The position numbers and the translations under genes are program-made. Under the pieces are notes generated by a model that did no database searches, had not been told where the DNA came from, and saw only the letters and a program-made list of their open reading frames with translations. Positions 1-64,000 of a stretch of 64,000 bases of DNA are shown here, one piece after another. Positions within the stretch are counted from its first letter, which is position 1, and every line of letters begins with the position of its first letter. The DNA is taken from the IMG/VR virus record IMGVR_UViG_3300032307_000369, positions 181,551 through 245,550 of that record, one strand, 5' to 3'.

Positions 1-780
1 CTGTATGGTCATGAAGCGTTTGTTGTTCCTATCGTTAAGTTCTCTAAATGCTTTAGCCACTACATCAAAAAACTCTTTATCACAATTTTCTAAAAACTCT
101 TTAATTTGTAATGGGTCAGTGGTGTTGCCTTCTGTAGTGTCAATACGCTTAATTCCGTTTAACATCTGCATGAGAGTAGCATCTGCTAGACGTCCCATGG
201 CGTTTGCTGCCATGTCAATACGCTGTTCTTCACTGAGATCTTCGTTTTGTATAATGGCTTGTAGCACACGATTACTGTCAAAACTTAGTAGGCTATAGTC
301 AGTTAATACCTTGTAGGTCACTGGCTCAATGTATATGGTCATATCGTTGTTGACTTTGACTTCTTCTTCCCAAAAGGTATTTTCCACAATTTGATCTAAC
401 AACGGTCTCAAGTCAATTTCAAAAGGTTCTTTTTCATTGGTGCCTGGAATACTCACATCCATGGTCATTTTTTCGCCGTATGTGGCAATGCGTATGGCAA
501 TTAATATTGCATCTAAATCTAAACTTGGACACTTCCAAGGATCTAAAATATTTGGCACACAGCTTTTAATCACGTCCACAGTGGTACGTCCGTTGAACAA
601 TGCATCTGGAGTTCTGATCAACAGCTCGTCTTTAACGGTCAGTCCATATACAGGGAACTCTCCGTTAGCTGGTATTTCTAAACTGCCTTCAGGCCAAAAG
701 CGTCCTTGGCTGGGCAATTTAAGAAATAGTTTGGGTCTTCTCATAAAAGAAGACAGGGGATTTTTACGTGGACTTTCCAT
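1..780 (-). CDS. Baseplate hub subunit, T4 gp26-like (runs off the left edge)
   Basis: Not in the ORF track. Manual translation from ATG at 780 gives MESPRKNPLSSFMRRPKLFLKLPSQG...TVKDELLIRTPDALFNG...IKSCVPNI...LDLDAILIAIRIATYGE, open to position 1. The LPS..G and DxDxILIAIRxxTYGE pattern is typical of gp26-like proteins. Confidence 0.7.
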   Translation of the reverse strand, partial: MESPRKNPLSSFMRRPKLFLKLPSQGRFWPEGSLEIPANGEFPVYGLTVKDELLIRTPDALFNGRTTVDVIKSCVPNILDPWKCPSLDLDAILIAIRIATYGEKMTMDVSIPGTNEKEPFEIDLRPLLDQIVENTFWEEEVKVNNDMTIYIEPVTYKVLTDYSLLSFDSNRVLQAIIQNEDLSEEQRIDMAANAMGRLADATLMQMLNGIKRIDTTEGNTTDPLQIKEFLENCDKEFFDVVAKAFRELNDRNNKRFMTIQ

Positions 781-792
781 TTTTTAACTCCG

Positions 793-818
793 ATAAATAA
801 TATACTGCATTATTTATA
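793..818. promoter_or_regulatory. Pair of face-to-face late promoters (TAAATA on +, TATAAATA on -)
   Basis: TAAATA at 794-799 (+) and TATTTATA at 811-818 (TATAAATA on -). Together they form the inverted repeat ATAAATAAT-N7-ATTATTTAT between two divergent genes. Confidence 0.6.
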
Positions 819-842
819 TGCGTATATTTCTGGGAAAATTAA

Positions 843-3236
843 ATGTCTGAAGTAACTGGTACACTGGGAAGCGAAAGTATTAGACTGCGTGGTATGGCGC
901 TGGAAGAAACACAGCGTGAACTATTGCTGACCTTGCAAAAAATAGCTAAAATAGACTCTAAGAGTGTGGGTGGATTCTTTGGAGCAATTGGTGATGCTTC
1001 CAAAGATACTAGCGGAAAACTAGGAGTGCTTGGCGGAGCCGTGTCTAAATTTAGCGGTGTTGTTGGAGTTATTACTGGTGCTGGCAAAGTATTAGGCAGT
1101 ATTTTAACTGATCTAACTGGTGGATTTGAAGGAGTGTCGCAACAAATTAGAACTTCTAGTGGAGCCATAAGAGATCAAACTAACAACTTGCGCATATTAG
1201 GATCACGCACTACTGGAGCTACTAGTGCCATTTACAAGTTTGCCGCTGAAGGGATTGGTCAATTAGAAGAACAATTTGATGTTTACAAGCGACTGAGCAA
1301 TATTGGCGGGGTAGTTGCAGGGGACTTTGACAATCTAAGAATTAATGCTAGTACACTAGGCGTTACTATGCAAGAGTACGCTGGATTAATGGAAGAAAAC
1401 TTCCTTAATTTACGATTAAACGGCACTAGTGCAAGAAATGGCATGAGAGATTTGCGTCTATCTGCACAAAGTATGCGTGATAGCGGTGAAGCATTCAACG
1501 ATCAATTCATGCGATTAGGCATTGGAGCAAATGATTACGGAAAAGTTATATTACAAAATTCCATGTTGTTTGGTGGTTTGACTAAAGCACAACAGACTTA
1601 TGGTTCCATGTTTAATGACAAGATGTTGCAGACTACAAAAACTGTAACTCAATTGGGAGATGCATTTGGCTTCAACAGAGAAGTCATTATGAAAGCTGCC
1701 AACGAAGCATTGCAAGATGCTCGCAATAGAACAATCTTTAATAACATTAGAGAAGAAGGTAAGCAACAGATGCTATCTCTAATGACTGGCATGTTTGGCG
1801 GAGATGCACAAAAAGGCATGCGAGCAACCATTGCGGCTTACACAGGGCGTTTTGATGAACAAAGTGCCGTGCTTGCTGGCATGGCTCCTGACCTAATGCA
1901 AAAAATGAAAGCTCTATCGGCAGCAGTGGCCAAAGGTGTGCCAGTAATGGATGCTATCAAACAAGTTGATTTAGGTCCTACGTTCGCAAGGATAGAAAGT
2001 CAGTCAAATGATTTAGCACAAGGATTTTTAGATAATGCTGGCGCTCCTGGTATTGCTGCCAATGCATTGTTAAACTTACAGCAAATGTTTGGCGATATGC
2101 CAGCTGTTCAGAAAAGATTAGAAGATTCCACAAACAGTTTGACAAGTCAGCAAGGTAAGAATTTAGATGCATTAGGCACATTTCAAAGAGAAAATATTAG
2201 AATAGCTGTTAGCATGGGTGAAGCAAATAAAGTATTAAACACATTTGGTTTAGGAGTTGCTCTCAGTTCACAAATTATTACTTCAGCTGTTGGAGAAATT
2301 GCAAAAGGTATAGGAAAATTAGGGGATGACGCATTTTTAAAAAGTAATATAGATGCTGTTACAAGATTAAAAGAGTTGAATATATCAGCAACAAAAGAAA
2401 TACGCGAGTTTAGTAAAACAAGCAGTGAAGGAATTGACAAGATAATTGATCGTGCTGTGAATAAGTTTAACGAATTGACAGGCGGTACTAATACACAAAG
2501 TGGTAATCAAAATCAATCAAGAAATGGATCCCAAGCACAAGGCTCTCCACAAACGCCAAATAATGGCAACGCACAACAAGCATCTGCACAGTCTGCACCA
2601 GCGGCAAACGCAGGAGCTCCTGCAAGACAAGCATTAGGACCTGCGGCTAATGCATTGTTAGGAGCTATTGAAGGTGTTCAAAGAACCAATAGCACTCTTC
2701 CAGATACTGAAAAACTTCGTGGTGGTGTAAAATTTGATTACAAGATTAATAAAGGTCAAGAAGTATCTAGAGAAGTTGACCAGATTAAAAACTTAATGGC
2801 ACAGGCTAACTTAAAAGAAGGAACTGATTTTAAGTTGTCTAGTCAGTATGATGGTACTACTGGTAAAGTTGGAGTTGAATTTATGTCAACTGAGGCCGCA
2901 GATAAATTTGCACAAGTGGCTTCAAAAATTAAAAATCCACCACCGGCACCTCCTGCACCAACCGCATCCGCTCCAAGACCAGAAACGAGTGCGGTGGTAC
3001 AACCTAGAGCTGCCACTCCTACTACCAATACTGCTGAAAGACCTGTGCAAGTATCCACTTCTGCTCAGGAAGCATCACAAAATCAGTTAAATAATAGCAG
3101 AACACAAGTGGCTACATTAGGAACAGACTCTGACATGCTTGCTAGATTAATTCAGAACGATAATGAAAATACCACAAGAGTTATTGACAAATTAGAATCG
3201 TTGACTCAATCTGTTATGAGATCAATACCAGCGTAA
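843..3236 (+). CDS. Putative tape-measure / baseplate hub protein
   Basis: 797 aa, helical and Ala/Gly/Leu-rich, with a Q/P/A low-complexity C-terminal part; lies next to the gp26-like gene. Confidence 0.5.
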   Translation: MSEVTGTLGSESIRLRGMALEETQRELLLTLQKIAKIDSKSVGGFFGAIGDASKDTSGKLGVLGGAVSKFSGVVGVITGAGKVLGSILTDLTGGFEGVSQQIRTSSGAIRDQTNNLRILGSRTTGATSAIYKFAAEGIGQLEEQFDVYKRLSNIGGVVAGDFDNLRINASTLGVTMQEYAGLMEENFLNLRLNGTSARNGMRDLRLSAQSMRDSGEAFNDQFMRLGIGANDYGKVILQNSMLFGGLTKAQQTYGSMFNDKMLQTTKTVTQLGDAFGFNREVIMKAANEALQDARNRTIFNNIREEGKQQMLSLMTGMFGGDAQKGMRATIAAYTGRFDEQSAVLAGMAPDLMQKMKALSAAVAKGVPVMDAIKQVDLGPTFARIESQSNDLAQGFLDNAGAPGIAANALLNLQQMFGDMPAVQKRLEDSTNSLTSQQGKNLDALGTFQRENIRIAVSMGEANKVLNTFGLGVALSSQIITSAVGEIAKGIGKLGDDAFLKSNIDAVTRLKELNISATKEIREFSKTSSEGIDKIIDRAVNKFNELTGGTNTQSGNQNQSRNGSQAQGSPQTPNNGNAQQASAQSAPAANAGAPARQALGPAANALLGAIEGVQRTNSTLPDTEKLRGGVKFDYKINKGQEVSREVDQIKNLMAQANLKEGTDFKLSSQYDGTTGKVGVEFMSTEAADKFAQVASKIKNPPPAPPAPTASAPRPETSAVVQPRAATPTTNTAERPVQVSTSAQEASQNQLNNSRTQVATLGTDSDMLARLIQNDNENTTRVIDKLESLTQSVMRSIPA

Positions 3237-3245
3237 GGATTAAGA

Positions 3246-4982
3246 ATGGCTTGGAAAAAGTTTTTTACACCAGTTAAAGTTAACAATGATGGAGGCTCAA
3301 AGAGTCTTATATCAGGATCGGGCGGTTCAAATTATAACGCATTCAGAAGCAACTATTCCAGTTTCCTTCCTGATGTATATTCAGGGCATCCAAATAGATT
3401 AGAACGATATCAGCAGTATAATACTATGGATGCTGACAGCGAGGTCAATGCGGCATTAGACATTTTAGCTGAATTTTGCACACAAAAGAACAAGGACAAC
3501 GGTACTGCGTTCAACATTGATTATAGAGAACAAGCAACAAATACCGAAGTTAAACTATTAAAGAAATGTTTACAACAGTGGCACAAACTGAATCAATTTG
3601 ATGTAAGAATTTTTAAAACAATCCGTAATCTTTTTAAGTTTGGTGATTGTTTCTTTGTACGTGATCCAGAAACTCAAAAATGGGTTTACATTGATCCTAG
3701 TAAAGTTGACAAAATTATTGTTAACGAAAGTGAAGGCAAAGAGCCTGAGCAATATGTTATTCGAGACCTAAACGTTAACTTACAAAGTTTAACAGTAACA
3801 CAAATCAATCCAAATGCTCCTAATGCAACTCCAGGCAACGCGGCATACGTTACTGGTGGTGGCTTTCAGCGTGGTATGGTTGGTGGTTACCCTCAACTAA
3901 CAGGCAGCAGATTCAGTAACAGTCAAGAACAAGTGGCTATTGATGCTAACCATGTGATACATTTGAGTCTAAGTGAAGGACTTGACAGTAACTTCCCATT
4001 TGGTAATAGCTTGCTTGAAATGTGTTTTAAAGTATACAAGCAAAAAGAATTGCTAGAAGATGCGATCATTATCTATCGTGTGATGAGAGCTCCAGAAAGA
4101 CGTGTGTTCTATGTTGACGTGGGTAACATGCCTAGTCACTTGGCCATGAGCTTTGTTGAACGTGTTAAAAACGAAGTAAATCAAAGACGTATTCCTAGTG
4201 TTACTGGTGGCGGACAAAGTGTTATTGACAGTGGATTTAACCCACTAGCCATTAACGAAGATTACTTTTTCCCACAAACTGCTGAAGGTCGTGGCAGTAA
4301 AGTTGAAGTACTTCCAGGCGGTAGTAACTTAGGTGAAATTGAAGATTTACGCTTCTTTACTAACAAATTATTCCGTGCATTACGTATACCAAGTAGCTAC
4401 TTGCCTACAGGTCCAGACGATTCAAATGCAAGTTTTAGTGATGGTCGTGTAGGCACTGCCTACATACAAGAGCTACGTTTTAACTTTTATTGTGAACGTT
4501 TACAAAGTTTATTCACAGAAGCATTTGATTTAGAATTTAAATTATATCTCAAAAACTGCGGAATTAACATTGATCCAAACTTATTTGATTTAAAATTCAA
4601 TCCTCCACAAAACTTTGCGTCTTATAGACAAGCAGAGATGGATGGACAACGTGTTAGCACGTTCCAGGCAGTTGCAGAAGTTCCATATATGAGTAAACGT
4701 TTTGCTCTAAAACGCTTCTTAGGTCTCAGTGCAGAAGAAATGCAAGAGAACGAAATGCTATGGCGTCAAGAAAACATTGTTGGTAACACTGGCAGTGGAC
4801 AGAATCCAGGACAAGAAATGCGTGGAGCGGGTATAACTCCAGGCGGTATTCAAGGTGACTTGGATGAGTTTACTGACAATGAAGGTGACTCAGGAGTACC
4901 ACCACCAGGTGCAGAACCCACAGGAGAAGCGGGTGGCACAGGCGGAGCAGGCGCCCCACCAAGTCCTGCACAATCGCAATAA
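3246..4982 (+). CDS. Portal protein, T4 gp20-like
   Basis: Motifs LLEDAIIIYRVMRAPERRVFYVDVGNMP, EDYFFP, LPGGSNLGEIEDLRFF..KLFRALRIPSS and ELRF. Confidence 0.95.
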   Translation: MAWKKFFTPVKVNNDGGSKSLISGSGGSNYNAFRSNYSSFLPDVYSGHPNRLERYQQYNTMDADSEVNAALDILAEFCTQKNKDNGTAFNIDYREQATNTEVKLLKKCLQQWHKLNQFDVRIFKTIRNLFKFGDCFFVRDPETQKWVYIDPSKVDKIIVNESEGKEPEQYVIRDLNVNLQSLTVTQINPNAPNATPGNAAYVTGGGFQRGMVGGYPQLTGSRFSNSQEQVAIDANHVIHLSLSEGLDSNFPFGNSLLEMCFKVYKQKELLEDAIIIYRVMRAPERRVFYVDVGNMPSHLAMSFVERVKNEVNQRRIPSVTGGGQSVIDSGFNPLAINEDYFFPQTAEGRGSKVEVLPGGSNLGEIEDLRFFTNKLFRALRIPSSYLPTGPDDSNASFSDGRVGTAYIQELRFNFYCERLQSLFTEAFDLEFKLYLKNCGINIDPNLFDLKFNPPQNFASYRQAEMDGQRVSTFQAVAEVPYMSKRFALKRFLGLSAEEMQENEMLWRQENIVGNTGSGQNPGQEMRGAGITPGGIQGDLDEFTDNEGDSGVPPPGAEPTGEAGGTGGAGAPPSPAQSQ

Positions 4983-4992
4983 ATACATTACT

Positions 4993-5253
4993 ATGTTCTT
5001 ACGCGAATTCATTTACTTCAATAAAGATTCACTTGGTCAAGATGACTACGATAATCAACCTTTGGAAGACAAAAGGTATAACTCTGATGATGACAAAGAT
5101 GTTCTTAAATTGTCAGATACAAGAAAAACTAGATTGTCGTTGAAGCAAATTAATCAAATGCGCAAGAATCATGAAGCACATGTTTCTGAAATGGCTGAAG
5201 AGTCTGAGCTAATACAAGCTCAGTATGCTACTCCAGTTCAGGCTCCTGCTTAA
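4993..5253 (+). CDS. Small head-cluster hypothetical protein (86 aa)
   Basis: Likely start is ATG 4993 (MFLREF...), 7 nt after TAAATA at 4980-4985. The track start at 4855 overlaps the portal gene. Confidence 0.65.
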   Translation: MFLREFIYFNKDSLGQDDYDNQPLEDKRYNSDDDKDVLKLSDTRKTRLSLKQINQMRKNHEAHVSEMAEESELIQAQYATPVQAPA

Positions 5254-5281
5254 TAAAATTCTTAACATTTAAATAAAAAAT

Positions 5282-5305
5282 TGTCAAAAAGACGTCTTTT
5301 TGGCA
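5282..5305. repeat. 18-bp perfect palindrome CAAAAAGACGTCTTTTTG (5285-5302), extendable to 24 bp
   Basis: Read directly; intergenic, about 30 bp upstream of TAAATA at 5335-5340. Confidence 0.75.
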
Positions 5306-5382
5306 TATTTTCGCTATATATATTATCTACGCTGTAAATATACTCGACAGCCTTGCCTATACTATCAAAGGAGAATTTCGCA

Positions 5383-6225
5383 ATGCAAAATAAATTTGAA
5401 CAATTATTAGATTATCTAATTAACGAAGAAACACAAAAAGCCAACGAACTGTTTCATCAGATCGTTGTTGAAAAAAGCCGCGGTATCTACGAGAGTTTAA
5501 TTTCTGAAGAAGAAAAGAAAGAAGACGACGAAGATAACAGCGAAGACAAAGCTGAAAAAACTGATGAGAATTTTGGTTTTGACAGTGGTGAACAAGTTAT
5601 TGAAATCGGCGGTGATCCATCAGACGACCTAATGAAGGATGTTGAAATGGATGGCGACGATGAAGGTGCAGAAGATGACATGGCCATGGACGCAGAGTTT
5701 GGCGATGATTCAGAAATGGGCGGTGACGGTGATGTAGAAGATCGTGTTCAAGATTTAGAAGACGAACTAGAGTCACTTAAAGCAGAATTTGAAGCTCTTA
5801 TCGCAGGTGAAGGTTCTGATATGGGATCTGAAGAAGGCGAAGAAGAAGGTGAAGAAGGCGAAGAAGAAGGTGAAGATGAAGAAGACATGCTTCGCGAATA
5901 TACAGAACAAGTTGGTGGAAAGCAGTACAACCAATTTGGTAAAATGGGTGACGACGGACAGAACACTAAGTCAATCGTTGCTGGAAAGAACGACATGGGT
6001 GGCACAGCAAGCAACATTGCACAAGGCGGTGAAGCTAAAGGCGAAGGCACAAAAGGTGGTTTATTGAACCCAAGTGCTAAAGAAGAAAATGCTGGCAACA
6101 TTAATGTTCCAGGCGGCAATGCTGGTAAAACAGCGTTCAAGAAGAAAGAACCTGGTCATGGCGCAGAGAAGAAAGGCGCTGGTGAGCAAGCAGGTAATAC
6201 TAAGAGCCCACTAGGTTCTAAGTAA
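5383..6225 (+). CDS. Acidic prohead core protein (gp67/gp68-like position)
   Basis: AAGGAG Shine-Dalgarno before ATG 5383; highly acidic; several L/I-x-E sites; lies between portal and protease; 2 x 21-bp repeat at 5830-5871. Confidence 0.6.
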   Translation: MQNKFEQLLDYLINEETQKANELFHQIVVEKSRGIYESLISEEEKKEDDEDNSEDKAEKTDENFGFDSGEQVIEIGGDPSDDLMKDVEMDGDDEGAEDDMAMDAEFGDDSEMGGDGDVEDRVQDLEDELESLKAEFEALIAGEGSDMGSEEGEEEGEEGEEEGEDEEDMLREYTEQVGGKQYNQFGKMGDDGQNTKSIVAGKNDMGGTASNIAQGGEAKGEGTKGGLLNPSAKEENAGNINVPGGNAGKTAFKKKEPGHGAEKKGAGEQAGNTKSPLGSK

Positions 6226-6240
6226 TTTTAGGATAAGTTA

Positions 6241-6867
6241 ATGAGCTTTTTATTGCGCGAAAGTTTGTCGTTTGATCAAGCACGTTGTGTTGTTGAATCA
6301 GACGACAAAGACGGCAAGAACCTTTATATGAAGGGGATTTGTATCCAAGGCGGGATTCGTAATGCGAATCAGCGTGTATATCCTGTTGATCAAATAGGCA
6401 ACGCTGTCAACACGTTAATTGATCAAATTAAAAACGGATACAGCGTATTAGGCGAAGTTGACCATCCAGATGATTTGAAAGTTAATTTGGACCGCGTAAG
6501 TCACATGATTACAGATATGTGGATGGACGGTCCAAATGGTTACGGCAAGTTTAAAATCTTGCCAACACCAATGGGAAATTTAGTCCGTACCATGCTAGAG
6601 TCTGGCGTTAAGCTAGGCGTTTCTAGTCGTGGTAGCGGCAATGTTAATGATGGAACAGGCGAAGTATCAGACTTTGAAATCATAACAGTAGATGTAGTAG
6701 CACAACCAAGTGCGCCAGGAGCATATCCTACAGCCATTTATGAGCATTTTATGAATACTCGTGGTGGTAATAGAGCTATACAAGTGGCACATGAAGTTAG
6801 AGAAGATCCAAAGGCCCAAAAATATCTTAAGGAAAGTATCCTTAATATTATTCAAGGTCTAAAATAA
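6241..6867 (+). CDS. Prohead protease, T4 gp21-like
   Basis: Motifs NANQRVYP, LGEVDHP, LGVSSRGSG and DVVAQPSAPGA. Confidence 0.95.
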   Translation: MSFLLRESLSFDQARCVVESDDKDGKNLYMKGICIQGGIRNANQRVYPVDQIGNAVNTLIDQIKNGYSVLGEVDHPDDLKVNLDRVSHMITDMWMDGPNGYGKFKILPTPMGNLVRTMLESGVKLGVSSRGSGNVNDGTGEVSDFEIITVDVVAQPSAPGAYPTAIYEHFMNTRGGNRAIQVAHEVREDPKAQKYLKESILNIIQGLK

Positions 6868-6885
6868 GCCCGAGGAGAAAAAGAG

Positions 6886-7980
6886 ATGTTGGACGCATTC
6901 AAAAAACTTTTCGAAAGCGGAATGATTTCTGAGGAAATCAAGGCCGAAGTCGAAACAGCTTGGAACGCCAAACTTCAAGAAACTCGCGATGTACTGACAG
7001 CCGAACTTCGTGAAGAGTTCGCTCAACGTTATGAGCACGACCGTGCAACTATTGTTGAGTCACTTGACAAGATGATTGGTGAACAGTTAGAAAGCGAAAT
7101 TGCTGAATTCGTTGCTGACAAACAAAGCCTTGCGGAAGCAAGAGCTCAGTATGAAGCAAAGATTTCAAAAGATTCAGAAGTACTAGAAGCTTTTGTTGTT
7201 AAGAATTTGGCCAGAGAGTTAGGTGAATTTCAAAGCGATCGTCAGAAAGTTGCAGAAAACTTTGGAAAGCTAGAAGCTTTCGTAGTTGAAGCACTTGCTC
7301 GTGAGATTAAAGAATTCGCAGAAGATAAGAAAGACCTTGCAGAAACTAAAGTTAAATTAGTTCGCGAAGCAAAAGAAAAATTTGCTGAAATCAAACAACA
7401 GTTTATCGCTAAGAGCGCAACAATTGTTGAGAACGCAATTACAAAAAATCTTACAAAAGAGATTTCGCAATTACGTGAAGATATTGATAGCGCACGTCAA
7501 AATAACTTTGGACGCAAGATTTTCGAAGCTTTCAATGCAGAATATATGGCTAGTCATGTTAATGAAAAATCCACAACTTCACGTTTGTTGAAGATTGTAG
7601 ATAAGAAAGAAGCAGAACTAGCAGAGGCACAACAAGCTATTGCAGAAGTACAGCAATTGGTCGAAAGCAAAGAACGTGAAATCCGTATTGCTAAAGACAC
7701 AATGCAACGTAAAGAAGCAATGCAAGAATTACTAGCTCCGCTAAGTGGTGAAAAGAAAGCAGTTATGAGTCAGCTTTTAGAAAGTGTACAAACTTTCAAA
7801 TTGGCTGATGCTTTCGACAAGTACTTACCAGCGGTGATGGAAGGCAAGGCACACACTAAGGCACCAAAACAGGCACTAAATGAGAGTAAAGAGGTTACAG
7901 GCGACAAGCCAACCAAGATCACTGCCGAGGAAGGTATTGATAATTTAATTGACATCCGCAAACTAGCGGGTCTAAAATAA
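6886..7980 (+). CDS. Prohead scaffold protein, T4 gp22-like
   Basis: Coiled-coil, Glu/Lys-rich; GRKIFEAF motif; lies between protease and capsid; GAGGAG Shine-Dalgarno. Confidence 0.85.
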   Translation: MLDAFKKLFESGMISEEIKAEVETAWNAKLQETRDVLTAELREEFAQRYEHDRATIVESLDKMIGEQLESEIAEFVADKQSLAEARAQYEAKISKDSEVLEAFVVKNLARELGEFQSDRQKVAENFGKLEAFVVEALAREIKEFAEDKKDLAETKVKLVREAKEKFAEIKQQFIAKSATIVENAITKNLTKEISQLREDIDSARQNNFGRKIFEAFNAEYMASHVNEKSTTSRLLKIVDKKEAELAEAQQAIAEVQQLVESKEREIRIAKDTMQRKEAMQELLAPLSGEKKAVMSQLLESVQTFKLADAFDKYLPAVMEGKAHTKAPKQALNESKEVTGDKPTKITAEEGIDNLIDIRKLAGLK

Positions 7981-7993
7981 TTAGGAGAAACAA

Positions 7994-9181
7994 ATGTCCG
8001 TATTGCTAAATGAAAAATGGCAAGATACAAAAGAGGCCCTACTAGAAGGCCTACAAGGCCACAAGCGTAGTGTCATGGGTGTGACCCTTGAAAACACTCG
8101 TAGGTATCTTGCAGAAAGTGCAACAGCTGGTTCAACCAGTGCAGGTAACGTTGCAACACTAAACCGCGTGATTCTTCCAGTAATCCGCCGTGTAATGCCA
8201 ACAGTCATTGCTAACGAAATCGTTGGCGTACAACCAATGACTGGTCCAGTTGGCCAAATCCACACACTACGTATTCGTTACGCAGATGGTGGTGATGGCG
8301 TAACAGCTGGAGATGAAGCACTAAGCCCATTCAAGATTGCGGCTGCTTATTCTGGTAACAACACAGACGCTACACCAGGTGCAAGTAGTACTGCTAGCCT
8401 AGAAGGCAACCCAGGTAAGCGTATGAGCATCCAAATCTTGAAACAAGCTGTAGAAGCCAAGACACGTAAGCTAAGTGCTCGTTGGACTTTTGAAGCTGCT
8501 CAAGATGCACAAGCTCAGCAAGGTATTGATATCGAAGCTGAAATTATGGCTGCTCTAGCACAAGAAATTACAGCTGAAATTGACCAAGAAATTCTTTCTA
8601 GCCTACGTGGTCTAGCAAGTGTTGGTCAAACTTATGACCAAGCTGCCGTATCTGGTACAGCTACATTCGTTGGTGACGAGCATGCCGCATTGGCAGTTCA
8701 AATCAACCGTGTTGCTAACCAAATCGCTCAGCGTACACGTCGTGGTGCAGGTAACTGGGCTGTTGTGTCTAACCAGGCATTGACAATTCTACAATCTGCA
8801 ACAACAAGTGCGTTTGCACGTACAACAGAAGGTACTTTCGAAGCTCCAACAAACACTAAGTTCGTTGGTACATTGAACGGTGCTATGCGTGTGTATGTTG
8901 ATACATACTTAGCAGACAGTGGTTCATCAACTATCAATGACAACCAAGTATTAGTTGGTTATAAGGGTCCTAGCGAGGCAGATGCTGCCGCGTTCTATTG
9001 CCCATATATTCCTCTAATGAGCTCTGGTGTTGTTCTAGATCCAGCTACTTTTGAACCAGTAGTTGGCTTCATGACACGTTATGGTTATGTAGAGTTAAAC
9101 AACACTGCTTCTTCTCTAGGTAACGCGGCTGACTATCTAAGCAAGGTATCTATTACCGCTGCTAACGTTAGCTTCCAATAA
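7994..9181 (+). CDS. Major capsid protein, T4 gp23-like
   Basis: Motifs VGVQPMTGPVGQI, AKTRKLSARWTFEAAQD, EITAEIDQEI, FYCPYIPL and FMTRYG; probable maturation site YLAE41/S. Confidence 0.97.
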   Translation: MSVLLNEKWQDTKEALLEGLQGHKRSVMGVTLENTRRYLAESATAGSTSAGNVATLNRVILPVIRRVMPTVIANEIVGVQPMTGPVGQIHTLRIRYADGGDGVTAGDEALSPFKIAAAYSGNNTDATPGASSTASLEGNPGKRMSIQILKQAVEAKTRKLSARWTFEAAQDAQAQQGIDIEAEIMAALAQEITAEIDQEILSSLRGLASVGQTYDQAAVSGTATFVGDEHAALAVQINRVANQIAQRTRRGAGNWAVVSNQALTILQSATTSAFARTTEGTFEAPTNTKFVGTLNGAMRVYVDTYLADSGSSTINDNQVLVGYKGPSEADAAAFYCPYIPLMSSGVVLDPATFEPVVGFMTRYGYVELNNTASSLGNAADYLSKVSITAANVSFQ

Positions 9182-9204
9182 TCTTAAGAGATTAGAAGAA
9201 AAAC

Positions 9205-9231
9205 AAAAAGCCCCAGCAATGGGGCTTTTTT
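9205..9231 (+). terminator. Rho-independent terminator after the capsid gene
   Basis: AAAAAGCCCCA-GCAA-TGGGGCTTTTTT: GC stem, GNRA loop and U-tract. Confidence 0.9.
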
Positions 9232-9250
9232 GTGAGTAAATATAGTTGTG

Positions 9251-9529
9251 ATGGAAGATTATTCTATAACTAATAGTTTAGACTGGCAGTTGGTCAGATC
9301 TAGGATGTCTAAGAGTAAAGATAACTTGGGCATATTTAAACGCGACATTGATCGGTTACTTAGAGGTATTGATGTTGAAATTGTTAAATTAGGTAATCTA
9401 GAAATTACAGCAAGAAACAATAAAACACAGTCTAGTCTAGACCGTGCGCAAGCACAATTAGATGTAGTGAATCAACAAATAAAGACATTTAACAAATTTT
9501 ACATAATGGCTCTTATGACGCATAGCTAA
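9251..9529 (+). CDS. Hypothetical helical protein
   Basis: ORF directly after TAAATA at 9237-9242; start is 9248 (GTG) or 9251 (ATG). Confidence 0.6.
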   Translation: MEDYSITNSLDWQLVRSRMSKSKDNLGIFKRDIDRLLRGIDVEIVKLGNLEITARNNKTQSSLDRAQAQLDVVNQQIKTFNKFYIMALMTHS

Positions 9530-9570
9530 TGTTTTTTAGATACAGATAAATATCATATAAGGAAAAATAC

Positions 9571-10662
9571 ATGTCTACAAGAGAAGTCATACGAACAACT
9601 GGTGATTGGCACGTACAAGCTACGCAAGACTTGCACCTAGAAACACAGTACCTAAATGGAAATAACGGTACTGTATATGTTTACGGTAATTTACTGGTTA
9701 GAGGTAATACTACCACTATTGAGTCAAATGACTTGTCCATTGGTGATAAAGTATTGATCTTAAACAAAGGCGAACCTGGAATAGCTGGCGGTACAGAAGC
9801 AGGTGTTAGTATAGACGGTATTTCAGGAATAAGCGTTAGCAGAGGCGGCCCAAACGACCCAGCAGAAAACGCCAACTGGTTTTTTAATCAAAATAAAAAT
9901 TGGAGCTACAATGGCACACTGACTAGTGGCATGTGGGAAGCTATTATTGGACCTCCAACTGGTGGTGTTGGAACACATTCAGGTGCAATACTAAACGCTA
10001 TTCGAACAGGCTCTGCAAATACTGATTTAAGTTTACTTGGCGCTGAAAACGCCAGTGCAGTAGTAACATTGAGCGGAGTTGTTAATTATACTCAACGCAT
10101 TGTATCTAGATCAAATCCAGATGATGTTCCAAACAAAGGTTATGTTGATTACGCTATTGAAGCACAGTTAGATAGAAGAAGAATTCAATTAAATTATAGA
10201 AATAATTTAGGCAACGTTGTACAAGTTTCCAATACGTTTGTGGAACTTACTGATGCAAATGTTCCTGGCTACGGCAGTCCTTCGTCAATACTTGAACCGC
10301 AATTACGCACAAGTATTGGTGGCAATCAATGGATTACTACATACAACAATAGAATTGTTGTTGGTGACATAAAGATTTTAGATTCAAATGAAATTACAAT
10401 GGACACAGCAAACTTGCCATTGGTACTTTCAACAAAACCTGGAGTATCAGCAACACTTAATCCTTCAGTAGAATTAAAAACTTCATTAAGCATGGTTATT
10501 GATACTACGTATTCAGAGCCTAATAATGAAGCTGGTAAAGTTAAACTTTATCCAGAACAAGAAGGTCCAGGGGGGACAGGCTTATATTTTGTAAATAGTG
10601 AAAACGTTAGAGACGAGCTAGTTAGTAAACGTCGTTCTTTCTTCGCTAGTCTAATGTTTTAA
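9571..10662 (+). CDS. Virion structural / fibre-associated protein
   Basis: Contains V.GNLLV.G.TTTI.S..L.I.D..L.LNKGE and DDVPNKGYVD fibre-type motifs; preceded by TAAATA at 9547-9552 and an AAGGA Shine-Dalgarno. Confidence 0.6.
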   Translation: MSTREVIRTTGDWHVQATQDLHLETQYLNGNNGTVYVYGNLLVRGNTTTIESNDLSIGDKVLILNKGEPGIAGGTEAGVSIDGISGISVSRGGPNDPAENANWFFNQNKNWSYNGTLTSGMWEAIIGPPTGGVGTHSGAILNAIRTGSANTDLSLLGAENASAVVTLSGVVNYTQRIVSRSNPDDVPNKGYVDYAIEAQLDRRRIQLNYRNNLGNVVQVSNTFVELTDANVPGYGSPSSILEPQLRTSIGGNQWITTYNNRIVVGDIKILDSNEITMDTANLPLVLSTKPGVSATLNPSVELKTSLSMVIDTTYSEPNNEAGKVKLYPEQEGPGGTGLYFVNSENVRDELVSKRRSFFASLMF

Positions 10663-10671
10663 GGATAAAAA

Positions 10672-10986
10672 ATGATTACAGCAATTAATTTAGCAAATAC
10701 TAATAATACCGAAGCGTTCCTTTCAGATGGAGAAAATGGTATAACAACTTTGATGATTTGCAATCATCACGCAACTACTTCTGCCGTAGTAAATGTTTGG
10801 GTAGTTCCTCAAGGACAAGTAGCAGGAAACGCTAATCAAATTTTAAAAAATTTAGTTATAGTAGCCAGTGATACGTTTGTTATGGACATGGAAAAATTAG
10901 TGTTAAGTGATGGCGATACCATAATGGCTCAAGCAGATGTTGCCGATGTTGTAAACACTGTTATTAGTAGCATGGCGGTAGCATAA
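10672..10986 (+). CDS. Small beta-rich virion protein (paralog of 19079-19408)
   Basis: Shares the I.N...KN..I...EKL.(L/V)...I.A.AD pattern with the 109-aa ORF at 19079. Confidence 0.6.
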   Translation: MITAINLANTNNTEAFLSDGENGITTLMICNHHATTSAVVNVWVVPQGQVAGNANQILKNLVIVASDTFVMDMEKLVLSDGDTIMAQADVADVVNTVISSMAVA

Positions 10987-11714
10987 TGAAATTTATCAAA
11001 CGTAAAAACATTGACACGTATCGTCCAAAAAGTCAACGATTTACTGTTGAAGTAGATGGTCGTGCAATTATTGACACAAATAAATCTTTAACAGTTCCTA
11101 TTGGATCAACCGCTGATAGACCTGCTACAGGTATCCCAGGTATGATAAGATACAATACTGACGATGAAGATTTTGAAGTTTTTACTGGTTATGGTACTTG
11201 GGGTTGGGAAAGGTTAAGAACAAATCGTCCAAGTGAAATCACTGTAAACAACATTGGTACAGGTTTAGGCGATGGCACTGTTTCAGGTGTGCAAGTTACA
11301 GTGGGCGGATCTGGTTATTCGTCAGCACCAACAATTACTTTCAGCGCACCAGATGTTGGTACAGATGTTGCCACTGGCACAGTGAATGTGAATGGTGGTC
11401 AAATTGAATCAATCACTATGACTAATGATGGTTCTGGATATATCACAGTACCAACAGTTACAATTGACGGCGCAAATCAAACAGCTACACTGACTGCAAT
11501 ATTAACAGGAACACAAAATTATCCTTTACCTGCAATACCTGTTGATGATTTAGGAGCACTCAGCGCAACCAACGTGCAGATATATGTAGAAAACGTATTT
11601 CAAATACCAGGAGTAAACTATACTTTGGTACAAGTTGGTCCCACTGCTTCAGTTAAATTTGACGCACCAGTACCATTTGGAAAACCAATATACGCTATAT
11701 TTGGATTTGATTAA
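10986..11714 (+). CDS. Virion structural protein with fibre connector motif
   Basis: PIGSTADRP...GMIRYNT...FEVF connector, GSGY..P repeats and a VENVFQIPG..Y motif. Confidence 0.6.
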   Translation: MKFIKRKNIDTYRPKSQRFTVEVDGRAIIDTNKSLTVPIGSTADRPATGIPGMIRYNTDDEDFEVFTGYGTWGWERLRTNRPSEITVNNIGTGLGDGTVSGVQVTVGGSGYSSAPTITFSAPDVGTDVATGTVNVNGGQIESITMTNDGSGYITVPTVTIDGANQTATLTAILTGTQNYPLPAIPVDDLGALSATNVQIYVENVFQIPGVNYTLVQVGPTASVKFDAPVPFGKPIYAIFGFD

Positions 11715-11746
11715 TCCAATAAATACTAGCATGATAGGAACATGCC

Positions 11747-14700
11747 ATGTCTAGTATTGGAAGAATAACAGGCCCTTTATTAAAAGATAACCTTTTAAGA
11801 AATGGTGTTGATCTTGCGTTTGAGACTGATTTAATATATCTCAATGTTAATGAAGATCGCATTGGTCTAAAAACAGATTCCCCAGCAAGAGAATTAGAAA
11901 TTGACAACTATGGTCAAACGACCAATCTAATAGTTGACGATAATATACACCTACCTAATATTGACATAGATAATGTTAGCAACATTACTACTTCAAATGG
12001 CATATTGTACTTAAATGCGGCTCAACAAATTAACGCAGTTGCACTTGCTGTTGATAATCTCAAAATAGATGCAAATAGACTTTCAACAAGACTTCCAAAT
12101 ACAGACTTAGAAATAAGACCAACTAGAAAATTAGTTATTAATACTAATACCTATGTTGATGCTGATCTACATGCTACAGGAAATATTACCTTTGATGGCA
12201 GTGTCATTTTTGGTAACGATGATACTGACAATGTTGTATTTGCTTCTGACATTAACAGCAGTGTATTTCCTAATATAACAAATGAATATGGCTTAGGCAA
12301 CTCAACGAATCAATGGAAAAAACTTTGGGCAAATTCAGTTAAAGGATCCACATTAACTGTTGATACAATGACTTCGCCTTCAGGAATTGACTTCCAATTG
12401 AGATTTACAAAATCATTATTTGTATCAGTAAACGGAAGTGATAGTAATGCAGGCAATCATCAAAATGCCCCATACGGCACAGTAAAACATGCACTGAGTC
12501 AAGCAACAGCGGGCGATACTATTTTTATTTTTCCTGGTGTATATGACGAGATCACTCCCTTAATAGTTCCTACTGGAGTTAACATTGTTGGCCTTGCCAT
12601 GCGTCAAACAATTATTACACCAGTTGAAGATACGTTGTTTAATGATGTTTTTTTATTAAATGGCGAAACTAGCATAGCAGATATTACTGTAAGAGGATTC
12701 TTATATAATAGTACTCTTAATACAGGTCACGCTTTTAGATTTGCGCCCAATTTTAAAGTAACTACTAGAAGTCCTTATATTCAAAATGTTTCAGTTATTA
12801 CTAGAGGCTCTTCAGTAACTGCTGGTGTTATTGAAATTTTGGATGGTGAATTTTCTAACAGTTATCTAGATCAGATTGCTGAAGGCGGCACATCATTTAC
12901 TGCAATCTTTGAGGCTTTGGCTAATGGCGGATTGTCTAATAATTCAGAAAGCTTTGATGCTAATGATATTTTAGGATTTAATGACGGCGATGCAGGACGA
13001 GGAGTCTACCTAGATGGCAGTGTCGCAGACCCAACAAGTAATGAAGCAAGTATGCTATTCCATTCTTGTACATTTATTACTCCCGGTGTAGATGCAGTAA
13101 CAATGACTAACGGCATTAGAGCTGAGTTGATCAATTGTTTTACATATTTTGCCAACAGAGGATTTTACGCAATACAACCTCCAGGTCCTACAGAGGAAAT
13201 TACAGTAGGACCGGCCTCTACATTATTTTCTTTCACTAGCGATAGTGTAACTTTATCTAAAGAATTTTATAGTCAAAATCTTGTAGATTCTTTAGTAGGT
13301 CAAACAGCAGTTATTGACAGGTATCCTAATCCTCCACTCATTTATACAGTTGTATCAATTGAAACAGAACCATCTTCACCAACACTATGGAGAATGACTG
13401 TTGATACAACTTTCAATTCAGCAGGACAACTTAAACCTATTAGCTTTTATCCAGATGCTGGATCAATAGAGCTGATTACTAATGATATTTGGGATACAAC
13501 AGGCAACTCAGTTGGCGAAAAATGGGTAGCTTGGTTTAAAACTAATTTACCTGTTAATTTTGAAACCACTGTACAACCTGGTTGGACGATCAATGTAGCC
13601 GGAACATTGTATATTGTTGATTACATAGTGCAAGATCCAGTCAATGCCAATCAATGGAGAATATATGTTACTACTTCTCTTGTTGGTGGTGTTGGAATTC
13701 CTATTTTTTCTTCACCATTTACTGTAACATCAGGTTCACTTGGTGCTGAAGTTCGAAGCATTGGTTCAGCTAACGTCTACGGTAATTATGGCGCAGTAGC
13801 AGATGGTACAGATACATTAATGTATCTAATTGGACATAATTTTGGTTATATAGGAAGTGGGTTAGACGCATCTAACGACAACACTTTAGCTATACAGGCT
13901 AACGAAACCGTAGAACTTAATACTGGTAAAATTTATTACACTAGTCAAGCACAAGACGGCGATTTTAGAGTTGGTGATCAATTCTACATTGATTTAGAAA
14001 ACGGCATTGTTTCTTTTGATACTTCAGGAATTTCCGCTAACGGTCCAAGTAGTTTAGCCATAGAAGGCACTAATTCTAGACTATTCATAGATGCTTCTAA
14101 AATTGAATTAGGAGATTTTAGACTTAGCGGCAACACTATTGAGACTCTGACTCAACCATTCAATTTACTAGCCGCTAACGGACAAACGACATTTGCTGAC
14201 AACGTCCAAGTTGGCAAAAATTTAGCTATAACTGGAGATTTGCAAACTGACGGGACTCTAACATTTGGTAATCAAACTCAAGACACAGTTACATTTAACA
14301 CTGACTTAAGTCAAAACTTAAACCCTAAAATCACTAACTCTTTTGATATAGGAGCAGTGGGTAAGATTTGGCGTGACATTTATATTGCCAATATTAAGAC
14401 ACAAGATATCAACATTGGTAGTAATAGAATAGAAACTACATTGACTGATAGTAATCTTTTATTATCAGGTAATGATACTGGAAACACTAGATTAGAGGGA
14501 ATATTATTTGGCAACAACAGTATAACTTCTACAGTGCTTAACAGTAATATAGTGCTGGCTCCATCTAGTAATTCCAACCTAGTTATCGCTAGTAGTACAG
14601 CATTTCGTGTTCCTAGAACCACTGTTACATTAAACAGAATGGGCGAGGTACGATTCAATACAGCAACTGGGTTGTTTGATGGATTTAGTACAGCATTAGT

Positions 14701-15229
14701 TGGATTTGGTGGTGTATATTCTGCTGATAGACAAACAAGTCTACTGGCTCATCCAACAAATAACACCATAATATTTAGGGCAGATAACGTTGCTACAACT
14801 GTGATTGATTCTACAGGATTGACAACAAATGCACTTCACAGCGATGGCCTACAACTTAATAATAACACAATAACTGCTATTGGGACAAATGATCTTGTCT
14901 TAGTAGCAGATAGTGTAAACGTACAAAATCTTACCATAAACGACAACACCATAAGTCCTAGTACACCAAATACTAATTTAGAATTAGGAACTACTGGAAA
15001 TGCTGGCTACATACAATTTACTGGAACCGGGGCATTAGAGTTTCCTGTAGGCGATAATGCAAGTAGACCATCTTCTCCTGTAGTTGGAAATACTAGATTC
15101 AATCCTGAAGTTCAATACACGGAAGTTTGGAGTGGAACTGCATGGATTCCAGTGACTGGTGTTGGTGAACTTTCCACGTTTGAATACGCTAACGAACAGA
15201 CTACTCTTTGGTCTATCATCTTAGGTTAA
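11747..15229 (+). CDS. Large fibre / virion protein with beta-helix-like domain (paralog A)
   Basis: 1160 aa; N-terminus GRITGPLLKDNLLRNGVDLAFETDL is nearly identical to that of the next gene; FVSVNGSD..G...P..TVKHAL and RSPYIQNVS motifs; TAAATA at 11720-11725. Confidence 0.75.
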   Translation: MSSIGRITGPLLKDNLLRNGVDLAFETDLIYLNVNEDRIGLKTDSPARELEIDNYGQTTNLIVDDNIHLPNIDIDNVSNITTSNGILYLNAAQQINAVALAVDNLKIDANRLSTRLPNTDLEIRPTRKLVINTNTYVDADLHATGNITFDGSVIFGNDDTDNVVFASDINSSVFPNITNEYGLGNSTNQWKKLWANSVKGSTLTVDTMTSPSGIDFQLRFTKSLFVSVNGSDSNAGNHQNAPYGTVKHALSQATAGDTIFIFPGVYDEITPLIVPTGVNIVGLAMRQTIITPVEDTLFNDVFLLNGETSIADITVRGFLYNSTLNTGHAFRFAPNFKVTTRSPYIQNVSVITRGSSVTAGVIEILDGEFSNSYLDQIAEGGTSFTAIFEALANGGLSNNSESFDANDILGFNDGDAGRGVYLDGSVADPTSNEASMLFHSCTFITPGVDAVTMTNGIRAELINCFTYFANRGFYAIQPPGPTEEITVGPASTLFSFTSDSVTLSKEFYSQNLVDSLVGQTAVIDRYPNPPLIYTVVSIETEPSSPTLWRMTVDTTFNSAGQLKPISFYPDAGSIELITNDIWDTTGNSVGEKWVAWFKTNLPVNFETTVQPGWTINVAGTLYIVDYIVQDPVNANQWRIYVTTSLVGGVGIPIFSSPFTVTSGSLGAEVRSIGSANVYGNYGAVADGTDTLMYLIGHNFGYIGSGLDASNDNTLAIQANETVELNTGKIYYTSQAQDGDFRVGDQFYIDLENGIVSFDTSGISANGPSSLAIEGTNSRLFIDASKIELGDFRLSGNTIETLTQPFNLLAANGQTTFADNVQVGKNLAITGDLQTDGTLTFGNQTQDTVTFNTDLSQNLNPKITNSFDIGAVGKIWRDIYIANIKTQDINIGSNRIETTLTDSNLLLSGNDTGNTRLEGILFGNNSITSTVLNSNIVLAPSSNSNLVIASSTAFRVPRTTVTLNRMGEVRFNTATGLFDGFSTALVGFGGVYSADRQTSLLAHPTNNTIIFRADNVATTVIDSTGLTTNALHSDGLQLNNNTITAIGTNDLVLVADSVNVQNLTINDNTISPSTPNTNLELGTTGNAGYIQFTGTGALEFPVGDNASRPSSPVVGNTRFNPEVQYTEVWSGTAWIPVTGVGELSTFEYANEQTTLWSIILG

Positions 15230-15242
15230 TTTCAAAAGCAAC

Positions 15243-15349
15243 TAAATAATAGTACTGCAAACAATGACCAATTGTTTGCGAAATCATACTGTGGTAAACC
15301 CGCAATGCAAGGTGGTTAACCGTGAAACACGGGGTACAAGGAGTGAACG
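15243..15349 (+). promoter_or_regulatory. Late promoter plus structured 5' leader
   Basis: TAAATA at 15243-15248; hairpin GCAAACAAT/ATTGTTTGC at 15257-15279; GTGGTWAACC at 15291 and 15312; hairpin CCGTG-AAA-CACGG at 15320-15332; AAGGAG Shine-Dalgarno. Confidence 0.5.
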
Positions 15350-18300
15350 ATGGCTGTTGGTCGAATTTCCGGTCCGCTCTTAAAGGCAAATCTGCTTCGT
15401 AACGGAGTTGATCTGGCTTTTGAGACAGACCTATTATACTTAGATGTTAACAATCTCCGAGTTGGTGTTAAGACTAACAACCCTAGCCACGATTTACACG
15501 TAAACGGTACCACAAGAACAACTACATTAGAAGTAACTGACCAATTAGACATTGGTGAAATCACTGTTACTAACAATACAATTAGCACAACTGCTAGTCA
15601 ATTGACTTTGAATCCTGCAGGATTAAATCCTGTAGTTTATCAGCAAAAAATTGTCATTGATGATTTAGACATTGAAAATAATTCCATAACGGCCAACATA
15701 GCTGATACTGATATTGAGCTGACTGCTAGTGGAACTGGACGTGTAACAGTATTTTCAGACACGCTGATTAACGGTAATTTACACGCAACTGGAACAATCA
15801 CTGCTGACGGTGACATCCAATTGGGCGACGCTAATACTGACAACGTTGTTTTCAATGCTGACATTGACAGTGACTTTATTCCTAATCTAAATATACAGTA
15901 TGATTTGGGATCAACATCAAAACGTTGGAAAGATTTATGGGCAAATGACATTCAGGTTGCCAATTTAGACATTTCAAATACGTTTTTACTTAATGGCGTA
16001 GATCTAACTCTTCGTCCAGGAAATACATTTTTTGTTTCAGAAAATGGCAACAACACACGTACTGGAACTCATCAAAACGATCCGTTTGCAACAGTGGCAC
16101 ATGCATTAAGCGTGGCGCAAGCTGGGGACGTAGTTTATATATATGCTGGAACATATACTGAAACAACACCATTAACAGTGCCTGCAGGAGTTACAATTAA
16201 GGGAGCAGGTCTACGCTCAGTGACTATACAGCCAGCAGTTGGCACCATTAGTAATGACGTCTTCTTACTAAATGGCGAAACTACAATTGAGGATCTAACT
16301 GTTACAGGGTTTAGATATAATAGTGTAGCAAATACTGGTCATGCTTTTAGATTTGCAAACAATTTTACAGTAACATCAAGAAGCCCTTATGTTAGAAACA
16401 TAAGTGTAATTACAACTGGCTCTACTACTTCAGTTAGCGATCCAAGAGGATTTAACAGCGGTAATGCTGGCCGAGGGGCCTACTTAGATGGTAGTGTTGC
16501 CACTGCGCAAAGCAGAGAAGCCGCAATGCTATTCCATAGTGCAACTTTTATTACACCTGGAGTGGATGCCATTACAGCAACCAATGGTGTACGAGTTGAA
16601 TGGCTAAACAGCTTTACATATTTTGCTAACAGAGGATTCGTAGGCCTAAGCGGTTCAACAGGATTTGCTGGATCTGGAAAAACTGAATTAAGAGTTAGTG
16701 GAGTTACTGGCACACTTGCAGTTGGACAAACATTAACTTATTATTCAACATTTCCAACCGTACTAGCAAGCGGTGTAATTAGCAGTATAGCAAGTGATGG
16801 AAAACTTACTCTAACTGGAAAAGTAACTGGTTTACAAACAGCAGTAGAGCGTGGCGGTAAAACAATAACAGCCAACGGAAATGCTAAACTTAGCACTGTA
16901 CAGAAGAAATTTGGTACAGCTAGTCTACTACTAGACGGCACTGGTGACTATGCTACTGTACTTAGTACAGACGATTTTGCTTTTGGCACATCTGATTTTT
17001 GTTTAGAAGCATGGGTTTATCCTACTAGCACTGGTGCTTATAGAACTTTATTTGATATGAGAACAGCCTCTCCATCAGACGGGGGCGGAATTATTTTAGG
17101 TATAACTGATGCTAATCAATTATATTTTTATCATAATTTTAATTTTAGAATTGGACCAGTAGGAACTATATCACAGAACACTTGGACACACGTTGCATTA
17201 TCAAGAGTTTCTGGAAACACGCGAGCATTTATCAACGGTACCCAAGTGGGATCAACCTATGTAGACACAAATAACTATACTATTAAACCAGTAAGGGTTG
17301 GTGCAGATCCAAATGGAAACTTTGCATTTGCTGGATATATAGATGATTTACGCATCAGTAAAGGAGCTGGAAGATATTCTACAAACTTTACAGCACCAAT
17401 CAGTAGATTACCTAATGATCAAAATACTGTTTTATTAAGTAGATTTGATGGTTCAGATAATAGCACAGTGTTTATAGATGAAACTGTGTTGATACAAGAT
17501 ATTAGAAGTAGTGGTGGTGCAACAGCGACCTCTATTACATTAGTTGACTATAGTGACTTTGGTGTAGAAGTTCGTAGTATTGGATCAGCTAACATTTACG
17601 GTAACTTTGGCGCAGTAGGTGACGGGGTTGGAGTAATAATGTATCTAATAGGTCATAACATGGCCTACATTGGTACTGGGTTGCGTAGCGACAACGATGT
17701 CACGTATGTTATACAAGCCAATGAAGTTGTTGAATCAAACGGCGCAAAAATTTATTACAGCAGTGTTGATCATAAAGGTGATTTCCGTGTTGGCGATCTT
17801 TTCTACGTTAATCAACAAACTGGTGAAGTTACATTTACTTCTGCTAATTTTAATATTAATAGTGCGGGCGGACTTACTTTTACTAGCGGCTCAAATGTTA
17901 CCTATATTGATGGTAATGAGATTGACACTGGCAACTTAAAATTAAGCGGTAACACTTTAGAATCTGTTGTTGGACCGTTAAATCTTGTTGCAGCCAACGA
18001 TCAAATCAATTTATTAAACAACGTATCAGTAACAGGTAATTTAGATGTAGTTGGTAATGTTACAATTGGTGGTAACATTATTATTGGTGATGAGATTACT
18101 GACAGTATTAATTTTGTTGCAGGAATCAACAGCAATCTAATACCAAATATCACCAATACCTATGATATTGGCACTAATGATTTACGTTGGAAAGATTTAT
18201 ACGCAAATAGAACATTGGTTGGCAATATTAGTATTACTGGCAACCAAATAACCACTACTAATACCAACGGAAATTTAGAACTAGTTGCAAACGGAACTGG

Positions 18301-19075
18301 TCATGTTGCACTTGAAGGATTCATAGTACAAGAAAATCAAATCAGTACCACTACTGGCGATATGACTCTACAGCCAAGCGGCACTGGCGTAGTTGACATT
18401 GCATCTACAAAGAGTGTAGTTATTCCTGTTGGTACAGAAATTGAGAGACCTAGCGTACCACAAACTGGTATGATTCGTTTTAACACTACGATGGGAAGAT
18501 TTGAAGGATACAACGGAACAACTTGGGTATTCTTAGATGGTGTAACTGACTTAGATGGAAACACTAGAGTAACGGCAGAACTAACTCCAGGAGCAAATGA
18601 CGACACAATACGTTTTTATACTAACGGTGTAGTGGTCGCTGATTTAAACTCCACTAGACTGAATGTGTCTAAAGTTGTAGTTGATGATATTGAACTAAAT
18701 GGTTCATCCATTACCAATACAGCTGGCGGTAATTTGTCATTACAAACTGCTGGTTCTGGTAATGTAGTAGTTGAAAACTTTACCGTTAATGGTAGTGCTA
18801 TTACAAATACAGTATCAAACGCAGTTACAACACTTACATCTACAGGCACTGGTTACGTTAGAATTGCTGGTCAGGGCGGATTTGTTGTACCTTCTGGTAT
18901 ACAATCATTTAGACCAACATTGCCTGTTACTGGCATGATGAGATTTGATACACAGCTAGGTCGTATGGAAGTTTATGACGGCGCTGACTGGATTTCAGTT
19001 GCTGGTGCGGCAACTGGTGTAACAAGAGCAGAAGTAGAAGATTTAGCATTGCAATATGCAATTGCATTAGGATAA
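15350..19075 (+). CDS. Large fibre / virion protein with beta-helix-like and LamG/ConA-like domains (paralog B)
   Basis: 1241 aa; LamG-type motifs KFGTASLLLDG, DFCLEAWVYP, WTHVALSR and GYIDDLRISKG; two PxG...RP/G..RF.T connectors. Confidence 0.8.
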   Translation: MAVGRISGPLLKANLLRNGVDLAFETDLLYLDVNNLRVGVKTNNPSHDLHVNGTTRTTTLEVTDQLDIGEITVTNNTISTTASQLTLNPAGLNPVVYQQKIVIDDLDIENNSITANIADTDIELTASGTGRVTVFSDTLINGNLHATGTITADGDIQLGDANTDNVVFNADIDSDFIPNLNIQYDLGSTSKRWKDLWANDIQVANLDISNTFLLNGVDLTLRPGNTFFVSENGNNTRTGTHQNDPFATVAHALSVAQAGDVVYIYAGTYTETTPLTVPAGVTIKGAGLRSVTIQPAVGTISNDVFLLNGETTIEDLTVTGFRYNSVANTGHAFRFANNFTVTSRSPYVRNISVITTGSTTSVSDPRGFNSGNAGRGAYLDGSVATAQSREAAMLFHSATFITPGVDAITATNGVRVEWLNSFTYFANRGFVGLSGSTGFAGSGKTELRVSGVTGTLAVGQTLTYYSTFPTVLASGVISSIASDGKLTLTGKVTGLQTAVERGGKTITANGNAKLSTVQKKFGTASLLLDGTGDYATVLSTDDFAFGTSDFCLEAWVYPTSTGAYRTLFDMRTASPSDGGGIILGITDANQLYFYHNFNFRIGPVGTISQNTWTHVALSRVSGNTRAFINGTQVGSTYVDTNNYTIKPVRVGADPNGNFAFAGYIDDLRISKGAGRYSTNFTAPISRLPNDQNTVLLSRFDGSDNSTVFIDETVLIQDIRSSGGATATSITLVDYSDFGVEVRSIGSANIYGNFGAVGDGVGVIMYLIGHNMAYIGTGLRSDNDVTYVIQANEVVESNGAKIYYSSVDHKGDFRVGDLFYVNQQTGEVTFTSANFNINSAGGLTFTSGSNVTYIDGNEIDTGNLKLSGNTLESVVGPLNLVAANDQINLLNNVSVTGNLDVVGNVTIGGNIIIGDEITDSINFVAGINSNLIPNITNTYDIGTNDLRWKDLYANRTLVGNISITGNQITTTNTNGNLELVANGTGHVALEGFIVQENQISTTTGDMTLQPSGTGVVDIASTKSVVIPVGTEIERPSVPQTGMIRFNTTMGRFEGYNGTTWVFLDGVTDLDGNTRVTAELTPGANDDTIRFYTNGVVVADLNSTRLNVSKVVVDDIELNGSSITNTAGGNLSLQTAGSGNVVVENFTVNGSAITNTVSNAVTTLTSTGTGYVRIAGQGGFVVPSGIQSFRPTLPVTGMMRFDTQLGRMEVYDGADWISVAGAATGVTRAEVEDLALQYAIALG

Positions 19076-19078
19076 AAC

Positions 19079-19408
19079 ATGGCAACGAATTTTAAGAACA
19101 AAGTATTAGCAGATGTGGGAACAACTCCACAAGTGTTAGTGACTGCTGGATTGACCGCCAAGATTACAGTAATTGGATTGAGTATTACCAATACTACTGA
19201 CGGGGTTGTACTAGCATCATTACAATTAACAGACGATCTTGGAACTAGCGGATATTTTATTAGAAATGTACCAATTCCACCTAACCAAAGTTTACGTGTA
19301 ATCAATGGTGGTGAAAAATTAATTGTGGCACCATCTAATATTTTAACAGCGGTAGCAGATCAAGACACAAGTCTTGATATCATTGCTAGTTTTGTTGAAA
19401 TTACATAA
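19079..19408 (+). CDS. Small beta-rich virion protein
   Basis: Paralog of 10672-10986; tightly coupled to the upstream gene. Confidence 0.6.
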   Translation: MATNFKNKVLADVGTTPQVLVTAGLTAKITVIGLSITNTTDGVVLASLQLTDDLGTSGYFIRNVPIPPNQSLRVINGGEKLIVAPSNILTAVADQDTSLDIIASFVEIT

Positions 19409-19419
19409 GGAATAATTTT

Positions 19420-19785
19420 ATGGCACAAATTAGTATAGGCAATTGGGGTGGGGATAGTCCGTTAGGACCATCAGAACAAAGATATTTCTATGCGCTACGC
19501 ACTGATGAAGAAGGCAATTTGTATTTTACTAGAATAGATCAATGGACTAGTAAAGACAGTGTTCAAATAAACAGACCTGGCGACGGAGATGATGATTTTG
19601 AAGGATTTGAAATTGGTATTGATCACTTTGACGGTAAGGATCCGGACACGCACGAACGACCTTATCCTAATTTAGTTTACGATCAATATAGATTTGACAG
19701 TAAATCGATATACTACTACCTAAACGAAGATGGTGAATTAGTAGTTAGAATTAATAAGACTTACACTTATCCCAGTGATGTGTAA
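19420..19785 (+). CDS. Hypothetical acidic protein in the fibre operon
   Basis: AAGGA Shine-Dalgarno; internal repeat Y..R.DEEGNL / YYLNEDGEL. Confidence 0.65.
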   Translation: MAQISIGNWGGDSPLGPSEQRYFYALRTDEEGNLYFTRIDQWTSKDSVQINRPGDGDDDFEGFEIGIDHFDGKDPDTHERPYPNLVYDQYRFDSKSIYYYLNEDGELVVRINKTYTYPSDV

Positions 19786-19787
19786 GA

Positions 19788-19795
19788 TATAAATA
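19788..19795 (+). promoter_or_regulatory. T4-type late promoter TATAAATA
   Basis: Exact T4 late consensus, 38 nt upstream of the giant fibre ATG. Confidence 0.7.
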
Positions 19796-19833
19796 TAGTA
19801 ACACATTTTTAGAATGGATAAAAAGGAATAAAA

Positions 19834-22800
19834 ATGGCCGAATTTAAACTAGGTAGACTAAGATTCGTATGGAAAGGCACTTGGACTGCCACTACCGCAT
19901 ACGTAAAAGACGATATTGTTCGTCACGGTGGTAAAACATACGTTGCTAAAACAGCGCATACATCAGCATCAAACTTCTATACAGATTCAGATGCAAACAG
20001 ATGGGAACTAATGGCAGATGGTATTCAATGGATTAATACTCCTTGGACTGCTAGCACCACTTATAAAGAAGGTGACTTAGTTCGATATGGCGGAAAAGTT
20101 TATCTATGTATAGACGGTCATACTGCTAATGCTACACAGAACGGCGGCTTTTATACAGATTTAGGTATTAACAAATGGAGTCTATTTGTTGATGGTATCA
20201 CTGCTGTTGGTGATTGGACAGTTAGCACTTACTATAAGTTAGGTGACATTGCCAAATACAATGGTCTTACTTACATTTGTACAGAAGGACACACTTCTTC
20301 ATCTACAACTAGTAGTGGTTTAGAAGCAGACATTGGTAAATGGGATGTCTTTGCTGAAGGTATTAAATATCGAGGTGCTTGGTCAGGCACAACTCGTTAC
20401 ATTCTAAATGACGTAGTTAAATTTGGTGCTAGTTTATATATTTGCGCACTACCACACACAAGTACTAGTGTGTTTGAAGATAACAGATGGTTCTTATTCA
20501 CATCTGGATTTGAATTTGGCGGAGAGTGGACCAATTTAACAGAATATCAAATTGGTGACGTAGTTCGTTATGGTGGTTACTTGTACGTAGCCGTTTCTAG
20601 AAATACTGGACAAGTTCCAACTGGAACTTCTGGTAATTGGACATTGTTGTCCATGGCATATAGTACTAATGGTACTTACAGTAACGTTGCTACATATAAA
20701 CCAGGTGAAGTGGTAAGACACGGTGGTAATACATTCGTAGCCAATCAAGAAATTGGCGTAGGTGAAACACCAGTTAGTGATGTTGCCAAATGGGACTTGC
20801 TAGTTTCAGGTGTTCGTTGGACTGGTGATTGGACTGCGACTCCAACTGAAGTAACTTACAAGATTAATGATCTAGTAAAATATGTTGCTACAACATACGT
20901 TTGCGTAACAGAACATGATCCTACAAACTTAAATCGTCCTGACTTAGATGCACTTGGAACAAATTGGATTCCTTTTGCAGAAGGTGCAGACGTAAACGTT
21001 ATGGTTCGTAGAGGTGATTTAGTCACTCGTAATGCCATACAGAATATTAGATTACCAGTGGGTGATGCTGGACAAATTCTAAAGGTGCAGAATAACGGCC
21101 TTGATTTAACTTGGGGTAACGTTGGTAGTATCACTAACATTTATTATGTTAGTACTGAAGGTCTTGATGGCCCAACACGTGGAACATCTATTGACCAGCC
21201 ATTTAGAACAATCAAGTACGCTTGTGATTATGTAAGAACAGTTGCTCCTGCTGGATTTGATAGCCCAGCAGTTATTAATGTTAAGGCAGGTGTTTACACT
21301 GAAATCTTCCCAATAAGTTTACCAAAATTTACATCCTTGGTAGGTGATGAACTACGTATGAGTATTGTTCAACCAACACCTGAAACAAGTCACTTGGACA
21401 AGTTTAGAATGCGTGATAGTACAACTATCCGTAACTTTACATTCCGTGGGGCAACTGGTGCACCAGGCGGTGGATTTACAGATGTTAATCAGTATGGAAC
21501 AAGACGTCCAACTGGTGCGGCATGGTGCTGTTTAGATCCAGGTACTGGTCCTAATGATGAAAGCGTATGGGTAGGCGCACGTTCACCTTACATTCAAAAC
21601 GTAACAACATTTGGTGATAACTGCGTTGGTCAAAAAATTGACGGTGCATTACACAATGGTGGTAACAAGTCTATTACATCAAACGACTTTACACAAGTTA
21701 TGAGTGATAGTATTGGTGCTTGGTGTACTAACCAAGGTCGTGCAGAACTTGTTTCTGTGTTCACATACTATAGCTACATTGGTTATCTATGTGAAAACGG
21801 CGGTGTTATTCGTGCAACTAACGGTAACAACTCTTATGGTACATTTGGCTCGGTGTCTGAAGGCGTTGACCCAACTGAAATTTCTCGTACTGCCACTGTT
21901 GACAATAGAAGATTAAACGCAATTGTTGATGTTACACAAACAGATGGTGAAAGCGTTTTATACTTAGAATATTTAAATGCTGGTGAAAATTATACCTCAG
22001 CAACTTATGGATTTACTGGTTCAGGTGTAAGTGCAAGTCTTAGTGCGACTGCTGATATTGCCGCAGGCGGTGTAGCAGAAGTTCGAGTATTAGCTGACGG
22101 TGATAGTTATGTTGGCGTACAAAACAACGCACAGTTGGGTGATGCAACTTATATTAGACTAGGCGCATCAGATATCCAAATTACAAATGGATACAACGGA
22201 ATGCGTATCCTTTTAATTGACGGTACTGGTACTGGACAATATGCCTACATTAGTGCTTTTGATGGCGGTAGTAAAGATTTAACAGTCAATAAAGAAACAT
22301 TTACACCGTTAACTGTTACTGCGGTTGCTTCAACTGGTAATCTATTTACAACAGCAGACACTAGCACATTGACATTAAACATGCCAATTAATTTCCAAGG
22401 AACAGTACTTGGAAACGTTGTTGCAGATACAATTTATTATGTTAAAACTATTCCAGGTGGAACAACATTTACAGTCAGTGCTTCTATCAGTGGTGGTGTA
22501 GCTGGTACAACATTTAACCCAGGAACTGCTACTGGCACTATGGTTTTACATGCAGTTGGTTGGGACGTATTTGCTGACAATATTGTTACAAACATTGGCG
22601 GCGCAACTCAAGCTAACCCAGTAGTAATTACAACATCAACACCACACGGATTAAAGTCTACTTGGAACGCTAGAATTAGTGGCGTGACTGGTATGACACA
22701 GTTGAATGGTAACACATACTTTGTTGACGTGTTGTCAAATACAACATTTGCCCTATACACAGATTTTGGATTAACTTCGTCAGTTAACGGAACAGCATAT

Positions 22801-25800
22801 GGCGCATATTCTTCTGGTGGTGCAGTTAACGGAAAACAAAGCATTGCTCCATTCTTGAATACAACGACAAGATATGTAATTGAACCACGACCAGTTTTCT
22901 CAACAGGTTCAGGCGCAAGTGCAACTCCTGTTAGAACATTAGGTATTGATGCTTTTACTATTGTTAACGGCGGTAAAGGTTACACAGACGCACCTACACC
23001 AATCATTGCAGGCCCAGACACTGTATTAGACGCGGTTAATGCAACAGCGACAACTACTATTTCTGGACCAGTTGACACTGTAACTGTTTATTCTAGAGGT
23101 GGTGGCTATACTAGCGCACCTACTTTACAGTTTGTAGGTGGAGGCTTACCAACAGATTATGTTGATTTTGCGGCAGAAGCTGTTGTTACATTAGGTACTG
23201 CAATTTTTGTTCCTGGAACTTTAAGATTTTATGAAGTAACTGTTGCTGGAACACTTGGACTAACAGCGCCAACACACACTAGCGGAACTGCTACTAACGG
23301 AACTGCTACCGTAAGATACTTAGGTAGAAGAGCCAGTGCAACTGCTAACATGACCAATATTATTAAAACATTGGTATTGAATAGTGGCGGTGTTGGATAC
23401 ACTAGCACTCCTAGTGTGCAAGTAAGTGGGGCTAGTGGTTCAGGAGCAATTATTTCTGCAACCATCAGTCAGGTTATTAACCAAATTACACTTGATACAC
23501 CAGGTGCTGGATATAACACTGCTCCTACAGTCACTCTAATAGGCGGAGATCCGTTAGAGTTTGCAACAGCTCAAGCAGTACTAGATGCTACGTTAACTGG
23601 AGTTACTATCGTTGAAGGTGGTAACGGATATGTTCCTGCATCAACAACAGTTATTGTATCTGCTCCACCTGCTGGCGGTACAACTGCTACTGCTGAAGCA
23701 GTTATTGACTTTGGTGCATATATTCCAGGAATTACACCAGGAGCAGTTACCAGCATTAATATTCTTACTGCTGGTAGTGGTTATGCAACATCGCCTGCAA
23801 TAATTATTAATGGTGTTGGTAGCGGAGCTAGTGCTCAAACAATTATTACTGGTGAAATTGATAGAATTGAAGTGATCAACAGAGGTAGAGGATACGAATC
23901 TACTCCAGCAGTTAGTATTACTGGTGGCGGCGGATTTGGTGCAACAGCTACAGCTAGCAGAACAGGCTCAGTAAACACTATTACAATTATTGATGGTGGA
24001 GCTGGATTTACTGGCAATCCTACATTAGAATTTATTGGCGGTGGTCTACCCAACGGAAGTCCAAGTCATGCAACAGCCGTAGTTTCAGCAATTGACTCTG
24101 TAGTCTCAACTGTCACTCTTGTAGACGCTGGTGATAATTATACTTCAAACCCTGCAATTTCTGTAACAGGTGGTGGCGGAACAGGACCAACACTAAGAGC
24201 TAGAATTAATGGTCAGATTAGAACTATCACAGTAACTGATCCAGGTAGTGATTATAGTGCTGTAGTAGCACCAGTCATTGCGTTTAGTGGTGGTCGAGTG
24301 TACAAATCACCAGTTGCTGGTCTAAGATATTATACAAATGCCAGTGCATTAACCGCAATTGGTATTAGTCAGTTGACTCAAACACTTGCTGGTATTGCAA
24401 GAGCAACTGTTCTAGCTAAAAACGTTGTTGCTAACACAAACCCTGTGACCTCATATCAACAAGCAGTGACTCGTACTGCTGGCGGTGTAGGTTATACTCA
24501 GCCAACAAACATTGGTTTTGCAATTGACAGTTGGATGAACGGTGTATATTACACAATTGAAAACGGTCAAAATCATGTCAATGCCGCACAAGTGCTAAGA
24601 CTAAACAGACGTTTTTTAAGAACAGACGCAATGCAGTTCTTGGCAAACAACTATCCAGCTGTTTCAGATAGTACTTGGAGCAGAGATATTGGATTGATAA
24701 TTGATGCAATTGCAAAAGATATTGAAACACGCGGAGTAGTTAACTCTTCAACAGTTGCAATTAAACAGGCTTTCATAGATGCTAGAACTGCTGAACCTTT
24801 GGCAGTATTAGGCGTAATGGATTTCTTAAGAGATAGTATTGTTAGCATTGTTCAAAACATAGTATTAACTCCACAAGTTGATGGAACTACTACTTGGGAA
24901 GGACTATGGGTAGATGCTAAGAGCTATCAAACTAATGATGTGGTGTTCTTTGCAGGCAAGACTTATACTGCACAAAGCAATCATTTCTCTAACACATTGT
25001 TCAGTGTTGATTTGGCAGCTGGTCGCTGGGTTGAAAATATCAATGGTCAACAGACTTTAGATCTTCCATTAGAACCAGGCGCTATTACCGCTACTGAAAA
25101 TTTAGGAAATTACATTAAAGGGATATTACAATATCCACCAGCTAATGCATCTTGGACAGCGGCTGCAACATTGTTGTCAAGTAACCAATCTTATATCAAA
25201 GCAGAAGTAATTGCTTATATAAACAACACATATGAAGATTTTGTATACAATCAATCACTATGTGCTCGTGATATTGGATTTATTTTAGATGCTGTAGCAT
25301 ACGACTTATTAAATGCTCTAATTGCAGAAGCTACTGCTACTGCTAGCACAACTGGTGTTATATCAAAACTTACAGTTGATACTGGCGGTGAAGGATATAG
25401 TGGAGGGGTTGTAATTGCACTTGCAGGTGGTGGCGCTAGCGGAGCACCAACAGTTAATGCAACTGCAACTGCCATTAGAAATCAACTAACTGGTGCAATC
25501 ACTGGCTTTACAATGACTAATAAGGGTAAAGGATACGCTTCTTTACCAACTGTTACAATTACTCCTGATACAGGTAGTGGCGTAGTTGCTAGATGCCGAG
25601 TTGTTGGTGGTAACGTAAGTAAAGTGAATATTATTCATCCAGGTAGTGGCTATACTTCTGGACCGTTCCTAAGACTAGTTGATCCAAATAACAGTGGAGA
25701 TGCGGCATTCCAAGTGCGTGTTGCAAACGGCGTTCTAAAACAGCCTAAATTTACTGGTAGAGGAACAGGATTCTTAACTGCTGCCGTTGACATTAGTGGT

Positions 25801-28800
25801 GACGGATTTGCTGAAATTGCACAAACAGGTAGCTTTATATATGTTAAGAACTTAACAAATATTCCTACTCCAGGTGCAAACATACAGTTTGAAGATAATG
25901 ACACATTCTATAAACTAGTTACAGTTCGTGAAGTTATTGGACCACAAGGAACAATTAATGCTAGAGCAATTTTACTAGCTAACAAAGCGTTCGTACAGGC
26001 AGAAGTTATTAGCTATTTGAATAACTTCACATTTGACAGTGTAAAATGCTCACGAGATATTGGTTATATTATTGATGCTTTAGCTGATGATTCATTAACT
26101 GGATCTAATCAAAGACTATTAGCAGTAAGATGGCAGTATGCTAGAGGATTATATACTACATTTGACCGTCAAAGAATGCAAACTGCGTATGTATTAGAAT
26201 ACTTGCAGACAGAAATTAATCAATTATTCAACTATGCTGATAATGAAATATCTCAAACATTGAATGATTTGATTGAGTGGATTAAGAACGAAGAATATTA
26301 TAAAGATATTAAAGTTCCTTTAAATCCTCCTGCTGGATATGATGCAGAAAACGATGCTGGTTCTGCTGTACTAACTGCTAACCGAGAGTTTATTGCAGGA
26401 AATGCGCTAAGAAGATTTATCAACAATGCCCCTGCTGGCACATATACTTACAACTTAGAAATATGGTTGCAAGAATTTAGACAAGTAGTCGACAGTGTTG
26501 CATATGACTTAATGTACGCTGGAAATCAACAAGTGATCGAACACAGCTCAACTTTCTATAGTGGAGCAAACTTCATACTTGCTGGTTATACTGGTGACAC
26601 AAGTTTAGTAAAAGCAGAATTTGTAAACACGTTAACTTACATTAAGACATTGGCACAAGACATTGTACAGAATAATGTAATAGCTTCATTACAATCTGGA
26701 TATACAGTTAGCGGAACTGTTGCGGTGGTCAACGCATCAACAGGCGCTGTTACTGGTCCTGCACAAGACAGAACTCTAAGTGCTGGTGATACTGGTACCG
26801 CATTCCGTTCAGGCGGATTGTGTGATGACTTTATTTCAATTGTTAACAATAGTCCAACAACTATTGGCACAACTGTTACAGCTACCGGTACTTCCTTTGC
26901 AGGATTTGCTAGTGGCGATGTTGCTAAGAGAACAACGCTTCTAAATGCTAAACCAACATTGCGTACACAAGCAACAACTTGGATGACTGACAACTTTGTT
27001 GATTTTACGTATGATCAAGAAAAATGTTCTAGAGACGTTGGAATTATCGTTCAAGCAATTGCTGATGATATATATGGTGACGTAGCTAAATCTGTTGAAG
27101 CAGGTCAACGATATTATGCAGCCACTGCGGCTTTAGTGATTAGTGCGCAGAAGCCACAAACTATCGCAGCCATTAATTGGATTGGTGAAGTAGTACGCCG
27201 TGTTACAAATAACGTTACATGGGTAAGAACACAGAATCGTGTTTTCCAAGAACGATTCCCAAGTTTAACTGGCATGAGCGAAGCATTACCAGTACTACAA
27301 GAACGTGTAAACATTATTAAACGAATTGTTGAATATGGTGCATTCTTTGATCAAGTTAAACAAATTCTTTTAGATAACAAGTCTTATATTCAAGCTGAAG
27401 TAGTAAGTTTTGTTGACGCAACTTATGAAAACTTAAACTACAGTAGATCACTATGTTCTAGAGATGCAGGTTTAATTGTAGACGCATTGATATATGACGT
27501 ATATGGCGGATTGAGTAGAAGTCGTGAAGCTGGTCTACGTTATTATCAAAGCGCCAGTGCGTTGCTTGCCATTACTGGAGATCAATTGATTCCAACAACT
27601 ACTGCTATTAACTATCTAAGACAGTTAGCACAAGCAGTAATTTTAAATCAAAATCCTTCAGTTCAGTTCCAAGAAGCTGTTCTAAGAACAAGTATCAACA
27701 CAAACACTGGATCAATAGCGTTTGTAGCAGTTACTCCAGGATCTAATTATAGCCAAGGTACAAGTATCACAGTGAATACTGGTGGTAGTGGATCAATTGC
27801 TGGCGAAATTGATGCTGTGGTTGATGTTGCTACTGGTAGTATTATTGAAGCAACAGTTGTTAATGGTGGTTCAGGATTTAATAATGCACCAAGTTTAGCA
27901 ATAACAAAACCTGTTGCAGTGGTAAAAACTTATGCTAATATTTCAGGAACAACGTTGACTGTAAGTGACACTGTTGGAATATTTGTTGGCATGGAAGTTA
28001 CTGGTACAGGATTTACTAGCAATCAACGTGTAGTATCTATTAACAGTAATGGAATTGCAGTTGAACTTAGTGCAACGTCTGACGGTACTCCTGCAGGCAA
28101 TATCACATTCACTGATATTGGTAGTGGAGCAAGCGCAACCGCTATTTTAGGAGTTGCTTATAATACTGCACATGTATCAGAACTACTAGTTGATGAGAAG
28201 ATTGACGAAGCAACTGCGGCACTATTGGCAGTTATTGCTGGCGGTCCAAGTGTATTACCTGCTGGTAGATATGCGGCACGTCTACAAGTTAGTCCAGAGA
28301 TTCCAATTCAAATTAGTCCTCCACATGACACAAACACTGTGGTACGTAGTAAGTACTCACAAGTTCGTTTAACTGGTCACGACTTCTTGAATATTGGTAC
28401 TGGTAACAAGAACGATACCAACTACCCAGGCATTCCATTGAACGCTCCAGATCAAGCTAACGAAGTTGTTGAAGTTGGCGGTGGTCGTGTGTTCTACACC
28501 TCAACTGACCAAGACGGTAACTTTAGAGTTGGTGAACTATTCCGAGTTGAACAGTCAACTGGTATTGCTACATTGAATGCTGATGCGTTTAACTTGAGTG
28601 GTTTGAACGAACTATCACTTGGTGGTGTTACACTAGGCGGTTCAGGCGCTGTTATTCGTGAATTCTCAACAGACAGTACATTCTTTGCTAATAGTGACAA
28701 TATTGTTCCAACACAGAAAGCTATTAAGACTTACATTCAAAGTGCTTTAGGTTCTGGTGGTGGTAACATTGCTGTTAACGCGGTTATTGCTGGTGAGATT

Positions 28801-29979
28801 TTGATTACTGGTGATGAGATCACAACAACAAGCGGTGTACCAGTTAGATTTACTAATGCCCCAGGTCTACAATTTGAAGGCGGAGCAAACAGTACAAGTA
28901 CAACTACTGGTACAATTAGAGTTGGTACTGTATTAACTCCAGGTGGTATTGGTGTAACAGGTAACGTGTTTGTTGGCGGAACTGTTAACACACAAAGTTT
29001 AGTTGCTGCCGCCCTTGATAACACACCAATTGGTTCAAATACTCGTAGTACAGCATTGTTTACTACACTGGGTGCTAACGGTATTGTAACATTAACTGCT
29101 GGTTTGGCAGCGACAGGTAACACTACTGGAACATTGCGTGTTCAAGGTGGCGCTGGTATTACTGGTGATATTTTTGCAGGCGGTAATATTAGTACAACTG
29201 GTAGTTTAGAAGGCGCTAGTTTAGACAATACACCAATTGGTGCAACTGTTCGAAGCTCAGCATTGTTTACTACACTGGCTGCTAACGACAACGTACAGTT
29301 TACTAAAAATACAAACAGCACAAGTACTGGTACAGGAACACTAGTAGTAGTTGGTGGTGCAGGATTTAGTGGTAACATCACAGTTGGACAGCAACTAAGA
29401 CTTTCTGGATCAACAAGCGGTGTTACTGGATTCCAAGCTCCAGCTAGTGCAGGTAGCACAATTTATGTACTACCAGGTGCAGACGGTGCCGCAGGAACTA
29501 GTTTGGTTACTAACGGTAGTGGTGTTTTAAGTTGGGGTCAAGCAGGCGCAACAATTGCTGATGATACAACTACGAACAGCACGTTCTATCCAGCACTTTC
29601 AAACGTAACTACAGGTGGCGTTACAAGTTTAAGAGTGTCAAGTACTAAGTTTACATTTAATCCAAGCAGTGGTTTGCTAACTGTTACAGCACTAACAGAA
29701 AGTTCAAGTATTGCATTGAAACAAAATGTTAACCCAATTACTGATGCATTGGATAATGTGTTAAAACTAGTTGGTGTTACATACGATCGTAAAGATGGTA
29801 CACGTGACAACGAACCAGGATTGATTGCGGAAGATGTTAATAAAGTAATTCCAAACTTGGTAACTAAAGATGCACAAGGAAATCCAGATGGTATTCACTA
29901 TAGTAAGTTAACTGCTTATTTGGTTGAAGCAATTAAAGCACTAAAAGCAGAAATTGACGATTTGAAAAACGGTAAGTAA
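19834..29979 (+). CDS. Giant (3381 aa) multidomain tail-fibre / virion protein with C-terminal S74 intramolecular chaperone
   Basis: N-terminal W....Y..GD.V.YGG..Y repeats (CBM5/12-like); split beta-helix; more than 10 GxGY..xP beta repeats; helical CxRD repeats; TG.L.V.GG.G fibre repeats; C-terminal SSIALK...GLIAEDV...Y.KL...LVEAIK. Confidence 0.85.
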   Translation: MAEFKLGRLRFVWKGTWTATTAYVKDDIVRHGGKTYVAKTAHTSASNFYTDSDANRWELMADGIQWINTPWTASTTYKEGDLVRYGGKVYLCIDGHTANATQNGGFYTDLGINKWSLFVDGITAVGDWTVSTYYKLGDIAKYNGLTYICTEGHTSSSTTSSGLEADIGKWDVFAEGIKYRGAWSGTTRYILNDVVKFGASLYICALPHTSTSVFEDNRWFLFTSGFEFGGEWTNLTEYQIGDVVRYGGYLYVAVSRNTGQVPTGTSGNWTLLSMAYSTNGTYSNVATYKPGEVVRHGGNTFVANQEIGVGETPVSDVAKWDLLVSGVRWTGDWTATPTEVTYKINDLVKYVATTYVCVTEHDPTNLNRPDLDALGTNWIPFAEGADVNVMVRRGDLVTRNAIQNIRLPVGDAGQILKVQNNGLDLTWGNVGSITNIYYVSTEGLDGPTRGTSIDQPFRTIKYACDYVRTVAPAGFDSPAVINVKAGVYTEIFPISLPKFTSLVGDELRMSIVQPTPETSHLDKFRMRDSTTIRNFTFRGATGAPGGGFTDVNQYGTRRPTGAAWCCLDPGTGPNDESVWVGARSPYIQNVTTFGDNCVGQKIDGALHNGGNKSITSNDFTQVMSDSIGAWCTNQGRAELVSVFTYYSYIGYLCENGGVIRATNGNNSYGTFGSVSEGVDPTEISRTATVDNRRLNAIVDVTQTDGESVLYLEYLNAGENYTSATYGFTGSGVSASLSATADIAAGGVAEVRVLADGDSYVGVQNNAQLGDATYIRLGASDIQITNGYNGMRILLIDGTGTGQYAYISAFDGGSKDLTVNKETFTPLTVTAVASTGNLFTTADTSTLTLNMPINFQGTVLGNVVADTIYYVKTIPGGTTFTVSASISGGVAGTTFNPGTATGTMVLHAVGWDVFADNIVTNIGGATQANPVVITTSTPHGLKSTWNARISGVTGMTQLNGNTYFVDVLSNTTFALYTDFGLTSSVNGTAYGAYSSGGAVNGKQSIAPFLNTTTRYVIEPRPVFSTGSGASATPVRTLGIDAFTIVNGGKGYTDAPTPIIAGPDTVLDAVNATATTTISGPVDTVTVYSRGGGYTSAPTLQFVGGGLPTDYVDFAAEAVVTLGTAIFVPGTLRFYEVTVAGTLGLTAPTHTSGTATNGTATVRYLGRRASATANMTNIIKTLVLNSGGVGYTSTPSVQVSGASGSGAIISATISQVINQITLDTPGAGYNTAPTVTLIGGDPLEFATAQAVLDATLTGVTIVEGGNGYVPASTTVIVSAPPAGGTTATAEAVIDFGAYIPGITPGAVTSINILTAGSGYATSPAIIINGVGSGASAQTIITGEIDRIEVINRGRGYESTPAVSITGGGGFGATATASRTGSVNTITIIDGGAGFTGNPTLEFIGGGLPNGSPSHATAVVSAIDSVVSTVTLVDAGDNYTSNPAISVTGGGGTGPTLRARINGQIRTITVTDPGSDYSAVVAPVIAFSGGRVYKSPVAGLRYYTNASALTAIGISQLTQTLAGIARATVLAKNVVANTNPVTSYQQAVTRTAGGVGYTQPTNIGFAIDSWMNGVYYTIENGQNHVNAAQVLRLNRRFLRTDAMQFLANNYPAVSDSTWSRDIGLIIDAIAKDIETRGVVNSSTVAIKQAFIDARTAEPLAVLGVMDFLRDSIVSIVQNIVLTPQVDGTTTWEGLWVDAKSYQTNDVVFFAGKTYTAQSNHFSNTLFSVDLAAGRWVENINGQQTLDLPLEPGAITATENLGNYIKGILQYPPANASWTAAATLLSSNQSYIKAEVIAYINNTYEDFVYNQSLCARDIGFILDAVAYDLLNALIAEATATASTTGVISKLTVDTGGEGYSGGVVIALAGGGASGAPTVNATATAIRNQLTGAITGFTMTNKGKGYASLPTVTITPDTGSGVVARCRVVGGNVSKVNIIHPGSGYTSGPFLRLVDPNNSGDAAFQVRVANGVLKQPKFTGRGTGFLTAAVDISGDGFAEIAQTGSFIYVKNLTNIPTPGANIQFEDNDTFYKLVTVREVIGPQGTINARAILLANKAFVQAEVISYLNNFTFDSVKCSRDIGYIIDALADDSLTGSNQRLLAVRWQYARGLYTTFDRQRMQTAYVLEYLQTEINQLFNYADNEISQTLNDLIEWIKNEEYYKDIKVPLNPPAGYDAENDAGSAVLTANREFIAGNALRRFINNAPAGTYTYNLEIWLQEFRQVVDSVAYDLMYAGNQQVIEHSSTFYSGANFILAGYTGDTSLVKAEFVNTLTYIKTLAQDIVQNNVIASLQSGYTVSGTVAVVNASTGAVTGPAQDRTLSAGDTGTAFRSGGLCDDFISIVNNSPTTIGTTVTATGTSFAGFASGDVAKRTTLLNAKPTLRTQATTWMTDNFVDFTYDQEKCSRDVGIIVQAIADDIYGDVAKSVEAGQRYYAATAALVISAQKPQTIAAINWIGEVVRRVTNNVTWVRTQNRVFQERFPSLTGMSEALPVLQERVNIIKRIVEYGAFFDQVKQILLDNKSYIQAEVVSFVDATYENLNYSRSLCSRDAGLIVDALIYDVYGGLSRSREAGLRYYQSASALLAITGDQLIPTTTAINYLRQLAQAVILNQNPSVQFQEAVLRTSINTNTGSIAFVAVTPGSNYSQGTSITVNTGGSGSIAGEIDAVVDVATGSIIEATVVNGGSGFNNAPSLAITKPVAVVKTYANISGTTLTVSDTVGIFVGMEVTGTGFTSNQRVVSINSNGIAVELSATSDGTPAGNITFTDIGSGASATAILGVAYNTAHVSELLVDEKIDEATAALLAVIAGGPSVLPAGRYAARLQVSPEIPIQISPPHDTNTVVRSKYSQVRLTGHDFLNIGTGNKNDTNYPGIPLNAPDQANEVVEVGGGRVFYTSTDQDGNFRVGELFRVEQSTGIATLNADAFNLSGLNELSLGGVTLGGSGAVIREFSTDSTFFANSDNIVPTQKAIKTYIQSALGSGGGNIAVNAVIAGEILITGDEITTTSGVPVRFTNAPGLQFEGGANSTSTTTGTIRVGTVLTPGGIGVTGNVFVGGTVNTQSLVAAALDNTPIGSNTRSTALFTTLGANGIVTLTAGLAATGNTTGTLRVQGGAGITGDIFAGGNISTTGSLEGASLDNTPIGATVRSSALFTTLAANDNVQFTKNTNSTSTGTGTLVVVGGAGFSGNITVGQQLRLSGSTSGVTGFQAPASAGSTIYVLPGADGAAGTSLVTNGSGVLSWGQAGATIADDTTTNSTFYPALSNVTTGGVTSLRVSSTKFTFNPSSGLLTVTALTESSSIALKQNVNPITDALDNVLKLVGVTYDRKDGTRDNEPGLIAEDVNKVIPNLVTKDAQGNPDGIHYSKLTAYLVEAIKALKAEIDDLKNGK

Positions 29980-29986
29980 TAATACT

Positions 29987-31039
29987 ATGGCGATATTAAA
30001 AAATACTTCTTTTAGAGATTCCAACAGCGTACTCACAATACCTTCTGGAACTACTGCACAACGTCCATTGCGCCCGCCTAACGGCGCAATGAGATTTAAC
30101 ACGTCATTTGGTGTCACAGAGATTTATATGAATAATGGTTGGCACGATGCATCTAACGGTTCTAGACTGATTGATGCTTGGCCAACCAGTATTGATAGCG
30201 GTGGCATGTTTGTTGAACTTTGGGGTGGTGGCGGTGGGGGCGGAAGACCAGGCGGCTGGAGTCAAGGATCAGAAGGAGGAGCTGGCGGATATTCTTGGGG
30301 TTGGATAAACACTGAAGTAGTTCCAACTGGATCAACGCTTATATTGCAAGTAGCTGGCGGTGGCGCAGTTGGAGGTACTTCTAGTGCTTTCCCAGGCGGC
30401 GGAACAGTTATTGGCGGCGGCGATAATAGATATGGATCGGCTGGCGGTGGATATTCTGGTTTATTTCTAACCACGGTCACACAGGCTAATGCAATTTTAA
30501 TCGCAGGCGGTGGTGGTGGTGGCGGCAGTAGTCGAGCAAATACAGGTAATATTGGTGGCGCAGGCGGTGGCATTGAAGGCAGAGATGGGCACAGTCCATA
30601 TGATTCAAAAGAAGAATGGCGTGGTCGTGGCGGCACACAGACATTTGCTGGTGAAGCAAGTGGTCGTGATAGATACGGTATAACTTGTAACAATTCAAGT
30701 GATCAACAAGGCGCACTGCAAGGCGGTCGATGTACAGTTGGCAGTGGCTACGGTGGTGGCGGAGGCGGCGGTTACTGGGGTGGATCAGGAGGCGGCTATT
30801 CAGAATCAAACACCATGGCAGGTGGTGGCGGCGGTAGCGGATTTGTACACCCATCAAGAATTGTAGGGGGCGGCACGCTAGCAGGCGCTTGGAGAACTCC
30901 ACCAAATCCACCTAGCGGTAGTTTAGGATACGGCGGAACAAACAGTAGTGCTGGAAATAACGGATTTGCAAGGATAACTAGAAATGGCGTAGTAACCACA
31001 TACAGTTTTACTGGCAGTAATGTGACGATCACCTTATAA
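29987..31039 (+). CDS. Glycine-rich (polyglycine-II-type) adhesin-like virion protein
   Basis: PSGTTAQRP..GAMRFNT connector followed by many GGGGG runs (ELWGGGGGGG, GGGGGYWGG). Confidence 0.7.
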   Translation: MAILKNTSFRDSNSVLTIPSGTTAQRPLRPPNGAMRFNTSFGVTEIYMNNGWHDASNGSRLIDAWPTSIDSGGMFVELWGGGGGGGRPGGWSQGSEGGAGGYSWGWINTEVVPTGSTLILQVAGGGAVGGTSSAFPGGGTVIGGGDNRYGSAGGGYSGLFLTTVTQANAILIAGGGGGGGSSRANTGNIGGAGGGIEGRDGHSPYDSKEEWRGRGGTQTFAGEASGRDRYGITCNNSSDQQGALQGGRCTVGSGYGGGGGGGYWGGSGGGYSESNTMAGGGGGSGFVHPSRIVGGGTLAGAWRTPPNPPSGSLGYGGTNSSAGNNGFARITRNGVVTTYSFTGSNVTITL

Positions 31040-31052
31040 TGGAATAATAAGA

Positions 31053-32969
31053 ATGGCAATTTTAAGAAATACAACTTTTAGTGAAACTGGTGGATTTTTA
31101 TCCTTACCCGCTGGTACAACAGCCCAGCGTCCTGGACTTTATACTTCAGCTACAATTGTACAGTTAACTACAGTGGGCACTAGTACATGGACGGTTCCAG
31201 CAGGGGTTACTACTATTGAAGTATTATTAGTTGCTGGAGGTGGTGGTGGCGGTTTCCAAGTTGGCGGTGGTGGTGGTGGTGGCGGAGTAGTATACCGTCC
31301 ATTTTATCCAGTAACTCCTGGCGCAAATATCACGTATACTATTGGTGGTGGCGGAACTGGCGCAGCCAATAGTGGTGTCGCTGGCACAAACGGACAAGAT
31401 ACTACGTTTGGTTCTGGCGGCGATCAAGTGGTAGCTAAAGGCGGTGGCGCCGGAGCAAATCATAGTACTAGCGTTGGAGGTTATGACGGGATTGGTCAAT
31501 CAGGCGGGTCAGGTGGTGGCGGCGCTGGAGATAGTTCTAGTAGAAGTCAACGTGGCGGATATCCAGTAGACGGTCAAGGTTACCCAGGCGGAAGAGGTCG
31601 AGGTGGTAATCATCCAGGATTTAGTGGGAATGCTTGGGCAGGCGGTGGTGGTGGTGGCGCTGGTGGCCCAGGCCAAGATTCAAACGTAAATGGTCAAGGT
31701 GGTAATGGTGGTCCAGGCATTACAACAAACATAACATGGAACGGCACTGGCGCACAAACACTAACAAATTACGGCGGTGGCGGTGGTGGATGTAGCGGCC
31801 CAGGTTCATCTGGCCACCGTGCTGGTGGTGGTATTGGTGGTGGCGGTTCTGGTGCTGGAGATGGCGACAGTGGAGCTCCTAAAAACGGTGTTGCTAACAC
31901 AGGTGGCGGTGGTGGTGGCGTTCGCGACACTTCAGGTGCTGCCGGAAATGGCGGAAGTGGTATTATCATAATTCGTTATTTTGCTGATAGACAGCCCTTA
32001 ATGTCTGGATCTATTAGATTAAACACTGACACTGGTAGAGTTGAACAGTTTCAAAGCAATGGTGTTTGGGGTGAAGTTGCTATTCCATTTTTAACAAGAC
32101 AAATTATTACCACTGCATACATGTTAGGTGGTTACAAAGATGCGGCAGCTTGGAATAACGTTAATAGAACTAGTGTGGCTACTGATGTAACTATTAACAT
32201 TGGTGATAACTCTATTGAAAGAAGTTTTAATTACCAAGGTGGTGCGTGTAGCACTAACCTAGCCTACGTTTTTGGTGCAGGTAACGGCCATGCTATTAAC
32301 AGTAACTATGTTATAGCGTTCAACATGCGAACAGAACAAGCGTATAACCCAGGCAGCGGCATGAGCAGAACTATGGCAGGTAGTAGATGGACGTTTGGTA
32401 CAATGTTCAAAGAAACTTATTTGGCATGGAGTGCTGGCGGTGGCGATGCAAGATTAGAAGAATATAACATGACCACTCAAACTCTAGTGGGAACAATTAC
32501 AAGTGTTAGACAAGGTGGAAATACATGGGCCATGAGCCATGAAAATTTTGGATACATTTATTGGGCAAATGATCAAGATAGATTTGATTTTGCCACCCGA
32601 ACATTGCAGTCTGCGGGTATTCGAAATGGCATATCCAACCACGATCAACAAAAATCTATACAAAGTAAATACATGTGGGCATGGGCAGGAAATGAAGGAA
32701 GTTATAACGGCGGAAATAGTCTAAGAAGAACTAACATGCAAACAGACACTACTATGGGAACATATGGTAAACCAGTTGGTAATAGTGGTGAAGAAAATCT
32801 TACTATGGGACAAGACTGGCAATACATGATAGGCATGTATAACGGCGCACAAAATAATATTAGTTGGAAATGGTATTACTACACTGAAACTGGTGCACAA
32901 AACTCAAGCACACTTGAACCAAAAGGTAAGGGCGGAGCGAGTTCTGGTACATGTAGCTGGAGAGATTAA
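31053..32969 (+). CDS. Gly-rich plus beta-propeller-like adhesin
   Basis: WTVPAGVTTIEVLLVAGGGGGG ... GGSGIIIIRY Gly-rich domain, then AYMLGG/AYVFGA-type kelch-like blades; ends CSWRD. Confidence 0.7.
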   Translation: MAILRNTTFSETGGFLSLPAGTTAQRPGLYTSATIVQLTTVGTSTWTVPAGVTTIEVLLVAGGGGGGFQVGGGGGGGGVVYRPFYPVTPGANITYTIGGGGTGAANSGVAGTNGQDTTFGSGGDQVVAKGGGAGANHSTSVGGYDGIGQSGGSGGGGAGDSSSRSQRGGYPVDGQGYPGGRGRGGNHPGFSGNAWAGGGGGGAGGPGQDSNVNGQGGNGGPGITTNITWNGTGAQTLTNYGGGGGGCSGPGSSGHRAGGGIGGGGSGAGDGDSGAPKNGVANTGGGGGGVRDTSGAAGNGGSGIIIIRYFADRQPLMSGSIRLNTDTGRVEQFQSNGVWGEVAIPFLTRQIITTAYMLGGYKDAAAWNNVNRTSVATDVTINIGDNSIERSFNYQGGACSTNLAYVFGAGNGHAINSNYVIAFNMRTEQAYNPGSGMSRTMAGSRWTFGTMFKETYLAWSAGGGDARLEEYNMTTQTLVGTITSVRQGGNTWAMSHENFGYIYWANDQDRFDFATRTLQSAGIRNGISNHDQQKSIQSKYMWAWAGNEGSYNGGNSLRRTNMQTDTTMGTYGKPVGNSGEENLTMGQDWQYMIGMYNGAQNNISWKWYYYTETGAQNSSTLEPKGKGGASSGTCSWRD

Positions 32970-34021
32970 TGGCAAATTTAAGAAATACACGAATTAACGA
33001 CACTGGTTTTTTAACTTTACCAGGCCCAGTTTTTAATACTAGCGGGCAAGCACAAATACGATATAATCCAGGAAGAAATGCAATTGAAACCTTTAGTCCA
33101 ACGGAAGCAGGACAATATGGACAAGGCACTTGGCGCATTGCATCAATTCCATTCTTTACCAGACAAATTATAACCACTGGATACTTGCACGGCGGGTATC
33201 AGTCAAGCGTGGTTTTTAACACAACCAACAGGACTGTATTTGCAACAGATACAACTATTGATTTAACTGGCGCAACACAAAAGCAAGAAGCGGCGCACAA
33301 TTATCAAAGTGAAGCTCATAGCGGCACATTTAGTTTTACATGGGGAGCTTCAGGAAGCCACTGCGTGGCTGCTGCCAACGTTATTTGTTTTAACATGAGA
33401 ACAGAAGTTAGAAAAACTTCTGGATACACAAGAAGTTGGCCATTTGCGCACATTAATAACGGCACTGTACAACAAGATTTGGTAAAAGCATGGGTCACTA
33501 GTACATATGGTTCTAGTGCAACGTACGAGTTCGACCTTGTTACTGAAACGCTGGGTGCTAATTTAGGTAATAGTACTGGCGGACAAAACTGGGGGACTAG
33601 TCATGACAATTTGGGAATTTTTTATGGCAACGGAGAACGTAATTTTTACTTTGCCACTAGAACAATGACTACTCGATCAGGAACTGCGGTAGCAGGAGAC
33701 GGTCTACAACATACAATTCAATTCAAACAAGGCATGCACATGTCTGGTAGAGAAGGAAACCCAAGTACAAACTGGCGAGAAACTGACATGATTACTAATG
33801 CTTCAAGAGATGTTGTTGGAGCAAAACCAAACGTAAGTGGCGAAGAAAACATGACCGTAGGTCAAGATTGGGGCTACTGCTTAGGGTTTTACAACGGAGC
33901 ACACGTCAATACCACATATAAATTTATCTATCAAACAAGAACTGGACAAACCATGGGCAGTACAACTGAGCCTAAAGGTAATGGTGGAAACAGTTCCGCA
34001 ACTATGTCCTGGCGAGATTAA
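32969..34021 (+). CDS. Beta-propeller-like virion protein (paralog of the C-terminal half of the previous gene)
   Basis: Shares IPF.TRQIITT.Y..GGY, FNMRTE, SGEEN.T.GQDW.Y and EPKG.GG.SS; ends MSWRD. Confidence 0.7.
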   Translation: MANLRNTRINDTGFLTLPGPVFNTSGQAQIRYNPGRNAIETFSPTEAGQYGQGTWRIASIPFFTRQIITTGYLHGGYQSSVVFNTTNRTVFATDTTIDLTGATQKQEAAHNYQSEAHSGTFSFTWGASGSHCVAAANVICFNMRTEVRKTSGYTRSWPFAHINNGTVQQDLVKAWVTSTYGSSATYEFDLVTETLGANLGNSTGGQNWGTSHDNLGIFYGNGERNFYFATRTMTTRSGTAVAGDGLQHTIQFKQGMHMSGREGNPSTNWRETDMITNASRDVVGAKPNVSGEENMTVGQDWGYCLGFYNGAHVNTTYKFIYQTRTGQTMGSTTEPKGNGGNSSATMSWRD

Positions 34022-34060
34022 TAAGGTTAAATATAAGACTTAATATATTTAGAGGGACTT

Positions 34061-34936
34061 ATGACAGATAGAATTAAACAATACAACTCTCAGAGATTTC
34101 AAAGCACAATCAATACAGATGTAAGCATGATTGATGATGCTGGTAAAAAGTTGATTGAAAGAGCAATGAACAAAGAATGGACTAATCCAAAGTACAAATT
34201 GCGTTGGTTTGTGGGACAGCAACAAATTACTCCATTTTCTAAATATCGTCAATGGCTCTTAGAATTAAAAAGCAAAGAAGAGTCTTTAGAAAATATGGAA
34301 TATGAAATTGCAAAATTGCAAGTTGAATATGACAGATATAAAAGAATCAAAGACAACTCTACTGACGATTTAGATAAACGCCTTGCAGACATTGAAATGT
34401 GGAAAACTGATAGAAGCATTTATATGAGCAAGCGACGAATCCAAGATTGGTATTTGGAAAGACAGCACCTAATTGATCTAATTGAAGAATTTATGGCTTC
34501 AGATGAAGCTAAGTTGCCAGATGGATCTGGAAGAACTTATGCTGATGTTTTGGACACTGAAGAAGAAGATGTATATGAAGCGCAGTATTGGACAAACAGA
34601 CTAGCAAAACAGGCAGCTTGTGACATGTTGTTTTATGGTCGTATTGGCACTGGTAATATGGACGCCATACTAAGTATGAGTCCAGAACAGCAAGCAGAAA
34701 CACTTGCATTAACTGTGAACTTCAGTACTCAATTACAATCTTATCAAACAAGATTACAAAATGAAGCTACACAAATGTTACAGATGCAACAAGCAAGTGA
34801 TAATAAAGATTTGACATTTCCAACGTCATCACACTTGATTAATGATAGCAGTGCGCAAAATATTCAAAAAGCAGATGTATCAAACGATGCCGAGGACTTA
34901 TTAAATGTATATAGTATTCGAAACACTGGCGAGTAA
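34061..34936 (+). CDS. Hypothetical coiled-coil protein (possible fibre/adhesin assembly factor)
   Basis: TAAATA at 34028-34033 and GAGGG Shine-Dalgarno; C-terminal YWTNRLAKQAACD...GRIGTGNMDAI block. Confidence 0.6.
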   Translation: MTDRIKQYNSQRFQSTINTDVSMIDDAGKKLIERAMNKEWTNPKYKLRWFVGQQQITPFSKYRQWLLELKSKEESLENMEYEIAKLQVEYDRYKRIKDNSTDDLDKRLADIEMWKTDRSIYMSKRRIQDWYLERQHLIDLIEEFMASDEAKLPDGSGRTYADVLDTEEEDVYEAQYWTNRLAKQAACDMLFYGRIGTGNMDAILSMSPEQQAETLALTVNFSTQLQSYQTRLQNEATQMLQMQQASDNKDLTFPTSSHLINDSSAQNIQKADVSNDAEDLLNVYSIRNTGE

Positions 34937-35447
34937 TGATCCAAGATTAGATCCAAAGATGAATATCTTTGGCAAATACTGGCATTATAGTATTGCTTTT
35001 ATTGCTCCTGAGCATGAGGAAAGCGTCTATTTAAAATGGATGCCTCATGAAGTAATTTCAGAAAAGGTAGCTAAGTCTGACAAGTTAGCATCATCAATAG
35101 ATGGAGAAATTGCCTTATTGGTTAAAAACTTTGGTACGTATGAAGAGATTATCTCTCCTACTAGCAAAGGGGATAATAACTATAGAAAACAACTATACTA
35201 CTTGACTCCAGAAGACGATAAAAATTGCACAGATTTGTTAAAAGCTATTGCAAAAATACATATTTTAACCAAGTTATCAGAAGATAATGAGCCAAATGTT
35301 AAAGAAAGATTGCTGACAATTGTAAACCAGCTAACTAACTTAAATGATGCGCAAGTGTTCTTCCATAATTATTTTAATGTACAATTAACAGCGTATACAC
35401 ACAAGTTAGAAAAAACTGCTGAATTTGTTGCAAATTTTAATCCTTGA
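34905..35447 (+). CDS. Hypothetical protein
   Basis: 180-aa ORF with GAGGA Shine-Dalgarno, overlapping the end of the previous gene. Confidence 0.6.
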   Translation: MYIVFETLASNDPRLDPKMNIFGKYWHYSIAFIAPEHEESVYLKWMPHEVISEKVAKSDKLASSIDGEIALLVKNFGTYEEIISPTSKGDNNYRKQLYYLTPEDDKNCTDLLKAIAKIHILTKLSEDNEPNVKERLLTIVNQLTNLNDAQVFFHNYFNVQLTAYTHKLEKTAEFVANFNP

Positions 35448-35454
35448 GTTCAAT

Positions 35455-35504
35455 TTTACATTTTACTAGAAAGGTGCTATAATAAGTATATAGTACCTTT
35501 TTTT
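35455..35504 (+). promoter_or_regulatory. Sigma70-type promoter overlapping a terminator-like hairpin
   Basis: TTTACA (35455-35460), 17-nt spacer, TATAAT (35478-35483), with an extended TG. Arms 35470-35481 and 35489-35500 pair (one G-U) and are followed by TTTT. Confidence 0.6.
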
Positions 35505-37196
35505 ATGGCTCTTATGAAGAAAAAAATTTTTAGCGTTCCACTTAATCCAAAACTTTCTCCAGATCAATATCTAGAATTTTATAACTTTCTAGCGGAGTAT
35601 AAAGATTATATTCGAGATGTTTATTTCACTTCTCGAATTAAACCATTTATGCAAGATGCAATGGGAGACGTGTTTGTCATACAAGAAGATTATCAATATG
35701 CTATTGATGCGGCTTTGTATATTCAAAACACTTTGGGTATTCCTGTTAGTGCAACATTTAACAATATTAGTGTCCCACCAACACAGATTAACCTAGATAC
35801 CTTTATATCTAATTTCAAACCATTGTATGATAAGGGCATAAGAAATGCCACTATCCCACATACGCACTGGATGGCTACTGGTCAGATCAAGGCAGCATTT
35901 CCTGAACTGTATGTAAAAAATACAATTTTAAGAGAAGTGCATACCGCACAAGAAGTTGTTAATCTAGCCAAAGCAGGATTTGATTATGTTAATTTAGATA
36001 GAGATCTGATGAGAGATCGTGATGCTTTATTAAAGATTAAAAAGGCTAAAGAATATATTAAAGAAACAATGGGGAAAGATATTGCGATCAGTCTGCTATC
36101 TAATGAAGGTTGCTTAGGTGGCTGTTCCATGATGGTGGAACATTTTGAGTTCAATAACAATAGAATAGGCGCAAGCCCGCAATACTTTAATGATCCAATC
36201 AGTAGAGTTAGTTGTCCTAAATGGGACGTATTGGATCCAGCAGTGCATCTTAAAACAGCCAACTTTCCTCCTTGGAGAGCTGACTGGGTAGAATTTGTAG
36301 AGGAGTTAGGCATTGACAGTTTTAAAATGCACGGCAGAGAAGCAGTGTCAAGACTCTACGAGACAATGGAAATTATTAGAAGATTTGCTCGAGAAGAAGA
36401 AATTTTAATTGACGGGTTTGAAAAGTATTTAGAAGAAACAAATTTAGTAGATAAGCCAATTAACATATGGCGACAAAAAATTAAGAATTGCAAATTTGAA
36501 TGTTGGGAATGCCAATATTGTGATAAAATTTACGATAAAAAGGCAGCTGACATTAAGTATTCAGAACTTGTACAACACGTAGTTGAGTGTATAGCGGATA
36601 GTGGAATTCCAACAGTTAGTACAAATGTTCCAGGACTTACAAGTATTCGAGTTCAATCATTGTTAAATGCAATTGCATCAGGCGTTGATACGTATTTAGA
36701 AGTTGGATCAGGTGTTGGTGCAACAATGTCTGCGGTGTTAAAAAATAATCCTATACATGCTATTGCAGTTGATAACTGGCAGCAGAATATACAACCATTA
36801 ACTGATAACATAGCACAGCTACCTGAAAATACTGTAGAAAACTTTACTGAAAATATTAAAAAATATAGTGGCGCATCAAGAATTGATGTATATAACGGGG
36901 ATCTTTTTAGTATAGATACTAGTACATTTGAAAAACCAATCAAAATGTTTTTCTATGATGGCCCGCATGATTTAGCCAGCACTAAACGTGCAGTTCAACA
37001 TTATGCCAGTTGTTTAGATAACGAGGCAATTTTAATTTTTGATGATGCAAATTGGGAAGGCGTTGTTGAAGGCGCTAGACAAGGGATCAACGCTGTTGGA
37101 GGTCACGTGACTTATGAAAAATTAATTTTAAATAGTGTTGAAAATCCAAGAGAGTGGTGGAACGGCTTGTATATATTAGTAATGAGGAAAAGATGA
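35505..37196 (+). CDS. Peptidase U32-like Fe-S protein fused to a class I SAM methyltransferase (Methyltransf_24-like)
   Basis: U32-like NEGCLGGC...H, SCPKW and FKMHGRE; Cys cluster CKFECWECQYC; C-terminal YLEVGSGVG, FFYDGPH and IFDDANW. Confidence 0.7.
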   Translation: MALMKKKIFSVPLNPKLSPDQYLEFYNFLAEYKDYIRDVYFTSRIKPFMQDAMGDVFVIQEDYQYAIDAALYIQNTLGIPVSATFNNISVPPTQINLDTFISNFKPLYDKGIRNATIPHTHWMATGQIKAAFPELYVKNTILREVHTAQEVVNLAKAGFDYVNLDRDLMRDRDALLKIKKAKEYIKETMGKDIAISLLSNEGCLGGCSMMVEHFEFNNNRIGASPQYFNDPISRVSCPKWDVLDPAVHLKTANFPPWRADWVEFVEELGIDSFKMHGREAVSRLYETMEIIRRFAREEEILIDGFEKYLEETNLVDKPINIWRQKIKNCKFECWECQYCDKIYDKKAADIKYSELVQHVVECIADSGIPTVSTNVPGLTSIRVQSLLNAIASGVDTYLEVGSGVGATMSAVLKNNPIHAIAVDNWQQNIQPLTDNIAQLPENTVENFTENIKKYSGASRIDVYNGDLFSIDTSTFEKPIKMFFYDGPHDLASTKRAVQHYASCLDNEAILIFDDANWEGVVEGARQGINAVGGHVTYEKLILNSVENPREWWNGLYILVMRKR

Positions 37197-38704
37197 TTAG
37201 TAAGGTAAAAAATATAGTAATTTTTGGCGGAGGTACAAGCGGTTGGCTTACTGCGGCCTACATGGTAAACAATTTAAAAATACCAACTAAGATTACATTA
37301 ATAGAAGATACTTCTCTTGGACCAATTGGTGTTGGAGAAGGTACTCAACCATTGACTGCACAATTTTTACATCAGTGCGGTATTCCACCAAAAATGTGGA
37401 TGAAACCAAGCCAAGCAAGTTTTAAATTTGGTGTTGAATTGGTTGGTTGGAATGACGAGCCATATTTTGTAGATAACGACACTATCAATAATGCAGTTAT
37501 ATCAGAAGACTTTTTTACTAGTGATTACTTTTTAAATAAGGACCCTAAAGAATTTAGAGATTGGCATCCTGCTTATCAATTGGCAAAAGAAAACATTTGT
37601 CCTAAAATTGAAGGAAGTATGGATGTAAATTTTGGTTCAGGAGAGGCTGGATATGGCGCAGTACATTTTAATGCTTACGAAATTATAAAAACAATAAAAG
37701 ATATCATACTTGATAAAATTACATATATTGATACTAAAATTGAAAATATTGAAAAAGACATATATGGAATTACTAAGCTAGTTGATGACAAGAATAACTC
37801 TTACACTGCTGATTTGTTTATAGATTGCAGTGGGTTTAAATCACTGTTACTTGAAAAAACATTAGGATCTCCATTCACTTCATACACAGATTATTTGCCG
37901 TGTGACAAGGCAGTAGTACTTCCAACACAATATACTGATCCTGAAAAAGAATGTTTTCCTTACACTCGTGCAACAACCATGACGTCAGGTTGGAGATTTA
38001 CGATTCCAATTTTTACAAGGGTTGGTAATGGTTACATTTATAGCAGTAAATTTATCAGTAAAGAAGATGCAGAAAAAGAGTTAAGAGAAAGCGTTGGCGA
38101 ATTTGATGCAACTGCAAGACACTTAGATATGAAATGTGGAACACATAAAGAAATTGCTGTTAAAAATGTCTGTGCAGTGGGATTAAGTGCAGGGTTTGTG
38201 GAACCATTGGAAGCAACTGGCATCACTTTTACTACTGCTGTGGTAAGATCAATTACTGACTTATTAAACATGAGTGGAAATGTTTGGAATCAACAAGTAA
38301 AAGACTACATTAACAGAGGATTTCATGAAATGACTACTGAAATTGTAGCATTTGTTTGGGCCCACTACCACTTTGCTACAAGACGAGACACAGATTTTTG
38401 GAAAAATATTGGTGAACAACGCTTAGAAAATTTGCCAGAAGATGTACAGTATGTATTAAGCAATTTTTACCCAATGCCAAGTAAGTATCTTTATTTTAGT
38501 CCTGGCTCAATGTTTAACGCTGTGCAATGGTTTAGTGTTATTCATGCTGGTAAGGGATATGCTAACGTAAAAAATACACTGTCAGAAAAACAAGAACTTT
38601 ACGGAAAATATTTTAAAGAAGTACATGAATCAAGAGTTGGCATGGCAAAGAATACTTTTCCAAATCAATATCAGTATCTAAAGGATTGGTATGCAAAAGT
38701 GTAA
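37193..38704 (+). CDS. Flavin-dependent (tryptophan halogenase family) halogenase
   Basis: GGGTSG FAD motif, GVGEGT, ASFKFG (catalytic Lys position), FIDCSGF, WRFTIP and GFVEPLEATG; start at 37193 via ATGA overlap. Confidence 0.9.
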   Translation: MISKVKNIVIFGGGTSGWLTAAYMVNNLKIPTKITLIEDTSLGPIGVGEGTQPLTAQFLHQCGIPPKMWMKPSQASFKFGVELVGWNDEPYFVDNDTINNAVISEDFFTSDYFLNKDPKEFRDWHPAYQLAKENICPKIEGSMDVNFGSGEAGYGAVHFNAYEIIKTIKDIILDKITYIDTKIENIEKDIYGITKLVDDKNNSYTADLFIDCSGFKSLLLEKTLGSPFTSYTDYLPCDKAVVLPTQYTDPEKECFPYTRATTMTSGWRFTIPIFTRVGNGYIYSSKFISKEDAEKELRESVGEFDATARHLDMKCGTHKEIAVKNVCAVGLSAGFVEPLEATGITFTTAVVRSITDLLNMSGNVWNQQVKDYINRGFHEMTTEIVAFVWAHYHFATRRDTDFWKNIGEQRLENLPEDVQYVLSNFYPMPSKYLYFSPGSMFNAVQWFSVIHAGKGYANVKNTLSEKQELYGKYFKEVHESRVGMAKNTFPNQYQYLKDWYAKV

Positions 38705-39269
38705 ACTTTTTAGAGCTGATCTGTTTTTAGAATCAAATGTTGGTACAGATGAGCAATACAATGATTTACTAAAACAAATTAGATTCGCTCAGAGTATGAA
38801 TAGTAATCCTGCTCCTCACAGTAATGAGAACTGTTGGAGAACTGAAACACAGTATCAAAATATTGGATGGTTACTGCAAGGTTTAAGAAAGTTGTTAGAT
38901 GAATTTATTCTTGAATATAAACATGAATTAGACTATAAGAATTTAGATTACAATAAAATTTCATATTTTTATTGGACAAACATCAATGCACCACATAGTA
39001 AAAATGCTAGACACGCACATGTCAAAAGTCATTTTTCAGCGGTGTACTACTTGCAATCAGAAAATACTGGAGCCCTTAGACTAATTAATCCAGCAAACGG
39101 ACTGTCTGAATGTAACCCAGGCGCTCCGTATATTTCAGACGTTGTTTATCCACCAAAGGATCGAGATTTAGTAATGTGGCCTGCCTGGGTTCCACATGAA
39201 GTTGATCCAAATTATTCAAATAAAGAAAGAATAAACTTAACATTTGATATTACAATAGGTCCAAAATGA
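38691..39269 (+). CDS. Putative 2OG-Fe(II) oxygenase (TIGR02466-like)
   Basis: W.NIN....N..HAH...FSAVYY ... PAWVPHEV.PN....RINLTF. Confidence 0.8.
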   Translation: MQKCKLFRADLFLESNVGTDEQYNDLLKQIRFAQSMNSNPAPHSNENCWRTETQYQNIGWLLQGLRKLLDEFILEYKHELDYKNLDYNKISYFYWTNINAPHSKNARHAHVKSHFSAVYYLQSENTGALRLINPANGLSECNPGAPYISDVVYPPKDRDLVMWPAWVPHEVDPNYSNKERINLTFDITIGPK

Positions 39270-40003
39270 AAGATATAATTTTCTTCTCAACGGTTGAGGG
39301 AGTTTCAGAAGTTTGTCCAATTGTTCCCGCATTAAAATCATTACCAGCCTGGACGAATGTTGCTAGAGAAAAATACATTAAGGAAAAAAATGACAGTAAC
39401 GAAAGAGTTAGTCATCTTTATCAATGCCCAGGAATTTTTGATTTGTATAACTATGGATATATAGTTACAGCTTGGCACGATTTTGTAATTAAAACTGATC
39501 AAAATAAACAAGGGTTTGCTTGGACTATTCCACATTCAGAATTGGCAGATTTGATGAACGGTATAGATATTATTGGTACACATCAACAAAGAATAAGTGA
39601 ACTTATTCCATCTCGACCAACTTCGATCAAACAGATTATTAAACTTAATACACCTTGGCATGTGATTGCACCAAAAGGAATCAAATTTATTGTACTACCT
39701 ATCGCATATCCTGATTCATTTGAATTTGATAGTCATATTGGTATTTTGGATCCTTCTGTCAGTTCTGAAATTAATGTCCAATTAAACTGGAATGTTAAAG
39801 ATGGCGAAACATTAATCAAAGCAGGAACGCCTTTAGCACACCTAATACCAATTAGCGAAGATAAATTTAATCTAATTTGTAGAGATGCAACTGACAATGA
39901 CAAGCGTTGGTTGCGAAAAAGAAATTTCTTTAACAATTTCACTTTTAAACTCAAAAGAAATGTGATTAAAGAATTTTATTATAAACATTTTTATGGAAAA
40001 TAA
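39266..40003 (+). CDS. Hypothetical protein, possible dUTPase-like beta fold
   Basis: CPGIFD...GYI, KLNTPW, GILD and IKAGTPLAHLIP; canonical dUTPase catalytic motifs are not evident. Confidence 0.45.
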   Translation: MKDIIFFSTVEGVSEVCPIVPALKSLPAWTNVAREKYIKEKNDSNERVSHLYQCPGIFDLYNYGYIVTAWHDFVIKTDQNKQGFAWTIPHSELADLMNGIDIIGTHQQRISELIPSRPTSIKQIIKLNTPWHVIAPKGIKFIVLPIAYPDSFEFDSHIGILDPSVSSEINVQLNWNVKDGETLIKAGTPLAHLIPISEDKFNLICRDATDNDKRWLRKRNFFNNFTFKLKRNVIKEFYYKHFYGK

Positions 40004-40005
40004 TT

Positions 40006-40404
40006 ATGCTACACGAAATCAATGACGGAGAATTCGCAACATATATTGTTGTTGAGAGGAAAGTTAAAGACGAATATACTGCAAGAAAAGTACAAAAAGA
40101 TAGACGTAAATTGCAAATATGGTTAGATGCATTATTAAGTGATCGCCATGTTATTATCTTCTATAAAGACGGTATTGAAGAAAAAATGTTTGTGGGTAGT
40201 AAAAAAGAAATGTTTGGTGAACTACCAACAACTCCTATGAATATTGACATTGTTAATAACAAAGTAAAATTACAAAGCTATTACTGCACTTGTTTTGAAG
40301 TTCCCAATAGAACTCCTGTTGCTGTACATGTTGATTCTGTGACTAAATTTATTGTTAAGCAAGAAGGATTATCAGAACTCAGTTCAAGGATTAGATTTAT
40401 ATGA
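40006..40404 (+). CDS. Hypothetical protein (weak resemblance to phage WYL/Sm-like proteins)
   Basis: IIFYKDG..KM ... HVDSV pattern only; the ORF is coupled to its neighbours. Confidence 0.4.
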   Translation: MLHEINDGEFATYIVVERKVKDEYTARKVQKDRRKLQIWLDALLSDRHVIIFYKDGIEEKMFVGSKKEMFGELPTTPMNIDIVNNKVKLQSYYCTCFEVPNRTPVAVHVDSVTKFIVKQEGLSELSSRIRFI

Positions 40405-40985
40405 TTGAAAACGATTTTATTGGGGTATACGACCAAGCGTTGACCAAGGAAGAGTGTGATGAAATCATACGCTACTTTGAAGAGATGAAAAAATTAAACT
40501 TAGTATTTGACCGCCAAAGTTTAAAAGACGGACATGCCCACGAAAAACAAGATGAAACTTGTTTTCCTATGGAACTAGATGAGTTCTATGTTGACAAAAC
40601 TCATCCAACTCTTAAATTATTTTTTGATAAATTTTGGCCATGCTACGAAGAATATGTAAAAAAATACAGTGTGTTAGCAACATCGGTCAAACACGGATCA
40701 CTTGGTATTAGAGTTCAAAAAACCCCAATTGGTGGCGGGTACCATCCTTGGCATTACGAAAATGATGGAAGATTGTCATCATCACGTGTCATAGCATTTA
40801 TGCTATACCTTAACACTGTTACTATTGGTGGTGAGACAGAATTTTTATATCAGCACAAACGAGTCAGTCCAACGCAAGGTAGAGTAGTAATTTGGCCCGC
40901 AGGATTTACGCATACTCATAGAGGAAACCCTCCATTAAGCGGTGAAAAATATATTGTCACTGGTTGGTTAGAGTGGATGGCTTAA
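40401..40985 (+). CDS. 2OG-Fe(II) oxygenase, prolyl-4-hydroxylase-like
   Basis: GGYHPWHYE, R....MLYLN.V..GGETEF, WPAGFTHTHRG.PP and KYIVTGW. Confidence 0.9.
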   Translation: MIENDFIGVYDQALTKEECDEIIRYFEEMKKLNLVFDRQSLKDGHAHEKQDETCFPMELDEFYVDKTHPTLKLFFDKFWPCYEEYVKKYSVLATSVKHGSLGIRVQKTPIGGGYHPWHYENDGRLSSSRVIAFMLYLNTVTIGGETEFLYQHKRVSPTQGRVVIWPAGFTHTHRGNPPLSGEKYIVTGWLEWMA

Positions 40986-42856
40986 TTGACAATCATTATC
41001 ATGCCACGCATTGTAGTATGGTATTGACAATTATAGTATAATTCATCAGGAGCATCCATAGGCACAACAAATGTGATAGTGCCGTTATCTGTTCCGTTAT
41101 TACCTACACCATAATATGCATCAACAGATCCTAATGTTAGCGTAGTTTTGATCCAAAATGGATGTCCCACAGCATTAATGTTGAACACATATCGCTGACC
41201 TCTAGTTAAGGTAAACATTGGATTAATACCTGATACACCTCCACTAAAGACATAATTTCCTGATCCGTTGTTTGTAACATTAAATGCAACTGGCGCAGGA
41301 TTTGTGTAGCCCACTTCTGTGGTTACTTCATACACAACGCTTCTATTAAATGGCTGACGTAAAAATCTATTAGGAGCAGATTGCAAACTTTGTACGTCTG
41401 TGTATCCTCCGCCAGTATCACTTAATCTACCAGTTCTGGCAATGGTCTGTACCCAAGTTCTAACTTTTGCAGGAGTCCAATTTTTTCTACTTTGTAACAT
41501 ACATGCAACAACGCCTGCAACTTGTGGACCTGCCATACTAGTGCCGCTAGATTTGACAGATTTAAAGTTACTATCTGTTGGGTAATCAACTGACCCTGAA
41601 TCAAATAAGGAACCAACAGCTGCCGCACTGATAATATTTTCTCCAGGAGCAAATACGTCTACTCTTGGGCCACAGCAACTGAAAAAACTTTTACCTTCTG
41701 GATTAGCTGATTTTACAGAACCAACACTTATTACGCCTGAAGTTGAACTAGGAGTGGAACCTCTATGATAATATATTGTTCCGTTAACTGTACTGGTATA
41801 GCTGTTATTATAATCAGTTCCTGTAGGTATATCTATTTTGTGAGCATCGTTTCCAGCAGAGCCTACTAGTATGACCCCTGCATCTATACAATCTGCAATA
41901 TCAGCGTCTACAGAAGCAACTCTAACAGGGTGAATATAAACAAAGTTTGGGCTTACTCCAGTTCTATTGTATAATGTTTGAATCATACCATAAGCACTGA
42001 CCATACTGGATCCAGTCCATGGAGTACCACGATATGATCCGCCATTTATATTAGTATACGAATTAAAATAACCCCAACTCATATTGACCACTGTAGGTCT
42101 TCTTGCACCATCAAGAGCATTTACTGGCTTACTTAGATGCCAAGCTCGTATCATGTTGAAGCTAGCACTAACACCAAATGCATCAGTATCAAATATTTTG
42201 ATAGCATATATATTGGCTTCTTTAGCCCAACCATATAATCTTCCTGCAACAGTTCCAGCACAATGTGTTCCATGACCTTCTTGGTCAGTATAATGACTTG
42301 AACCTTGTGTATAAGTTCCAGTTAATCCGCTAATTCCAGGCCAATTTACCTGTTGAAATCTAGAGGCTGTGCCTTCTAAATTAAGCCATTCTGGATGAGT
42401 AGGATCAATACCACTGTCTTGGATTACTACATCAACACCATTTCCACTTAAAGAATATGCATGTTGAAAATTCAATGTTGTTGTAGTGTAAGGATTTGTT
42501 GCGGCGACACAAGCAGGAAACGCCCAATTATAATGTGAGGAGTCCACAGTTATTGATTTGTCGTAAACCCTAGAGTCTTCTAATATATGAGGTTTTAAAA
42601 AGATATTATTTTCTTGCTTTGTTCCATATCTAACATCAATAATTCTTGGATCGCCTTTTAATGTTTCTGCTTCTAACCTAGTTAATACAAAATCAACATT
42701 ACGCAAGCTGTCTATTTTTTCATTATATAATTCTACAGGTCTATTGGGCATGAATTCGTTATGATTTTTGCCACTGACCATGTCCTCAATAAATGCGTCA
42801 ACGTCTACACCTTTATGTAGAGTGACAACTGCTTTGTTTGTATCTTCTGTACTCAT
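40982..42856 (-). CDS. Subtilisin-like (S8) serine protease with C-terminal cupredoxin-like domain
   Basis: Catalytic triad motifs QDSG, HGTHCAGT and SGTSMAGP; oxyanion SAGN; N-terminal propeptide-like region; C-terminal GHPF...YYNCQYHTTMRG. Confidence 0.9.
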   Translation of the reverse strand: MSTEDTNKAVVTLHKGVDVDAFIEDMVSGKNHNEFMPNRPVELYNEKIDSLRNVDFVLTRLEAETLKGDPRIIDVRYGTKQENNIFLKPHILEDSRVYDKSITVDSSHYNWAFPACVAATNPYTTTTLNFQHAYSLSGNGVDVVIQDSGIDPTHPEWLNLEGTASRFQQVNWPGISGLTGTYTQGSSHYTDQEGHGTHCAGTVAGRLYGWAKEANIYAIKIFDTDAFGVSASFNMIRAWHLSKPVNALDGARRPTVVNMSWGYFNSYTNINGGSYRGTPWTGSSMVSAYGMIQTLYNRTGVSPNFVYIHPVRVASVDADIADCIDAGVILVGSAGNDAHKIDIPTGTDYNNSYTSTVNGTIYYHRGSTPSSTSGVISVGSVKSANPEGKSFFSCCGPRVDVFAPGENIISAAAVGSLFDSGSVDYPTDSNFKSVKSSGTSMAGPQVAGVVACMLQSRKNWTPAKVRTWVQTIARTGRLSDTGGGYTDVQSLQSAPNRFLRQPFNRSVVYEVTTEVGYTNPAPVAFNVTNNGSGNYVFSGGVSGINPMFTLTRGQRYVFNINAVGHPFWIKTTLTLGSVDAYYGVGNNGTDNGTITFVVPMDAPDELYYNCQYHTTMRGMIMIVN

Positions 42857-42858
42857 TT

Positions 42859-43956
42859 TTAAATTCCTGTTGTATCCGCGTTGTAGAAAAAGTATCCAGT
42901 ACCATCACTTGTTGTGGCAATTCCTGGACCACTAAATGAAAATGTTATGAAGGCAGCTCCTACACCATTTCCGTATAATACTCTAACTGGATAGTATGTA
43001 CCAGCTGTCAATTGTATATTCCCACTTGTGACTGTACCAGTATTAAATGTGGCAAACACATTGGCATTGCCAGTAGTATAACCACTAACGGCATTGTTAC
43101 CAATCCAAAAATAACTGCCATCATCAGATGCTAGTCTAAAATTATAAATTCCAGTTGTTGGTGCTAGGAAGTAACCTACCCATTGGTAGCTGATGTTATC
43201 ACCAATTGACGGATAATTAACTGCGTTAGTTGCACCTTCTGCCGTAGGGGCGGTCATGTAATTCACGTTTTCGTTATGATAACCCAGTTGATATGATTGA
43301 TATAATCCTGCAATTGGATATATGGTTCCTCGTATTTGCATCCAATCAATTCTAAAATCGTCAACGGCTGTGGCTCCAAAATCAAATCTAATACCAGTAA
43401 TGGTATTATTGGTCCAGTCAGTGCCTCCAGCTGTTAAATTTCTATTATCAATGATCATGTATTGATAGTCAACCCCGTTCCATGTTGGTTGAGTGTAAAC
43501 GTTTCTAAATGAATTTGACTCACCATGACCACCAGTTGTGTAGTAGAATGTACCGTCCCATCCAGTGCCTCCAGTTCTAAGTAATGAAACTTCAACATAT
43601 GGATATCTACTGCCATCAAAACTCAAACCTGTTCTTCTAAGCTGGGGATCAACTGTTGTGGCATCTAAAGTTGAATATGTTGAACCAGATGCAGTCAAAG
43701 TAGCATTAGTGGTAGTAAAGGATTGATTAGTTGCGCCAAAATCAAAAACAATACCAGGACCAGCAGTTGTAACTCCTACTGGCACAATTGCATTGCTTTT
43801 TCCATAGCCATCAGCAGCCAATCGTATGGCTCCTGCACCAACTCCATATAGAGTTCTAACAGATGCTTGTCCTAAAGATATTTGTGTAGTGCCAGTAAGT
43901 CCTAGCTCTACGTTAATATCACTAAAGTCTATTTGTCCGTTTGCTGGTAATGGCAT
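42859..43956 (-). CDS. Fibre-tip adhesin with PA14/GLEYA-like domain
   Basis: N-terminal MPLP..G.I...DIN.ELG...YGKS cap; C-terminal WVGYFLAPTTG.YNF.LASDDGSY.WI...L.AG.YYPVR. Confidence 0.8.
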   Translation of the reverse strand: MPLPANGQIDFSDINVELGLTGTTQISLGQASVRTLYGVGAGAIRLAADGYGKSNAIVPVGVTTAGPGIVFDFGATNQSFTTTNATLTASGSTYSTLDATTVDPQLRRTGLSFDGSRYPYVEVSLLRTGGTGWDGTFYYTTGGHGESNSFRNVYTQPTWNGVDYQYMIIDNRNLTAGGTDWTNNTITGIRFDFGATAVDDFRIDWMQIRGTIYPIAGLYQSYQLGYHNENVNYMTAPTAEGATNAVNYPSIGDNISYQWVGYFLAPTTGIYNFRLASDDGSYFWIGNNAVSGYTTGNANVFATFNTGTVTSGNIQLTAGTYYPVRVLYGNGVGAAFITFSFSGPGIATTSDGTGYFFYNADTTGI

Positions 43957-43957
43957 G

Positions 43958-46900
43958 TTAACCTAACTTCTTTTTAATTTCGTCAACTTGATCTGCTAGC
44001 TCATTAATTGCTTGAATAATCAAACCAGCCATTTTTTCATACTTGACCGCTTTATGTCCGTCTGGACGTGTGGCAACTACCTCTGGTAGTACTACTTCAA
44101 CATCTTGTGCAATCACACCAGTGTCATGTTTGCGCACAAAATAATCATCTTCGCCTCCACGACGTTCAACTTCTTCGTCAGTCCAATCAAACATAACACC
44201 AGTAATTTGTCTTAGTTTTCCCAATGCATTTTCAATTGGTTGAATATTTTCTTTTAGATTTCTGTCTGAAGAAAAGTATGCAGTGATTTCGTTTGTAGCA
44301 CGGATTTCACCAGTAGTAGAACTAGCCGCTGTGCCTACTCCAAGTGAACTATATTGTGGATAGGCAGAACCACTTAACGATGCAGTTGCACTTTCTGATA
44401 AACGCAATCTTACTCCATTGCAGAAATTAAATGTACCATCGTCGCCATTACGTACACACAACAATATCCATGTATGAGGTACTTCTAATGCCGATGTATA
44501 ACTAGCAACTCTAAAGTTTGCTGCCGTACTAGTAAAAGTACTTCCTGTTGGAAGAATATAATACAATGCTTCCCATGCGGCTAGTGGAACTCCTGCCGCA
44601 GTGGCTGTTTTATTTGCCGCTCCACCAACACCAGTTACAGTGCCACTGGTAGGACAGGTAATATCAAAATAACCAGCAGTGCTGAATGTTGCGCCAAAAC
44701 CGTTGGAAATAACAATAAATCTAGTAGCCCATAATACGCTTCCAGTAGAATTGACAGTGATTGCTCCTCCACCACTAACATTAAAGCCTGCTTTGATGCT
44801 TGCTGAATATGTGGCTTGCACAATGCCATTGTATTGAGTTGCAGTTGTAGCAGTTCCCGATAACGTTCCAACAGTCAGCGTGTTTGTATTTGGATTATAT
44901 GTAAATTCTGCCGCACTGTCTTGTAATAGACCATAGTTGCCAGTAGTTGATACAGTTGTATTAGCAAATGGAACTTTGAAAGCACTGTTAGTATTTGATG
45001 CTGTTAATGCAACGTTTGTTGCGTTGGTTGCAGTTGTGGCTGTAGAAGAAGTGACTCCAGTTAAGTTAGCACCATTTCCATAAAAAGCGTTGGCATATAT
45101 GTTACCAGTCACGCCCATACCACCAGTAACACGCAATGTGCCTGTGCTAGTACTTGTTGCCGCACTATTTTGCGTAAACGAAATTGTACCAGACGCAGTT
45201 AATGCGTTACCAAAATTTACTGCACCGCCTACACCTAACCCACCAGTGACTGTTAATGCACCAGTATTTGTACTAGAACTTGCAGTATTATTTGTAAAAT
45301 TAGTAATTCCTGAAACGTTACCACCAGCAAAAGTTTGCGCAATTACACCAGTTAAGTTTGCACCACTACCGTAAAACCCAGTAGCGTACACATCACCAGC
45401 AACTCCTAAGCCGCCGTCTACAATTAATGCTCCAGTACTTGTTGAACTGCTTGCATCAGTGTTTGTTATTTCAATAGCGCCAGCATGTGTTAGTTTACCA
45501 GTACTTGCCCATTGTGCTCTTATGTTTCCTTGTCCATCAGCAATAATAATATTATTGTCGGATGTGGCAATACTTGTGCCGTCATACATACCTAGAATCA
45601 AGTTGTTACTACCAGTAGTAATTGCACTACCTGAGCCACTTCCAACTGTGGTATTCTGAATACCAGTCACATTTAATAAACTATTGTAACCTATACTTGT
45701 GTTGTGATCACCAGTCGCACCAACTGATTGTGAAAATGTACCAACCGCAACGTTAGTTGACCCTTCATTAGCTTTAAGAACATCAGTACCAATAGCAACG
45801 TTTGAACCACCACCTGTTTTAGCACCCATGGCATTATAGCCAATAGACACGTTATTGTTAGTAGTAGTAAGCTGACCTTGGTTACTATAACCAATTGCAA
45901 TATTATTTTGTCCACCAATGTTTGAACCTAATGGAGCATTTACTCCTGATCCACCACCAATGGCCACGTTGGTATCATAGTTTTGACCGCCAGCACCAAA
46001 AGCAATACCGCCAGATTTAAATGTTCCGCCAACGTTCAAGTTACCTTGAACACCCATACCACCAACAACACGTATGGCACCAGTGGTTGTACTAGTACTA
46101 GGAGTCACGTTGTTAACAACCAATGTTCCAGTAATTGTACCACCATTATAACTACCGCTAGCACTGGTCAATACTGGACTGCCAGCCACATAAATTGTGC
46201 CGCCAAAATATCCATCGCCACCTACACCAATACCACCGCCAACAATTAAGGCACCAGTTGTCGTACTAGTACTGGCTGTTACCGCTTGAATTTGAATAGC
46301 GTTTGGAACTGCACCACCCGCAAATTGACTACTAGCCGCATCAACGTATGCTTTGTTAACAGCATCTGTACTTTCAGTTGGACTGGCTACGTTAACAATT
46401 TTACTGCCACTAACGTTAACCTCGCCAGGAGCATCAATAATAAAATCACTACCGCTGGTAAATTTAAGTGCGCCGGTGGTGTCATCAAATAGTGTTTTAA
46501 CTTTTAACTTACCACTAACTATTAGATCATTGCCTACAGTGATGTCATTATAAACGGCTAGGTTATTACCAACTGTTGCATTAGACACTGTAGAAAACAA
46601 TCCAGTAACTTGTGCATTTGTAGCAGTTAATTTGTTAGTTGCTGGGTCCCATGTTAAATCAGATGACGTGTCATCAACTACTGTTCCACTAGCAGTATAA
46701 TAGGCTAATCTATTAACAACACCAGAACTTACTGTTCCACTAGCACTTAAATCTAAACTACCAATTTCTGTGTCAACATAAGTTTTAACTGCTTTTTCGG
46801 TTGGTACTGCCGCATCACTATTACCTGCTAGTGTTCCGTCAATACTAAATTCACTAACTGTCGCACCTTGTGCAAATCCTAAACTGGTAATTGTAATACT

Positions 46901-47311
46901 GGCATTTAAACTGCCAGTAACTGTTAGGTTTTGTGCTGTAAGTGTTCCTGTTGCATCATTCCAAGTTAATGCGGCACTAGTTCCTGATGTAATACCTTGA
47001 GCATTATAGTAAGCAACACGTCCAGGACTTCCTGTACCTAATGGCAAGTTAGTCAGTTGACTACCATCACCAACAAAACTTTGCGCGGTGATTGTTCCGC
47101 TAGCATTTACGGTTCCTGTGTTTATTCCAGGAGTAGTGACCGACCCTGCAGATAAAGGACCAGTAATAGTAGCACTGGTAGAAGTAATTGATGAAAAAGT
47201 AGGACTGTTATTTGGTCTTAAATCCCAAGTGGTGCCATTCCATTCCCAGGTTGTTGTACCAGAAGTATATGTTTGATTTAGTGTTGGACTTAGTGGAAAA
47301 TTAACTGGCAT
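43958..47311 (-). CDS. Tail/neck fibre with S74 intramolecular chaperone
   Basis: S.STTTGAL.V.GG.GV repeats, N.A.G repeats and DAVNKAYVD; C-terminal SSDRNLKENI...GVIAQDV...V.YEK. Confidence 0.85.
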   Translation of the reverse strand: MPVNFPLSPTLNQTYTSGTTTWEWNGTTWDLRPNNSPTFSSITSTSATITGPLSAGSVTTPGINTGTVNASGTITAQSFVGDGSQLTNLPLGTGSPGRVAYYNAQGITSGTSAALTWNDATGTLTAQNLTVTGSLNASITITSLGFAQGATVSEFSIDGTLAGNSDAAVPTEKAVKTYVDTEIGSLDLSASGTVSSGVVNRLAYYTASGTVVDDTSSDLTWDPATNKLTATNAQVTGLFSTVSNATVGNNLAVYNDITVGNDLIVSGKLKVKTLFDDTTGALKFTSGSDFIIDAPGEVNVSGSKIVNVASPTESTDAVNKAYVDAASSQFAGGAVPNAIQIQAVTASTSTTTGALIVGGGIGVGGDGYFGGTIYVAGSPVLTSASGSYNGGTITGTLVVNNVTPSTSTTTGAIRVVGGMGVQGNLNVGGTFKSGGIAFGAGGQNYDTNVAIGGGSGVNAPLGSNIGGQNNIAIGYSNQGQLTTTNNNVSIGYNAMGAKTGGGSNVAIGTDVLKANEGSTNVAVGTFSQSVGATGDHNTSIGYNSLLNVTGIQNTTVGSGSGSAITTGSNNLILGMYDGTSIATSDNNIIIADGQGNIRAQWASTGKLTHAGAIEITNTDASSSTSTGALIVDGGLGVAGDVYATGFYGSGANLTGVIAQTFAGGNVSGITNFTNNTASSSTNTGALTVTGGLGVGGAVNFGNALTASGTISFTQNSAATSTSTGTLRVTGGMGVTGNIYANAFYGNGANLTGVTSSTATTATNATNVALTASNTNSAFKVPFANTTVSTTGNYGLLQDSAAEFTYNPNTNTLTVGTLSGTATTATQYNGIVQATYSASIKAGFNVSGGGAITVNSTGSVLWATRFIVISNGFGATFSTAGYFDITCPTSGTVTGVGGAANKTATAAGVPLAAWEALYYILPTGSTFTSTAANFRVASYTSALEVPHTWILLCVRNGDDGTFNFCNGVRLRLSESATASLSGSAYPQYSSLGVGTAASSTTGEIRATNEITAYFSSDRNLKENIQPIENALGKLRQITGVMFDWTDEEVERRGGEDDYFVRKHDTGVIAQDVEVVLPEVVATRPDGHKAVKYEKMAGLIIQAINELADQVDEIKKKLG

Positions 47312-47312
47312 C

Positions 47313-47582
47313 TTATTCTCCTAAATCCGCAACATTTACCACATGCACTCTATTTTCTAAACAGCAGTTATATCCGCCGTTAATTGAATGTTGTGACTCG
47401 TCCCATAACATTTGAAAGAAATCTTCTCTTTCAAATATTCTAGTCAATTGATCCATTTTAATTGCTGTATTGGTTACAGTATTAAACAAGGTTAAATCGT
47501 ATAAGGAATTAATAGTGCCATCAGCAGACTGTCGTGTGCCGTTCTCAGTTATTGTATATTTCCATGTTCCTAATATTTGCAT
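47313..47582 (-). CDS. Hypothetical small protein in the fibre operon
   Basis: 89 aa; fills the gap exactly, with 1-nt spacing to both neighbours. Confidence 0.6.
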   Translation of the reverse strand: MQILGTWKYTITENGTRQSADGTINSLYDLTLFNTVTNTAIKMDQLTRIFEREDFFQMLWDESQHSINGGYNCCLENRVHVVNVADLGE

Positions 47583-47583
47583 T

Positions 47584-50343
47584 TTAATATCCTACCACGA
47601 AAGAGTTATTACCAGCACCACCAATTCCCATTATTGAATAATGTTTTGTTGTTTGTGGTAAAATTGTAAATGTTTGGCTAGTTGTTGGAGTCATTGTTGC
47701 ATTAGTTCCGCCCTGTAAAGTTAGCGTGGTATTTGAACCTGACACACTTGCTGTTACATACAGTTTGGTTTCTACACCAGGGATAACATTCGTTAATGTT
47801 ATAGTTGCTGATGTACTAGATAGATTAAAATGGAACGCCCTAGCTGTTCTACAATCAATAGTAGTAGTACCACTAGTGTCAATTTCGTTAGCAGGCTCAA
47901 TATAAATGTTTCCAACCATTGCTGGGTGCAACGTACAAATATACTGATAACGTCCTACAGTGTCTCTAGGAATTTGCCAATATAAAGTACCACTTATTTT
48001 TGCTTGAGCTGAAGCACCTGTTGATACAGTGCCATCTCTTGTAATATGCACTAGACCTAAATTGTAATTTGAACCTGCTTGATCAAGAATTGCAAATGGA
48101 TGTGTCCCTTGCATTGTGTTCAAATTAAATGCAATAGTCTGACCAGCTTTAAAATATAAAGTTGGATTATCAGTTGTACCTGTAAAATTAGTAAATGTGT
48201 AGGATAATAAACTATTGTTTACTACATCTAATGATGTACTCGCTGACAATACAATTCTATCCATGGTGAATGTTGGATAATTTTTCCAACCAGTACCGTC
48301 ATAGTATAGTACTTGACCCAAACTTAAATTATTACCTACACCGCCAATTGTTACGTCGCTTAGTTCGTCTAAAGTGGTTGCACCCGTTGTGCCAGTCAAC
48401 GTTATAGTATCAGTAGTTGCATTTGTAGTAATAGTAATACCGCCTGCACCAACTAAGGTCAATGTATCAGTGGTTCCATCAGCTACTACACTAGTCTGTC
48501 CAGCAACTGCGATTGTTTCAAAACTATTACTTGCGGCACCACCTGCACCAGCATTGTCAGTTCCTGGTACCCATTGTGCTAGCGCACCGTTGTATTTTAA
48601 TACTTGTCCATCAGTTGGCGTCACTGATATTTGTACATCAGACAAATCATCTAATGTTGTAGGTACTGTAGGTATTGTTGGACCAGTAAAGGTAATAGTG
48701 TCAGTGGTTGCATTTGTGGTGATAGTGATACCACCTGCACCAACAAATGTTAAATTATCTGCTGGTATGTCAGCAGTGACTGTGGGTTGTGCTTGTACAA
48801 TAATGTTAGCAAACGTATTTTGTTGTGTAATAGTTTGCGTATTATTAATGGTTATAGTATCAGTGGCAGCATCTGTTATTAGAGAAATGTTGGTTCCTGC
48901 AACTAATGTCAATGTATCTGCACTAGAATCTGCAATTACGTTAGGCTGACCACTTACTGCAATAGTACTAAATGAAGTAGCAACTCCTGAGCCAGACAAA
49001 CTTGCACTAATACTGATTGTATTTGCATCAACTCTAGTTAGACTAACGTTAGCACCTTCTTCAAACAAAACGTTTTGGGTTGTATTGTCACTACCAGCTA
49101 GCCTTACGTTAACACCGCCAGCGGCTGGTTGTGTATTAAAAGTATATGTTGTTTGAGCAGGCACGGTCGCCGCAATAGTGATAGTGTCAGCAGTTGAATT
49201 TGAAGTTAATGATATGTTGCTACCAGCAACTAATGTCAAAGTATCTGTTGGACTATCTGCAACAACGCTTGCTTGTCCTGCAATTGATATTGTTCTAAAA
49301 CTATCGCTAGCTGAACTTCCGCTTAAATCAGGAGCATTAACCCATTGTGTCCCGTCATATTTTAAAACTTCACCATTTGTTGGTCCAGACACTGCGACAT
49401 CTGACAAACTAATTAATCTTGGATTCACAAACTGTATATTAGAACCCATATTGCGATGGTTGTAGCACCAGTAGTATAATGTTGTTGGAAAATTATTTCC
49501 AACAGTTAATTCCACAGTTCTAGTAGTAGCTCCATTAAAAGCAGTGCCATTGTACACTTGACTAGTTACGACTACACCGTCTAATTTGTAGACCACATTG
49601 GTCACAAAGGCTGTACCACCATCACGTTCGCCGTTTAATTGATCTGCGCTAAAATTTAAATTGTGTGGGTTTGGAGTTGTGCCATTAGCATTGGGAAAAT
49701 ATACGTTTGTGTCATCGCTTTGATCAAACACATAGGTATAGCCTCGTTGTAAAATCAGTGGTGACGGCTTGTACTCGCCATTAATTCTATACTTGTTGCC
49801 AATATCAGGAGCTTGAGGAGGTACTATGGTAACAACAAAGGTTACTTTTGGTGTTAAGGTAGTATCAACGGCACTACTGCCTTGTAAATCAGCACTGTTA
49901 GTCCAAAAAGCACCATTCCACTTTAATACTTGTCCAACTGACGGACTGCCTACCACGCTAACATCAGTAAGCTGTGTTAGTGCTGTTGCTCCTCCACCGC
50001 CACCTGCGCCACCCCCTGCTTGCCCAAACTGTGGCATTGCAGGTTGTACCCATTGATTGCTGTCACCGTCATCTACATAGACATACAAAACGCCAGTATT
50101 AGTATTAAACCACAAACTGCCGCTACGACTGTTTGATGGTGGAACTTGTGCTACTGCTACCCCAAGACCGCTTTTAGCGTTAGTCAAATCTGCACGTAAA
50201 AGTGGAATTCCGCCCTTAATTAAGCCGTCATAAAGCACCAATGTTTTTTGATCTGCATCGTAGTACAGATCCCCATTGTTGAATCTACTGTCTAAAAAAT
50301 CGCTGTCGTTTGGGACTAGTCTAATTGAACGTAGCGGCGTCAT
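47584..50343 (-). CDS. Repetitive fibre protein with two cupredoxin-like domains
   Basis: Four F.TI.V.GQ..V.AD...D.LT.V repeats and four L.DV......G.VL...G..W repeats; YYWCYNHRNMG and YQYICTLHPAMVG. Confidence 0.75.
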   Translation of the reverse strand: MTPLRSIRLVPNDSDFLDSRFNNGDLYYDADQKTLVLYDGLIKGGIPLLRADLTNAKSGLGVAVAQVPPSNSRSGSLWFNTNTGVLYVYVDDGDSNQWVQPAMPQFGQAGGGAGGGGGATALTQLTDVSVVGSPSVGQVLKWNGAFWTNSADLQGSSAVDTTLTPKVTFVVTIVPPQAPDIGNKYRINGEYKPSPLILQRGYTYVFDQSDDTNVYFPNANGTTPNPHNLNFSADQLNGERDGGTAFVTNVVYKLDGVVVTSQVYNGTAFNGATTRTVELTVGNNFPTTLYYWCYNHRNMGSNIQFVNPRLISLSDVAVSGPTNGEVLKYDGTQWVNAPDLSGSSASDSFRTISIAGQASVVADSPTDTLTLVAGSNISLTSNSTADTITIAATVPAQTTYTFNTQPAAGGVNVRLAGSDNTTQNVLFEEGANVSLTRVDANTISISASLSGSGVATSFSTIAVSGQPNVIADSSADTLTLVAGTNISLITDAATDTITINNTQTITQQNTFANIIVQAQPTVTADIPADNLTFVGAGGITITTNATTDTITFTGPTIPTVPTTLDDLSDVQISVTPTDGQVLKYNGALAQWVPGTDNAGAGGAASNSFETIAVAGQTSVVADGTTDTLTLVGAGGITITTNATTDTITLTGTTGATTLDELSDVTIGGVGNNLSLGQVLYYDGTGWKNYPTFTMDRIVLSASTSLDVVNNSLLSYTFTNFTGTTDNPTLYFKAGQTIAFNLNTMQGTHPFAILDQAGSNYNLGLVHITRDGTVSTGASAQAKISGTLYWQIPRDTVGRYQYICTLHPAMVGNIYIEPANEIDTSGTTTIDCRTARAFHFNLSSTSATITLTNVIPGVETKLYVTASVSGSNTTLTLQGGTNATMTPTTSQTFTILPQTTKHYSIMGIGGAGNNSFVVGY

Positions 50344-50368
50344 CTCATTTAAATCCTCTTAATAGTAC

Positions 50369-50374
50369 TATTTA
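50369..50374 (-). promoter_or_regulatory. Late promoter box TAAATA for the - strand fibre operon
   Basis: TATTTA on + strand; AGAGGA Shine-Dalgarno before ATG 50343. Confidence 0.55.
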
Positions 50375-50401
50375 CCAACTTTCAAACCAATACTTAAAAG
50401 G

Positions 50402-50836
50402 TCAAATGATGTTGATTAAGTCAAATACTGTTTCTAGTTTGGTTCTAATAATCTTATTAGAAAAGCTACTTTTTAGCCCTTGATGCAATGGTTTGGGCGA
50501 ATGATCCATCTCTGACCAGCACCAACCTTTGTGCTCGCCGTTGAGCTTGGGGATAAATTCGTCTTCTATAATCATTAGATATGTGTGATAAAAGAACTTG
50601 TCGTCCTTACTCACAAATAGCTCTAAGGGAATTGTCTTTTTTACATCAGGCATTACCCCAATTTCTTCAACAATTTCTCTCTTCAAAGCTTCAAAATTAT
50701 TGGCGTCTGTATCTTCTTGTTTCCCGCCCACAATGCCCCAAGTACCGCTAGTCCTGCCGCCATTGCGAAGCAAGAATAAAAATCTCTTGGTTGATTTGGC
50801 ATAGAAAAGTGCTCCACTACAGACTATATCGTTCAT
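50402..50836 (-). CDS. Nudix hydrolase
   Basis: Nudix box GGKQE....EALKREIVEEIG; start at 50836 overlaps the gp15 stop (ATGA). Confidence 0.85.
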   Translation of the reverse strand: MNDIVCSGALFYAKSTKRFLFLLRNGGRTSGTWGIVGGKQEDTDANNFEALKREIVEEIGVMPDVKKTIPLELFVSKDDKFFYHTYLMIIEDEFIPKLNGEHKGWCWSEMDHSPKPLHQGLKSSFSNKIIRTKLETVFDLINII

Positions 50837-52284
50837 AAAATAATTTGCCAACTTCCGTTATCAAAGGTTCCTTCCATACTCTTGGTCCATGTTTCTCCGT
50901 CCCATTTGTATTGAATACCTGTATAAGCATTAGTTATGAACGTTGGGCCATTTTGCGCACCACTATTGAAAATAACGTGCCAAGTTGTGCCATCCCATTG
51001 AATTACATCATTAGCATTGGCTCTTAAAAATGTAGTTCCATTTGCATTTCTAAAATATGGAACACTGTCTGCAAAATCTACAATACTTGCAGGATTAATT
51101 TCTTCTAAGATTAAAAATCTCATGTCTACTGTTTTAGATGCTGGTAGTGGACGAGTAGGATCTACGATCGCATCCACTGTGCCTCTTGCGGCTGTTACTG
51201 CTCCAGCACCTGCAATCAATGTATTAGTTGGAAGACTTTGATTATCAAAGGTTAGATGCATTATTGTTTCGTCAGCAGAATCCAAACTCAATGTAGCAGT
51301 GGCAATTTTTCCATCTGCTTTGGTCAATTGTAACTTACTGTAGCCAGCAACAAATTTTCCTGGATAGCGTTCTAAAATTTCTCTCCAATTAATATTTTGT
51401 CCTAGTTTAGAAATTTGTGTATCAAATGTGTTAGTAACACCTTCAACGTTACCAAGCAGTTTGGCAATATATTGTGGACTACCACTAGAAGAATTATTAG
51501 TAATCATTACTCCATAGCCGTACAGCGTGATCACTTGTCTACTGATCATACTACCTGCTAATAGGTCGTTGGTAATATTTCCTTCTTCATCAAATACTCT
51601 AGCAATGATGCTTGTAATAACGCCTTGACGTTTGACTTTTGCAGGCGGGCTCAACCAAATAGGAGCCATAAATTTCAAACTGGCAACTTCTAAATCTTGG
51701 TCGCCTGTTGGAATAGTTTGGTTAGTATAATTAATTTCCATCAACTCTAGTGTGGTCAAACTAGTCCAATCTAGATAGTTGCTAGTAGTTTGTAATTCAA
51801 TTGCAGGATTAAACAACACTACTATCTGTTCTAAAATTTGTAATTTTTGATCAATGTTAGTTGTCCATATGTCTGCTTTTAAACTCAACTGATATGGATT
51901 AGGCATTAAACGTTCTACGGTTACGTCTGCACCACGCTTTGCCGCATAGTCTTCAATGAATTGTCCATAAGTGGGACTGTTAATATTTTCATCAGTATAT
52001 CCGTACTCACGTTCAATAACGTGTACTTTGCTCACATACGTAGGGTCCTGCATTCTTGTACGACTTAATTCTAAATTTTCAATGTAAGCACTAATAAAAG
52101 GTGCCTGCATTAAAAAGTTTTCACTGTTTTGTCTAAGAATTGATGCAGTTTGTTTGTTTAAGGTACCAAAACGTACAGGAACTTGTACTAGATTACCTTC
52201 ACCGTCTTGATAATGAAATCCACTCAATGCTCTTATAAATTGAGTAAGATATCTTCTTATTTGTCCATCGTAAAAGAAATCCAT
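50833..52284 (-). CDS. Tail sheath stabilizer / tail terminator, T4 gp15-like, C-terminally extended
   Basis: FFYDGQIRRY..QF, VPVRFG, P.PY.L and Q..QILEQI..LFNP. Confidence 0.8.
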   Translation of the reverse strand: MDFFYDGQIRRYLTQFIRALSGFHYQDGEGNLVQVPVRFGTLNKQTASILRQNSENFLMQAPFISAYIENLELSRTRMQDPTYVSKVHVIEREYGYTDENINSPTYGQFIEDYAAKRGADVTVERLMPNPYQLSLKADIWTTNIDQKLQILEQIVVLFNPAIELQTTSNYLDWTSLTTLELMEINYTNQTIPTGDQDLEVASLKFMAPIWLSPPAKVKRQGVITSIIARVFDEEGNITNDLLAGSMISRQVITLYGYGVMITNNSSSGSPQYIAKLLGNVEGVTNTFDTQISKLGQNINWREILERYPGKFVAGYSKLQLTKADGKIATATLSLDSADETIMHLTFDNQSLPTNTLIAGAGAVTAARGTVDAIVDPTRPLPASKTVDMRFLILEEINPASIVDFADSVPYFRNANGTTFLRANANDVIQWDGTTWHVIFNSGAQNGPTFITNAYTGIQYKWDGETWTKSMEGTFDNGSWQIIL

Positions 52285-53513
52285 TATGGGTTATCCGCCT
52301 TTGGTTTTAAATTTTTGCCAATCTCTAAAGGTTTAGATATTGACTGACGCTCGTCAATCTCTTTGTTACCAATAGTTGTTTTATTTTTATTATTAATGAA
52401 ACTGGTCTTCTGCGTCATGCGTGTTGAATTGTTGGTCATGGTCATACGCACATTGTTCTCAAATACTGACCATTTGCCTGTGTCGTATCTAAACAATCTA
52501 CTTGGCATAAAATCTGTTCTTAAGAAGAAATTACCCTCTTCTGGATTTGAAGGAAATTGCGCACCCATGCCATTAGGGCTAGAACTGTCACCTGTTAATT
52601 TAAGTCCATTTGGTGGTATGTTATCTCCCACCATGTAGCCTAGATAATAATTTTGTCTAGGCGTTTTTAATGTAACACTGGAATCTAATCCCAATGTGCT
52701 AGCATCTACTAGCGTTTGACTTGCATCATTTAACATGACCTTGCCATTTCTGTCAACTGGTACCATCCACAATTTTTCAGTACTGTAACCACTGAATGGT
52801 GCTTCAATTTCTGCTTGTTCAACAATCTTTTGATTAATTTCTAAGTTGGTATTATAAGAGCTAATTAGGTCTCTCAATGCTAACTGATCATCTGTAGGAG
52901 CATATGGACTCATTGGGTCTTCAGCAGACTTGTCCAATATATCTTTAAATTCTTGGCTATCAACAAGTGGTTTACATTTTAATTTAATCAAGTGTGGATA
53001 CCATGTTTGACTGAAACCTTCTGTTGGTCGCAGTACATCGTCAACCACATAAAATCTTCTTAAAGCTACTTGTGCATCATTTAATGCGTATGGATCTTTT
53101 AAGTGTGGAAGTTCTAAGACATCCCCAGCCATTATTTTGCGACCAATACGTTTTACACTGTCAGTTAAGTGTACGTGAATAAAAATTGTATCTTGTGCTA
53201 GAAAAAGTCCAAACTGTGTTAGACTCCAATCCAACTGTTGCATATTGTAAATGCAACGCATTACATATACGTCATCGCTGTATTTTCTATCTCTATTTTC
53301 TAGTAGTAAAAGATCTTGGATTCCTAACTCTGGGATCGCATTGCCGTTAGTGGGTTGCGCAGGGCTAGCGGTCCCTTCAATAGGATCTTTTGGTCCTAAA
53401 TACTTATGAACGTAAATATCGGTGCCACCCACCATAAATTGTTCTAAGATAGTTCTATCTAGAAATTTATAGTCGTGTGCTTTTTCTGGTCTGTATAGGC
53501 TTAGTCTTGGCAT
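52284..53513 (-). CDS. Neck protein, T4 gp14-like
   Basis: Start MPRLSLY at 53513; LTQFGLF..D and GDVLELP motifs; lies between gp13 and gp15. Confidence 0.75.
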   Translation of the reverse strand: MPRLSLYRPEKAHDYKFLDRTILEQFMVGGTDIYVHKYLGPKDPIEGTASPAQPTNGNAIPELGIQDLLLLENRDRKYSDDVYVMRCIYNMQQLDWSLTQFGLFLAQDTIFIHVHLTDSVKRIGRKIMAGDVLELPHLKDPYALNDAQVALRRFYVVDDVLRPTEGFSQTWYPHLIKLKCKPLVDSQEFKDILDKSAEDPMSPYAPTDDQLALRDLISSYNTNLEINQKIVEQAEIEAPFSGYSTEKLWMVPVDRNGKVMLNDASQTLVDASTLGLDSSVTLKTPRQNYYLGYMVGDNIPPNGLKLTGDSSSPNGMGAQFPSNPEEGNFFLRTDFMPSRLFRYDTGKWSVFENNVRMTMTNNSTRMTQKTSFINNKNKTTIGNKEIDERQSISKPLEIGKNLKPKADNP

Positions 53514-53553
53514 AGTAGTATATTTATTGTAATAGGATAAGGTAAATATAAGC
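53514..53553. promoter_or_regulatory. Back-to-back late promoters
   Basis: TATTTA at 53521-53526 (- strand, 7 nt from the gp14 ATG) and TAAATA at 53543-53548 (+ strand, 5 nt from the gp13 ATG). Confidence 0.6.
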
Positions 53554-54327
53554 ATGAGTGAACAAATTGATATTCTAAAAGACGAAAAAGAAAAGGTATT
53601 CAACTACTGCAAGGCTTTCTTAGCGGATGGCATGGTAGATGTTGAATTAGACCCAATTCATTACGAAACTGCATTAGAAAAGTCATTGGCTATATATCGC
53701 CAACGCAGTCCTAACAGTGTAGAAGAAAGCTATGCATTTTTAGACATGGTTAGAGATCAAAACGAGTATATTTTACCTGCAGAAATTATACAAGTGCGTG
53801 AAATATTCCGTAGAAGTATTGGATCTAGAACTGGTGGTGGTGATGGCGGTACTTTATTTGAGCCGTTTAACCTTGCCTATACAAATACATATTTGTTAAG
53901 TTCTAGTAACATGGGCGGCTTGGCCACATATTATATGTTTGGCGGATATCAAAAACTTGTAGGCAAAATGTTTGGTAGTTTTATCAATTTTACATTTAGT
54001 CCTACCACACGAAAATTAGTAGTTCAACAACGCCCACAAAGCAATGAACGTGTGCTCTTGCAAATCTATAACAAACGCCCTGATTTTGCGTTTTTACAAG
54101 ATACCTATGCTAACATTTGGATCAAAGAATACACTCTTGCCAACTGTAAGCTGATGCTAGGTGAAGCACGTGAAAAGTTTGGCACCATTGCTAGTCCACA
54201 AGGCGGCACACAACTTAACGGAACAGCTCTAAAAGCAGAAGCTACTGCTAGAATCAAAGAACTTGAAGACGAACTCAAGAAGGGCGATGCGGCAGCAATG
54301 GGCGGTTATACCTGGATTATTGGTTAA
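53554..54327 (+). CDS. Neck protein, T4 gp13-like
   Basis: L..GMVDVELD, WIKEYTLA.CK..LG..R.KF and P.GG.QLNG..LK.EA. Confidence 0.85.
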   Translation: MSEQIDILKDEKEKVFNYCKAFLADGMVDVELDPIHYETALEKSLAIYRQRSPNSVEESYAFLDMVRDQNEYILPAEIIQVREIFRRSIGSRTGGGDGGTLFEPFNLAYTNTYLLSSSNMGGLATYYMFGGYQKLVGKMFGSFINFTFSPTTRKLVVQQRPQSNERVLLQIYNKRPDFAFLQDTYANIWIKEYTLANCKLMLGEAREKFGTIASPQGGTQLNGTALKAEATARIKELEDELKKGDAAAMGGYTWIIG

Positions 54328-54336
54328 CCATTTCAC

Positions 54337-54365
54337 TTGACATCCCAGTAGAAACAATATAAAAT
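54337..54365 (+). promoter_or_regulatory. Sigma70-type promoter for the dNMP kinase gene
   Basis: TTGACA (54337-54342), 17-nt spacer, TAAAAT (54360-54365). Confidence 0.7.
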
Positions 54366-54388
54366 ATGTAGTATCACTTGGGGGTACT

Positions 54389-55051
54389 ATGATTATAGGC
54401 GTTTGCGGATTCATTGGTAGCGGCAAAGATACCATTGCTGATTACCTAGTAAATTTTCACGGTTTTAGAAGAGAAAGTTTTGCCAACAGTTTAAAAGATG
54501 CTGTGGCACAAGTATTTGGTTGGGACAGAACCATGCTTGAAGGGCGCACAAAGCAAGCCCGTGAATGGCGGGAGCAAGTAGATCCTTGGTGGGCAGAACG
54601 CTTGAACATGCCCAATCTTACACCACGCTTAATGTTACAGCTATGGGGCACTGAAGTGTGTCGCCGAGGATTTCATGACGATATTTGGATCGCCAGCTTA
54701 GAAAACAAACTACGCAACTCAAAAGACGACATTGTGATTAGTGATTGTCGGTTCCCTAACGAAATCAAATCAATCCGCAACGCTGGTGGCCAAATTGTGT
54801 GGGTCAAACGTGGTGAACTTCCTGAATGGTATGATTGGGCACTGAATGCCAACAAGGGCGAGGTTCAAAATTTTAATTGGTCTACCAGTAAGTCTAAACT
54901 AGAACAAGCAGGTATTCACGCTAGCGAAACTGCTTGGGTTGGTACAAAGTTTGATGCAGAATTTGACAATAACGGATCCATAGACGACTTATTCTTACAG
55001 ATTAAAGATCTGGTGTCAAATCGCCTTGCTTCCAGCCCAGCCCTTGTTTGA
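54389..55051 (+). CDS. Deoxynucleoside monophosphate kinase (T4 gp1-like)
   Basis: GFIGSGKDT P-loop, SFA..LKD, TPR..LQ..GTE, ISDCRFPNE and HASE. Confidence 0.92.
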   Translation: MIIGVCGFIGSGKDTIADYLVNFHGFRRESFANSLKDAVAQVFGWDRTMLEGRTKQAREWREQVDPWWAERLNMPNLTPRLMLQLWGTEVCRRGFHDDIWIASLENKLRNSKDDIVISDCRFPNEIKSIRNAGGQIVWVKRGELPEWYDWALNANKGEVQNFNWSTSKSKLEQAGIHASETAWVGTKFDAEFDNNGSIDDLFLQIKDLVSNRLASSPALV

Positions 55052-55340
55052 TCAGCATTCTTTGGCAGTTTGCGCACACCGTTTTAAGATTACTGTGTGC
55101 GCAATTGTTTAAATTTCCGTCCACGTGATAAACATCAAAGACCATTGGTTGCCCGCTAGTAAATCCGCATTTATCACACTTATTTTTCTTTTTGTAACCA
55201 CTGCGTGACCATCTAGGTTCTAAAACCGTAGTTCCTCTAGCACAGCTATCACATACACTTCGATAGTATACCCTGTTGTCTTTGTGGTAGTTAATCGCAG
55301 ACAAGTTCTTTTTACAATTCTTACACAAAGGTCGTTTCAT
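55002..55340 (-). CDS. Zn-finger / degenerate HNH protein
   Basis: CKNC, CDSC, CDKC and VYHVDGN..N...NL..VCANCQ; probable start MKRPLC at 55340. Confidence 0.75.
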   Translation of the reverse strand: MKRPLCKNCKKNLSAINYHKDNRVYYRSVCDSCARGTTVLEPRWSRSGYKKKNKCDKCGFTSGQPMVFDVYHVDGNLNNCAHSNLKTVCANCQRMLIKQGLGWKQGDLTPDL

Positions 55341-55448
55341 ATAATTAATTAGCCCTTTTCGTGCCCTTTTCTGCCTTGTATAACCAGCCAAATATTAAAA
55401 ATATCACTAAATATTATGGAACAAGGATCCCACTAAGGAGATTAGGAC

Positions 55449-58400
55449 ATGGCACAATTAGGATCACCTGGCGTACAAGTTAACGTCATTGATGAAAGTT
55501 TTTACAATCCTGCGCAACCAGGAACAATCCCATTGATTGTTTTAGCAACTGCGCAAGATAAATCAAATGCATCTGGTACAGGCATTGCTCCTGGAACACA
55601 AGCCGCAAACGCTAACAGTTTATATTTGGCAACTAGCCAAAAAGATCTAACTGATAGATTTGGCGTGCCAGTATTCCAGAAGGATAACAGCGGAAACGCT
55701 ATTCAAGGAAGCGAACTAAACGAATACGGTTTATTTGCAACCTACAGTTATTTGGGTGCAAGCAACAGCGCATATATTTTAAGAGCACCTGTTGATTTAG
55801 GAGCACTAACTAGCAGATCATCTGCTCCAGTTGGTAACCCAGCGGCAGATAGTTATTGGTTTGATACAGCATCATCACGCTTTGGTATTTTTGAATGGAA
55901 CAAAGACTCACAGTCATTTGTTAACAAAAATACATTAGTTTTGAATTCAGCAAATGATGTAGTTGGTACAAGCGGTGGAACAGCTTATCAGCCAAAAGCA
56001 AGCATTGGAGTTGCAGGCGACTACGCTATTGTAACTTACAGCGTTGAAGGAAACCCAAATGACAAAAACGTGTTATGGTTTAAAAATAACGATAGCGCAT
56101 GGGTCAAAGTAGGTAGCAAAAATGGCACAACATTTAGTGGCACAAGTTTTACTGCTGGTGACTGGACTGCTAGTTGGCCAACAGTTTCTTCTAAGGCATT
56201 CACTAATGTTGATGTAAGCGCAATTACATATACCAGCGTTAGCGCCACAGGCGGTGACGGTACTGGTGCAACATTTAACGTTACACGTAATGGCACACAA
56301 TATACTAGCGTAACAGTAGTTCCAGCAAGCGGCGGAGCTGGATCAGGAAGTTCAGGAACTGGTACTGGTTATGCAACGGGCAACGTGTTGACAATTCCAG
56401 GTACAAGTTTAGGCGGAACAAGCCCAACAAACGATTTAACAATTAGTTTAGCCAGCATGAGTGGTGGCGGAACTATTTTTAACGGTAACATTACACCAAA
56501 CCCATCAGCTATTGCAGTTTCTACTAGCAACTTGGGTATGAAAGTTACTGTTGGTAACTATGATAGATCTGGAAGCCCAAGTGTAATTAACTTTTCAGTT
56601 GATGGCGGTGGCAGTGGAAGTAGTCAGGGAGTTGAAGCAAGTCCAGCAGAGATTGCTACTCAACTAAATGCTCTATTACCAGCAAGCGTTTCCGTAAGAG
56701 TGAAAAATGGTAAATTAGAATTTATTGCTCAAAGCGATGTGTATATCAAGTTAGAAGATCCAGTATCTGGAACAACATTGCTTGCTCCAGCAGGATCTTC
56801 TGATGCCGCAATAGCTTCAAGTCCATTAGGAATTGAAGTTGGTACATACAATGCGCCATCAGTACAATTCAGTGATCACACTAAAGTTCCATTCTGGAAC
56901 GAAGATGACGTATTGTTAACATATCCAAGTGGCAGACCAAGTGGAAGTTTGTGGGTTAAGACTACAGAATTTAACCTAGGCGCTAAATGGGTTGTTAAGC
57001 GTTTCAATGGCGATACAAGAATTTATGAAACTAAGTCAGCACCTGTTTATGTTGGCACAGCTGAAGCACTAGCAAAGTTAGATCCACTAGGTGGCGGCGC
57101 AAATATTCCTGTAAATTCATTGTTTGTTAACGCAAACTTTGAACAAGATACTGATGCTAATTTTAGAATCATGTACAGAGCAGGTACAGGAGCAACTAGT
57201 GTTACTACAACATTAGATGCCAACTTTGTGACAACTAATGAAACAGTGATCATAGCAGAAACAACAACAGGTAGTGCAACAGTTAATGCTGTATCAATTC
57301 CTACAGGCGGCACAATTAGTGCGGCTGATTTTGTGGCGTTGATCCAAGCATCTGCACTAACCAAAGTTACTGCCACATATAATACTACTACAAGAAGTTT
57401 CACACTAACTCACGCAAGTGGTGGTGAAATTATGCTAAGTGGTACTACTTGGGCAGACGTGTTTACTGGCGACGAAAGCGATTTATATACAGGTCCAAGT
57501 GGCACAACATATGAGTTTAGAGTTAGCAACTGGAAGCCATTATCAACTGATGGTTACACAGTGTCTGGCACACAACCAACAGATGTTCCAGCAGACAGCA
57601 CATTATGGTATGCAGGTTATCAAAATCAAGTGGACATTATGGTTCATAATGGTACTACTTGGGTTGGTTACTTACAAGCATATCCAGCAACTAACGCAAC
57701 TGGCCCATTTGTACAGGCAACTAAGCCAACAAGACAAACTGATGGTACAGCACTAGTTGAAAATGATCTATGGATTGATACAAGTGATCAAGACATGTAT
57801 GGTCAAAACATCAAACGCTGGAATGATCGTAGCAAGACATGGGACGCAGTTACAACAACTGATCACACAAGTCAATTTGGTATTATCTACTCAGATGCAC
57901 GTTGGGGTGCAAGCGGCGACAGTACTACAGCAGGCTCAATTGTTGAATTGCTATCAAGTAGCTATGTTGACTTTGATGCTCCAGATCCAACAGCATATCC
58001 ACGCGGCATGCTATTGTGGAATACACGTAGAAGTGGTTTCAACATCAAGCAATACAGAGTTGGTTATGTAGATACAAGCGCAACTAACCCACGTCAAAGT
58101 GATGAGCCAATGACTGGTTACTTTGCTGATCGTTGGGTGAGCGTAAGTGGTCAAGATTTGAACCAAGTTTCATATTTTGGTCGTAAAGCACAAAGAGCAT
58201 ACGTTGTTGGTCAACTAAAAGTTGCTATCAATACAAATCAACGTATTTTAGATGAAGACAATATTTTCTTCAACCTAATTGCTTGCCCAGGATATCCAGA
58301 ACTAATTAGCGACATGGTGAACTTAAACAATTCACGCAATGGTACAGCACTTGTAGTTGGTGATACACCAATTCGTTTAGCAAGTGATGCTAACAGCATT

Positions 58401-59120
58401 GTTAACTATGGAACTGATTATTTTAACAGTGGTATTGATGGTGAACAAGGATTACATACAAACAGTGACCATTTAGCAGTGTACTATCCAAGCGGATTAA
58501 CTACTGACCTAAGTGGAAGCAACGTTGTTGTTCCAGCAAGTCACATGATGTTACGTACAATTGCAATTAGCGATCAACGTAGCTTCCAATGGTTTGCTCC
58601 AGCTGGTACACGTCGTGGTGGTGTTACTAACGCAACAAGCGTTGGTTACCTAAAAGACGGTAGTTTTGTGCCAGTTAGTTTAAATCAAGGAACCCGTGAC
58701 CAAATGGCACAGGTTAAGATCAATCCAATTACAAATATTCCTGGCGCAGGATTAGTTGCATTTGGACAGTATACAAAGACTGGAGTTAATAGTAGTTTAG
58801 ACAGAATTAACGTGGCACGTTTAGTCAGCTACCTACGTAGACAATTGGGTATTATCACTAAGCCATTCTTGTTTGAACCAAATGACAAACAGACACGTAG
58901 TGAGATTAAGAATGTTTGCGAAAGCCTAATGTTAGACTTAGTCAGCTTACGTGGTGTTTATGACTTTATTGTTGTTTGTGATGAAACTAATAACACACCA
59001 AACGTTATTAGCAACAACCAACTTTACGTAGACATTGCTGTTGAGCCAGTTAAGGCAGTTGAATTCATTTACATTCCTTTGAGATTGAAGAATGTGGGTG
59101 ATATTAAGTCACGTCAATAA
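55449..59120 (+). CDS. Tail sheath protein, T4 gp18-like, with large insertions (1223 aa)
   Basis: SPGVQV..IDES, WFAPAG..RG, INPI, SLDRINVARL, FEPND..TR and VCDETNNTP..I..N.L..DI...P.K..EFIYI; TAAATA at 55408-55413. Confidence 0.95.
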   Translation: MAQLGSPGVQVNVIDESFYNPAQPGTIPLIVLATAQDKSNASGTGIAPGTQAANANSLYLATSQKDLTDRFGVPVFQKDNSGNAIQGSELNEYGLFATYSYLGASNSAYILRAPVDLGALTSRSSAPVGNPAADSYWFDTASSRFGIFEWNKDSQSFVNKNTLVLNSANDVVGTSGGTAYQPKASIGVAGDYAIVTYSVEGNPNDKNVLWFKNNDSAWVKVGSKNGTTFSGTSFTAGDWTASWPTVSSKAFTNVDVSAITYTSVSATGGDGTGATFNVTRNGTQYTSVTVVPASGGAGSGSSGTGTGYATGNVLTIPGTSLGGTSPTNDLTISLASMSGGGTIFNGNITPNPSAIAVSTSNLGMKVTVGNYDRSGSPSVINFSVDGGGSGSSQGVEASPAEIATQLNALLPASVSVRVKNGKLEFIAQSDVYIKLEDPVSGTTLLAPAGSSDAAIASSPLGIEVGTYNAPSVQFSDHTKVPFWNEDDVLLTYPSGRPSGSLWVKTTEFNLGAKWVVKRFNGDTRIYETKSAPVYVGTAEALAKLDPLGGGANIPVNSLFVNANFEQDTDANFRIMYRAGTGATSVTTTLDANFVTTNETVIIAETTTGSATVNAVSIPTGGTISAADFVALIQASALTKVTATYNTTTRSFTLTHASGGEIMLSGTTWADVFTGDESDLYTGPSGTTYEFRVSNWKPLSTDGYTVSGTQPTDVPADSTLWYAGYQNQVDIMVHNGTTWVGYLQAYPATNATGPFVQATKPTRQTDGTALVENDLWIDTSDQDMYGQNIKRWNDRSKTWDAVTTTDHTSQFGIIYSDARWGASGDSTTAGSIVELLSSSYVDFDAPDPTAYPRGMLLWNTRRSGFNIKQYRVGYVDTSATNPRQSDEPMTGYFADRWVSVSGQDLNQVSYFGRKAQRAYVVGQLKVAINTNQRILDEDNIFFNLIACPGYPELISDMVNLNNSRNGTALVVGDTPIRLASDANSIVNYGTDYFNSGIDGEQGLHTNSDHLAVYYPSGLTTDLSGSNVVVPASHMMLRTIAISDQRSFQWFAPAGTRRGGVTNATSVGYLKDGSFVPVSLNQGTRDQMAQVKINPITNIPGAGLVAFGQYTKTGVNSSLDRINVARLVSYLRRQLGIITKPFLFEPNDKQTRSEIKNVCESLMLDLVSLRGVYDFIVVCDETNNTPNVISNNQLYVDIAVEPVKAVEFIYIPLRLKNVGDIKSRQ

Positions 59121-59133
59121 TAAGGAGCTATAA

Positions 59134-59760
59134 ATGGCAATTTCAAGTTTAAGTAGATTTTCAGTACCCGTTCCAGGGGGCCAAAGCGCAACTAGCCAAG
59201 GCTTACTAATGCCTAAGCTCAAGTACCGATTCCGTGTACTTTTAGATAACTTTGGCGTTACAAAACCAGCAACTGAACTGACCAAACAGGTTATGACAGT
59301 TGCACGTCCAAACGTACAGTTTGATAGTCAAACCATTGATGTTTACAACAGCAAGATTTTCTATGCTGGTAAGCACACATGGCAACCTATCCAAATGACT
59401 GTGCGTGATGATGTAAACGGTCAAGTTTCAAGACTAGTGGGCGAGCAAGTGCAAAAGCAATTTGACATGTTAGAACAAGTAAGTGCGGCTTCAGGCAGCG
59501 ATTACAAATTCACAATGCGTGTTGAATTGTTAGATGGCGGTAATGGAGCACAAGATCCAAACGTGTTAGAAACATTTGAACTTTATGGATGTTTCCTAAC
59601 AGATATCAACTACAACGAACTAACCTATGCGGAAAGTGGTCCAGTTGATATTACAATGTCAATCCAGTATGATAATGCGCTACAGTTAAACGGCGCAGGT
59701 AATCCTAATGGTATTGGTACGTTTGTTGGCAGAGCTTTACGTCAGACTTTGACAGGCTAA
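59134..59760 (+). CDS. Tail tube protein, T4 gp19-like
   Basis: PKLKYRFRV, YAGKHTW..I...RDD and L.Y.......I...I.YDNA; follows the sheath gene. Confidence 0.9.
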   Translation: MAISSLSRFSVPVPGGQSATSQGLLMPKLKYRFRVLLDNFGVTKPATELTKQVMTVARPNVQFDSQTIDVYNSKIFYAGKHTWQPIQMTVRDDVNGQVSRLVGEQVQKQFDMLEQVSAASGSDYKFTMRVELLDGGNGAQDPNVLETFELYGCFLTDINYNELTYAESGPVDITMSIQYDNALQLNGAGNPNGIGTFVGRALRQTLTG

Positions 59761-59781
59761 TACAAATTAGGGAGTGAATCG

Positions 59782-59809
59782 AAAAGCCTGGATTTTTCCA
59801 GGCTTTTTT
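59782..59809 (+). terminator. Rho-independent terminator after the tube gene
   Basis: AAAAGCCTGGA-TTTT-TCCAGGCTTTTTT. Confidence 0.85.
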
Positions 59810-59827
59810 ATTATACTAAATATTGTT

Positions 59828-61333
59828 ATGGCTAATATATTCACAAATTTCTTAAACAATGCCTCTGGTGACTTGGCGAATACCAATTTAAAAGATGCTA
59901 GACATGCCACTAGGCTGTTTGTGCAAAACTTTTATAGATTGGCTCCCAAACACGGATTTTTGTATTTTGTTCGATTTAGACTTAACCCAGAAGTGGCTAA
60001 TGCTGAAGCTTGGAGAACTAGCCGTCAAGATTTAGAACTAGGTATGTTGGTTAAAAAATGTGACTTGCCCAAAGTTACTTTTGAAGGTGGCACAGTTAAT
60101 GCCTATAACAAAAAACAACCAGTATATACCAAACTCACATATCAACCAATTAACATGGTCTTGCATGATGACAATGCAGGACTAGTAAGAAGTTTTTGGC
60201 AGTTGTATTATCAATATTATTCTGCAGACAGTTATTCAGGTGGGGCCAATCCTGCACCAGGTGCAGGAACTGTAAACTATATTAATAGATACATACGTCC
60301 AACACTACGTCCAAATGAACAACAAATAGCTCGTTCAAATCCAAGCGCAGGCAATTATTCAGATACAACAGATCCTGCACGTTATGGCTTGGACAGTGAT
60401 CCTGTAACACCACTAATACGTTCCATTGAAATATATCAGTTGAGTCGTAAGAACTTTTTCATGCACACGCTGATCAATCCAAAAATTAGAGCTTGGAACA
60501 TGGACACTGTGGCTAGTGATAAAAAAGATTTAATGGAACACAATGTTACTCTTGAATATGAGGGTATATATTTTGGTAAAGGCAGAGTCACACGTTTTAA
60601 TCCAGATGGTTGGACTGACTTACACTATGATTTAGATCCAAGTCCAATTGGTGGATTGTTTGGAAGAACTGACGGAACATTGTTTGGTCCATTTGGTTTA
60701 ATTGCAGACGGAACAACATTGTTCCAAGACTTACAAGGTATTGACAACGGTCAGCCAGTAGATCAAAGAACTGCACTTGCCATCCTACTTAAGTCTGCAA
60801 GATTAATAGGCAATGCAAGTAATTTAAATACGTCATTAGCAGAACAAGAAGTATTAAATGCCACACTAAATTCTGCAGGGTTTGGCATAACTGACACTGC
60901 AACTGGATCAGTAGTTGGTCTAGTAATCCCAAGTAACAATGTGACTAGCACTACCACAGTGGCACAACCAAGAAATGTAACACAGTCAACTGCTACACCA
61001 ACTACTACAACTACGACTACTACAACTTATAGTGATCCTTATTCAACACCTGATGGTAAACCAGTAAAAGTAAATAATGCAGATGTTGACACTGCCCTTA
61101 ATCAATTTTTAGCATCAAGTCCTTTTAATAGACAAGCATATAATAATCTTTCTGAAAATGACCAAATTGCGTTATACAATAAAGCAAATACAGCAATAAG
61201 TAATCCTGTTGTGCCTTATAGTGTTTATACCAGTGCAGATCAAGTTGCAGCCGCCAAAACGGGATATGCAAACAAAGTATTTTTAGAAAAATTACAAGCG
61301 GCAGCTATAAATTTAGCCGCTTACGGAACTTAA
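59828..61333 (+). CDS. Tube-fold baseplate protein (gp48/gp54-like)
   Basis: gp19-like N-terminal half (VKKCDLPK, YQPI...HDD, TLEYE); start at 59828 follows TAAATA at 59817-59822. The track start lies inside the terminator region. Confidence 0.6.
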   Translation: MANIFTNFLNNASGDLANTNLKDARHATRLFVQNFYRLAPKHGFLYFVRFRLNPEVANAEAWRTSRQDLELGMLVKKCDLPKVTFEGGTVNAYNKKQPVYTKLTYQPINMVLHDDNAGLVRSFWQLYYQYYSADSYSGGANPAPGAGTVNYINRYIRPTLRPNEQQIARSNPSAGNYSDTTDPARYGLDSDPVTPLIRSIEIYQLSRKNFFMHTLINPKIRAWNMDTVASDKKDLMEHNVTLEYEGIYFGKGRVTRFNPDGWTDLHYDLDPSPIGGLFGRTDGTLFGPFGLIADGTTLFQDLQGIDNGQPVDQRTALAILLKSARLIGNASNLNTSLAEQEVLNATLNSAGFGITDTATGSVVGLVIPSNNVTSTTTVAQPRNVTQSTATPTTTTTTTTTYSDPYSTPDGKPVKVNNADVDTALNQFLASSPFNRQAYNNLSENDQIALYNKANTAISNPVVPYSVYTSADQVAAAKTGYANKVFLEKLQAAAINLAAYGT

Positions 61334-61334
61334 T

Positions 61335-61709
61335 ATGGCAAACGTATATTCAAATTTACCTAGTAAAGAACTAAACAGTTTACAAAAAGTTGTTCAATAT
61401 TTTGACGGTTACTATACAGCACCAATTGATTTAGATGTTGAAAGCATTGACATGCTCACTGGCTTTTTTGAAAGCAAAGGGTTTGATCAATCTAGTGCTC
61501 AAAATATTACCTATGTAATTTTAAAAACAGCCAAACAAAGTAACTACAAAGCTCAAGAAATTATTGACGCCCTAAACAGTTACAACTCATTACAGCTAAA
61601 TGAATTCCTATTAAGTATACTAAATTACAATAGAATAAAAACTAGTAGTCTTGGTTTGATCAAGAAAGTTAATTCATTAGAGGCTATTGAACGCAATATA
61701 AGAGCATGA
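61335..61709 (+). CDS. Hypothetical protein
   Basis: 124-aa ORF coupled to its neighbours. Confidence 0.6.
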   Translation: MANVYSNLPSKELNSLQKVVQYFDGYYTAPIDLDVESIDMLTGFFESKGFDQSSAQNITYVILKTAKQSNYKAQEIIDALNSYNSLQLNEFLLSILNYNRIKTSSLGLIKKVNSLEAIERNIRA

Positions 61710-62146
61710 GTTTAAAGTTTGCCAAAGGAAAATTTACTTTAAAAAATCCTGACAAGTATGTGGGATTAAAAGAACCAACCTATAGAAGCAGTTGGGAATG
61801 GCATTTTATGCACATGTGTGACAACCATCCTAACATTACCAACTGGGCCAGTGAAGGTGTTAAGATTCCCTACAGATGCCCGTTGACACAAAAACAAACA
61901 GTATATGTTCCAGACTTCTTAATACAGTATGATGACAAGCGTGGTAAGAGAAGAACTGAACTAGTTGAAATAAAACCTGCCAACCAAATGATTGCAGAAA
62001 AGGTGGGCAAAAATGCATATAACCAAGCACAGTTTATAAAGAATCAAGCAAAGTGGGCGGCAGCTGGGGCCTGGTGTAAGCAGAATGGTATTGTCTTCAG
62101 GATAATTAATGAGGAAGACATTTTTCACAACGGAAAGAAAAAATGA
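61706..62146 (+). CDS. Head completion nuclease, T4 gp4-like (TnsA-type PD-(D/E)xK)
   Basis: NP.KY.G, YRSSWE..FM..CD, W.SE...IPY, YVPDF, EIKP and N.AKW.AA. Confidence 0.9.
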   Translation: MSLKFAKGKFTLKNPDKYVGLKEPTYRSSWEWHFMHMCDNHPNITNWASEGVKIPYRCPLTQKQTVYVPDFLIQYDDKRGKRRTELVEIKPANQMIAEKVGKNAYNQAQFIKNQAKWAAAGAWCKQNGIVFRIINEEDIFHNGKKK

Positions 62147-62634
62147 CCAAAAAATTAGAAGAACTGTTAGATTTGCCGCCTGTTGAAAATAAAAAAATTG
62201 CGGCAGAAATTATCGATCCAAAGAGTGTAGAAGAGCCTGCCGAAGACCGACTAAGAACTATTGAAGAATTTGATAAAATTAGTTCAGCACTACCGCAAGT
62301 CAAAGGGTTAGGTGACATGAGCGATGGTGAACTAGATGCACTAGCTCTTAGAGCCACTGAAGCCTACGACGATTTAATGGATTTAGGCATGAACGTAGAA
62401 GCACGTTATGGTCCTAGAATCTTTGAAGTTGCTAGTAGTATGCTAAAAAATGCTATCGATGCTAAAAGTGCTAAAATAGACAAAAAACTCAAAATGATTG
62501 AATTACAGCTTAAAAAGCAAGCATTAGACCAAAAAATGAATGGCATGGACGATCCAGGGGTAGTTGAAGGTAAGGCCTTTATTGTTTCAGACCGTAATAG
62601 TCTACTGCAAAAGTTAAAAAACATAGATAAATAA
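62143..62634 (+). CDS. Probable terminase small subunit (gp16-like)
   Basis: Helical; PRIFEVA..MLK motif and C-terminal DRNSLL; follows gp4. Confidence 0.55.
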   Translation: MTKKLEELLDLPPVENKKIAAEIIDPKSVEEPAEDRLRTIEEFDKISSALPQVKGLGDMSDGELDALALRATEAYDDLMDLGMNVEARYGPRIFEVASSMLKNAIDAKSAKIDKKLKMIELQLKKQALDQKMNGMDDPGVVEGKAFIVSDRNSLLQKLKNIDK

Positions 62635-62654
62635 ATTAAAGGGCCATTGATAAC

Positions 62655-63236
62655 ATGAAAACTTTAAAAGATTACATTACTGAATCGTTTAAACAACGAA
62701 AATACCAATTCAAGGTAAAAATTGCTGGTGACGTCTCAGAAGACCAAGAAAAAGCGATTAAGACTTTATTAGAAAAGTTTGGCATTGACAACTTTGCTAA
62801 GAACAGCACTACGCCAATTCAAAGTTTACCACTAGACTTTCCTACATTAAAAAACGTCAACGTAAACATTTATGACGTTTCTTTAAACTATCCAACAACA
62901 CCGTTTGAATTAAAAGAATATATTTGTGGCGGTGCTAAATTACACGCAAACCAAGTGGTAGTTAGAAATCCAGCAGAGCCAACAGAACAATATCAGCAAC
63001 CAGTTGAAAAACGTAAGGGTGCATTGTTAGATGATCCTAACTACAAAGAAGCTGATAAGATTAAAACTGATGACTACTATGGTACTAAGTTCAATCAAAA
63101 CTTGTTAAAAGAATTAGCTAAAGAAAGTAAACAACGTGCTAAGGACCGTGGAGAAAAGAATCCTACAGAAGGAACAAAGAGTTCTCCAGAGTACGCTGAG
63201 GGTGCTAGTACAAGTCCAATTAGCGGGAAGAAATAA
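62655..63236 (+). CDS. Hypothetical protein, candidate internal head protein
   Basis: N-terminus MKTLKDYITE resembles T4 capsid-targeting sequences; TAAATA at 62628-62633. Confidence 0.55.
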   Translation: MKTLKDYITESFKQRKYQFKVKIAGDVSEDQEKAIKTLLEKFGIDNFAKNSTTPIQSLPLDFPTLKNVNVNIYDVSLNYPTTPFELKEYICGGAKLHANQVVVRNPAEPTEQYQQPVEKRKGALLDDPNYKEADKIKTDDYYGTKFNQNLLKELAKESKQRAKDRGEKNPTEGTKSSPEYAEGASTSPISGKK

Positions 63237-63238
63237 TT

Positions 63239-64000
63239 ATGAATTTTAGAGAACTGTTTAGCAAATTAGATGAGCTTATGGTGCCAGGCGATGACCAACC
63301 AATGGCAGATAAAATGGGCAAGACAGATCCAATGTCAAAGCCAGAAGTTCCTGCACAAGACATGCAAAAACCAATTCCAGGTGCACAGCCTCAATTGGGT
63401 GCAAAGCCTACTATGGTTGCTCCAGCAGTTCCATTTGGTAACAAAGAACCTGAACCGCAAGCAGTTCCTGATCCAAAATCAGATATCAATGCCATGGCTC
63501 GTGCGTTGCAAGTTATGGCCATGCAAAACAAACAAAGCCCCGCAAATATTGGCATGCAATCTACACCAACAAGTGCAGAAAAAGCCATGCCAGTTGGTAC
63601 ACAATCCAAACAAACAATTGGTAGACCAGGCGAGCCATTAGAAGAAAAATCAGAACCAAAAGGCGACACAAGTCGAATCTGGCTTGATAGAAAACTTAGA
63701 CCAGGTAAAACAGTTGATAATTGGATTGCTGACATTAAGAAAGATCCAAAAGCATATTATTCGATTACTGATCCTAAAGAAAGAGAAGCAGTTAGAAAAA
63801 TTATAAATGATGGCGATGCAGATCTAATTAATAAGATAAAGGCTGCTAATCCAAATGCACCTGCTCCAGCACCTGTTACTGATCCAAAAGCCACAGCAAC
63901 TGATCCAAAAGCCACAGCAACTGATCCAAAAGCCACAGCAACTGATCCAAAAGCCACAGCAACTGATCCAAAAGCCACAGCAACTGATCCAAAAGCCACA
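63239..64000 (+). CDS. Pro/Ala-rich hypothetical protein (runs off the right edge)
   Basis: Not in the ORF track. Manual translation gives [17 protein letters not shown]...[19 protein letters not shown]..., open to the window end. Confidence 0.75.
63878..64000 (+). repeat. Perfect 21-bp coding tandem repeat ACTGATCCAAAAGCCACAGCA (TDPKATA), at least 5.8 copies
   Basis: Read directly; truncated by the window end. Confidence 0.95.

What the first reader, a model, noticed from the sequence alone, without database searches (positions are those of the whole stretch)
11747..28560. Three fibre genes share one beta-helix chassis with different payloads inserted in its loops
Seen: all three proteins have the same ordered motifs: V...G.D..G...P..T..A; RSPY..N; FTY....G; (EV/VI)R...N.YG..G; L.GH....IG.G; ANE.VE...(K/R)..Y.S....G.FRVG. 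Paralog A inserts about 190 aa (a twice-repeated Y.V..I...P....WR..V unit, 13163-13741) after FANRG. Paralog B inserts about 310 aa containing LamG (16637-17560) at the same site. The giant has almost nothing there, but inserts about 2160 aa (21865-28356) at the next junction, which is contiguous in A and B. Inference: this is a plug-in display scaffold in which conserved flanks allow receptor-binding cassettes to be swapped; the three proteins may co-assemble.
Basis: partly seen in the sequence, partly recalled or inferred. Interest (0 to 1): 0.6.

Follow-up and report, generated by a model that had tools for sequence, protein, structure and literature searches.

The report
Beta-helix fibre scaffold with nested domains
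Four tail-fibre proteins of an uncultured jumbo phage share one beta-helix core whose loops carry whole inserted domains, from 12 up to about 2,160 residues. In related phages the same inserted module sits in different loops, so this is a natural example of domain grafting on a known tailspike fold.

Summary
Proteins A (11747-15229), B (15350-19075) and the giant (19834-29979) share the same ordered motifs, with BLASTP E values of 1e-13 to 5e-10 for giant versus A/B. A fourth paralog lies outside the window.

B's core folds with pLDDT 85.7 as one right-handed beta-helix of the pectate-lyase/tailspike type (Z about 20). A LamG module protrudes from one loop.

The giant's two chassis halves lie 2,158 residues apart. 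Folded as separate chains, they dock in coil-stacking register (ipSAE 0.82, best control 0.00).

Among about 360 relatives the inserts vary:
- Site 0 holds 0-362 aa.
- Site 1 holds 12-517 aa.
- Junction 2 holds 92-2,348 aa.

A's 188-aa module sits at site 1 in 14 relatives and at site 0 in 68. One of the 68 is a syntenic positional ortholog whose module is 94% identical to A's.

LamG is fixed at site 1 in all 125 carriers. A's module is more conserved than the chassis, so it is not a hypervariable payload. Recombination through conserved flanks, receptor binding and co-assembly are not shown.

Insertion domains in beta-helix tailspikes are already known. This is a new variant of that kind, unusual in scale, in the number of sites used and in module relocation.

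The parts
11747..15229 (+). Paralog A, 1,160 aa fibre protein (P0001)
   Evidence: ORF, translation. PHROG 'baseplate wedge subunit/tail fiber' families match.
12386..12814 (+). A chassis segment N1 (aa 214-356): beta-helix cap and first coils, up to RSPYIQNVSVIT
   Evidence: 46% identity to B. Segment HMM. pLDDT is 80-93 in the A model.
12815..12952 (+). A site-0 mini-insert (aa 357-402), 46 aa, absent from B
   Evidence: Gap in the A/B alignment. It forms a small family of 8 members, all at site 0. It is not related to the large module.
12953..13174 (+). A chassis segment N2 (aa 403-476), ending FTYFANRGF
13175..13738 (+). A site-1 insert (aa 477-664): two-lobed beta module of unknown function
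   Evidence: The same module is found at site 0 in 68 relatives and at site 1 in 14. It is 80-95% conserved.
13739..14116 (+). A chassis segment C (aa 665-790): EVRSIGSANVYG ... GHNF ... ANE ... FRVGD
15350..19075 (+). Paralog B, 1,241 aa fibre protein (P0002)
   Evidence: More than 3,554 relatives in the word search.
15992..16648 (+). B chassis N half (aa 215-433)
   Evidence: Model pLDDT is about 90-96. Beta-helix enzymes align across it.
16649..17557 (+). B site-1 insert (aa 434-736): small beta domain plus a LamG/ConA-like domain (Pfam at aa 529-673, nt 16934-17368)
   Evidence: PF13385 E 1.8e-22. LamG/pentraxin folds align to model 298-510 with Z about 18.
17558..17935 (+). B chassis C half (aa 737-862). 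Junction 2 is the turn GVGV at aa 759-762 (nt 17624-17635).
   Evidence: DSSP strands at model 543-554 and 559-563. Beta-helix alignments span model 18..627.
19834..29979 (+). Giant fibre protein, 3,381 aa (P0003)
   Evidence: CBM_5_12 x4, E1_FCCH-like and Peptidase_S74 domains.
21094..21870 (+). Giant chassis N half (aa 421-679)
   Evidence: BLASTP to B 215-435 with E 7e-12. Alignment A2.
21871..28344 (+). Giant junction-2 insert (aa 680-2837, 2,158 aa): beta domains, GG.GY repeats and 4-5 helical repeat units
   Evidence: No PDB sequence relatives.
28345..28713 (+). Giant chassis C half (aa 2838-2960)
   Evidence: BLASTP to B 766-917 with E 1e-13. It docks on the N half with ipSAE 0.82 against 0.00 for controls.
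29704..29862 (+). Giant C-terminal intramolecular chaperone (Peptidase_S74, aa 3291-3343)
   Evidence: PF13884 E 5.3e-11, 43.1 bits against a cut-off of 22.

Best explanation
[quoted passage not shown] This uncultured jumbo myovirus has multiplied it into four paralogous fibre proteins. Certain turns between coils tolerate the nesting of whole folded domains.

Three such sites are used:
- Site 0, after RSPY..N.SVIT.
- Site 1, after FTYFANRGF.
- Junction 2, one coil further on.

A carries a conserved two-lobed beta module at site 1. B carries a small beta domain plus a LamG lectin-like domain at site 1. The giant and the fourth paralog leave the helix at junction 2, for about 2,160 and about 955 residues of multi-domain sequence, and then return to complete it.

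Across the lineage, these sites have diversified by insertion, tandem duplication, halving, allelic replacement and relocation of modules. Each protein most likely forms its own fibre or spike. In that fibre the helix would be the rigid core, possibly glycan-binding or glycan-cleaving, and the nested modules would be side-mounted binding or decoration domains.

Shown here: the homology, the fold of B's core, the positions of the inserts in turns, and the variation and relocation among relatives. Inferred: reunion of the giant's halves (prediction only), oligomeric state, glycan binding and any enzymatic activity.
For: 1. Motif order and pairwise E values support homology of the chassis.

2. 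B 205-900 folds with mean pLDDT 85.7. Beta-helix structures align across model 18..627 with 245-260 aligned residues, skipping the insert:
- PL9 rhamnogalacturonan lyase 5olq, Z 20.3, rmsd 4.0.
- Pectin methylesterase 8tne, Z 19.4.
- GVE2 ORF18 7chu, Z 19.3.
- Fri1 tailspike 6c72, Z 19.1.
LamG/pentraxin folds align separately to model 298-510 with Z about 18.

3. Giant 415-679 plus giant 2838-2975 were folded as two chains. ipSAE was 0.82 against a best control of 0.00. That mark was reached by 58 of 80 solved complexes and 2 of 110 mismatched pairs. My own alignments were used, so the calibration holds only roughly. The runs agree in at least 97% of contacts, and partner pLDDT is at least 83. 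Residues 659-663 (IRATN) stack on 2844-2848 (VRLTG), the register of adjacent coils, which lie 23 residues apart in B.

4. Census of relatives:
- Site 0 holds 0-362 aa and site 1 holds 12-517 aa. Bare, single, double and mixed occupancy all occur.
- There are eight insert families. LamG has 125 members, all at site 1. Module A has 82 members, 68 at site 0 and 14 at site 1.
- Junction 2 holds 92-2,348 aa in cultured cyanophages, a pelagiphage, a podovirus and 120 metagenomic giants.

5. P0131 is the syntenic positional ortholog of A. It carries A's module at site 0 at 94% amino-acid identity, while the chassis is 64-78% identical. P0207 shares about 85% chassis identity with P0131 but only about 33% in the module.
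Against: - No coordinates were available, so loop positions rest on DSSP strings and aligned ranges.
- The A model is poor (pLDDT 59). The fold and function of its module are unknown.
- The docking of the giant's halves is a prediction with my own alignments. It does not show that a 2,158-residue excursion folds this way in a full-length protein.
- Third-codon identity in the module (67%) equals that of the capsid gene (70%). So its high conservation may reflect selection rather than recent transfer.
- The relatives were sampled by word searches seeded on these proteins and limited to 0.55-1.75 times the query length. Frequencies are therefore biased.
- No catalytic residues, trimer or receptor were tested.
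Confidence: 0.72

Rival explanations
1. The beta-helix is primarily an active polysaccharide depolymerase (lyase, esterase or hydrolase) that degrades a host surface glycan. The inserts are accessory carbohydrate-binding modules, as in Klebsiella or Pseudomonas tailspikes, rather than 'payloads' on an inert scaffold.
For: The best structural matches are PL9, CE8 and PL6 enzymes and capsule depolymerase tailspikes, with Z 17-20. Relatives carry weak DUF1565 and Pel9A-like Pfam hits. Polar motifs (RSPY, DG..H/A, NE.VE, D..G.FRVG) are conserved between paralogs that are only 27-33% identical. LamG is a lectin-type fold.
Against: Sequence identity to the enzymes is only 11-18%. No catalytic or Ca-binding residues were mapped, because no coordinates were available. 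Pfam and NCBIfam give no enzyme family for the window's own proteins. The conserved motifs could equally be structural.
Confidence: 0.4
2. The inserts are old, vertically inherited features of distinct orthologous families (an A family, a B family and a giant family). The appearance of a 'plug-in' system comes only from comparing paralogs, and no real cassette movement occurs.
For: LamG is present at site 1 in all 125 carriers and in cyanophage 'gp7' genes, colinear at 41% identity. All G-type relatives have an insert at junction 2. The A/B flanks share no long identical DNA. The module's synonymous-site identity is no higher than the capsid gene's.
Against: Module A sits at different loops in syntenic positional orthologs. 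It also occurs at both loops, as a tandem pair and as a half copy. Some proteins combine module A at site 0 with LamG at site 1. P0131 and P0207 have near-identical chassis but modules only 33% identical.
Confidence: 0.15
3. The giant's N and C chassis halves do not reunite within one chain. They are remnants of a fusion or split and pair between subunits of the fibre, or not at all.
For: A 2,158-residue excursion from one helix turn has no precedent that I found in my searches. Only a two-chain prediction supports reunion, and that prediction cannot distinguish pairing within a chain from pairing between chains.
Against: Both halves are retained in the same order in every G-type relative, from 92-aa to 2,348-aa inserts. 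The interface is in exact coil register, and controls score 0.00. In many relatives the protein ends 23-90 aa after the C half, so the C half has no other obvious role.
Confidence: 0.15
4. A, B and the giant co-assemble into one hetero-oligomeric fibre through the shared chassis.
For: The genes are adjacent, and A and B share N- and C-terminal regions.
Against: Beta-helix tailspikes are homotrimers as a rule (established knowledge). The giant has unrelated termini and its own S74 chaperone. Relatives carry different numbers and combinations of these genes. No test was run.
Confidence: 0.05

Closest known systems
Phage tailspike depolymerases with insertion domains (LKA1 gp49, KP34 gp57; DepoCatalog class 2A-2D)
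   Same: [quoted passage not shown] The insertion position varies between proteins, and double insertions occur (PMC5701251, PMC10653864, PMC13385381).
   Different: Here the inserts reach 2,158-2,348 aa of multi-domain sequence. Three defined sites are used combinatorially within one homologous family. The same module is found at different sites in positional orthologs. Activity and trimer state are unknown.
PL9 pectate/rhamnogalacturonan lyases (Pel9A-like beta-helix; PDB 5olq) and DUF1565
   Same: 5olq is the best fold match (Z 20.3, 257 aligned residues). The N-terminal cap motif matches at sequence level (5olq E 0.0025). Relatives carry DUF1565 and Pel9A-like Pfam hits.
   Different: Identity is 17-18%. 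The window's own proteins do not reach Pfam thresholds. Catalytic and Ca sites were not examined. The context is a virion fibre.
Cyanomyovirus genes annotated 'gp7 baseplate wedge initiator' and 'tail fiber-like protein' (P-HM2 gp7, ACG-2014f; P-SSM2 PSSM2_301, S-SSM7_113, S-CAM1_102, Pelagibacter phage Mosig_63)
   Same: These are true homologs. B 214-898, including LamG, is colinear with P-HM2 and ACG-2014f gp7 at 41% identity. The giant's N-terminus, both chassis halves and the junction-2 site are shared with the fibre-like proteins.
   Different: The cultured-phage versions have junction-2 inserts of only 160-340 aa. No sequence link to T4 gp7 itself was found here.
Endosialidase-type tail fibres with a C-terminal intramolecular chaperone (Peptidase_S74)
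   Same: The giant ends in a PF13884 domain.
   Different: This applies to the giant only and is unrelated to the chassis.

Membership tests
Right-handed parallel beta-helix (pectin-lyase-like fold) | A continuous stack of parallel beta coils that is structurally superposable on known members | tested here: met
   The B core model has pLDDT 85.7. VIA-align gives Z 17-20 to PL9, CE8 and PL6 enzymes and tailspikes, spanning model 18..627.
Right-handed parallel beta-helix (pectin-lyase-like fold) | Pfam signature (DUF1565 PF07602 / Pel9A-like PF22842) above threshold | tested here: inconclusive
   A, B and the giant have none at E<=0.01. Relatives P0025 and P0131 reach DUF1565 at 40 and 30 bits against a cut-off of 20.3. 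PF22842 is only 'faint' in precomputed hits.
PL9 polysaccharide lyase | Catalytic base and Ca-binding acidic residues in the groove | not testable with these tools
Identity is 17-18%.
Tailspike depolymerase with insertion domain | A folded domain protruding from a loop of the central beta-helix | tested here: met
   LamG aligns separately to model 298-510, while helix matches skip it. Site 1 follows strand 218-229.
Tailspike depolymerase with insertion domain | Homotrimer with glycan-degrading activity | not tested
   No oligomer prediction or assay was run.
T4 gp7 baseplate wedge initiator (the name given to the nearest annotated homologs) | Detectable sequence similarity to T4 gp7 | tested here: not met
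   phmmer of whole B, B 1-230 and B 830-1241 against all PDB chains returned no gp7 or baseplate chain. From my own knowledge, not checked here, the PDB holds solved T4 baseplates. Pfam and NCBIfam gave nothing. Only the PHROG labels carry the name.
LamG / Concanavalin A-like lectin (PF13385) | Pfam match above the gathering score, and the fold | tested here: met
   B 529-673 scores 80.6 bits against a cut-off of 27.6. The fold match has Z about 18.
Peptidase_S74 intramolecular chaperone | Pfam match above the gathering score at the C-terminus | tested here: met
   Giant 3291-3343 scores 43.1 bits against a cut-off of 22.

The most novel reading that the evidence does not exclude
One turn of a beta-helix serves as a clasp for a closed-loop fibre. 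The chain starts the helix, leaves it for up to about 2,300 residues of folded domains, and returns to finish it. In many relatives the protein ends there. This would be among the largest nested domain insertions known. Together with modules that have moved between loops in orthologs, the chassis would be a naturally validated platform for grafting domains.
Probability: 0.35. Interest if true: 0.75.

Novelty: new variant of a known kind. Interest (0 to 1): 0.6.

Why it matters
Beta-helix tailspikes are the main enzymes and receptor binders used to retarget phages, and permissive insertion points are valuable for that work. This family gives a map, drawn by evolution, of three loops that accept anything from 12 to more than 2,000 residues. 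It also shows one module working in two different loops. The family is very abundant in metagenomes, with thousands of relatives, and it includes fibre genes of cultured cyanophages and a pelagiphage that are currently annotated as 'gp7' or 'hypothetical'. The result therefore also corrects and sharpens the annotation of proteins likely to determine host range in marine phages.

Tried and rejected
- Megablast of the A-B region against GenBank phages found no match.
- Whole-protein PDB sequence searches gave only a weak cap match to 5olq. They gave nothing for the giant's insert or for B's termini.
- NCBIfam gave nothing.
- The fold of A 205-830 with a 12-row alignment had mean pLDDT 59. That is too poor to name the module's fold, so no fold search was run on it.
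- An ESM Atlas feature search for A's module scored at most 0.82, which is uninformative.
- BLASTP of the two halves of A's module found no alignment, so the internal duplication is supported only at motif level.
- I tested whether A's 46-aa site-0 insert is a remnant of the module. It is not detectably so. P0141's 96-aa insert, however, is a half module.
- I tested whether conserved flanks are recombination substrates. The A/B flanks are 71-82% identical, with no long exact tract.
- I tested whether the module was recently transferred. Its third-codon identity (67%) matches the capsid gene (70%), so recent transfer is not shown.
- A search for psbA found none, so the host remains unknown.
- Reads tools were not needed.
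- Co-assembly of the three proteins was considered and set aside, because there is no evidence for it.
Full report
**Context**

The window is the last 64 kb of a single 245,550-bp IMG/VR virus record. The record is linear and CheckV rates it 70% complete.

Upstream of the finding lie a T4-type portal, prohead protease, scaffold-like gene and major capsid protein. The capsid protein is 66-71% identical to those of jumbo myoviruses such as Sinorhizobium phage Phosso, Vibrio phage 2.275.O and Pseudomonas phage PA5oct. No psbA was found, and the host is unknown.

The three genes of the finding sit in a fibre cluster directly after the head genes:
- A, 11747-15229, 1,160 aa.
- B, 15350-19075, 1,241 aa.
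- The giant, 19834-29979, 3,381 aa.

**Checking the observation**

The six motifs occur once each and in the same order in all three proteins. The baseline spacings are 16 residues from FTY to [VI]R and 27 residues from [VI]R to GH.

- A and B exceed the first spacing, at 204 and 319 residues.
- The giant exceeds the second, at 2,189 residues.

BLASTP supports this:
- A and B align at 46% identity up to FANRGF and at 37% from EVRSIGSAN onward. Unrelated sequence lies between.
- The giant matches B in two blocks, 421-656 and 2846-2997, with E 7e-12 and 1e-13.
- The giant matches A likewise.

Pfam places LamG at B 529-673.

Three points were missed or overstated:
- A has a further 46-aa insert at A 357-402.
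- The 'repeat' in A's insert is only a motif that occurs twice.
- A fourth paralog (P0004, 2,854 aa) lies at genome positions 77153-85714. It has the same motif order and about 955 aa at the giant's junction.

**What the chassis is**

B 205-900 was folded with 38 relatives in the alignment and gave mean pLDDT 85.7.

Structural alignment shows right-handed beta-helix proteins matching across model residues 18 to 627. They have about 245-260 aligned residues, so they use both chassis halves and skip the roughly 300-residue insert:
- PL9 rhamnogalacturonan lyase 5olq, Z 20.3.
- Pectin methylesterases, Z 18-19.
- GVE2 ORF18, Z 19.3.
- Acinetobacter and Klebsiella tailspike depolymerases, Z 17-19.

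LamG, pentraxin and CBM-type jelly rolls match model 298-510 separately, with Z about 18.

The insertion points fall in turns of the helix:
- Site 1 follows the long strand at model 218-229.
- Site 0 (B 359/360) lies in the loop at model 151-170.
- Junction 2 is the four-residue turn GVGV (B 759-762), between strands 747-758 and 763-767.

**The giant**

I therefore folded the two natural halves as separate chains, each with 28-row alignments of metagenomic relatives. The halves were giant 415-679 and giant 2838-2975.

The verdict was that the model supports binding. ipSAE was 0.82 against a best control of 0.00. That mark was reached by 58 of 80 solved complexes and by 2 of 110 mismatched pairs. 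These counts hold only roughly here, because my own alignments were used. The runs agree in at least 97% of contacts, and partner pLDDT is at least 83.

The lowest-error contacts put IRATN (659-663) on VRLTG (2844-2848). The homologous segments in B are VRSIG at 741 and MYLIG at 764, which lie 23 residues apart, that is, one coil. The 2,158-residue insert is therefore predicted to leave and re-enter the helix within a single turn. This remains a prediction. It cannot tell pairing within one chain from pairing between subunits.

**Variation among relatives, A/B type**

Word searches found more than 3,554 relatives of B's core and 1,913 of A's insert region. I located the chassis segments in the 240 listed proteins with segment HMMs.

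- Site 0 holds 0, 5, 36, 44-46, 82-96, 159, 165-198, 348 or 362 residues.
- Site 1 holds 12-15 (bare), 53, 166-172, 186-197, 299-306, about 330 or 506-517 residues.
- Natural bare-chassis proteins exist, for example P0219-P0245.

The inserts cluster into eight families:
- The LamG-containing insert has 125 members, all at site 1. About a quarter carry a tandem second LamG.
- A's module has 82 members, 68 at site 0 and 14 at site 1.

Observed combinations include:
- Module A at both sites (P0138).
- A tandem pair at site 0 (P0142).
- A half copy (P0141).
- Module A at site 0 together with LamG at site 1 (P0153, P0165, P0190).

**Relocation in a positional ortholog**

P0131 (1,109 aa) lies on two metagenomic contigs in exactly the gene order of the window. 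That order is protease, scaffold, capsid, four small genes, P0131, a 1,241-aa LamG protein, two small genes and a 3,332-aa giant.

P0131 carries A's module between RSPYVQNVSVITK and AGRGAYIDGSV, which is site 0, and its site 1 is bare. The module is 94% identical to A's, whereas the chassis is 64-78% identical and the termini 43-53%.

P0207 has the same architecture and about 85% chassis identity to P0131, but only about 33% identity in the module. The drop in identity falls sharply at the module borders. Module history is therefore decoupled from chassis history, and the same module functions in two different loops.

**Limits on the 'swappable payload' reading**

- LamG is fixed at one site throughout its family. 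It is already present, colinear, in cyanophage genes annotated gp7.
- Module A is the most conserved part of its proteins.
- Its third-codon identity to P0131 is 67%. That matches the capsid gene's 70% and exceeds the chassis at 44-54%. This fits strong purifying selection at least as well as recent transfer.
- The A and B flanks within this genome share no long identical DNA.
- The samples are biased by how the word search picks candidates and by its length filter.

**Variation among relatives, giant type**

The giant's N-terminal CBM5/12 repeats, both chassis halves and the junction-2 site recur in several cultured phages:
- Cyanomyovirus fibre genes S-CAM1_102, S-SSM7_113 and PSSM2_301, plus S-SRM01 and SynMITS9220M01.
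- Pelagibacter phage Mosig_63.
- The chassis alone in the podovirus S-RIP2.

Junction-2 inserts measure 92 aa in S-RIP2 and 160-340 aa in the cultured myoviruses. In 120 metagenomic proteins they measure 631-2,348 aa. Only proteins of at least 1,860 aa could be returned by that search.

The inserts of the cultured phages share no detectable similarity with the giant's. The fourth paralog shares the giant's helical repeat units. In many relatives the protein ends 23-90 residues after the C half. In those cases the chain ends by closing the helix it began.

G-type relatives also show smaller inserts at further loops of the N half. The exact positions from that low-penalty alignment are approximate.

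**Mechanism**

The best-supported reading is a rigid beta-helix core with permissive turns into which folded domains are nested. It has been multiplied into several fibre genes and diversified by duplication, relocation and replacement of the nested modules.

LamG suggests glycan binding. The helix itself resembles polysaccharide-active enzymes, so depolymerase activity is a live rival or complement to this reading. Neither was tested.

Co-assembly of the three proteins is unsupported.

**Comparison with what is known**

Insertion domains at varying positions in beta-helix tailspikes are established:
- LKA1 gp49 (PMC5701251).
- KP34 gp57 (PMC10653864).
- DepoCatalog classes 2A-2D (PMC13385381).

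The principle is therefore known. My literature searches did not find three things: this family described, an insert of this size, or relocation of one module between loops of orthologs.

The 'gp7 baseplate wedge' label on the homologs is not backed by any similarity found here.

**Verdict**

This is a new variant of a known kind, of moderate to good interest.

Noticed in passing
G000:C1:77153-85714 (L001:5154-13718), outside the window: A fourth paralog of the chassis (P0004, 2,854 aa). It has about 955 aa at junction 2 and further inserts in the N half. A 1,138-aa fibre-like ORF with no Pfam match follows it (L001:13756-17172).
   Followed up: partly
window 29987-31039 and 31053-32969: Two glycine-rich-domain proteins: ALK/LTK GRD PF12810 (E 2.4e-13) and Gly_rich_2 PF21722 (E 3e-19). 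The first has a fibre-type N-terminal unit. Together they explain the GC peak of 0.51 at 30-32 kb.
   Followed up: partly
window 10986-11714; A aa 1057-1141; B aa 991-1079 and 1182-1220; ORF 29987 aa 2-57: A roughly 55-aa unit (P.G..RFN...E.Y.G..W; PHROGs 1325, 25721, 24138, 2803) recurs in several neighbouring fibre genes. It may be a shared attachment or trimerisation element.
   Followed up: no
window about 24500-27800 (giant aa about 1580-2640): Four to five helical repeat units with the motif C.RD.G.I.DA lie inside the giant's insert (DNA repeat family at 24685, 25270, 26056, 27034). The fourth paralog shares them. They have no PDB or Pfam relatives.
   Followed up: partly
window 22900-24300 (giant aa about 1030-1500) and 25380-25800: An array of roughly 45-aa GG.GY..P.V repeats. 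These match very large PHROG 'virion structural protein' families (phrog_701, phrog_19630) and also occur in S-SRM01 and SynMITS9220M01 inserts.
   Followed up: no
window 35505-39269: A gene cluster on the + strand after the fibres: a large unknown protein (phrog_1458), a tryptophan-halogenase-like protein (37154-38704) and a 2OG-Fe(II) oxygenase (38691-39269).
   Followed up: no
window 843-3236: A 797-aa ORF just upstream of the portal gene with no PHROG match. The same gene precedes the portal in the related contig L010.
   Followed up: no
window 28996-29097 and 29203-29304: A direct 102-nt repeat (73% identity) in the giant's C-terminal shaft. It corresponds to repeated 'TGT(I/L)RV.GG.G..G' units.
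   Followed up: no

What the first reader, a model, noticed from the sequence alone, without database searches (positions are those of the whole stretch)
19834..50343. Synthesis: a possible cofactor-decorated, chemically tailored virion surface
Within 30 kb, the fibre genes carry candidate bilin-type Cys sites and blue-copper sites, and they flank a halogenation/hydroxylation/methylation cassette. Inference only: together these may form an undescribed system in which appendages are post-translationally modified and loaded with cofactors to sense the environment or host. The parts could equally be independent.
Basis: inference. Interest (0 to 1): 0.6.

Follow-up and report, generated by a model that had tools for sequence, protein, structure and literature searches.

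The report
Pigment- and copper-type domains in cyanophage fibres
The tail-fibre genes of this large marine cyanophage contain domains that look like light-harvesting pigment proteins and blue-copper proteins with their cofactor-binding residues intact. This could explain why some cyanophages attach to cells only in the light; the neighbouring halogenase/oxygenase gene set looks like a separate unit.

Summary
The window is the structural-gene block of a cyanomyovirus contig of at least 245 kb.

- **Pigment-type domains.** Fibre gene fibA (19834-29979) carries about seven helical units. Four have an invariant Cys-x-Arg-Asp motif. A folded unit matches phycobiliproteins first in two structure searches. 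A profile comparison puts the Cys on the bilin-attachment Cys-84 (P = 1.3e-5, controls clean).
- **Copper-type domains.** fibC and a subtilase carry three cupredoxin domains (pLDDT 88; all top fold hits are cupredoxins). They keep the full His/Cys/His/Met type-1 copper set. The same domain ends the "gp9" baseplate protein of T4-like cyanophages.
- **Enzyme cassette.** A U32-like/methyltransferase fusion, a Trp-type halogenase, two 2OG oxygenases, a DUF6065 protein and a small ORF are real and syntenic with fibre genes in about 29 related contigs.

The one-system reading is only partly supported. The cassette has its own conserved sigma70-type promoter and an upstream hairpin. The three parts vary independently across 19 phage genomes.

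A different link emerged. The bilin-lyase gene cpeT occurs only in genomes with the pigment-like units (13 of 13; P = 0.004). In four genera it lies just upstream of such a fibre gene.

Cofactor binding itself is inferred, not shown.

The parts
19788..19795 (+). T4-late-type promoter box TATAAATA, 39 nt before the fibA ATG
   Evidence: It is the only +-strand copy in the 64 kb window. The window has 2 copies in all against 6.1 expected by chance.
19834..29979 (+). fibA, a 3381-aa mosaic tail-fibre protein
   Evidence: PHROG tail-fibre families match (phrog_9851, E 1e-191). Pfam finds four CBM_5_12 modules at the N-terminus and a Peptidase_S74 chaperone at the C-terminus.
20011..20943 (+). Four CBM5/12 carbohydrate-binding modules, each with a Cys-x3-His that is not a bilin site
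   Evidence: PF02839 scores 110.9 bits over 4 stretches. C92, C149, C204 and C357 sit at the module's own conserved position.
24292..27678 (+). About seven phycobiliprotein-like helical units of fibA (aa 1487-2615). Four keep the Cys-x-Arg-Asp triad, with Cys codons at 25261, 26047, 27025 and 27454.
   Evidence: A profile built from alignment A6 finds 7 units. The AlphaFold2 model of unit 27268-27681 has pLDDT 82. The 50 best Foldseek PDB rows shown are all phycobiliproteins or engineered derivatives. VIA-align ranks bilin-binding globin domains first, Z 10-11. The profile search and hhalign put the Cys on Cys-84.
29704..29862 (+). S74 intramolecular chaperone domain at the fibA C-terminus
   Evidence: PF13884, E 5.3e-11.
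29987..34021 (+). Glycine-rich fibre-associated proteins gly1 and gly2, and p350. p350 is a paralogue of the gly2 C-terminal half.
   Evidence: PF12810 (E 2.4e-13), PF21722 (E 3.1e-19) and phrog_1417 match. All are syntenic in the relatives.
34061..35447 (+). p291 (phrog_1409) and p180, conserved genes of unknown function that end the fibre gene run
   Evidence: They are conserved in order in about 29 contigs. p291 homologues occur in P-SSM4 and P-RSM1.
35455..35504 (+). Sigma70-type promoter (TTTACA, 17 nt, TATAAT with an upstream TG) overlapping a hairpin and T-run, directly before the MT563 ATG
   Evidence: It is the best promoter match in 20 kb, 11 of 12 positions. The -35 and -10 boxes and the hairpin are conserved in relatives. 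Of 11 predicted pairs, 6 show compensatory changes.
35505..37196 (+). MT563, a fusion of a peptidase-U32-like domain with conserved Cys clusters and a class I SAM methyltransferase
   Evidence: PF13578 (E 1.7e-8) and phrog_1458 (E 3.5e-171) match. The ESM Atlas places aa 1-360 with Peptidase U32 clusters, score 0.92. Invariant Cys include C203, C207, C237, C329, C333, C336 and C339. Homologues at 42-46% identity occur in 123 cyanophage and 3 Ralstonia phage records.
37154..38704 (+). Hal, a flavin-dependent Trp-type halogenase. The likely true start is the ATG at 37193.
   Evidence: PF04820, E 3.4e-90. PDB matches: PyrH E 1.2e-64, VirX1 E 1.9e-54. The GxGxxG motif, the catalytic Lys (FKFG) and the Glu (FVEPLE) align. 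The WxWxIP motif reads W-R-F-T-I-P.
38691..39269 (+). ox192, a 2OG-Fe(II) oxygenase of the TIGR02466 / Oxy_5 type
   Evidence: PF13759, 62.9 bits; TIGR02466, 66.8 bits.
39266..40404 (+). p245 (DUF6065, the 'Syn9 gp43' family) and p132 (no family)
   Evidence: Atlas feature score 0.97 and structural TM 0.72 to DUF6065 clusters. p245 is 35-36% identical to the genes that follow the halogenases in Syn9 and S-RIM44.
40401..40985 (+). ox194, a prolyl-4-hydroxylase-type 2OG-Fe(II) oxygenase
   Evidence: PF13640, 46.8 bits; phrog_61, E 1.3e-47. It is 37% identical to the P-RSM1 oxygenase inside that phage's fibre module. It is partly homologous to the oxygenase between cpeT and the fibre gene in S-PM2.
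40982..42856 (-). S8, a subtilisin-like protease with a C-terminal cupredoxin domain (40985-41314; H565/C610/H613/M616)
   Evidence: PF00082, E 3.1e-32. The Asp/His/Ser motifs are present. The C-terminus aligns with the fibC cupredoxin domain.
42859..43956 (-). PA14/GLEYA lectin-domain protein
   Evidence: PF10528 (E 2.3e-23) and PF07691 (E 9.2e-17).
43958..47582 (-). fibB (1117-aa fibre with an S74 chaperone) and the small ORF p89
   Evidence: PF13884, E 2.8e-15, plus many tail-fibre PHROGs.
47584..50343 (-). fibC, a gp9-like baseplate/fibre connector with two cupredoxin domains: d1 at 49423-49776 and d2 at 47893-48261
   Evidence: phrog_677, E 2.5e-62. aa 564-815 are 33% identical to P-SSM4 gp9 (E 6e-18). 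The d2 model has pLDDT 88, and all top PDB fold hits are cupredoxins (E about 1e-5, probability 1.0). PF00127 gives a weak hit at the copper loop.

Best explanation
The region is the late fibre and baseplate module of a large T4-like cyanophage. Its host-recognition proteins are mosaics that include two cofactor-type domains taken from photosynthetic protein families.

**Shown**
- fibA holds about seven phycobiliprotein-fold units. Four retain the Cys-84 / Arg-86 / Asp-87 bilin-attachment constellation.
- fibC and a subtilase hold three cupredoxin domains with complete type-1 copper ligand sets.
- Both domain types are widespread in cyanomyovirus fibre and baseplate proteins. In the 50,697-record phage collection they were found only in cyanophage records, plus one unnamed marine virus record each.

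**Inferred**
- The pigment-like units are loaded with a bilin made in the infected cell. This genome encodes a heme oxygenase and a bilin reductase.
- Loading is either autocatalytic or done by a CpeT-type lyase. Relatives encode that lyase directly upstream of such fibre genes.
- The loaded units act as a light-responsive element of the fibre. This would account for the light-dependent adsorption of S-PM2 and P-HM2.
- The cupredoxin domains bind copper, for stability or as a redox-responsive element.

**The cassette.** The gene run MT563-Hal-ox192-p245-p132-ox194 is a separately transcribed accessory unit sitting in the variable slot after the fibre genes. Its substrate is unknown. It is not shown to act on the virion and is not co-inherited with the two domains.
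For: **Cupredoxin**
- Three paralogous domains are present.
- The ligands are conserved in 32 homologues at 15-43% identity, and the only Met replacement is Gln.
- The AlphaFold2 model has pLDDT 88. All top Foldseek hits are cupredoxins (AcoP, rusticyanin, amicyanin, plastocyanin), E about 1e-5.
- The same domain with the same ligands ends the gp9 of P-SSM4 and ACG-2014a. It matches 270 phage records, 269 of them named cyanophages.

**PBP-like units**
- The Cys is present in 97 of 97 motif instances.
- The model has pLDDT 82 and six helices.
- The 50 best Foldseek PDB rows shown are all phycobiliproteins or engineered derivatives, TM 0.47-0.68.
- The structure-only aligner ranks photocobilin, far-red allophycocyanin, the ApcE bilin domain and phycoerythrin first, Z 10-11.1.
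- In the profile search against PDB sequences, 4 of the top 5 are phycobiliproteins, with the Cys on Cys-84 and collinear helix B and E motifs.
- PF00502 is the commonest weak Pfam hit among the units, 3 of 67, best E 0.0035.
- hhalign against 22 cyanobacterial alpha and beta chains gives probability 80.5, P = 1.3e-5, score 38.8. Controls score 19 (reversed), 8-15 (30 column shuffles) and at most 19 (unrelated alignments).
- The units match 100 phage records, all cyanophage apart from one unnamed marine virus record.

**Bilin supply and lyase**
- ho1 and a bilin reductase lie on the same contig.
- Across 19 phage genomes, CpeT is present only where the units are present: 13 both, 2 units only, 0 CpeT only, 4 neither. 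Hypergeometric P = 0.0039.
- cpeT lies just upstream of a unit-bearing fibre gene in S-PM2, S-RIM44, ACG-2014j and S-H9-1.

**Phenotype link**
- P-HM2 (4 units) and S-PM2 (9 units) adsorb only in the light.
- P-SSM2 and P-SSP7 (no units) adsorb in the dark (PMC6628666).

**Separate cassette**
- Promoter and hairpin evidence.
- Independent distribution.
Against: - No cofactor is shown. Everything rests on sequence and predicted structure.
- The window's own units do not reach the Pfam PF00502 threshold.
- The Foldseek E-values for the pigment-like unit are only 0.02-0.16.
- VIA Z of about 11 lies inside the range that helical bundles can reach by common arrangement (note).
- The Atlas shape search put a globin-like RsbR-type sensor first, not phycobiliproteins.
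- No cpeT was found on this contig, which is estimated 70% complete.
- T-type lyases are known to serve Cys-153/155, not Cys-84 (PMC10452541).
- P-SSM7 and phage B3 have units but no detectable CpeT.
- The adsorption correlation rests on four phages.
- The CpeT association is not corrected for phylogeny.
- PF00127 scores only 13 bits against a cut-off of 21.2.
- The cassette's tight synteny with fibre genes across about 29 contigs and two other genera leaves open a role on fibre proteins.
Confidence: 0.55

Rival explanations
1. The folds are exapted and carry no cofactor. The phycobiliprotein-like units and cupredoxin domains are only structural spacers or adhesin modules of the fibres. The conserved Cys, Arg, Asp and His/Cys/His/Met residues serve folding, cross-linking or host binding. 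The cassette is an ordinary accessory-gene island.
For: - Phage fibres routinely recruit unrelated folds. Here those include CBM5/12, PA14/GLEYA, glycine-rich domains and a subtilase.
- Three of the seven fibA units and some units in relatives have lost the Cys motif.
- A giant ORF elsewhere on the contig has a cupredoxin-like domain with no ligands.
- The Pfam thresholds are not reached.
- No lyase is found on this contig.
Against: - The residues kept are exactly the cofactor-contact sets of both families. They are kept at 15-45% overall identity: Cys in 97 of 97 instances, and Cys and His in 32 of 32.
- The only Met substitute is Gln, the natural alternative axial ligand of stellacyanin.
- The domains were found in the phage collection only in cyanophage records plus one unnamed marine virus record each. 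Cyanophage hosts supply bilins.
- cpeT co-occurs with the units and is syntenic with unit-bearing fibre genes.
Confidence: 0.28
2. The halogenase, oxygenases and methyltransferase modify the fibre proteins, and these modifications work together with bilin and copper loading as one virion-decoration pathway.
For: - The order fibre, gly-rich, p291, p180, MT563, Hal, ox192, p245, p132, cupredoxin protein, S8, cupredoxin protein is kept in about 29 contigs whose halogenases are only 56-66% identical.
- The order fibre, halogenases, DUF6065, 2OG oxygenases recurs in Syn9 and S-RIM44.
- MT563 plus an ox194-like gene follow the fibre genes in many isolates.
- A 2OG oxygenase sits between cpeT and the unit-bearing fibre gene in S-PM2, S-RIM44 and S-H9-1.
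- VirX1 has a large, open active site and no known natural substrate (PMC8407142).
Against: - The components are distributed independently. HTVC008M has the halogenase plus an oxygenase without either domain.
- In S-B64 and S-H35 the halogenase lies beside a recombination nuclease.
- The cassette has its own conserved sigma70-type promoter, behind a hairpin with a T-run.
- No substrate evidence of any kind exists.
- Conserved gene order within one phage lineage is expected anyway.
Confidence: 0.12
3. The cassette is a small-molecule or nucleic-acid pathway expressed early. The U32-like domain would hydroxylate and the fused methyltransferase would methylate. The halogenase and oxygenases would act on a metabolite of the infected cell. 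The pathway would be unrelated to the virion.
For: - The promoter is of the sigma70 type and the genes are translationally coupled, with overlapping start and stop codons.
- U32-family enzymes such as UbiU/V, TrhP and RlhA hydroxylate quinones and RNA. This is from my own knowledge; the U32 assignment itself is only a lead.
- VirX1 halogenates diverse small aromatics in vitro.
- 2OG oxygenases and halogenases are listed among cyanophage accessory genes (PMC2984593).
Against: - The U32 assignment fails the Pfam test.
- No carrier protein, precursor peptide or further pathway genes are seen.
- The position beside fibre genes is constant.
Confidence: 0.3

Closest known systems
Phycobiliproteins (Pfam PF00502), including the autocatalytic ApcE bilin domain and the bilin domain of photocobilins
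   Same: - The fold is globin-like, and these proteins are the top structural matches.
- Helix B and helix E motifs are collinear.
- The invariant Cys falls on Cys-84 and the following Arg-Asp on Arg-86 / Asp-87.
   Different: - The units are about 120-aa tandem repeats inside fibre proteins of 3000-7000 aa, not 160-180-aa alpha/beta subunits.
- They score below the Pfam threshold.
- They have an extra invariant Asp and a G-G-N motif.
- There is no evidence of the alpha/beta interface, of trimer assembly or of a bound chromophore.
Cupredoxins (plastocyanin, amicyanin, rusticyanin, AcoP), and the cyanophage petE accessory gene
   Same: - The fold is a Greek-key beta sandwich.
- The ligand set is His ... 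Cys-x2-His-x2-Met, with Met replaced by Gln in a few homologues.
- One domain has a plastocyanin-like P-H-N motif.
   Different: - The domains are fused to the C-terminus of baseplate or fibre proteins and of a subtilase, so they would lie outside any electron-transport chain.
- PF00127 scores below its threshold.
- No redox partner is evident.
Kyanoviridae 'gp9 baseplate wedge tail fiber connector' (phrog_677)
   Same: - fibC aa 564-815 are 33% identical to P-SSM4 gp9.
- The C-terminal domain and its four ligands are the same.
   Different: - fibC is more than twice as long and carries a second cupredoxin domain.
- In relatives the two domains lie on separate proteins on either side of the subtilase.
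- The name comes from T4 gp9. My searches found no description of a copper-type domain in it.
VirX1 (cyanophage Syn10) and bacterial Trp halogenases PyrH, PrnA and RebH
   Same: - The family is the same (E 1e-54 to 1e-64).
- The FAD motif and the catalytic Lys and Glu are kept.
- As for VirX1, the natural substrate is unknown.
   Different: - Hal is only 28-33% identical to the halogenases of cyanophage isolates.
- The WxWxIP motif reads W-R-F-T-I-P.
- Hal sits in a fixed cassette with a U32/methyltransferase fusion and a DUF6065 protein.
Phage CpeT (T-type phycobiliprotein lyase homologue), so far read as an accessory gene acting on host phycoerythrin
   Same: It is found only in cyanomyoviruses (PMC10452541). 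Here it co-occurs with the pigment-like fibre units and is syntenic with unit-bearing fibre genes.
   Different: - It is not on this contig.
- T-type lyases are known for Cys-153/155, not Cys-84.
- A virion protein as its substrate is my inference.

Membership tests
Type-1 (blue) copper cupredoxin | Greek-key beta-sandwich cupredoxin fold | tested here: met
   The AlphaFold2 model of fibC d2 has pLDDT 88. All top Foldseek PDB hits are cupredoxins, E about 1e-5, probability 1.0, TM 0.4-0.6.
Type-1 (blue) copper cupredoxin | Ligand set: an N-terminal His plus Cys-Xn-His-Xn-Met (or Gln) in the C-terminal loop | tested here: met
   The set is present in all three window domains. Cys and the second His are invariant in 32 homologues. 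The first His is kept in 31 of 32. The axial position is Met in 29 and Gln in 3.
Type-1 (blue) copper cupredoxin | Score above the Pfam Copper-bind (PF00127) gathering threshold | tested here: not met
   13 bits against 21.2, E 0.02. The match covers only the C-terminal loop of fibC d2.
Type-1 (blue) copper cupredoxin | Bound copper with absorbance near 600 nm and the matching EPR signature | not testable with these tools
   This needs protein or virions.
Phycobiliprotein (PF00502) | Globin-like phycobiliprotein fold | tested here: met
   The 50 best Foldseek PDB rows shown are phycobiliproteins or engineered derivatives (TM 0.47-0.68, E 0.02-0.16). VIA-align puts bilin-binding domains first at Z 10-11. 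Caveats: Z is within the helical-bundle background, and the Atlas search put a globin-like sensor first.
Phycobiliprotein (PF00502) | Bilin-attachment Cys-84 followed by Arg-86 and Asp-87 in helix E | tested here: met
   C-x-R-D is present in 4 of the 7 fibA units. The Cys is present in 97 of 97 motif instances elsewhere. The profile search and hhalign place it on Cys-84.
Phycobiliprotein (PF00502) | Significant sequence-profile similarity to the family | tested here: inconclusive
   PF00502 gives no hit on this genome and weak hits for 3 of 67 units. The profile against PDB gives E 0.15-1.2, but 4 of the top 5 are PBPs. Targeted hhalign gives P = 1.3e-5 and probability 80.5, with clean controls.
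Phycobiliprotein (PF00502) | Covalently bound bilin, and a lyase or autocatalytic attachment | not testable with these tools
   Indirect evidence only: ho1 and a bilin reductase are on the contig, cpeT is absent here, and cpeT co-occurs and is syntenic in relatives.
Phycobiliprotein (PF00502) | Alpha/beta heterodimer and ring assembly | not tested
   The units are tandem repeats within one chain. No assembly prediction was run.
Flavin-dependent (Trp-type) halogenase | Pfam PF04820 above threshold, GxGxxG motif, catalytic Lys and Glu | tested here: met
   303.5 bits against a cut-off of 21. G-G-G-T-S-G lies at aa 25. The Lys in F-K-F-G and the Glu in F-V-E-P-L-E align with PyrH.
Flavin-dependent (Trp-type) halogenase | WxWxIP motif | tested here: inconclusive
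   The motif reads W-R-F-T-I-P, so the second Trp is replaced by Phe.
2OG-Fe(II) oxygenases | Pfam family above threshold and the His-x-Asp/Glu ... His iron triad | tested here: inconclusive
   Both proteins pass Pfam (62.9 and 46.8 bits against 27). ox194 has H118-x-E120 and H171/H173. ox192 has no H-x-D/E, only an H-A-H string. The triads were not mapped on a structure.
Peptidase U32 family (N-terminal half of MT563) | Match to PF01136 | tested here: not met
   There is no hit at E up to 10. The only support is language-model similarity to U32 clusters (0.92) and a 2005 note calling the P-SSM4 homologue similar to an archaeal protease.

The most novel reading that the evidence does not exclude
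Cyanomyovirus virions carry their own biliprotein photoreceptor. The phycobiliprotein-like units in the giant fibre and baseplate proteins would be chromophorylated in the infected cell, with the phage genes ho1, pebS/pcyA and cpeT serving virion maturation rather than host light harvesting. The holo-fibre would then gate adsorption by light. This would explain the light-dependent adsorption of S-PM2 and P-HM1/2, and why phages of phycobilisome-less Prochlorococcus carry bilin genes. The copper domains on gp9-type proteins would add a second, redox- or metal-dependent checkpoint.
Probability: 0.25. Interest if true: 0.95.

Novelty: new variant of a known kind. Interest (0 to 1): 0.8.

Why it matters
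**Two long-standing puzzles become testable.**
- Adsorption of several cyanomyoviruses needs light but not host photosynthesis. [quoted passage not shown]
- It is unclear why phages of Prochlorococcus, which lacks standard phycobilisomes, carry bilin-synthesis genes (PMC2984593).

A bilin-binding fold in the fibres, tied by synteny and co-occurrence to the phage lyase gene cpeT, gives a concrete candidate for both. It suggests simple experiments.

**Possible consequences if cofactors are present.**
- The complete type-1 copper site on the near-universal cyanophage "gp9" would be the first metal-redox fold I know of on a phage baseplate.
- Some "auxiliary metabolic genes" would be virion-maturation genes.
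- Diel infection models would gain a molecular basis.

**If the domains are apo.** The result is still a clear case of phage fibres recruiting two host photosynthesis folds.

Tried and rejected
**Searches that gave nothing**
- No DNA-level relative exists in the phage collection.
- Single-sequence searches of the fibA shaft and of fibC against PDB gave only noise.
- Profiles of MT563 and p245 against PDB gave nothing useful.
- A Pfam scan of 22 MT563 homologues found only the methyltransferase.
- NCBIfam added only TIGR02466 for ox192 and weak subtilase names.
- A self-BLAST of fibA did not detect the repeats, which are too divergent.
- A single-protein search for fibA unit relatives found only near-identical contigs. 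The alignment-based search was needed.
- PF00502 and PF01136 gave no match on the genome.

**Rejected readings**
- The Cys-x3-His sites in the N-terminal repeats are CBM5/12 positions, not bilin sites.
- A precursor-peptide (RiPP-like) reading of p89 or p132 has nothing to support it. p132 is conserved but has no family and no repeats of modifiable residues.
- The generic terminator scan did not list the hairpin before MT563. It was found by eye and confirmed by covariation.

**Weak or contrary results**
- The Atlas shape search did not return phycobiliproteins.

**Literature**
- Searches found no description of cupredoxin or phycobiliprotein-like domains in phage fibres. The library lacks most subscription journals.
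- The Gasper et al. 2017 paper on phage CpeT was not held.

**Not used**
- Reads tools, the search for homologous proteins, the search of protein representatives and complex prediction were not used.
- No other genetic code was needed.

Full report
**What the window is.**
- The window is bases 181551-245550 of a 245,550-bp IMG/VR virus contig, estimated 70% complete. GC content is about 39%.
- It encodes portal, major head, sheath, tube and baseplate-wedge-like proteins.
- Its proteins find relatives almost only in T4-like cyanophages, the Kyanoviridae.
- The contig also encodes a heme oxygenase and a ferredoxin-dependent bilin reductase.
- The finding's span, 19834-50343, has three blocks:
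  - a +-strand gene run: fibA, gly1, gly2, p350, p291, p180;
  - a +-strand enzyme cassette: MT563, Hal, ox192, p245, p132, ox194;
  - a convergent --strand run: fibC, p89, fibB, a PA14/GLEYA protein and an S8 subtilase.

**Blue-copper sites.**
- fibC and the subtilase carry three paralogous domains of about 120 aa. Each ends in Y-x-C-x2-H-x2-M-x-G and has an upstream His in a G-H-P-F or P-H-N context.
- A profile built from them found 34 distinct domains in related contigs. In the 32 aligned in A4, Cys and the second His are invariant. The first His is kept in 31 of 32. Met is replaced only by Gln, in three, at 15-43% overall identity.
- A model of fibC d2 has pLDDT 88. It matches only cupredoxins at the top of the PDB search: AcoP, rusticyanin, amicyanin, plastocyanin, nitrite reductase and laccase (E about 1e-5, probability 1.0).
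- Pfam's Copper-bind model reaches only 13 bits, on the copper loop.
- The same domain, with the same four residues, forms the C-terminus of the cyanophage "gp9 baseplate wedge tail fiber connector". It matches 270 records, 269 of them named cyanophages and one an unnamed marine virus record.
- In a 19-genome panel the domain is present in 14.
- I found no paper describing it.

**Bilin-type Cys sites.**
- fibA has two kinds of Cys site. Those in the N-terminal repeats are CBM5/12 positions.
- The other four (C1810, C2072, C2398, C2541) share the motif K/L-C-x-R-D-x-G-x-I-x-D-A. They lie in repeat units of about 120 aa.
- A profile finds seven such units in fibA and two in another giant ORF of the contig.
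- A search with a pattern that excluded the Cys returned more than 514 matching stretches in viral contigs. In the 80 kept, the Cys was present in 97 of 97 motif instances.
- In the phage collection the unit occurs in 100 records, 99 of them named cyanophages and one an unnamed marine virus record. The proteins are annotated as tail, short-tail-fibre, baseplate or structural proteins.

**Fold and homology of the unit.**
- A model built from 67 units (pLDDT 82, six helices) was searched three ways:
  - Foldseek against PDB: the 50 best rows shown were phycobiliproteins or engineered derivatives, TM 0.47-0.68, but E only 0.02-0.16.
  - The structure-only VIA search of 48,161 chains put these first, at Z 10.0-11.1: the photocobilin bilin domain, a far-red allophycocyanin, a phycobilisome subunit, the ApcE bilin domain and phycoerythrin. 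Generic globin sensors followed at Z about 8. The tool warns that such Z values are within reach of helical bundles.
  - The Atlas shape search gave a globin-like RsbR-type sensor first and no phycobiliprotein rows.
- At sequence level, the unit profile against all PDB sequences gave phycobiliproteins as 4 of the top 5. These are weak (E 0.15-1.2), but they align the Cys to Cys-84, the R-D to Arg-86 / Asp-87, and the preceding helix B motifs collinearly.
- PF00502 is the commonest weak Pfam hit among the units.
- A targeted hhalign against 22 cyanobacterial alpha and beta chains gave probability 80.5, P = 1.3e-5, score 38.8. Those chains were fetched with a degenerate pattern around the attachment site. 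Controls scored 19 for the reversed alignment, 8-15 for 30 column shuffles, and at most 19 for four unrelated alignments.
- I take the units to be diverged phycobiliprotein-fold domains that kept the chromophore-attachment triad (confidence about 0.75). That they bind bilin is an inference.

**A link that was not in the finding.**
- Across 19 complete phage genomes, the bilin-lyase homologue CpeT (PF06206) was found only where the units are present: 13 with both, 2 with units only (P-SSM7, B3), none with CpeT only, 4 with neither (P-SSM2, S-SM2, P-SSP7, HTVC008M). Hypergeometric P = 0.0039, uncorrected for phylogeny.
- In S-PM2, S-RIM44 and S-H9-1 the order is cpeT, 2OG-Fe(II) oxygenase, giant unit-bearing "short tail fiber protein". 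In ACG-2014j, cpeT ends 302 nt before such a gene.
- That oxygenase is a partial homologue of ox194.
- The two phages reported not to adsorb in the dark have 4 units (P-HM2) and 9 units (S-PM2). The two that do adsorb in the dark (P-SSM2, P-SSP7) have none (PMC6628666). Four phages are an anecdote, but the direction is right.
- This contig has no cpeT.

**The cassette.**
- Hal is a bona fide flavin-dependent halogenase: PF04820 at 303 bits, PyrH at 1.2e-64, VirX1 at 1.9e-54. The FAD motif and the catalytic Lys and Glu are kept. WxWxIP reads W-R-F-T-I-P.
- VirX1's natural substrate is unknown and its active site is unusually open (PMC8407142).
- ox192 and ox194 pass their Pfam thresholds. Their iron triads were not verified.
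- MT563 joins a methyltransferase to an N-terminal half with invariant Cys clusters. A language-model search places that half with peptidase U32, but Pfam does not.
- p245 is a DUF6065 protein of the Syn9 gp43 family.
- The cassette genes overlap or abut.

**Are the parts one system?**

Evidence for:
- In about 29 of 35 contigs found through Hal, at 56-66% identity, the order is kept from the fibre C-terminus through the cassette to a cupredoxin protein, the subtilase and a second cupredoxin protein.
- Syn9 and S-RIM44 have the order fibre, fibre-assembly-like genes, two halogenases, DUF6065, several 2OG oxygenases.
- MT563 homologues follow fibre genes in P-SSM4 and P-RSM1. The gene occurs in 123 cyanophage and 3 Ralstonia phage records.

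Evidence against:
- The three components vary independently. P-SSM2 has 4 cupredoxin matches and no units. S-PM2 has 9 units and no cupredoxin matches. HTVC008M has the halogenase and an oxygenase but neither domain.
- Hal lies beside a nuclease or the terminase in other phages.
- The window's only +-strand T4-late box lies 39 nt before fibA. Between p180 and MT563 lies the best sigma70-type promoter of the region, overlapping a hairpin and T-run. Both are conserved in relatives, with compensatory changes in 6 of 11 pairs.
- I therefore read the cassette as a separate transcription unit whose substrate is unknown.

**Verdict.**
Cofactor-type domains on the virion are real and conserved, but an integrated modification-plus-cofactor system is not supported.
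- A narrower system (bilin, a CpeT lyase, perhaps an oxygenase, and the fibre) is a new, testable hypothesis.
- Nothing here shows a bound cofactor or a modified residue.

Noticed in passing
window 35455-35504: A sigma70-type promoter overlaps a hairpin and T-run that ends one base before the MT563 ATG. Both elements are conserved in relatives with compensatory stem changes. This could be a terminator/promoter junction or a 5' regulatory hairpin.
   Followed up: partly
G000:C1:77144-85714 (L048) and G000:C1:151723-165966 (L049), outside the window: Two further giant ORFs lie on the contig. The 2857-aa ORF has two phycobiliprotein-like units with the Cys motif. The 4748-aa ORF has a cupredoxin-like domain that lacks all copper ligands.
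   Followed up: partly
G000:C1:37243-38446, outside the window: An adjacent heme oxygenase and ferredoxin-dependent bilin reductase are present, so the phage can make a bilin. No CpeT homologue was found on the contig.
   Followed up: yes
L018:14377-14883, L019:14380-14880, L036:10883-11389: Three related contigs have Gln instead of Met at the axial copper-ligand position (C-H-F-H-T-N-Q). This is the natural alternative seen in stellacyanin-type sites.
   Followed up: no
window 35505-37196 (MT563): Invariant cysteines include C203, C207 and C237, plus a C-x3-C-x2-C-x2-C cluster at aa 329-339. They suggest an Fe-S or zinc site in the U32-like half. The N-terminal half alone also occurs in Ralstonia jumbo phage RP31.
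   Followed up: partly
L046 (Syn9 36-43 kb) and L047 (S-RIM44 107-112 kb): Genes annotated 'DNA endonuclease V', 'ferrochelatase' and 'minor coat protein' are interleaved with 2OG oxygenases. ox194 matches the PHROGs that carry the first two names, so those two labels are probably mis-annotated oxygenase-like proteins.
   Followed up: partly
window 40982-50343 versus L004-L037: In relatives the cupredoxin proteins and the subtilase lie on the same strand as the cassette, and the two cupredoxin domains are on separate proteins. In the window and in L003 the block is inverted, the two domains are fused in fibC, and the subtilase has gained its own cupredoxin domain.
   Followed up: partly
window 30001-32000: GC content rises to 0.51 against about 0.39 elsewhere. 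The rise coincides with the glycine-rich genes gly1 and gly2 (23-27% Gly), so it is compositional rather than a sign of foreign origin.
   Followed up: partly
L256 (S-PM2 NC_006820.1 165928-177267): The RefSeq record lists 16 tRNA features inside the coordinates of the 3779-aa 'short tail fiber protein' CDS, all under one locus tag. This looks like a coordinate or annotation error in that record.
   Followed up: no
L003: The closest distinct relative, about 90% identical, has the same cassette but lacks p245 (DUF6065). That gene is therefore dispensable within the lineage.
   Followed up: no

Follow-up and report, generated by a model that had tools for sequence, protein, structure and literature searches.

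Does the tail fibre of a phage carry domains related to the light-harvesting phycobiliproteins of cyanobacteria, and might these domains hold a pigment? The question was raised by an earlier note on a stretch of 64,000 nucleotides (here called the window; positions 181,551 to 245,550 of IMG/VR record IMGVR_UViG_3300032307_000369) from an uncultured freshwater jumbo phage. From the sequence alone, the note described six helical repeats in a giant fibre gene, four with a Cys-containing CxRD motif and two with Trp instead, and proposed that the virion may display globin-fold, possibly tetrapyrrole-binding domains (for light or pigment sensing, photoprotection or host mimicry), or that the fold has been reused structurally.

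Helical units in a giant fibre gene

We first checked whether the repeats are real. The gene is a single uninterrupted ORF encoding 3381 aa, and a pattern search of its translation found four CxRDxG motifs and two Trp variants, one of them divergent, exactly where the note had placed them (Table 1). The observation made in the note was therefore confirmed. From the protein's own composition, 0.010 [CW]xRDxG matches were expected and 5 were seen, while for CxRDxG 0.003 were expected and 4 were seen. Only 194 of 20,000 shuffles gave even one match. A profile built from 2184 related units scored each copy at E 1e-16 to 1e-37. The description in the note needed three refinements. The unit is about 105-115 aa, longer than the helix-loop-helix that had been described. 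The second copy holds only the N-terminal half of a unit and is followed by Ig-like GGxGY repeats. An extra C-terminal half unit lies upstream of the six. No other ORF in the window holds a unit.

Table 1. Features of the giant fibre gene (window coordinates); domain E values of the units were obtained with the unit profile
Position	Strand	Feature	Residues and site	Evidence
19834..29979	+	Giant tail-fibre gene containing all the units	3381 aa	phrog_9851 tail fiber, E 1e-191; full-length orthologues of 3357-3383 aa at 64-95% identity
19852..20823	+	N-terminal CBM_5_12-like repeats, about 5 copies (approximate bounds)		PF02839, E 2.8e-32, 5 stretches
24292..24453	+	Half unit (profile columns 56-108 only)	aa 1487-1540	Domain E 5e-7
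24568..24885	+	Unit 1, Trp in place of Cys, Arg and Asp kept	aa 1579-1684; WSRDIG, W1615, nt 24676	Domain E 1e-17; Trp conserved here in most orthologues, down to about 40% identity; orthologue P0050 has Asp
25147..25359	+	Unit 2, N-terminal half only (profile columns 4-57)	aa 1772-1842; LCARDIGF, C1810, nt 25261	Domain E 1.5e-22
25945..26256	+	Unit 3	aa 2038-2141; KCSRDIGY, C2072, nt 26047	Domain E 3e-24; weak direct PF00502 hit, E 0.062
26344..26700	+	Unit 4, degenerate site	aa 2171-2289; WLQEF, W2211, nt 26464	Domain E 1e-16; W, F, Y or C at this position in orthologues
26911..27240	+	Unit 5	aa 2360-2469; KCSRDVGI, C2398, nt 27025	Domain E 2e-35
27343..27675	+	Unit 6	aa 2504-2614; LCSRDAGL, C2541, nt 27454	Domain E 1e-37
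29704..29862	+	C-terminal intramolecular chaperone domain (Peptidase_S74), typical of trimeric phage fibres	aa 3291-3343	PF13884, E 5e-11

The assignment as a tail fibre was supported by the C-terminal chaperone domain, by matches to tail-fibre PHROG families and by the neighbouring genes, which are baseplate wedge, sheath and tube genes. The phage is a jumbo myovirus (relatives of about 350 kb). Its capsid protein is about 70% identical to those of jumbo phages of Proteobacteria, so that a cyanobacterial host cannot be assumed. A nucleotide search (megablast) of the region against phage isolates found nothing.

The units belong to a large, phage-specific and apparently undescribed family, which the note had not recognised. 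The family has 1242 cluster representatives and up to 36 units per protein. It is nearly absent from 185,579 cellular genomes, where a degenerate DNA pattern gave 36 loci, of which only 3 are real units. Among 50,697 cultured phages it occurs only in tail-fibre and baseplate proteins of cyanophages (251 of 251 and 353 of 353 records), whose hosts are rich in bilins. A search for small single-domain relatives found only 3 fragments, and a scan of viral contigs for close relatives of P0121 (our designation) found only 2. Full-text literature searches found no description of the family.

A predicted phycobiliprotein-like fold

To find out what the units look like, we built two template-free AlphaFold2 models from alignments that contain only phage units. 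Unit 6 gave a model of five helices with pLDDT 84.9 and pTM 0.77, and unit 3 a model with pLDDT 77.6. A Foldseek search against 350,542 PDB chains returned almost only phycobiliproteins, the ApcE bilin domain and smURFP, plus the DosC globin (TMq 0.5-0.64, probability about 1.0). The top matches of unit 6 were phycobiliproteins at TMq 0.60-0.64, and all top 50 matches of unit 3 were phycobiliproteins or the APC-derived smURFP. A fold other than globin-like had been set beforehand as the result that would refute the proposal, and the predictions did not show it.

Sequence comparison pointed in the same direction. A unit profile searched against PDB sequences gave 11 of 12 hits to phycocyanin alpha, aligned at KCxRDxGY and helix B. 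Alignment of the units with phycocyanin alpha plus beta (hhalign) gave Prob 86-90% and P 2e-6 to 5e-6 over 93-102 columns, with the Cys on Cys84, the bilin-attachment site. The window's own five units alone gave P 1.8e-5, while reversed controls gave P 0.04-0.3. PF00502 was the only Pfam family hit by more than one of 75 units (7 units, best E 3e-4, below the gathering score). The window protein itself does not reach the threshold of this family (22.2 bits): the whole protein was not listed at E<=0.1, and its best single unit scored 13.7 bits. The homologues P0006 and P0015 reached 35-38 bits, but only by summing weak repeats. A phmmer search of the region against PDB sequences gave only a chance hit, and the ESM Atlas gave no usable lead (scores <=0.69).

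These data left room for the possibility that the units are not homologous to phycobiliproteins, and that a generic four- or five-helix domain acquired a CxRD-like motif by convergence, to which the structure prediction was then drawn. Masking ten columns around CxRD collapsed the hhalign signal to P 0.058, so that the sequence homology rests almost wholly on the motif. Individual Foldseek E-values are only 0.03-0.4, and AlphaFold may have been steered by the motif. However, both models returned phycobiliproteins almost exclusively, the masked alignment still chose the same register, and the F-x-Y-D...KC stretch before the Cys also matches phycocyanin alpha. Motif, helix and fold coincide. We consider convergence unlikely.

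A co-varying site and the inference of bilin binding

We next asked whether the motif is part of a functional site. Family-wide, the Cys is conserved in 93%, the Arg in 95% and the Asp in 97% of units. In 2324 Cys units (of 2488), Arg49 is kept in 99%, Asp50 in 100%, Tyr42 in 91%, Tyr76 in 92% and Thr94 in 93%, while in the 164 Cys-less units the figures are 49, 60, 36, 40 and 24%. In contrast, Asn21, Asp61 and Gly65, which keep the fold, stay conserved in both groups. A divergence-matched control gave the same result. The lost Cys is replaced by W, F or Y in 114 of 164 cases.

Further evidence was sought in the surroundings of the units. As the note had stated for bilin-synthesis and lyase genes, no HO, FDBR or lyase gene was found in the window, nor were V4R and Fe-S genes. 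None of HO, FDBR or lyase lay within 120 viral unit loci, none of 120 viral HO loci held a unit, and no contig was shared among those compared; since the sample is partial and most contigs are fragments, we regard this as uninformative rather than negative. Only 20 phage isolates encode HO, against 251-353 with units. On one contig a 5-aminolevulinate synthase gene lies next to a 30-unit gene, and such a gene adjoins a unit gene on a few contigs, but only 2 of 80 alaS loci hold units, so that adjacency is not a rule. A cpeT gene lies about 1 kb from the fibre gene of S-RSM4. However, S-CREM2, which carries an S-type lyase, has no unit in its structural module, and we rejected phage lyases as general partners.

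Our preferred interpretation, held with moderate confidence, is that the repeats are tandem copies of a phage-specific, all-helical domain, a trimmed phycobiliprotein-type globin strung like beads inside the fibre. It would keep helices corresponding to A/B, E, F and G and lack helix H and the N-terminal X-Y hairpin that phycobiliproteins use for alpha-beta pairing. What the analysis shows is the predicted fold, the CxRD motif at the start of the helix that aligns with helix E and Cys84, and the fact that Cys, Arg, Asp and five other residues (Tyr42, Lys46, Tyr76, Gln90 and Thr94) from the pre-E loop and helices F and G form one evolutionary unit that is kept or lost together. That this unit is a ligand pocket, and that it binds a bilin, is inferred. 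In Cys-bearing units it would most likely take up a linear tetrapyrrole (bilin) in the host cytoplasm during fibre assembly, joined by a thioether to the Cys and held by the Asp and Arg, without a lyase, as reported for BBAGs (PMC10151467). The ApcE domain and smURFP also attach a bilin in this way. Units with Trp, Phe or Tyr in place of Cys (here units 1 and 4) would be pocket-filled, purely structural beads. Light-gated adsorption or photoprotection as the role of such a pigment are guesses.

The interpretation given in the note was thus partly supported: the predicted fold, the alignment with Cys84 and helix B, the tail-fibre assignment and the lack of bilin genes in the window held up, while tetrapyrrole binding is supported only indirectly, by the co-varying Cys-centred site. 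It is weakened for this particular lineage by the occurrence of closely related DNA in subsurface metagenomes and by Cys loss in orthologues, P0050 and P0095 keeping only 3 of 8 and 1 of 6 Cys. Host mimicry is unlikely, because fibres meet the cell surface, not phycobilisomes.

The same observations, with the lack of bilin genes, suit a purely structural reuse, in which the trimmed globin is a rigid bead that lengthens the fibre, and CxRD and its partners serve packing, helix capping or inter-bead contacts. Half units and degenerate units are tolerated, and units persist in orthologues that have lost most Cys. No pigmentation of cyanophage virions came up in the literature searched, and none is known to us. 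This reading is possible, though we find it less likely. It does not explain why Arg and Asp are 99-100% conserved only when Cys is present, why eight residues on four different segments decay together while the fold-keeping residues stay, or why the motif is the same as the bilin site, on the same helix, of the same fold.

Alternatively, the Cys-centred pocket may be functional but bind something else (heme or a porphyrin, a metal, or a host-surface moiety), or the Cys may act in redox chemistry or in inter-chain cross-linking of the fibre. The co-varying site indicates function but not ligand identity, three conserved Asp (D50, D56, D61) lie on the motif helix, two conserved Tyr are present, and the 5-aminolevulinate synthase neighbour points to tetrapyrroles in general. 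We consider this doubtful, since no unit column has His above 9%, leaving no conserved His for heme ligation as in heme globins, and there is one conserved Cys per unit without a partner (other Cys average 0.13 per unit). Furthermore, the Cys-Arg-Asp triad is the bilin triad of phycobiliproteins and BBAG-1/3 (PMC10151467).

A wider and more tentative reading, which we consider unlikely on present evidence but cannot exclude, is that tail fibres and baseplate proteins of many aquatic phages are biliproteins, each Cys-bearing unit carrying a covalently bound bilin, which would make the virion itself light-absorbing. This could explain the light-dependent adsorption of cyanomyoviruses such as S-PM2, P-HM1 and P-HM2, all of which carry units, and for which light-sensitive tail fibres and/or host receptors have been suggested (PMC6628666). 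It would also give an acceptor for the bilins and tetrapyrrole precursors made by phage hemO, pebS, pcyA/pcyX and alaS genes, whose benefit to the phage is still unclear. Both are stated open questions (PMC6628666, PMC2984593, PMC11480375). If the units bind bilins, it becomes directly testable why some cyanophages adsorb only in the light, why phages of Prochlorococcus and of heterotrophs carry bilin and 5-aminolevulinate synthesis genes, and where phycobiliproteins came from. If they do not, this is still a clear case of a pigment-protein fold, as predicted, recruited as a fibre building block, and it provides a new, easily recognised marker domain for aquatic myovirus fibres.

Comparison with known systems

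Phycobiliprotein-type globins are known as cyanobacterial and algal antenna proteins and, since 2023, as BBAGs of heterotrophs; here the same fold, as predicted, and the same attachment motif appear as a huge phage-only family built into virions. With phycobiliproteins (PF00502; phycocyanin, phycoerythrin, allophycocyanin) the units share the predicted globin-type fold and the KCxRDxGY motif, and the preceding helix and F-x-Y-D loop align with helix B and residues 74-78. They differ in being about 105-115 aa rather than 160-180 aa and in aligning only to residues about 41-146. The equivalent of Arg93, conserved for alpha-beta monomer formation, is Asp in 79% of units. They occur as tandem copies inside a virion protein, not as alpha-beta discs in a phycobilisome.

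BBAGs, the bilin biosynthesis-associated globins of non-photosynthetic bacteria (Rockwell et al. 2023, PMC10151467), are phycobiliprotein paralogues found outside light harvesting, as the units are inferred to be. BBAG-1/3 carry CXRD, as do the units, and attach bilins by themselves; their biological role is also unknown. BBAGs are single-domain cellular proteins clustered with HO, FDBR (pre-PcyA), V4R and Fe-S genes. The units are phage-specific, tandem and structural, and are not clustered with those genes here.

The ApcE bilin-binding domain and smURFP both appear among the structural matches (smURFP with TMq 0.64 and TMt 0.68 to unit 3), and indicate that a small phycobiliprotein-type domain can bind a bilin covalently without a lyase. 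They are cyanobacterial or engineered proteins, and for the phage units self-attachment is only inferred. Finally, the units share their architectural role with the repeated bead domains of giant phage fibres (Ig-like, CBM_5_12, collagen-like), many small domains being strung along a fibre that ends in a Peptidase_S74 chaperone. Those domains are beta-rich and have no conserved reactive Cys site, while the present one is predicted to be an all-helical globin with a co-varying, putative pocket.

The fibre gene and its surroundings

The window holds one uninterrupted ORF that encodes a protein of 3381 aa. The earlier note had described six repeats around a [C/W]xRD motif in this protein, four with Cys and two with Trp, and a search of the translation found each of them where the note had placed it (see table). 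The observation was thus confirmed. From the protein's own composition, 0.010 [CW]xRDxG matches are expected, while five are seen, and only 194 of 20,000 shuffled sequences gave even one match. The motifs sit in a repeated unit of about 105-115 aa. A profile built from relatives scored each of the six copies at E 1e-16 to 1e-37. Copy 2 is only the N-terminal half of a unit, and a further half unit, in this case C-terminal, was also found. No other ORF in the window contains a unit.

The protein begins with about five CBM_5_12 repeats and ends with a Peptidase_S74 intramolecular chaperone. Its best PHROG match is a tail-fibre family (E 1e-191). Ig-like GGxGY repeats interrupt the unit array after the truncated unit 2, and a CBM_5_12-like segment, seen by eye, lies between units 1 and 2. 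The array looks like a mosaic built by domain insertion.

The gene lies in a myovirus structural module with portal, prohead protease, major capsid, baseplate wedge, sheath and tube genes. This module also contains a cluster of modifying enzymes, which may modify virion proteins. A similar 2OG-oxygenase/methyltransferase cluster follows the fibre gene in a 356-kb relative. The capsid protein is about 70% identical to those of jumbo phages Phosso, Vibrio 2.275.O and PA5oct, and orthologues of the fibre gene lie on syntenic contigs of 356 kb (CACVDF010000001.1) and 364 kb (IMGVR_UViG_3300021963_000021). The window's DNA is found in freshwater, lake and subsurface metagenomes, and a cyanobacterial host cannot be assumed.

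Coordinates of the features (window positions in nt unless another record is named)
Feature	Position	Strand	Remarks
Tail-fibre ORF	19834-29979	+	3381 aa
Motif of unit 1	nt 24676		W1615
Motif of unit 2	nt 25261		C1810; N-terminal half of a unit only
Motif of unit 3	nt 26047		C2072
Motif of unit 4	nt 26464		W2211, divergent
Motif of unit 5	nt 27025		C2398
Motif of unit 6	nt 27454		C2541
Additional half unit	aa 1487-1540		C-terminal half
Ig-like GGxGY repeats and CBM_5_12-like segment	25360-25940 and 22900-24200 (approximate)		CBM_5_12-like segment at aa about 1700-1760
Region of raised G+C	29987-32969		G+C 0.51, against about 0.39 elsewhere
Gly-rich protein	29987-31039		Long poly-Gly runs; directly after the fibre gene
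Cluster of modifying enzymes	35505-40985		Methyltransferase-domain protein, tryptophan halogenase-like FAD enzyme and two 2OG-Fe(II) oxygenases
TnsA-like endonuclease, NUDIX hydrolase and deoxynucleotide monophosphate kinase	61706-62146, 50402-50851, 54389-55051		Interspersed among the tail genes
5-Aminolevulinate synthase, viral locus L406	L406:712-1941	-	TIGR01821, E 3e-170
P0121, unit-bearing protein of L406	L406:2465-16864		4799 aa, about 30 CxRD units
S-RSM4 locus with cpeT-like gene and fibre gene	FM207411.1 160000-179000		cpeT-like bilin lyase gene and 4482-aa 'short tail fibre' gene

A family of repeated units in phage proteins

A profile of the window's units found 1242 cluster representatives among 1.84 billion proteins. 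Of these, 470 scored E<=1e-30, and some proteins hold up to 36 units. In 256 proteins that were retrieved we found 3019 units, of which 2488 were full length. Their consensus is A..LL.aNK.FIQ.EvIAYI...YpgF.YD..KCxRDvGyIvDAva.DLyGGN..S..AG..YY......(Q/E)...T..Ai.Yl......N, with column frequencies of 93% for Cys, 95% for Arg, 97% for Asp and 99% for a second Asp. A degenerate DNA pattern for the motif behaved very differently in two collections. In IMG/VR it matched at least 120 loci, and all 120 loci compared are real, holding 662 units, while in the genomes of 185,579 bacterial and archaeal species it found only 3 real loci, all on MAG contigs. A search for stand-alone single-domain relatives found none.

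Among 50,697 cultured phage records, every record matching a unit-rich query is a cyanophage (251 of 251 records with one query and 353 of 353 with another). The matches fall in genes annotated as short tail fibre, tail fibre or gp7 baseplate wedge. S-PM2 p091 has at least 5 KCxRDxGY units, S-RSM4 gp214 has 6 KCxRD units (5 of them KCxRDxGY/H) among 8 unit matches, and P-HM2 gp7 has 2 units. BFVD holds the same predicted fold in these cyanophage proteins and in uncultured freshwater phages, all of them uncharacterised. Full-text literature searches found no description of these repeats.

Predicted fold and sequence relationship to phycobiliproteins

To compare the units with known folds, we ran AlphaFold2 without templates on alignments that contain only phage units. 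Unit 6 gave a pLDDT of 84.9 and a pTM of 0.77, and unit 3 gave a pLDDT of 77.6. Both models are five- or six-helix bundles with the Cys at the start of a confidently predicted helix. Foldseek against the PDB returned nearly only phycoerythrin, phycocyanin and allophycocyanin chains, the ApcE bilin domain and smURFP, plus the DosC globin. TMq was 0.5-0.64 and the probability about 1.0, but E-values were only 0.03-0.4.

In sequence searches, a unit profile run against PDB sequences gave 11 of 12 hits to phycocyanin alpha, in an alignment that covers helix B, the F-x-Y-D loop and KCxRDxGY. PF00502 is the only Pfam family matched by more than one of 75 diverse units. It passes its threshold on homologues by summed weak hits, but does not pass on the window protein. 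We also took phycocyanin alpha and beta sequences from metagenome loci and aligned the units to them with hhalign. This gave Prob 86-90% and P 2e-6 to 5e-6 over 93-102 columns, unit 4-103 against phycobiliprotein residues about 41-146. The window's five units alone gave P 1.8e-5, while reversed controls gave P 0.04-0.3. However, masking ten columns around CxRD dropped the score to P 0.058, although the register stayed the same. The sequence case therefore rests on the motif, and the fold case rests on prediction. The presence of the same motif on the same helix of the same predicted fold makes common descent the simplest reading, but this is not proven.

A co-varying site and its putative ligand

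Further evidence on the role of the Cys was obtained by comparing full-length units with and without this residue (see table). Asn21, Phe24, Asp61 and Gly65 stay as conserved or become more so in the Cys-less units, and the contrast holds against 486 Cys units that are even more diverged elsewhere. Cys is replaced by Trp, Phe or Tyr in 114 of 164 cases. Residues from the pre-E loop and from helices E, F and G therefore behave as one functional site centred on the Cys. This is what a ligand pocket looks like, and the bulky replacements look like pocket filling. The covariation does not show which ligand this would be, but no conserved His exists for heme.

Conservation of site residues in units with and without the Cys
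Position	2324 Cys units	164 Cys-less units
Arg49	99%	49%
Asp50	100%	60%
Tyr42	91%	36%
Tyr76	92%	40%
Thr94	93%	24%
Gln90	59%	15%
Lys46	55%	10%

The genomic context spoke both for and against a bilin. Among isolates the units occur only in cyanophages. In S-RSM4, a cpeT-like bilin lyase gene lies about 1 kb upstream of the 'short tail fibre' gene, which carries at least 7 units, and five tRNA genes and one small ORF lie between them. A bona fide 5-aminolevulinate synthase gene is divergently adjacent to that of the 30-unit protein P0121. Two further alaS loci have a 2262-aa unit-bearing ORF about 2 kb away, and one 108-kb IMG/VR contig holds both genes. This adjacency is not general, however, since only 2 of 80 alaS loci hold units and the other 78 show no unit within 10 kb. 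In contrast, and in agreement with the earlier note, which had found no lyase or bilin-synthesis gene, the window has no HO, FDBR or lyase. In the samples compared, in which most contigs are fragments, 120 viral HO loci hold no units and 120 unit loci hold no HO, and only 20 phage isolates encode HO. S-CREM2, which has an S-type lyase, has no units in its structural module.

In the jumbo lineage of the window phage, the site is eroding. Unit 1 has Trp in most orthologues and Asp in P0050, the orthologue from the 356-kb relative. P0050 keeps 3 of 8 Cys and P0095, another orthologue, keeps 1 of 6, most having been replaced by Phe or other residues while the units were kept. The site thus appears dispensable in parts of this lineage.

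Taken together, these data give good support to the fold, as predicted, and to the family, while a functional Cys-centred pocket is supported by covariation. Binding of a bilin is inferred. We consider bilin attachment the most likely chemistry, but it is unproven: for the family as a whole it is at best about as likely as not, and for the phage of this window it is less likely. The main rival is a purely structural reuse of the fold. The interpretation of the earlier note, which had proposed globin-fold, possibly tetrapyrrole-binding domains or else a structural reuse of the fold, is partly supported, on the side of the fold. If the units bind bilins, two questions in the literature would become testable. 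One is the light-dependent adsorption of S-PM2, P-HM1 and P-HM2, which is attributed to light-sensitive receptors and/or tail fibres (PMC6628666, PMC2984593). The other is the benefit to phages of bilin and alaS genes, which is unclear (PMC2984593, PMC11480375).

Compared with phycobiliproteins, the unit lacks the X-Y hairpin and helix H, and it has Asp where phycobiliproteins have Arg93. These differences fit a domain that does not form alpha-beta monomers. As to the motif, CXRD is the bilin triad of phycobiliproteins and of BBAG-1/3, and BBAGs self-attach bilins (PMC10151467).
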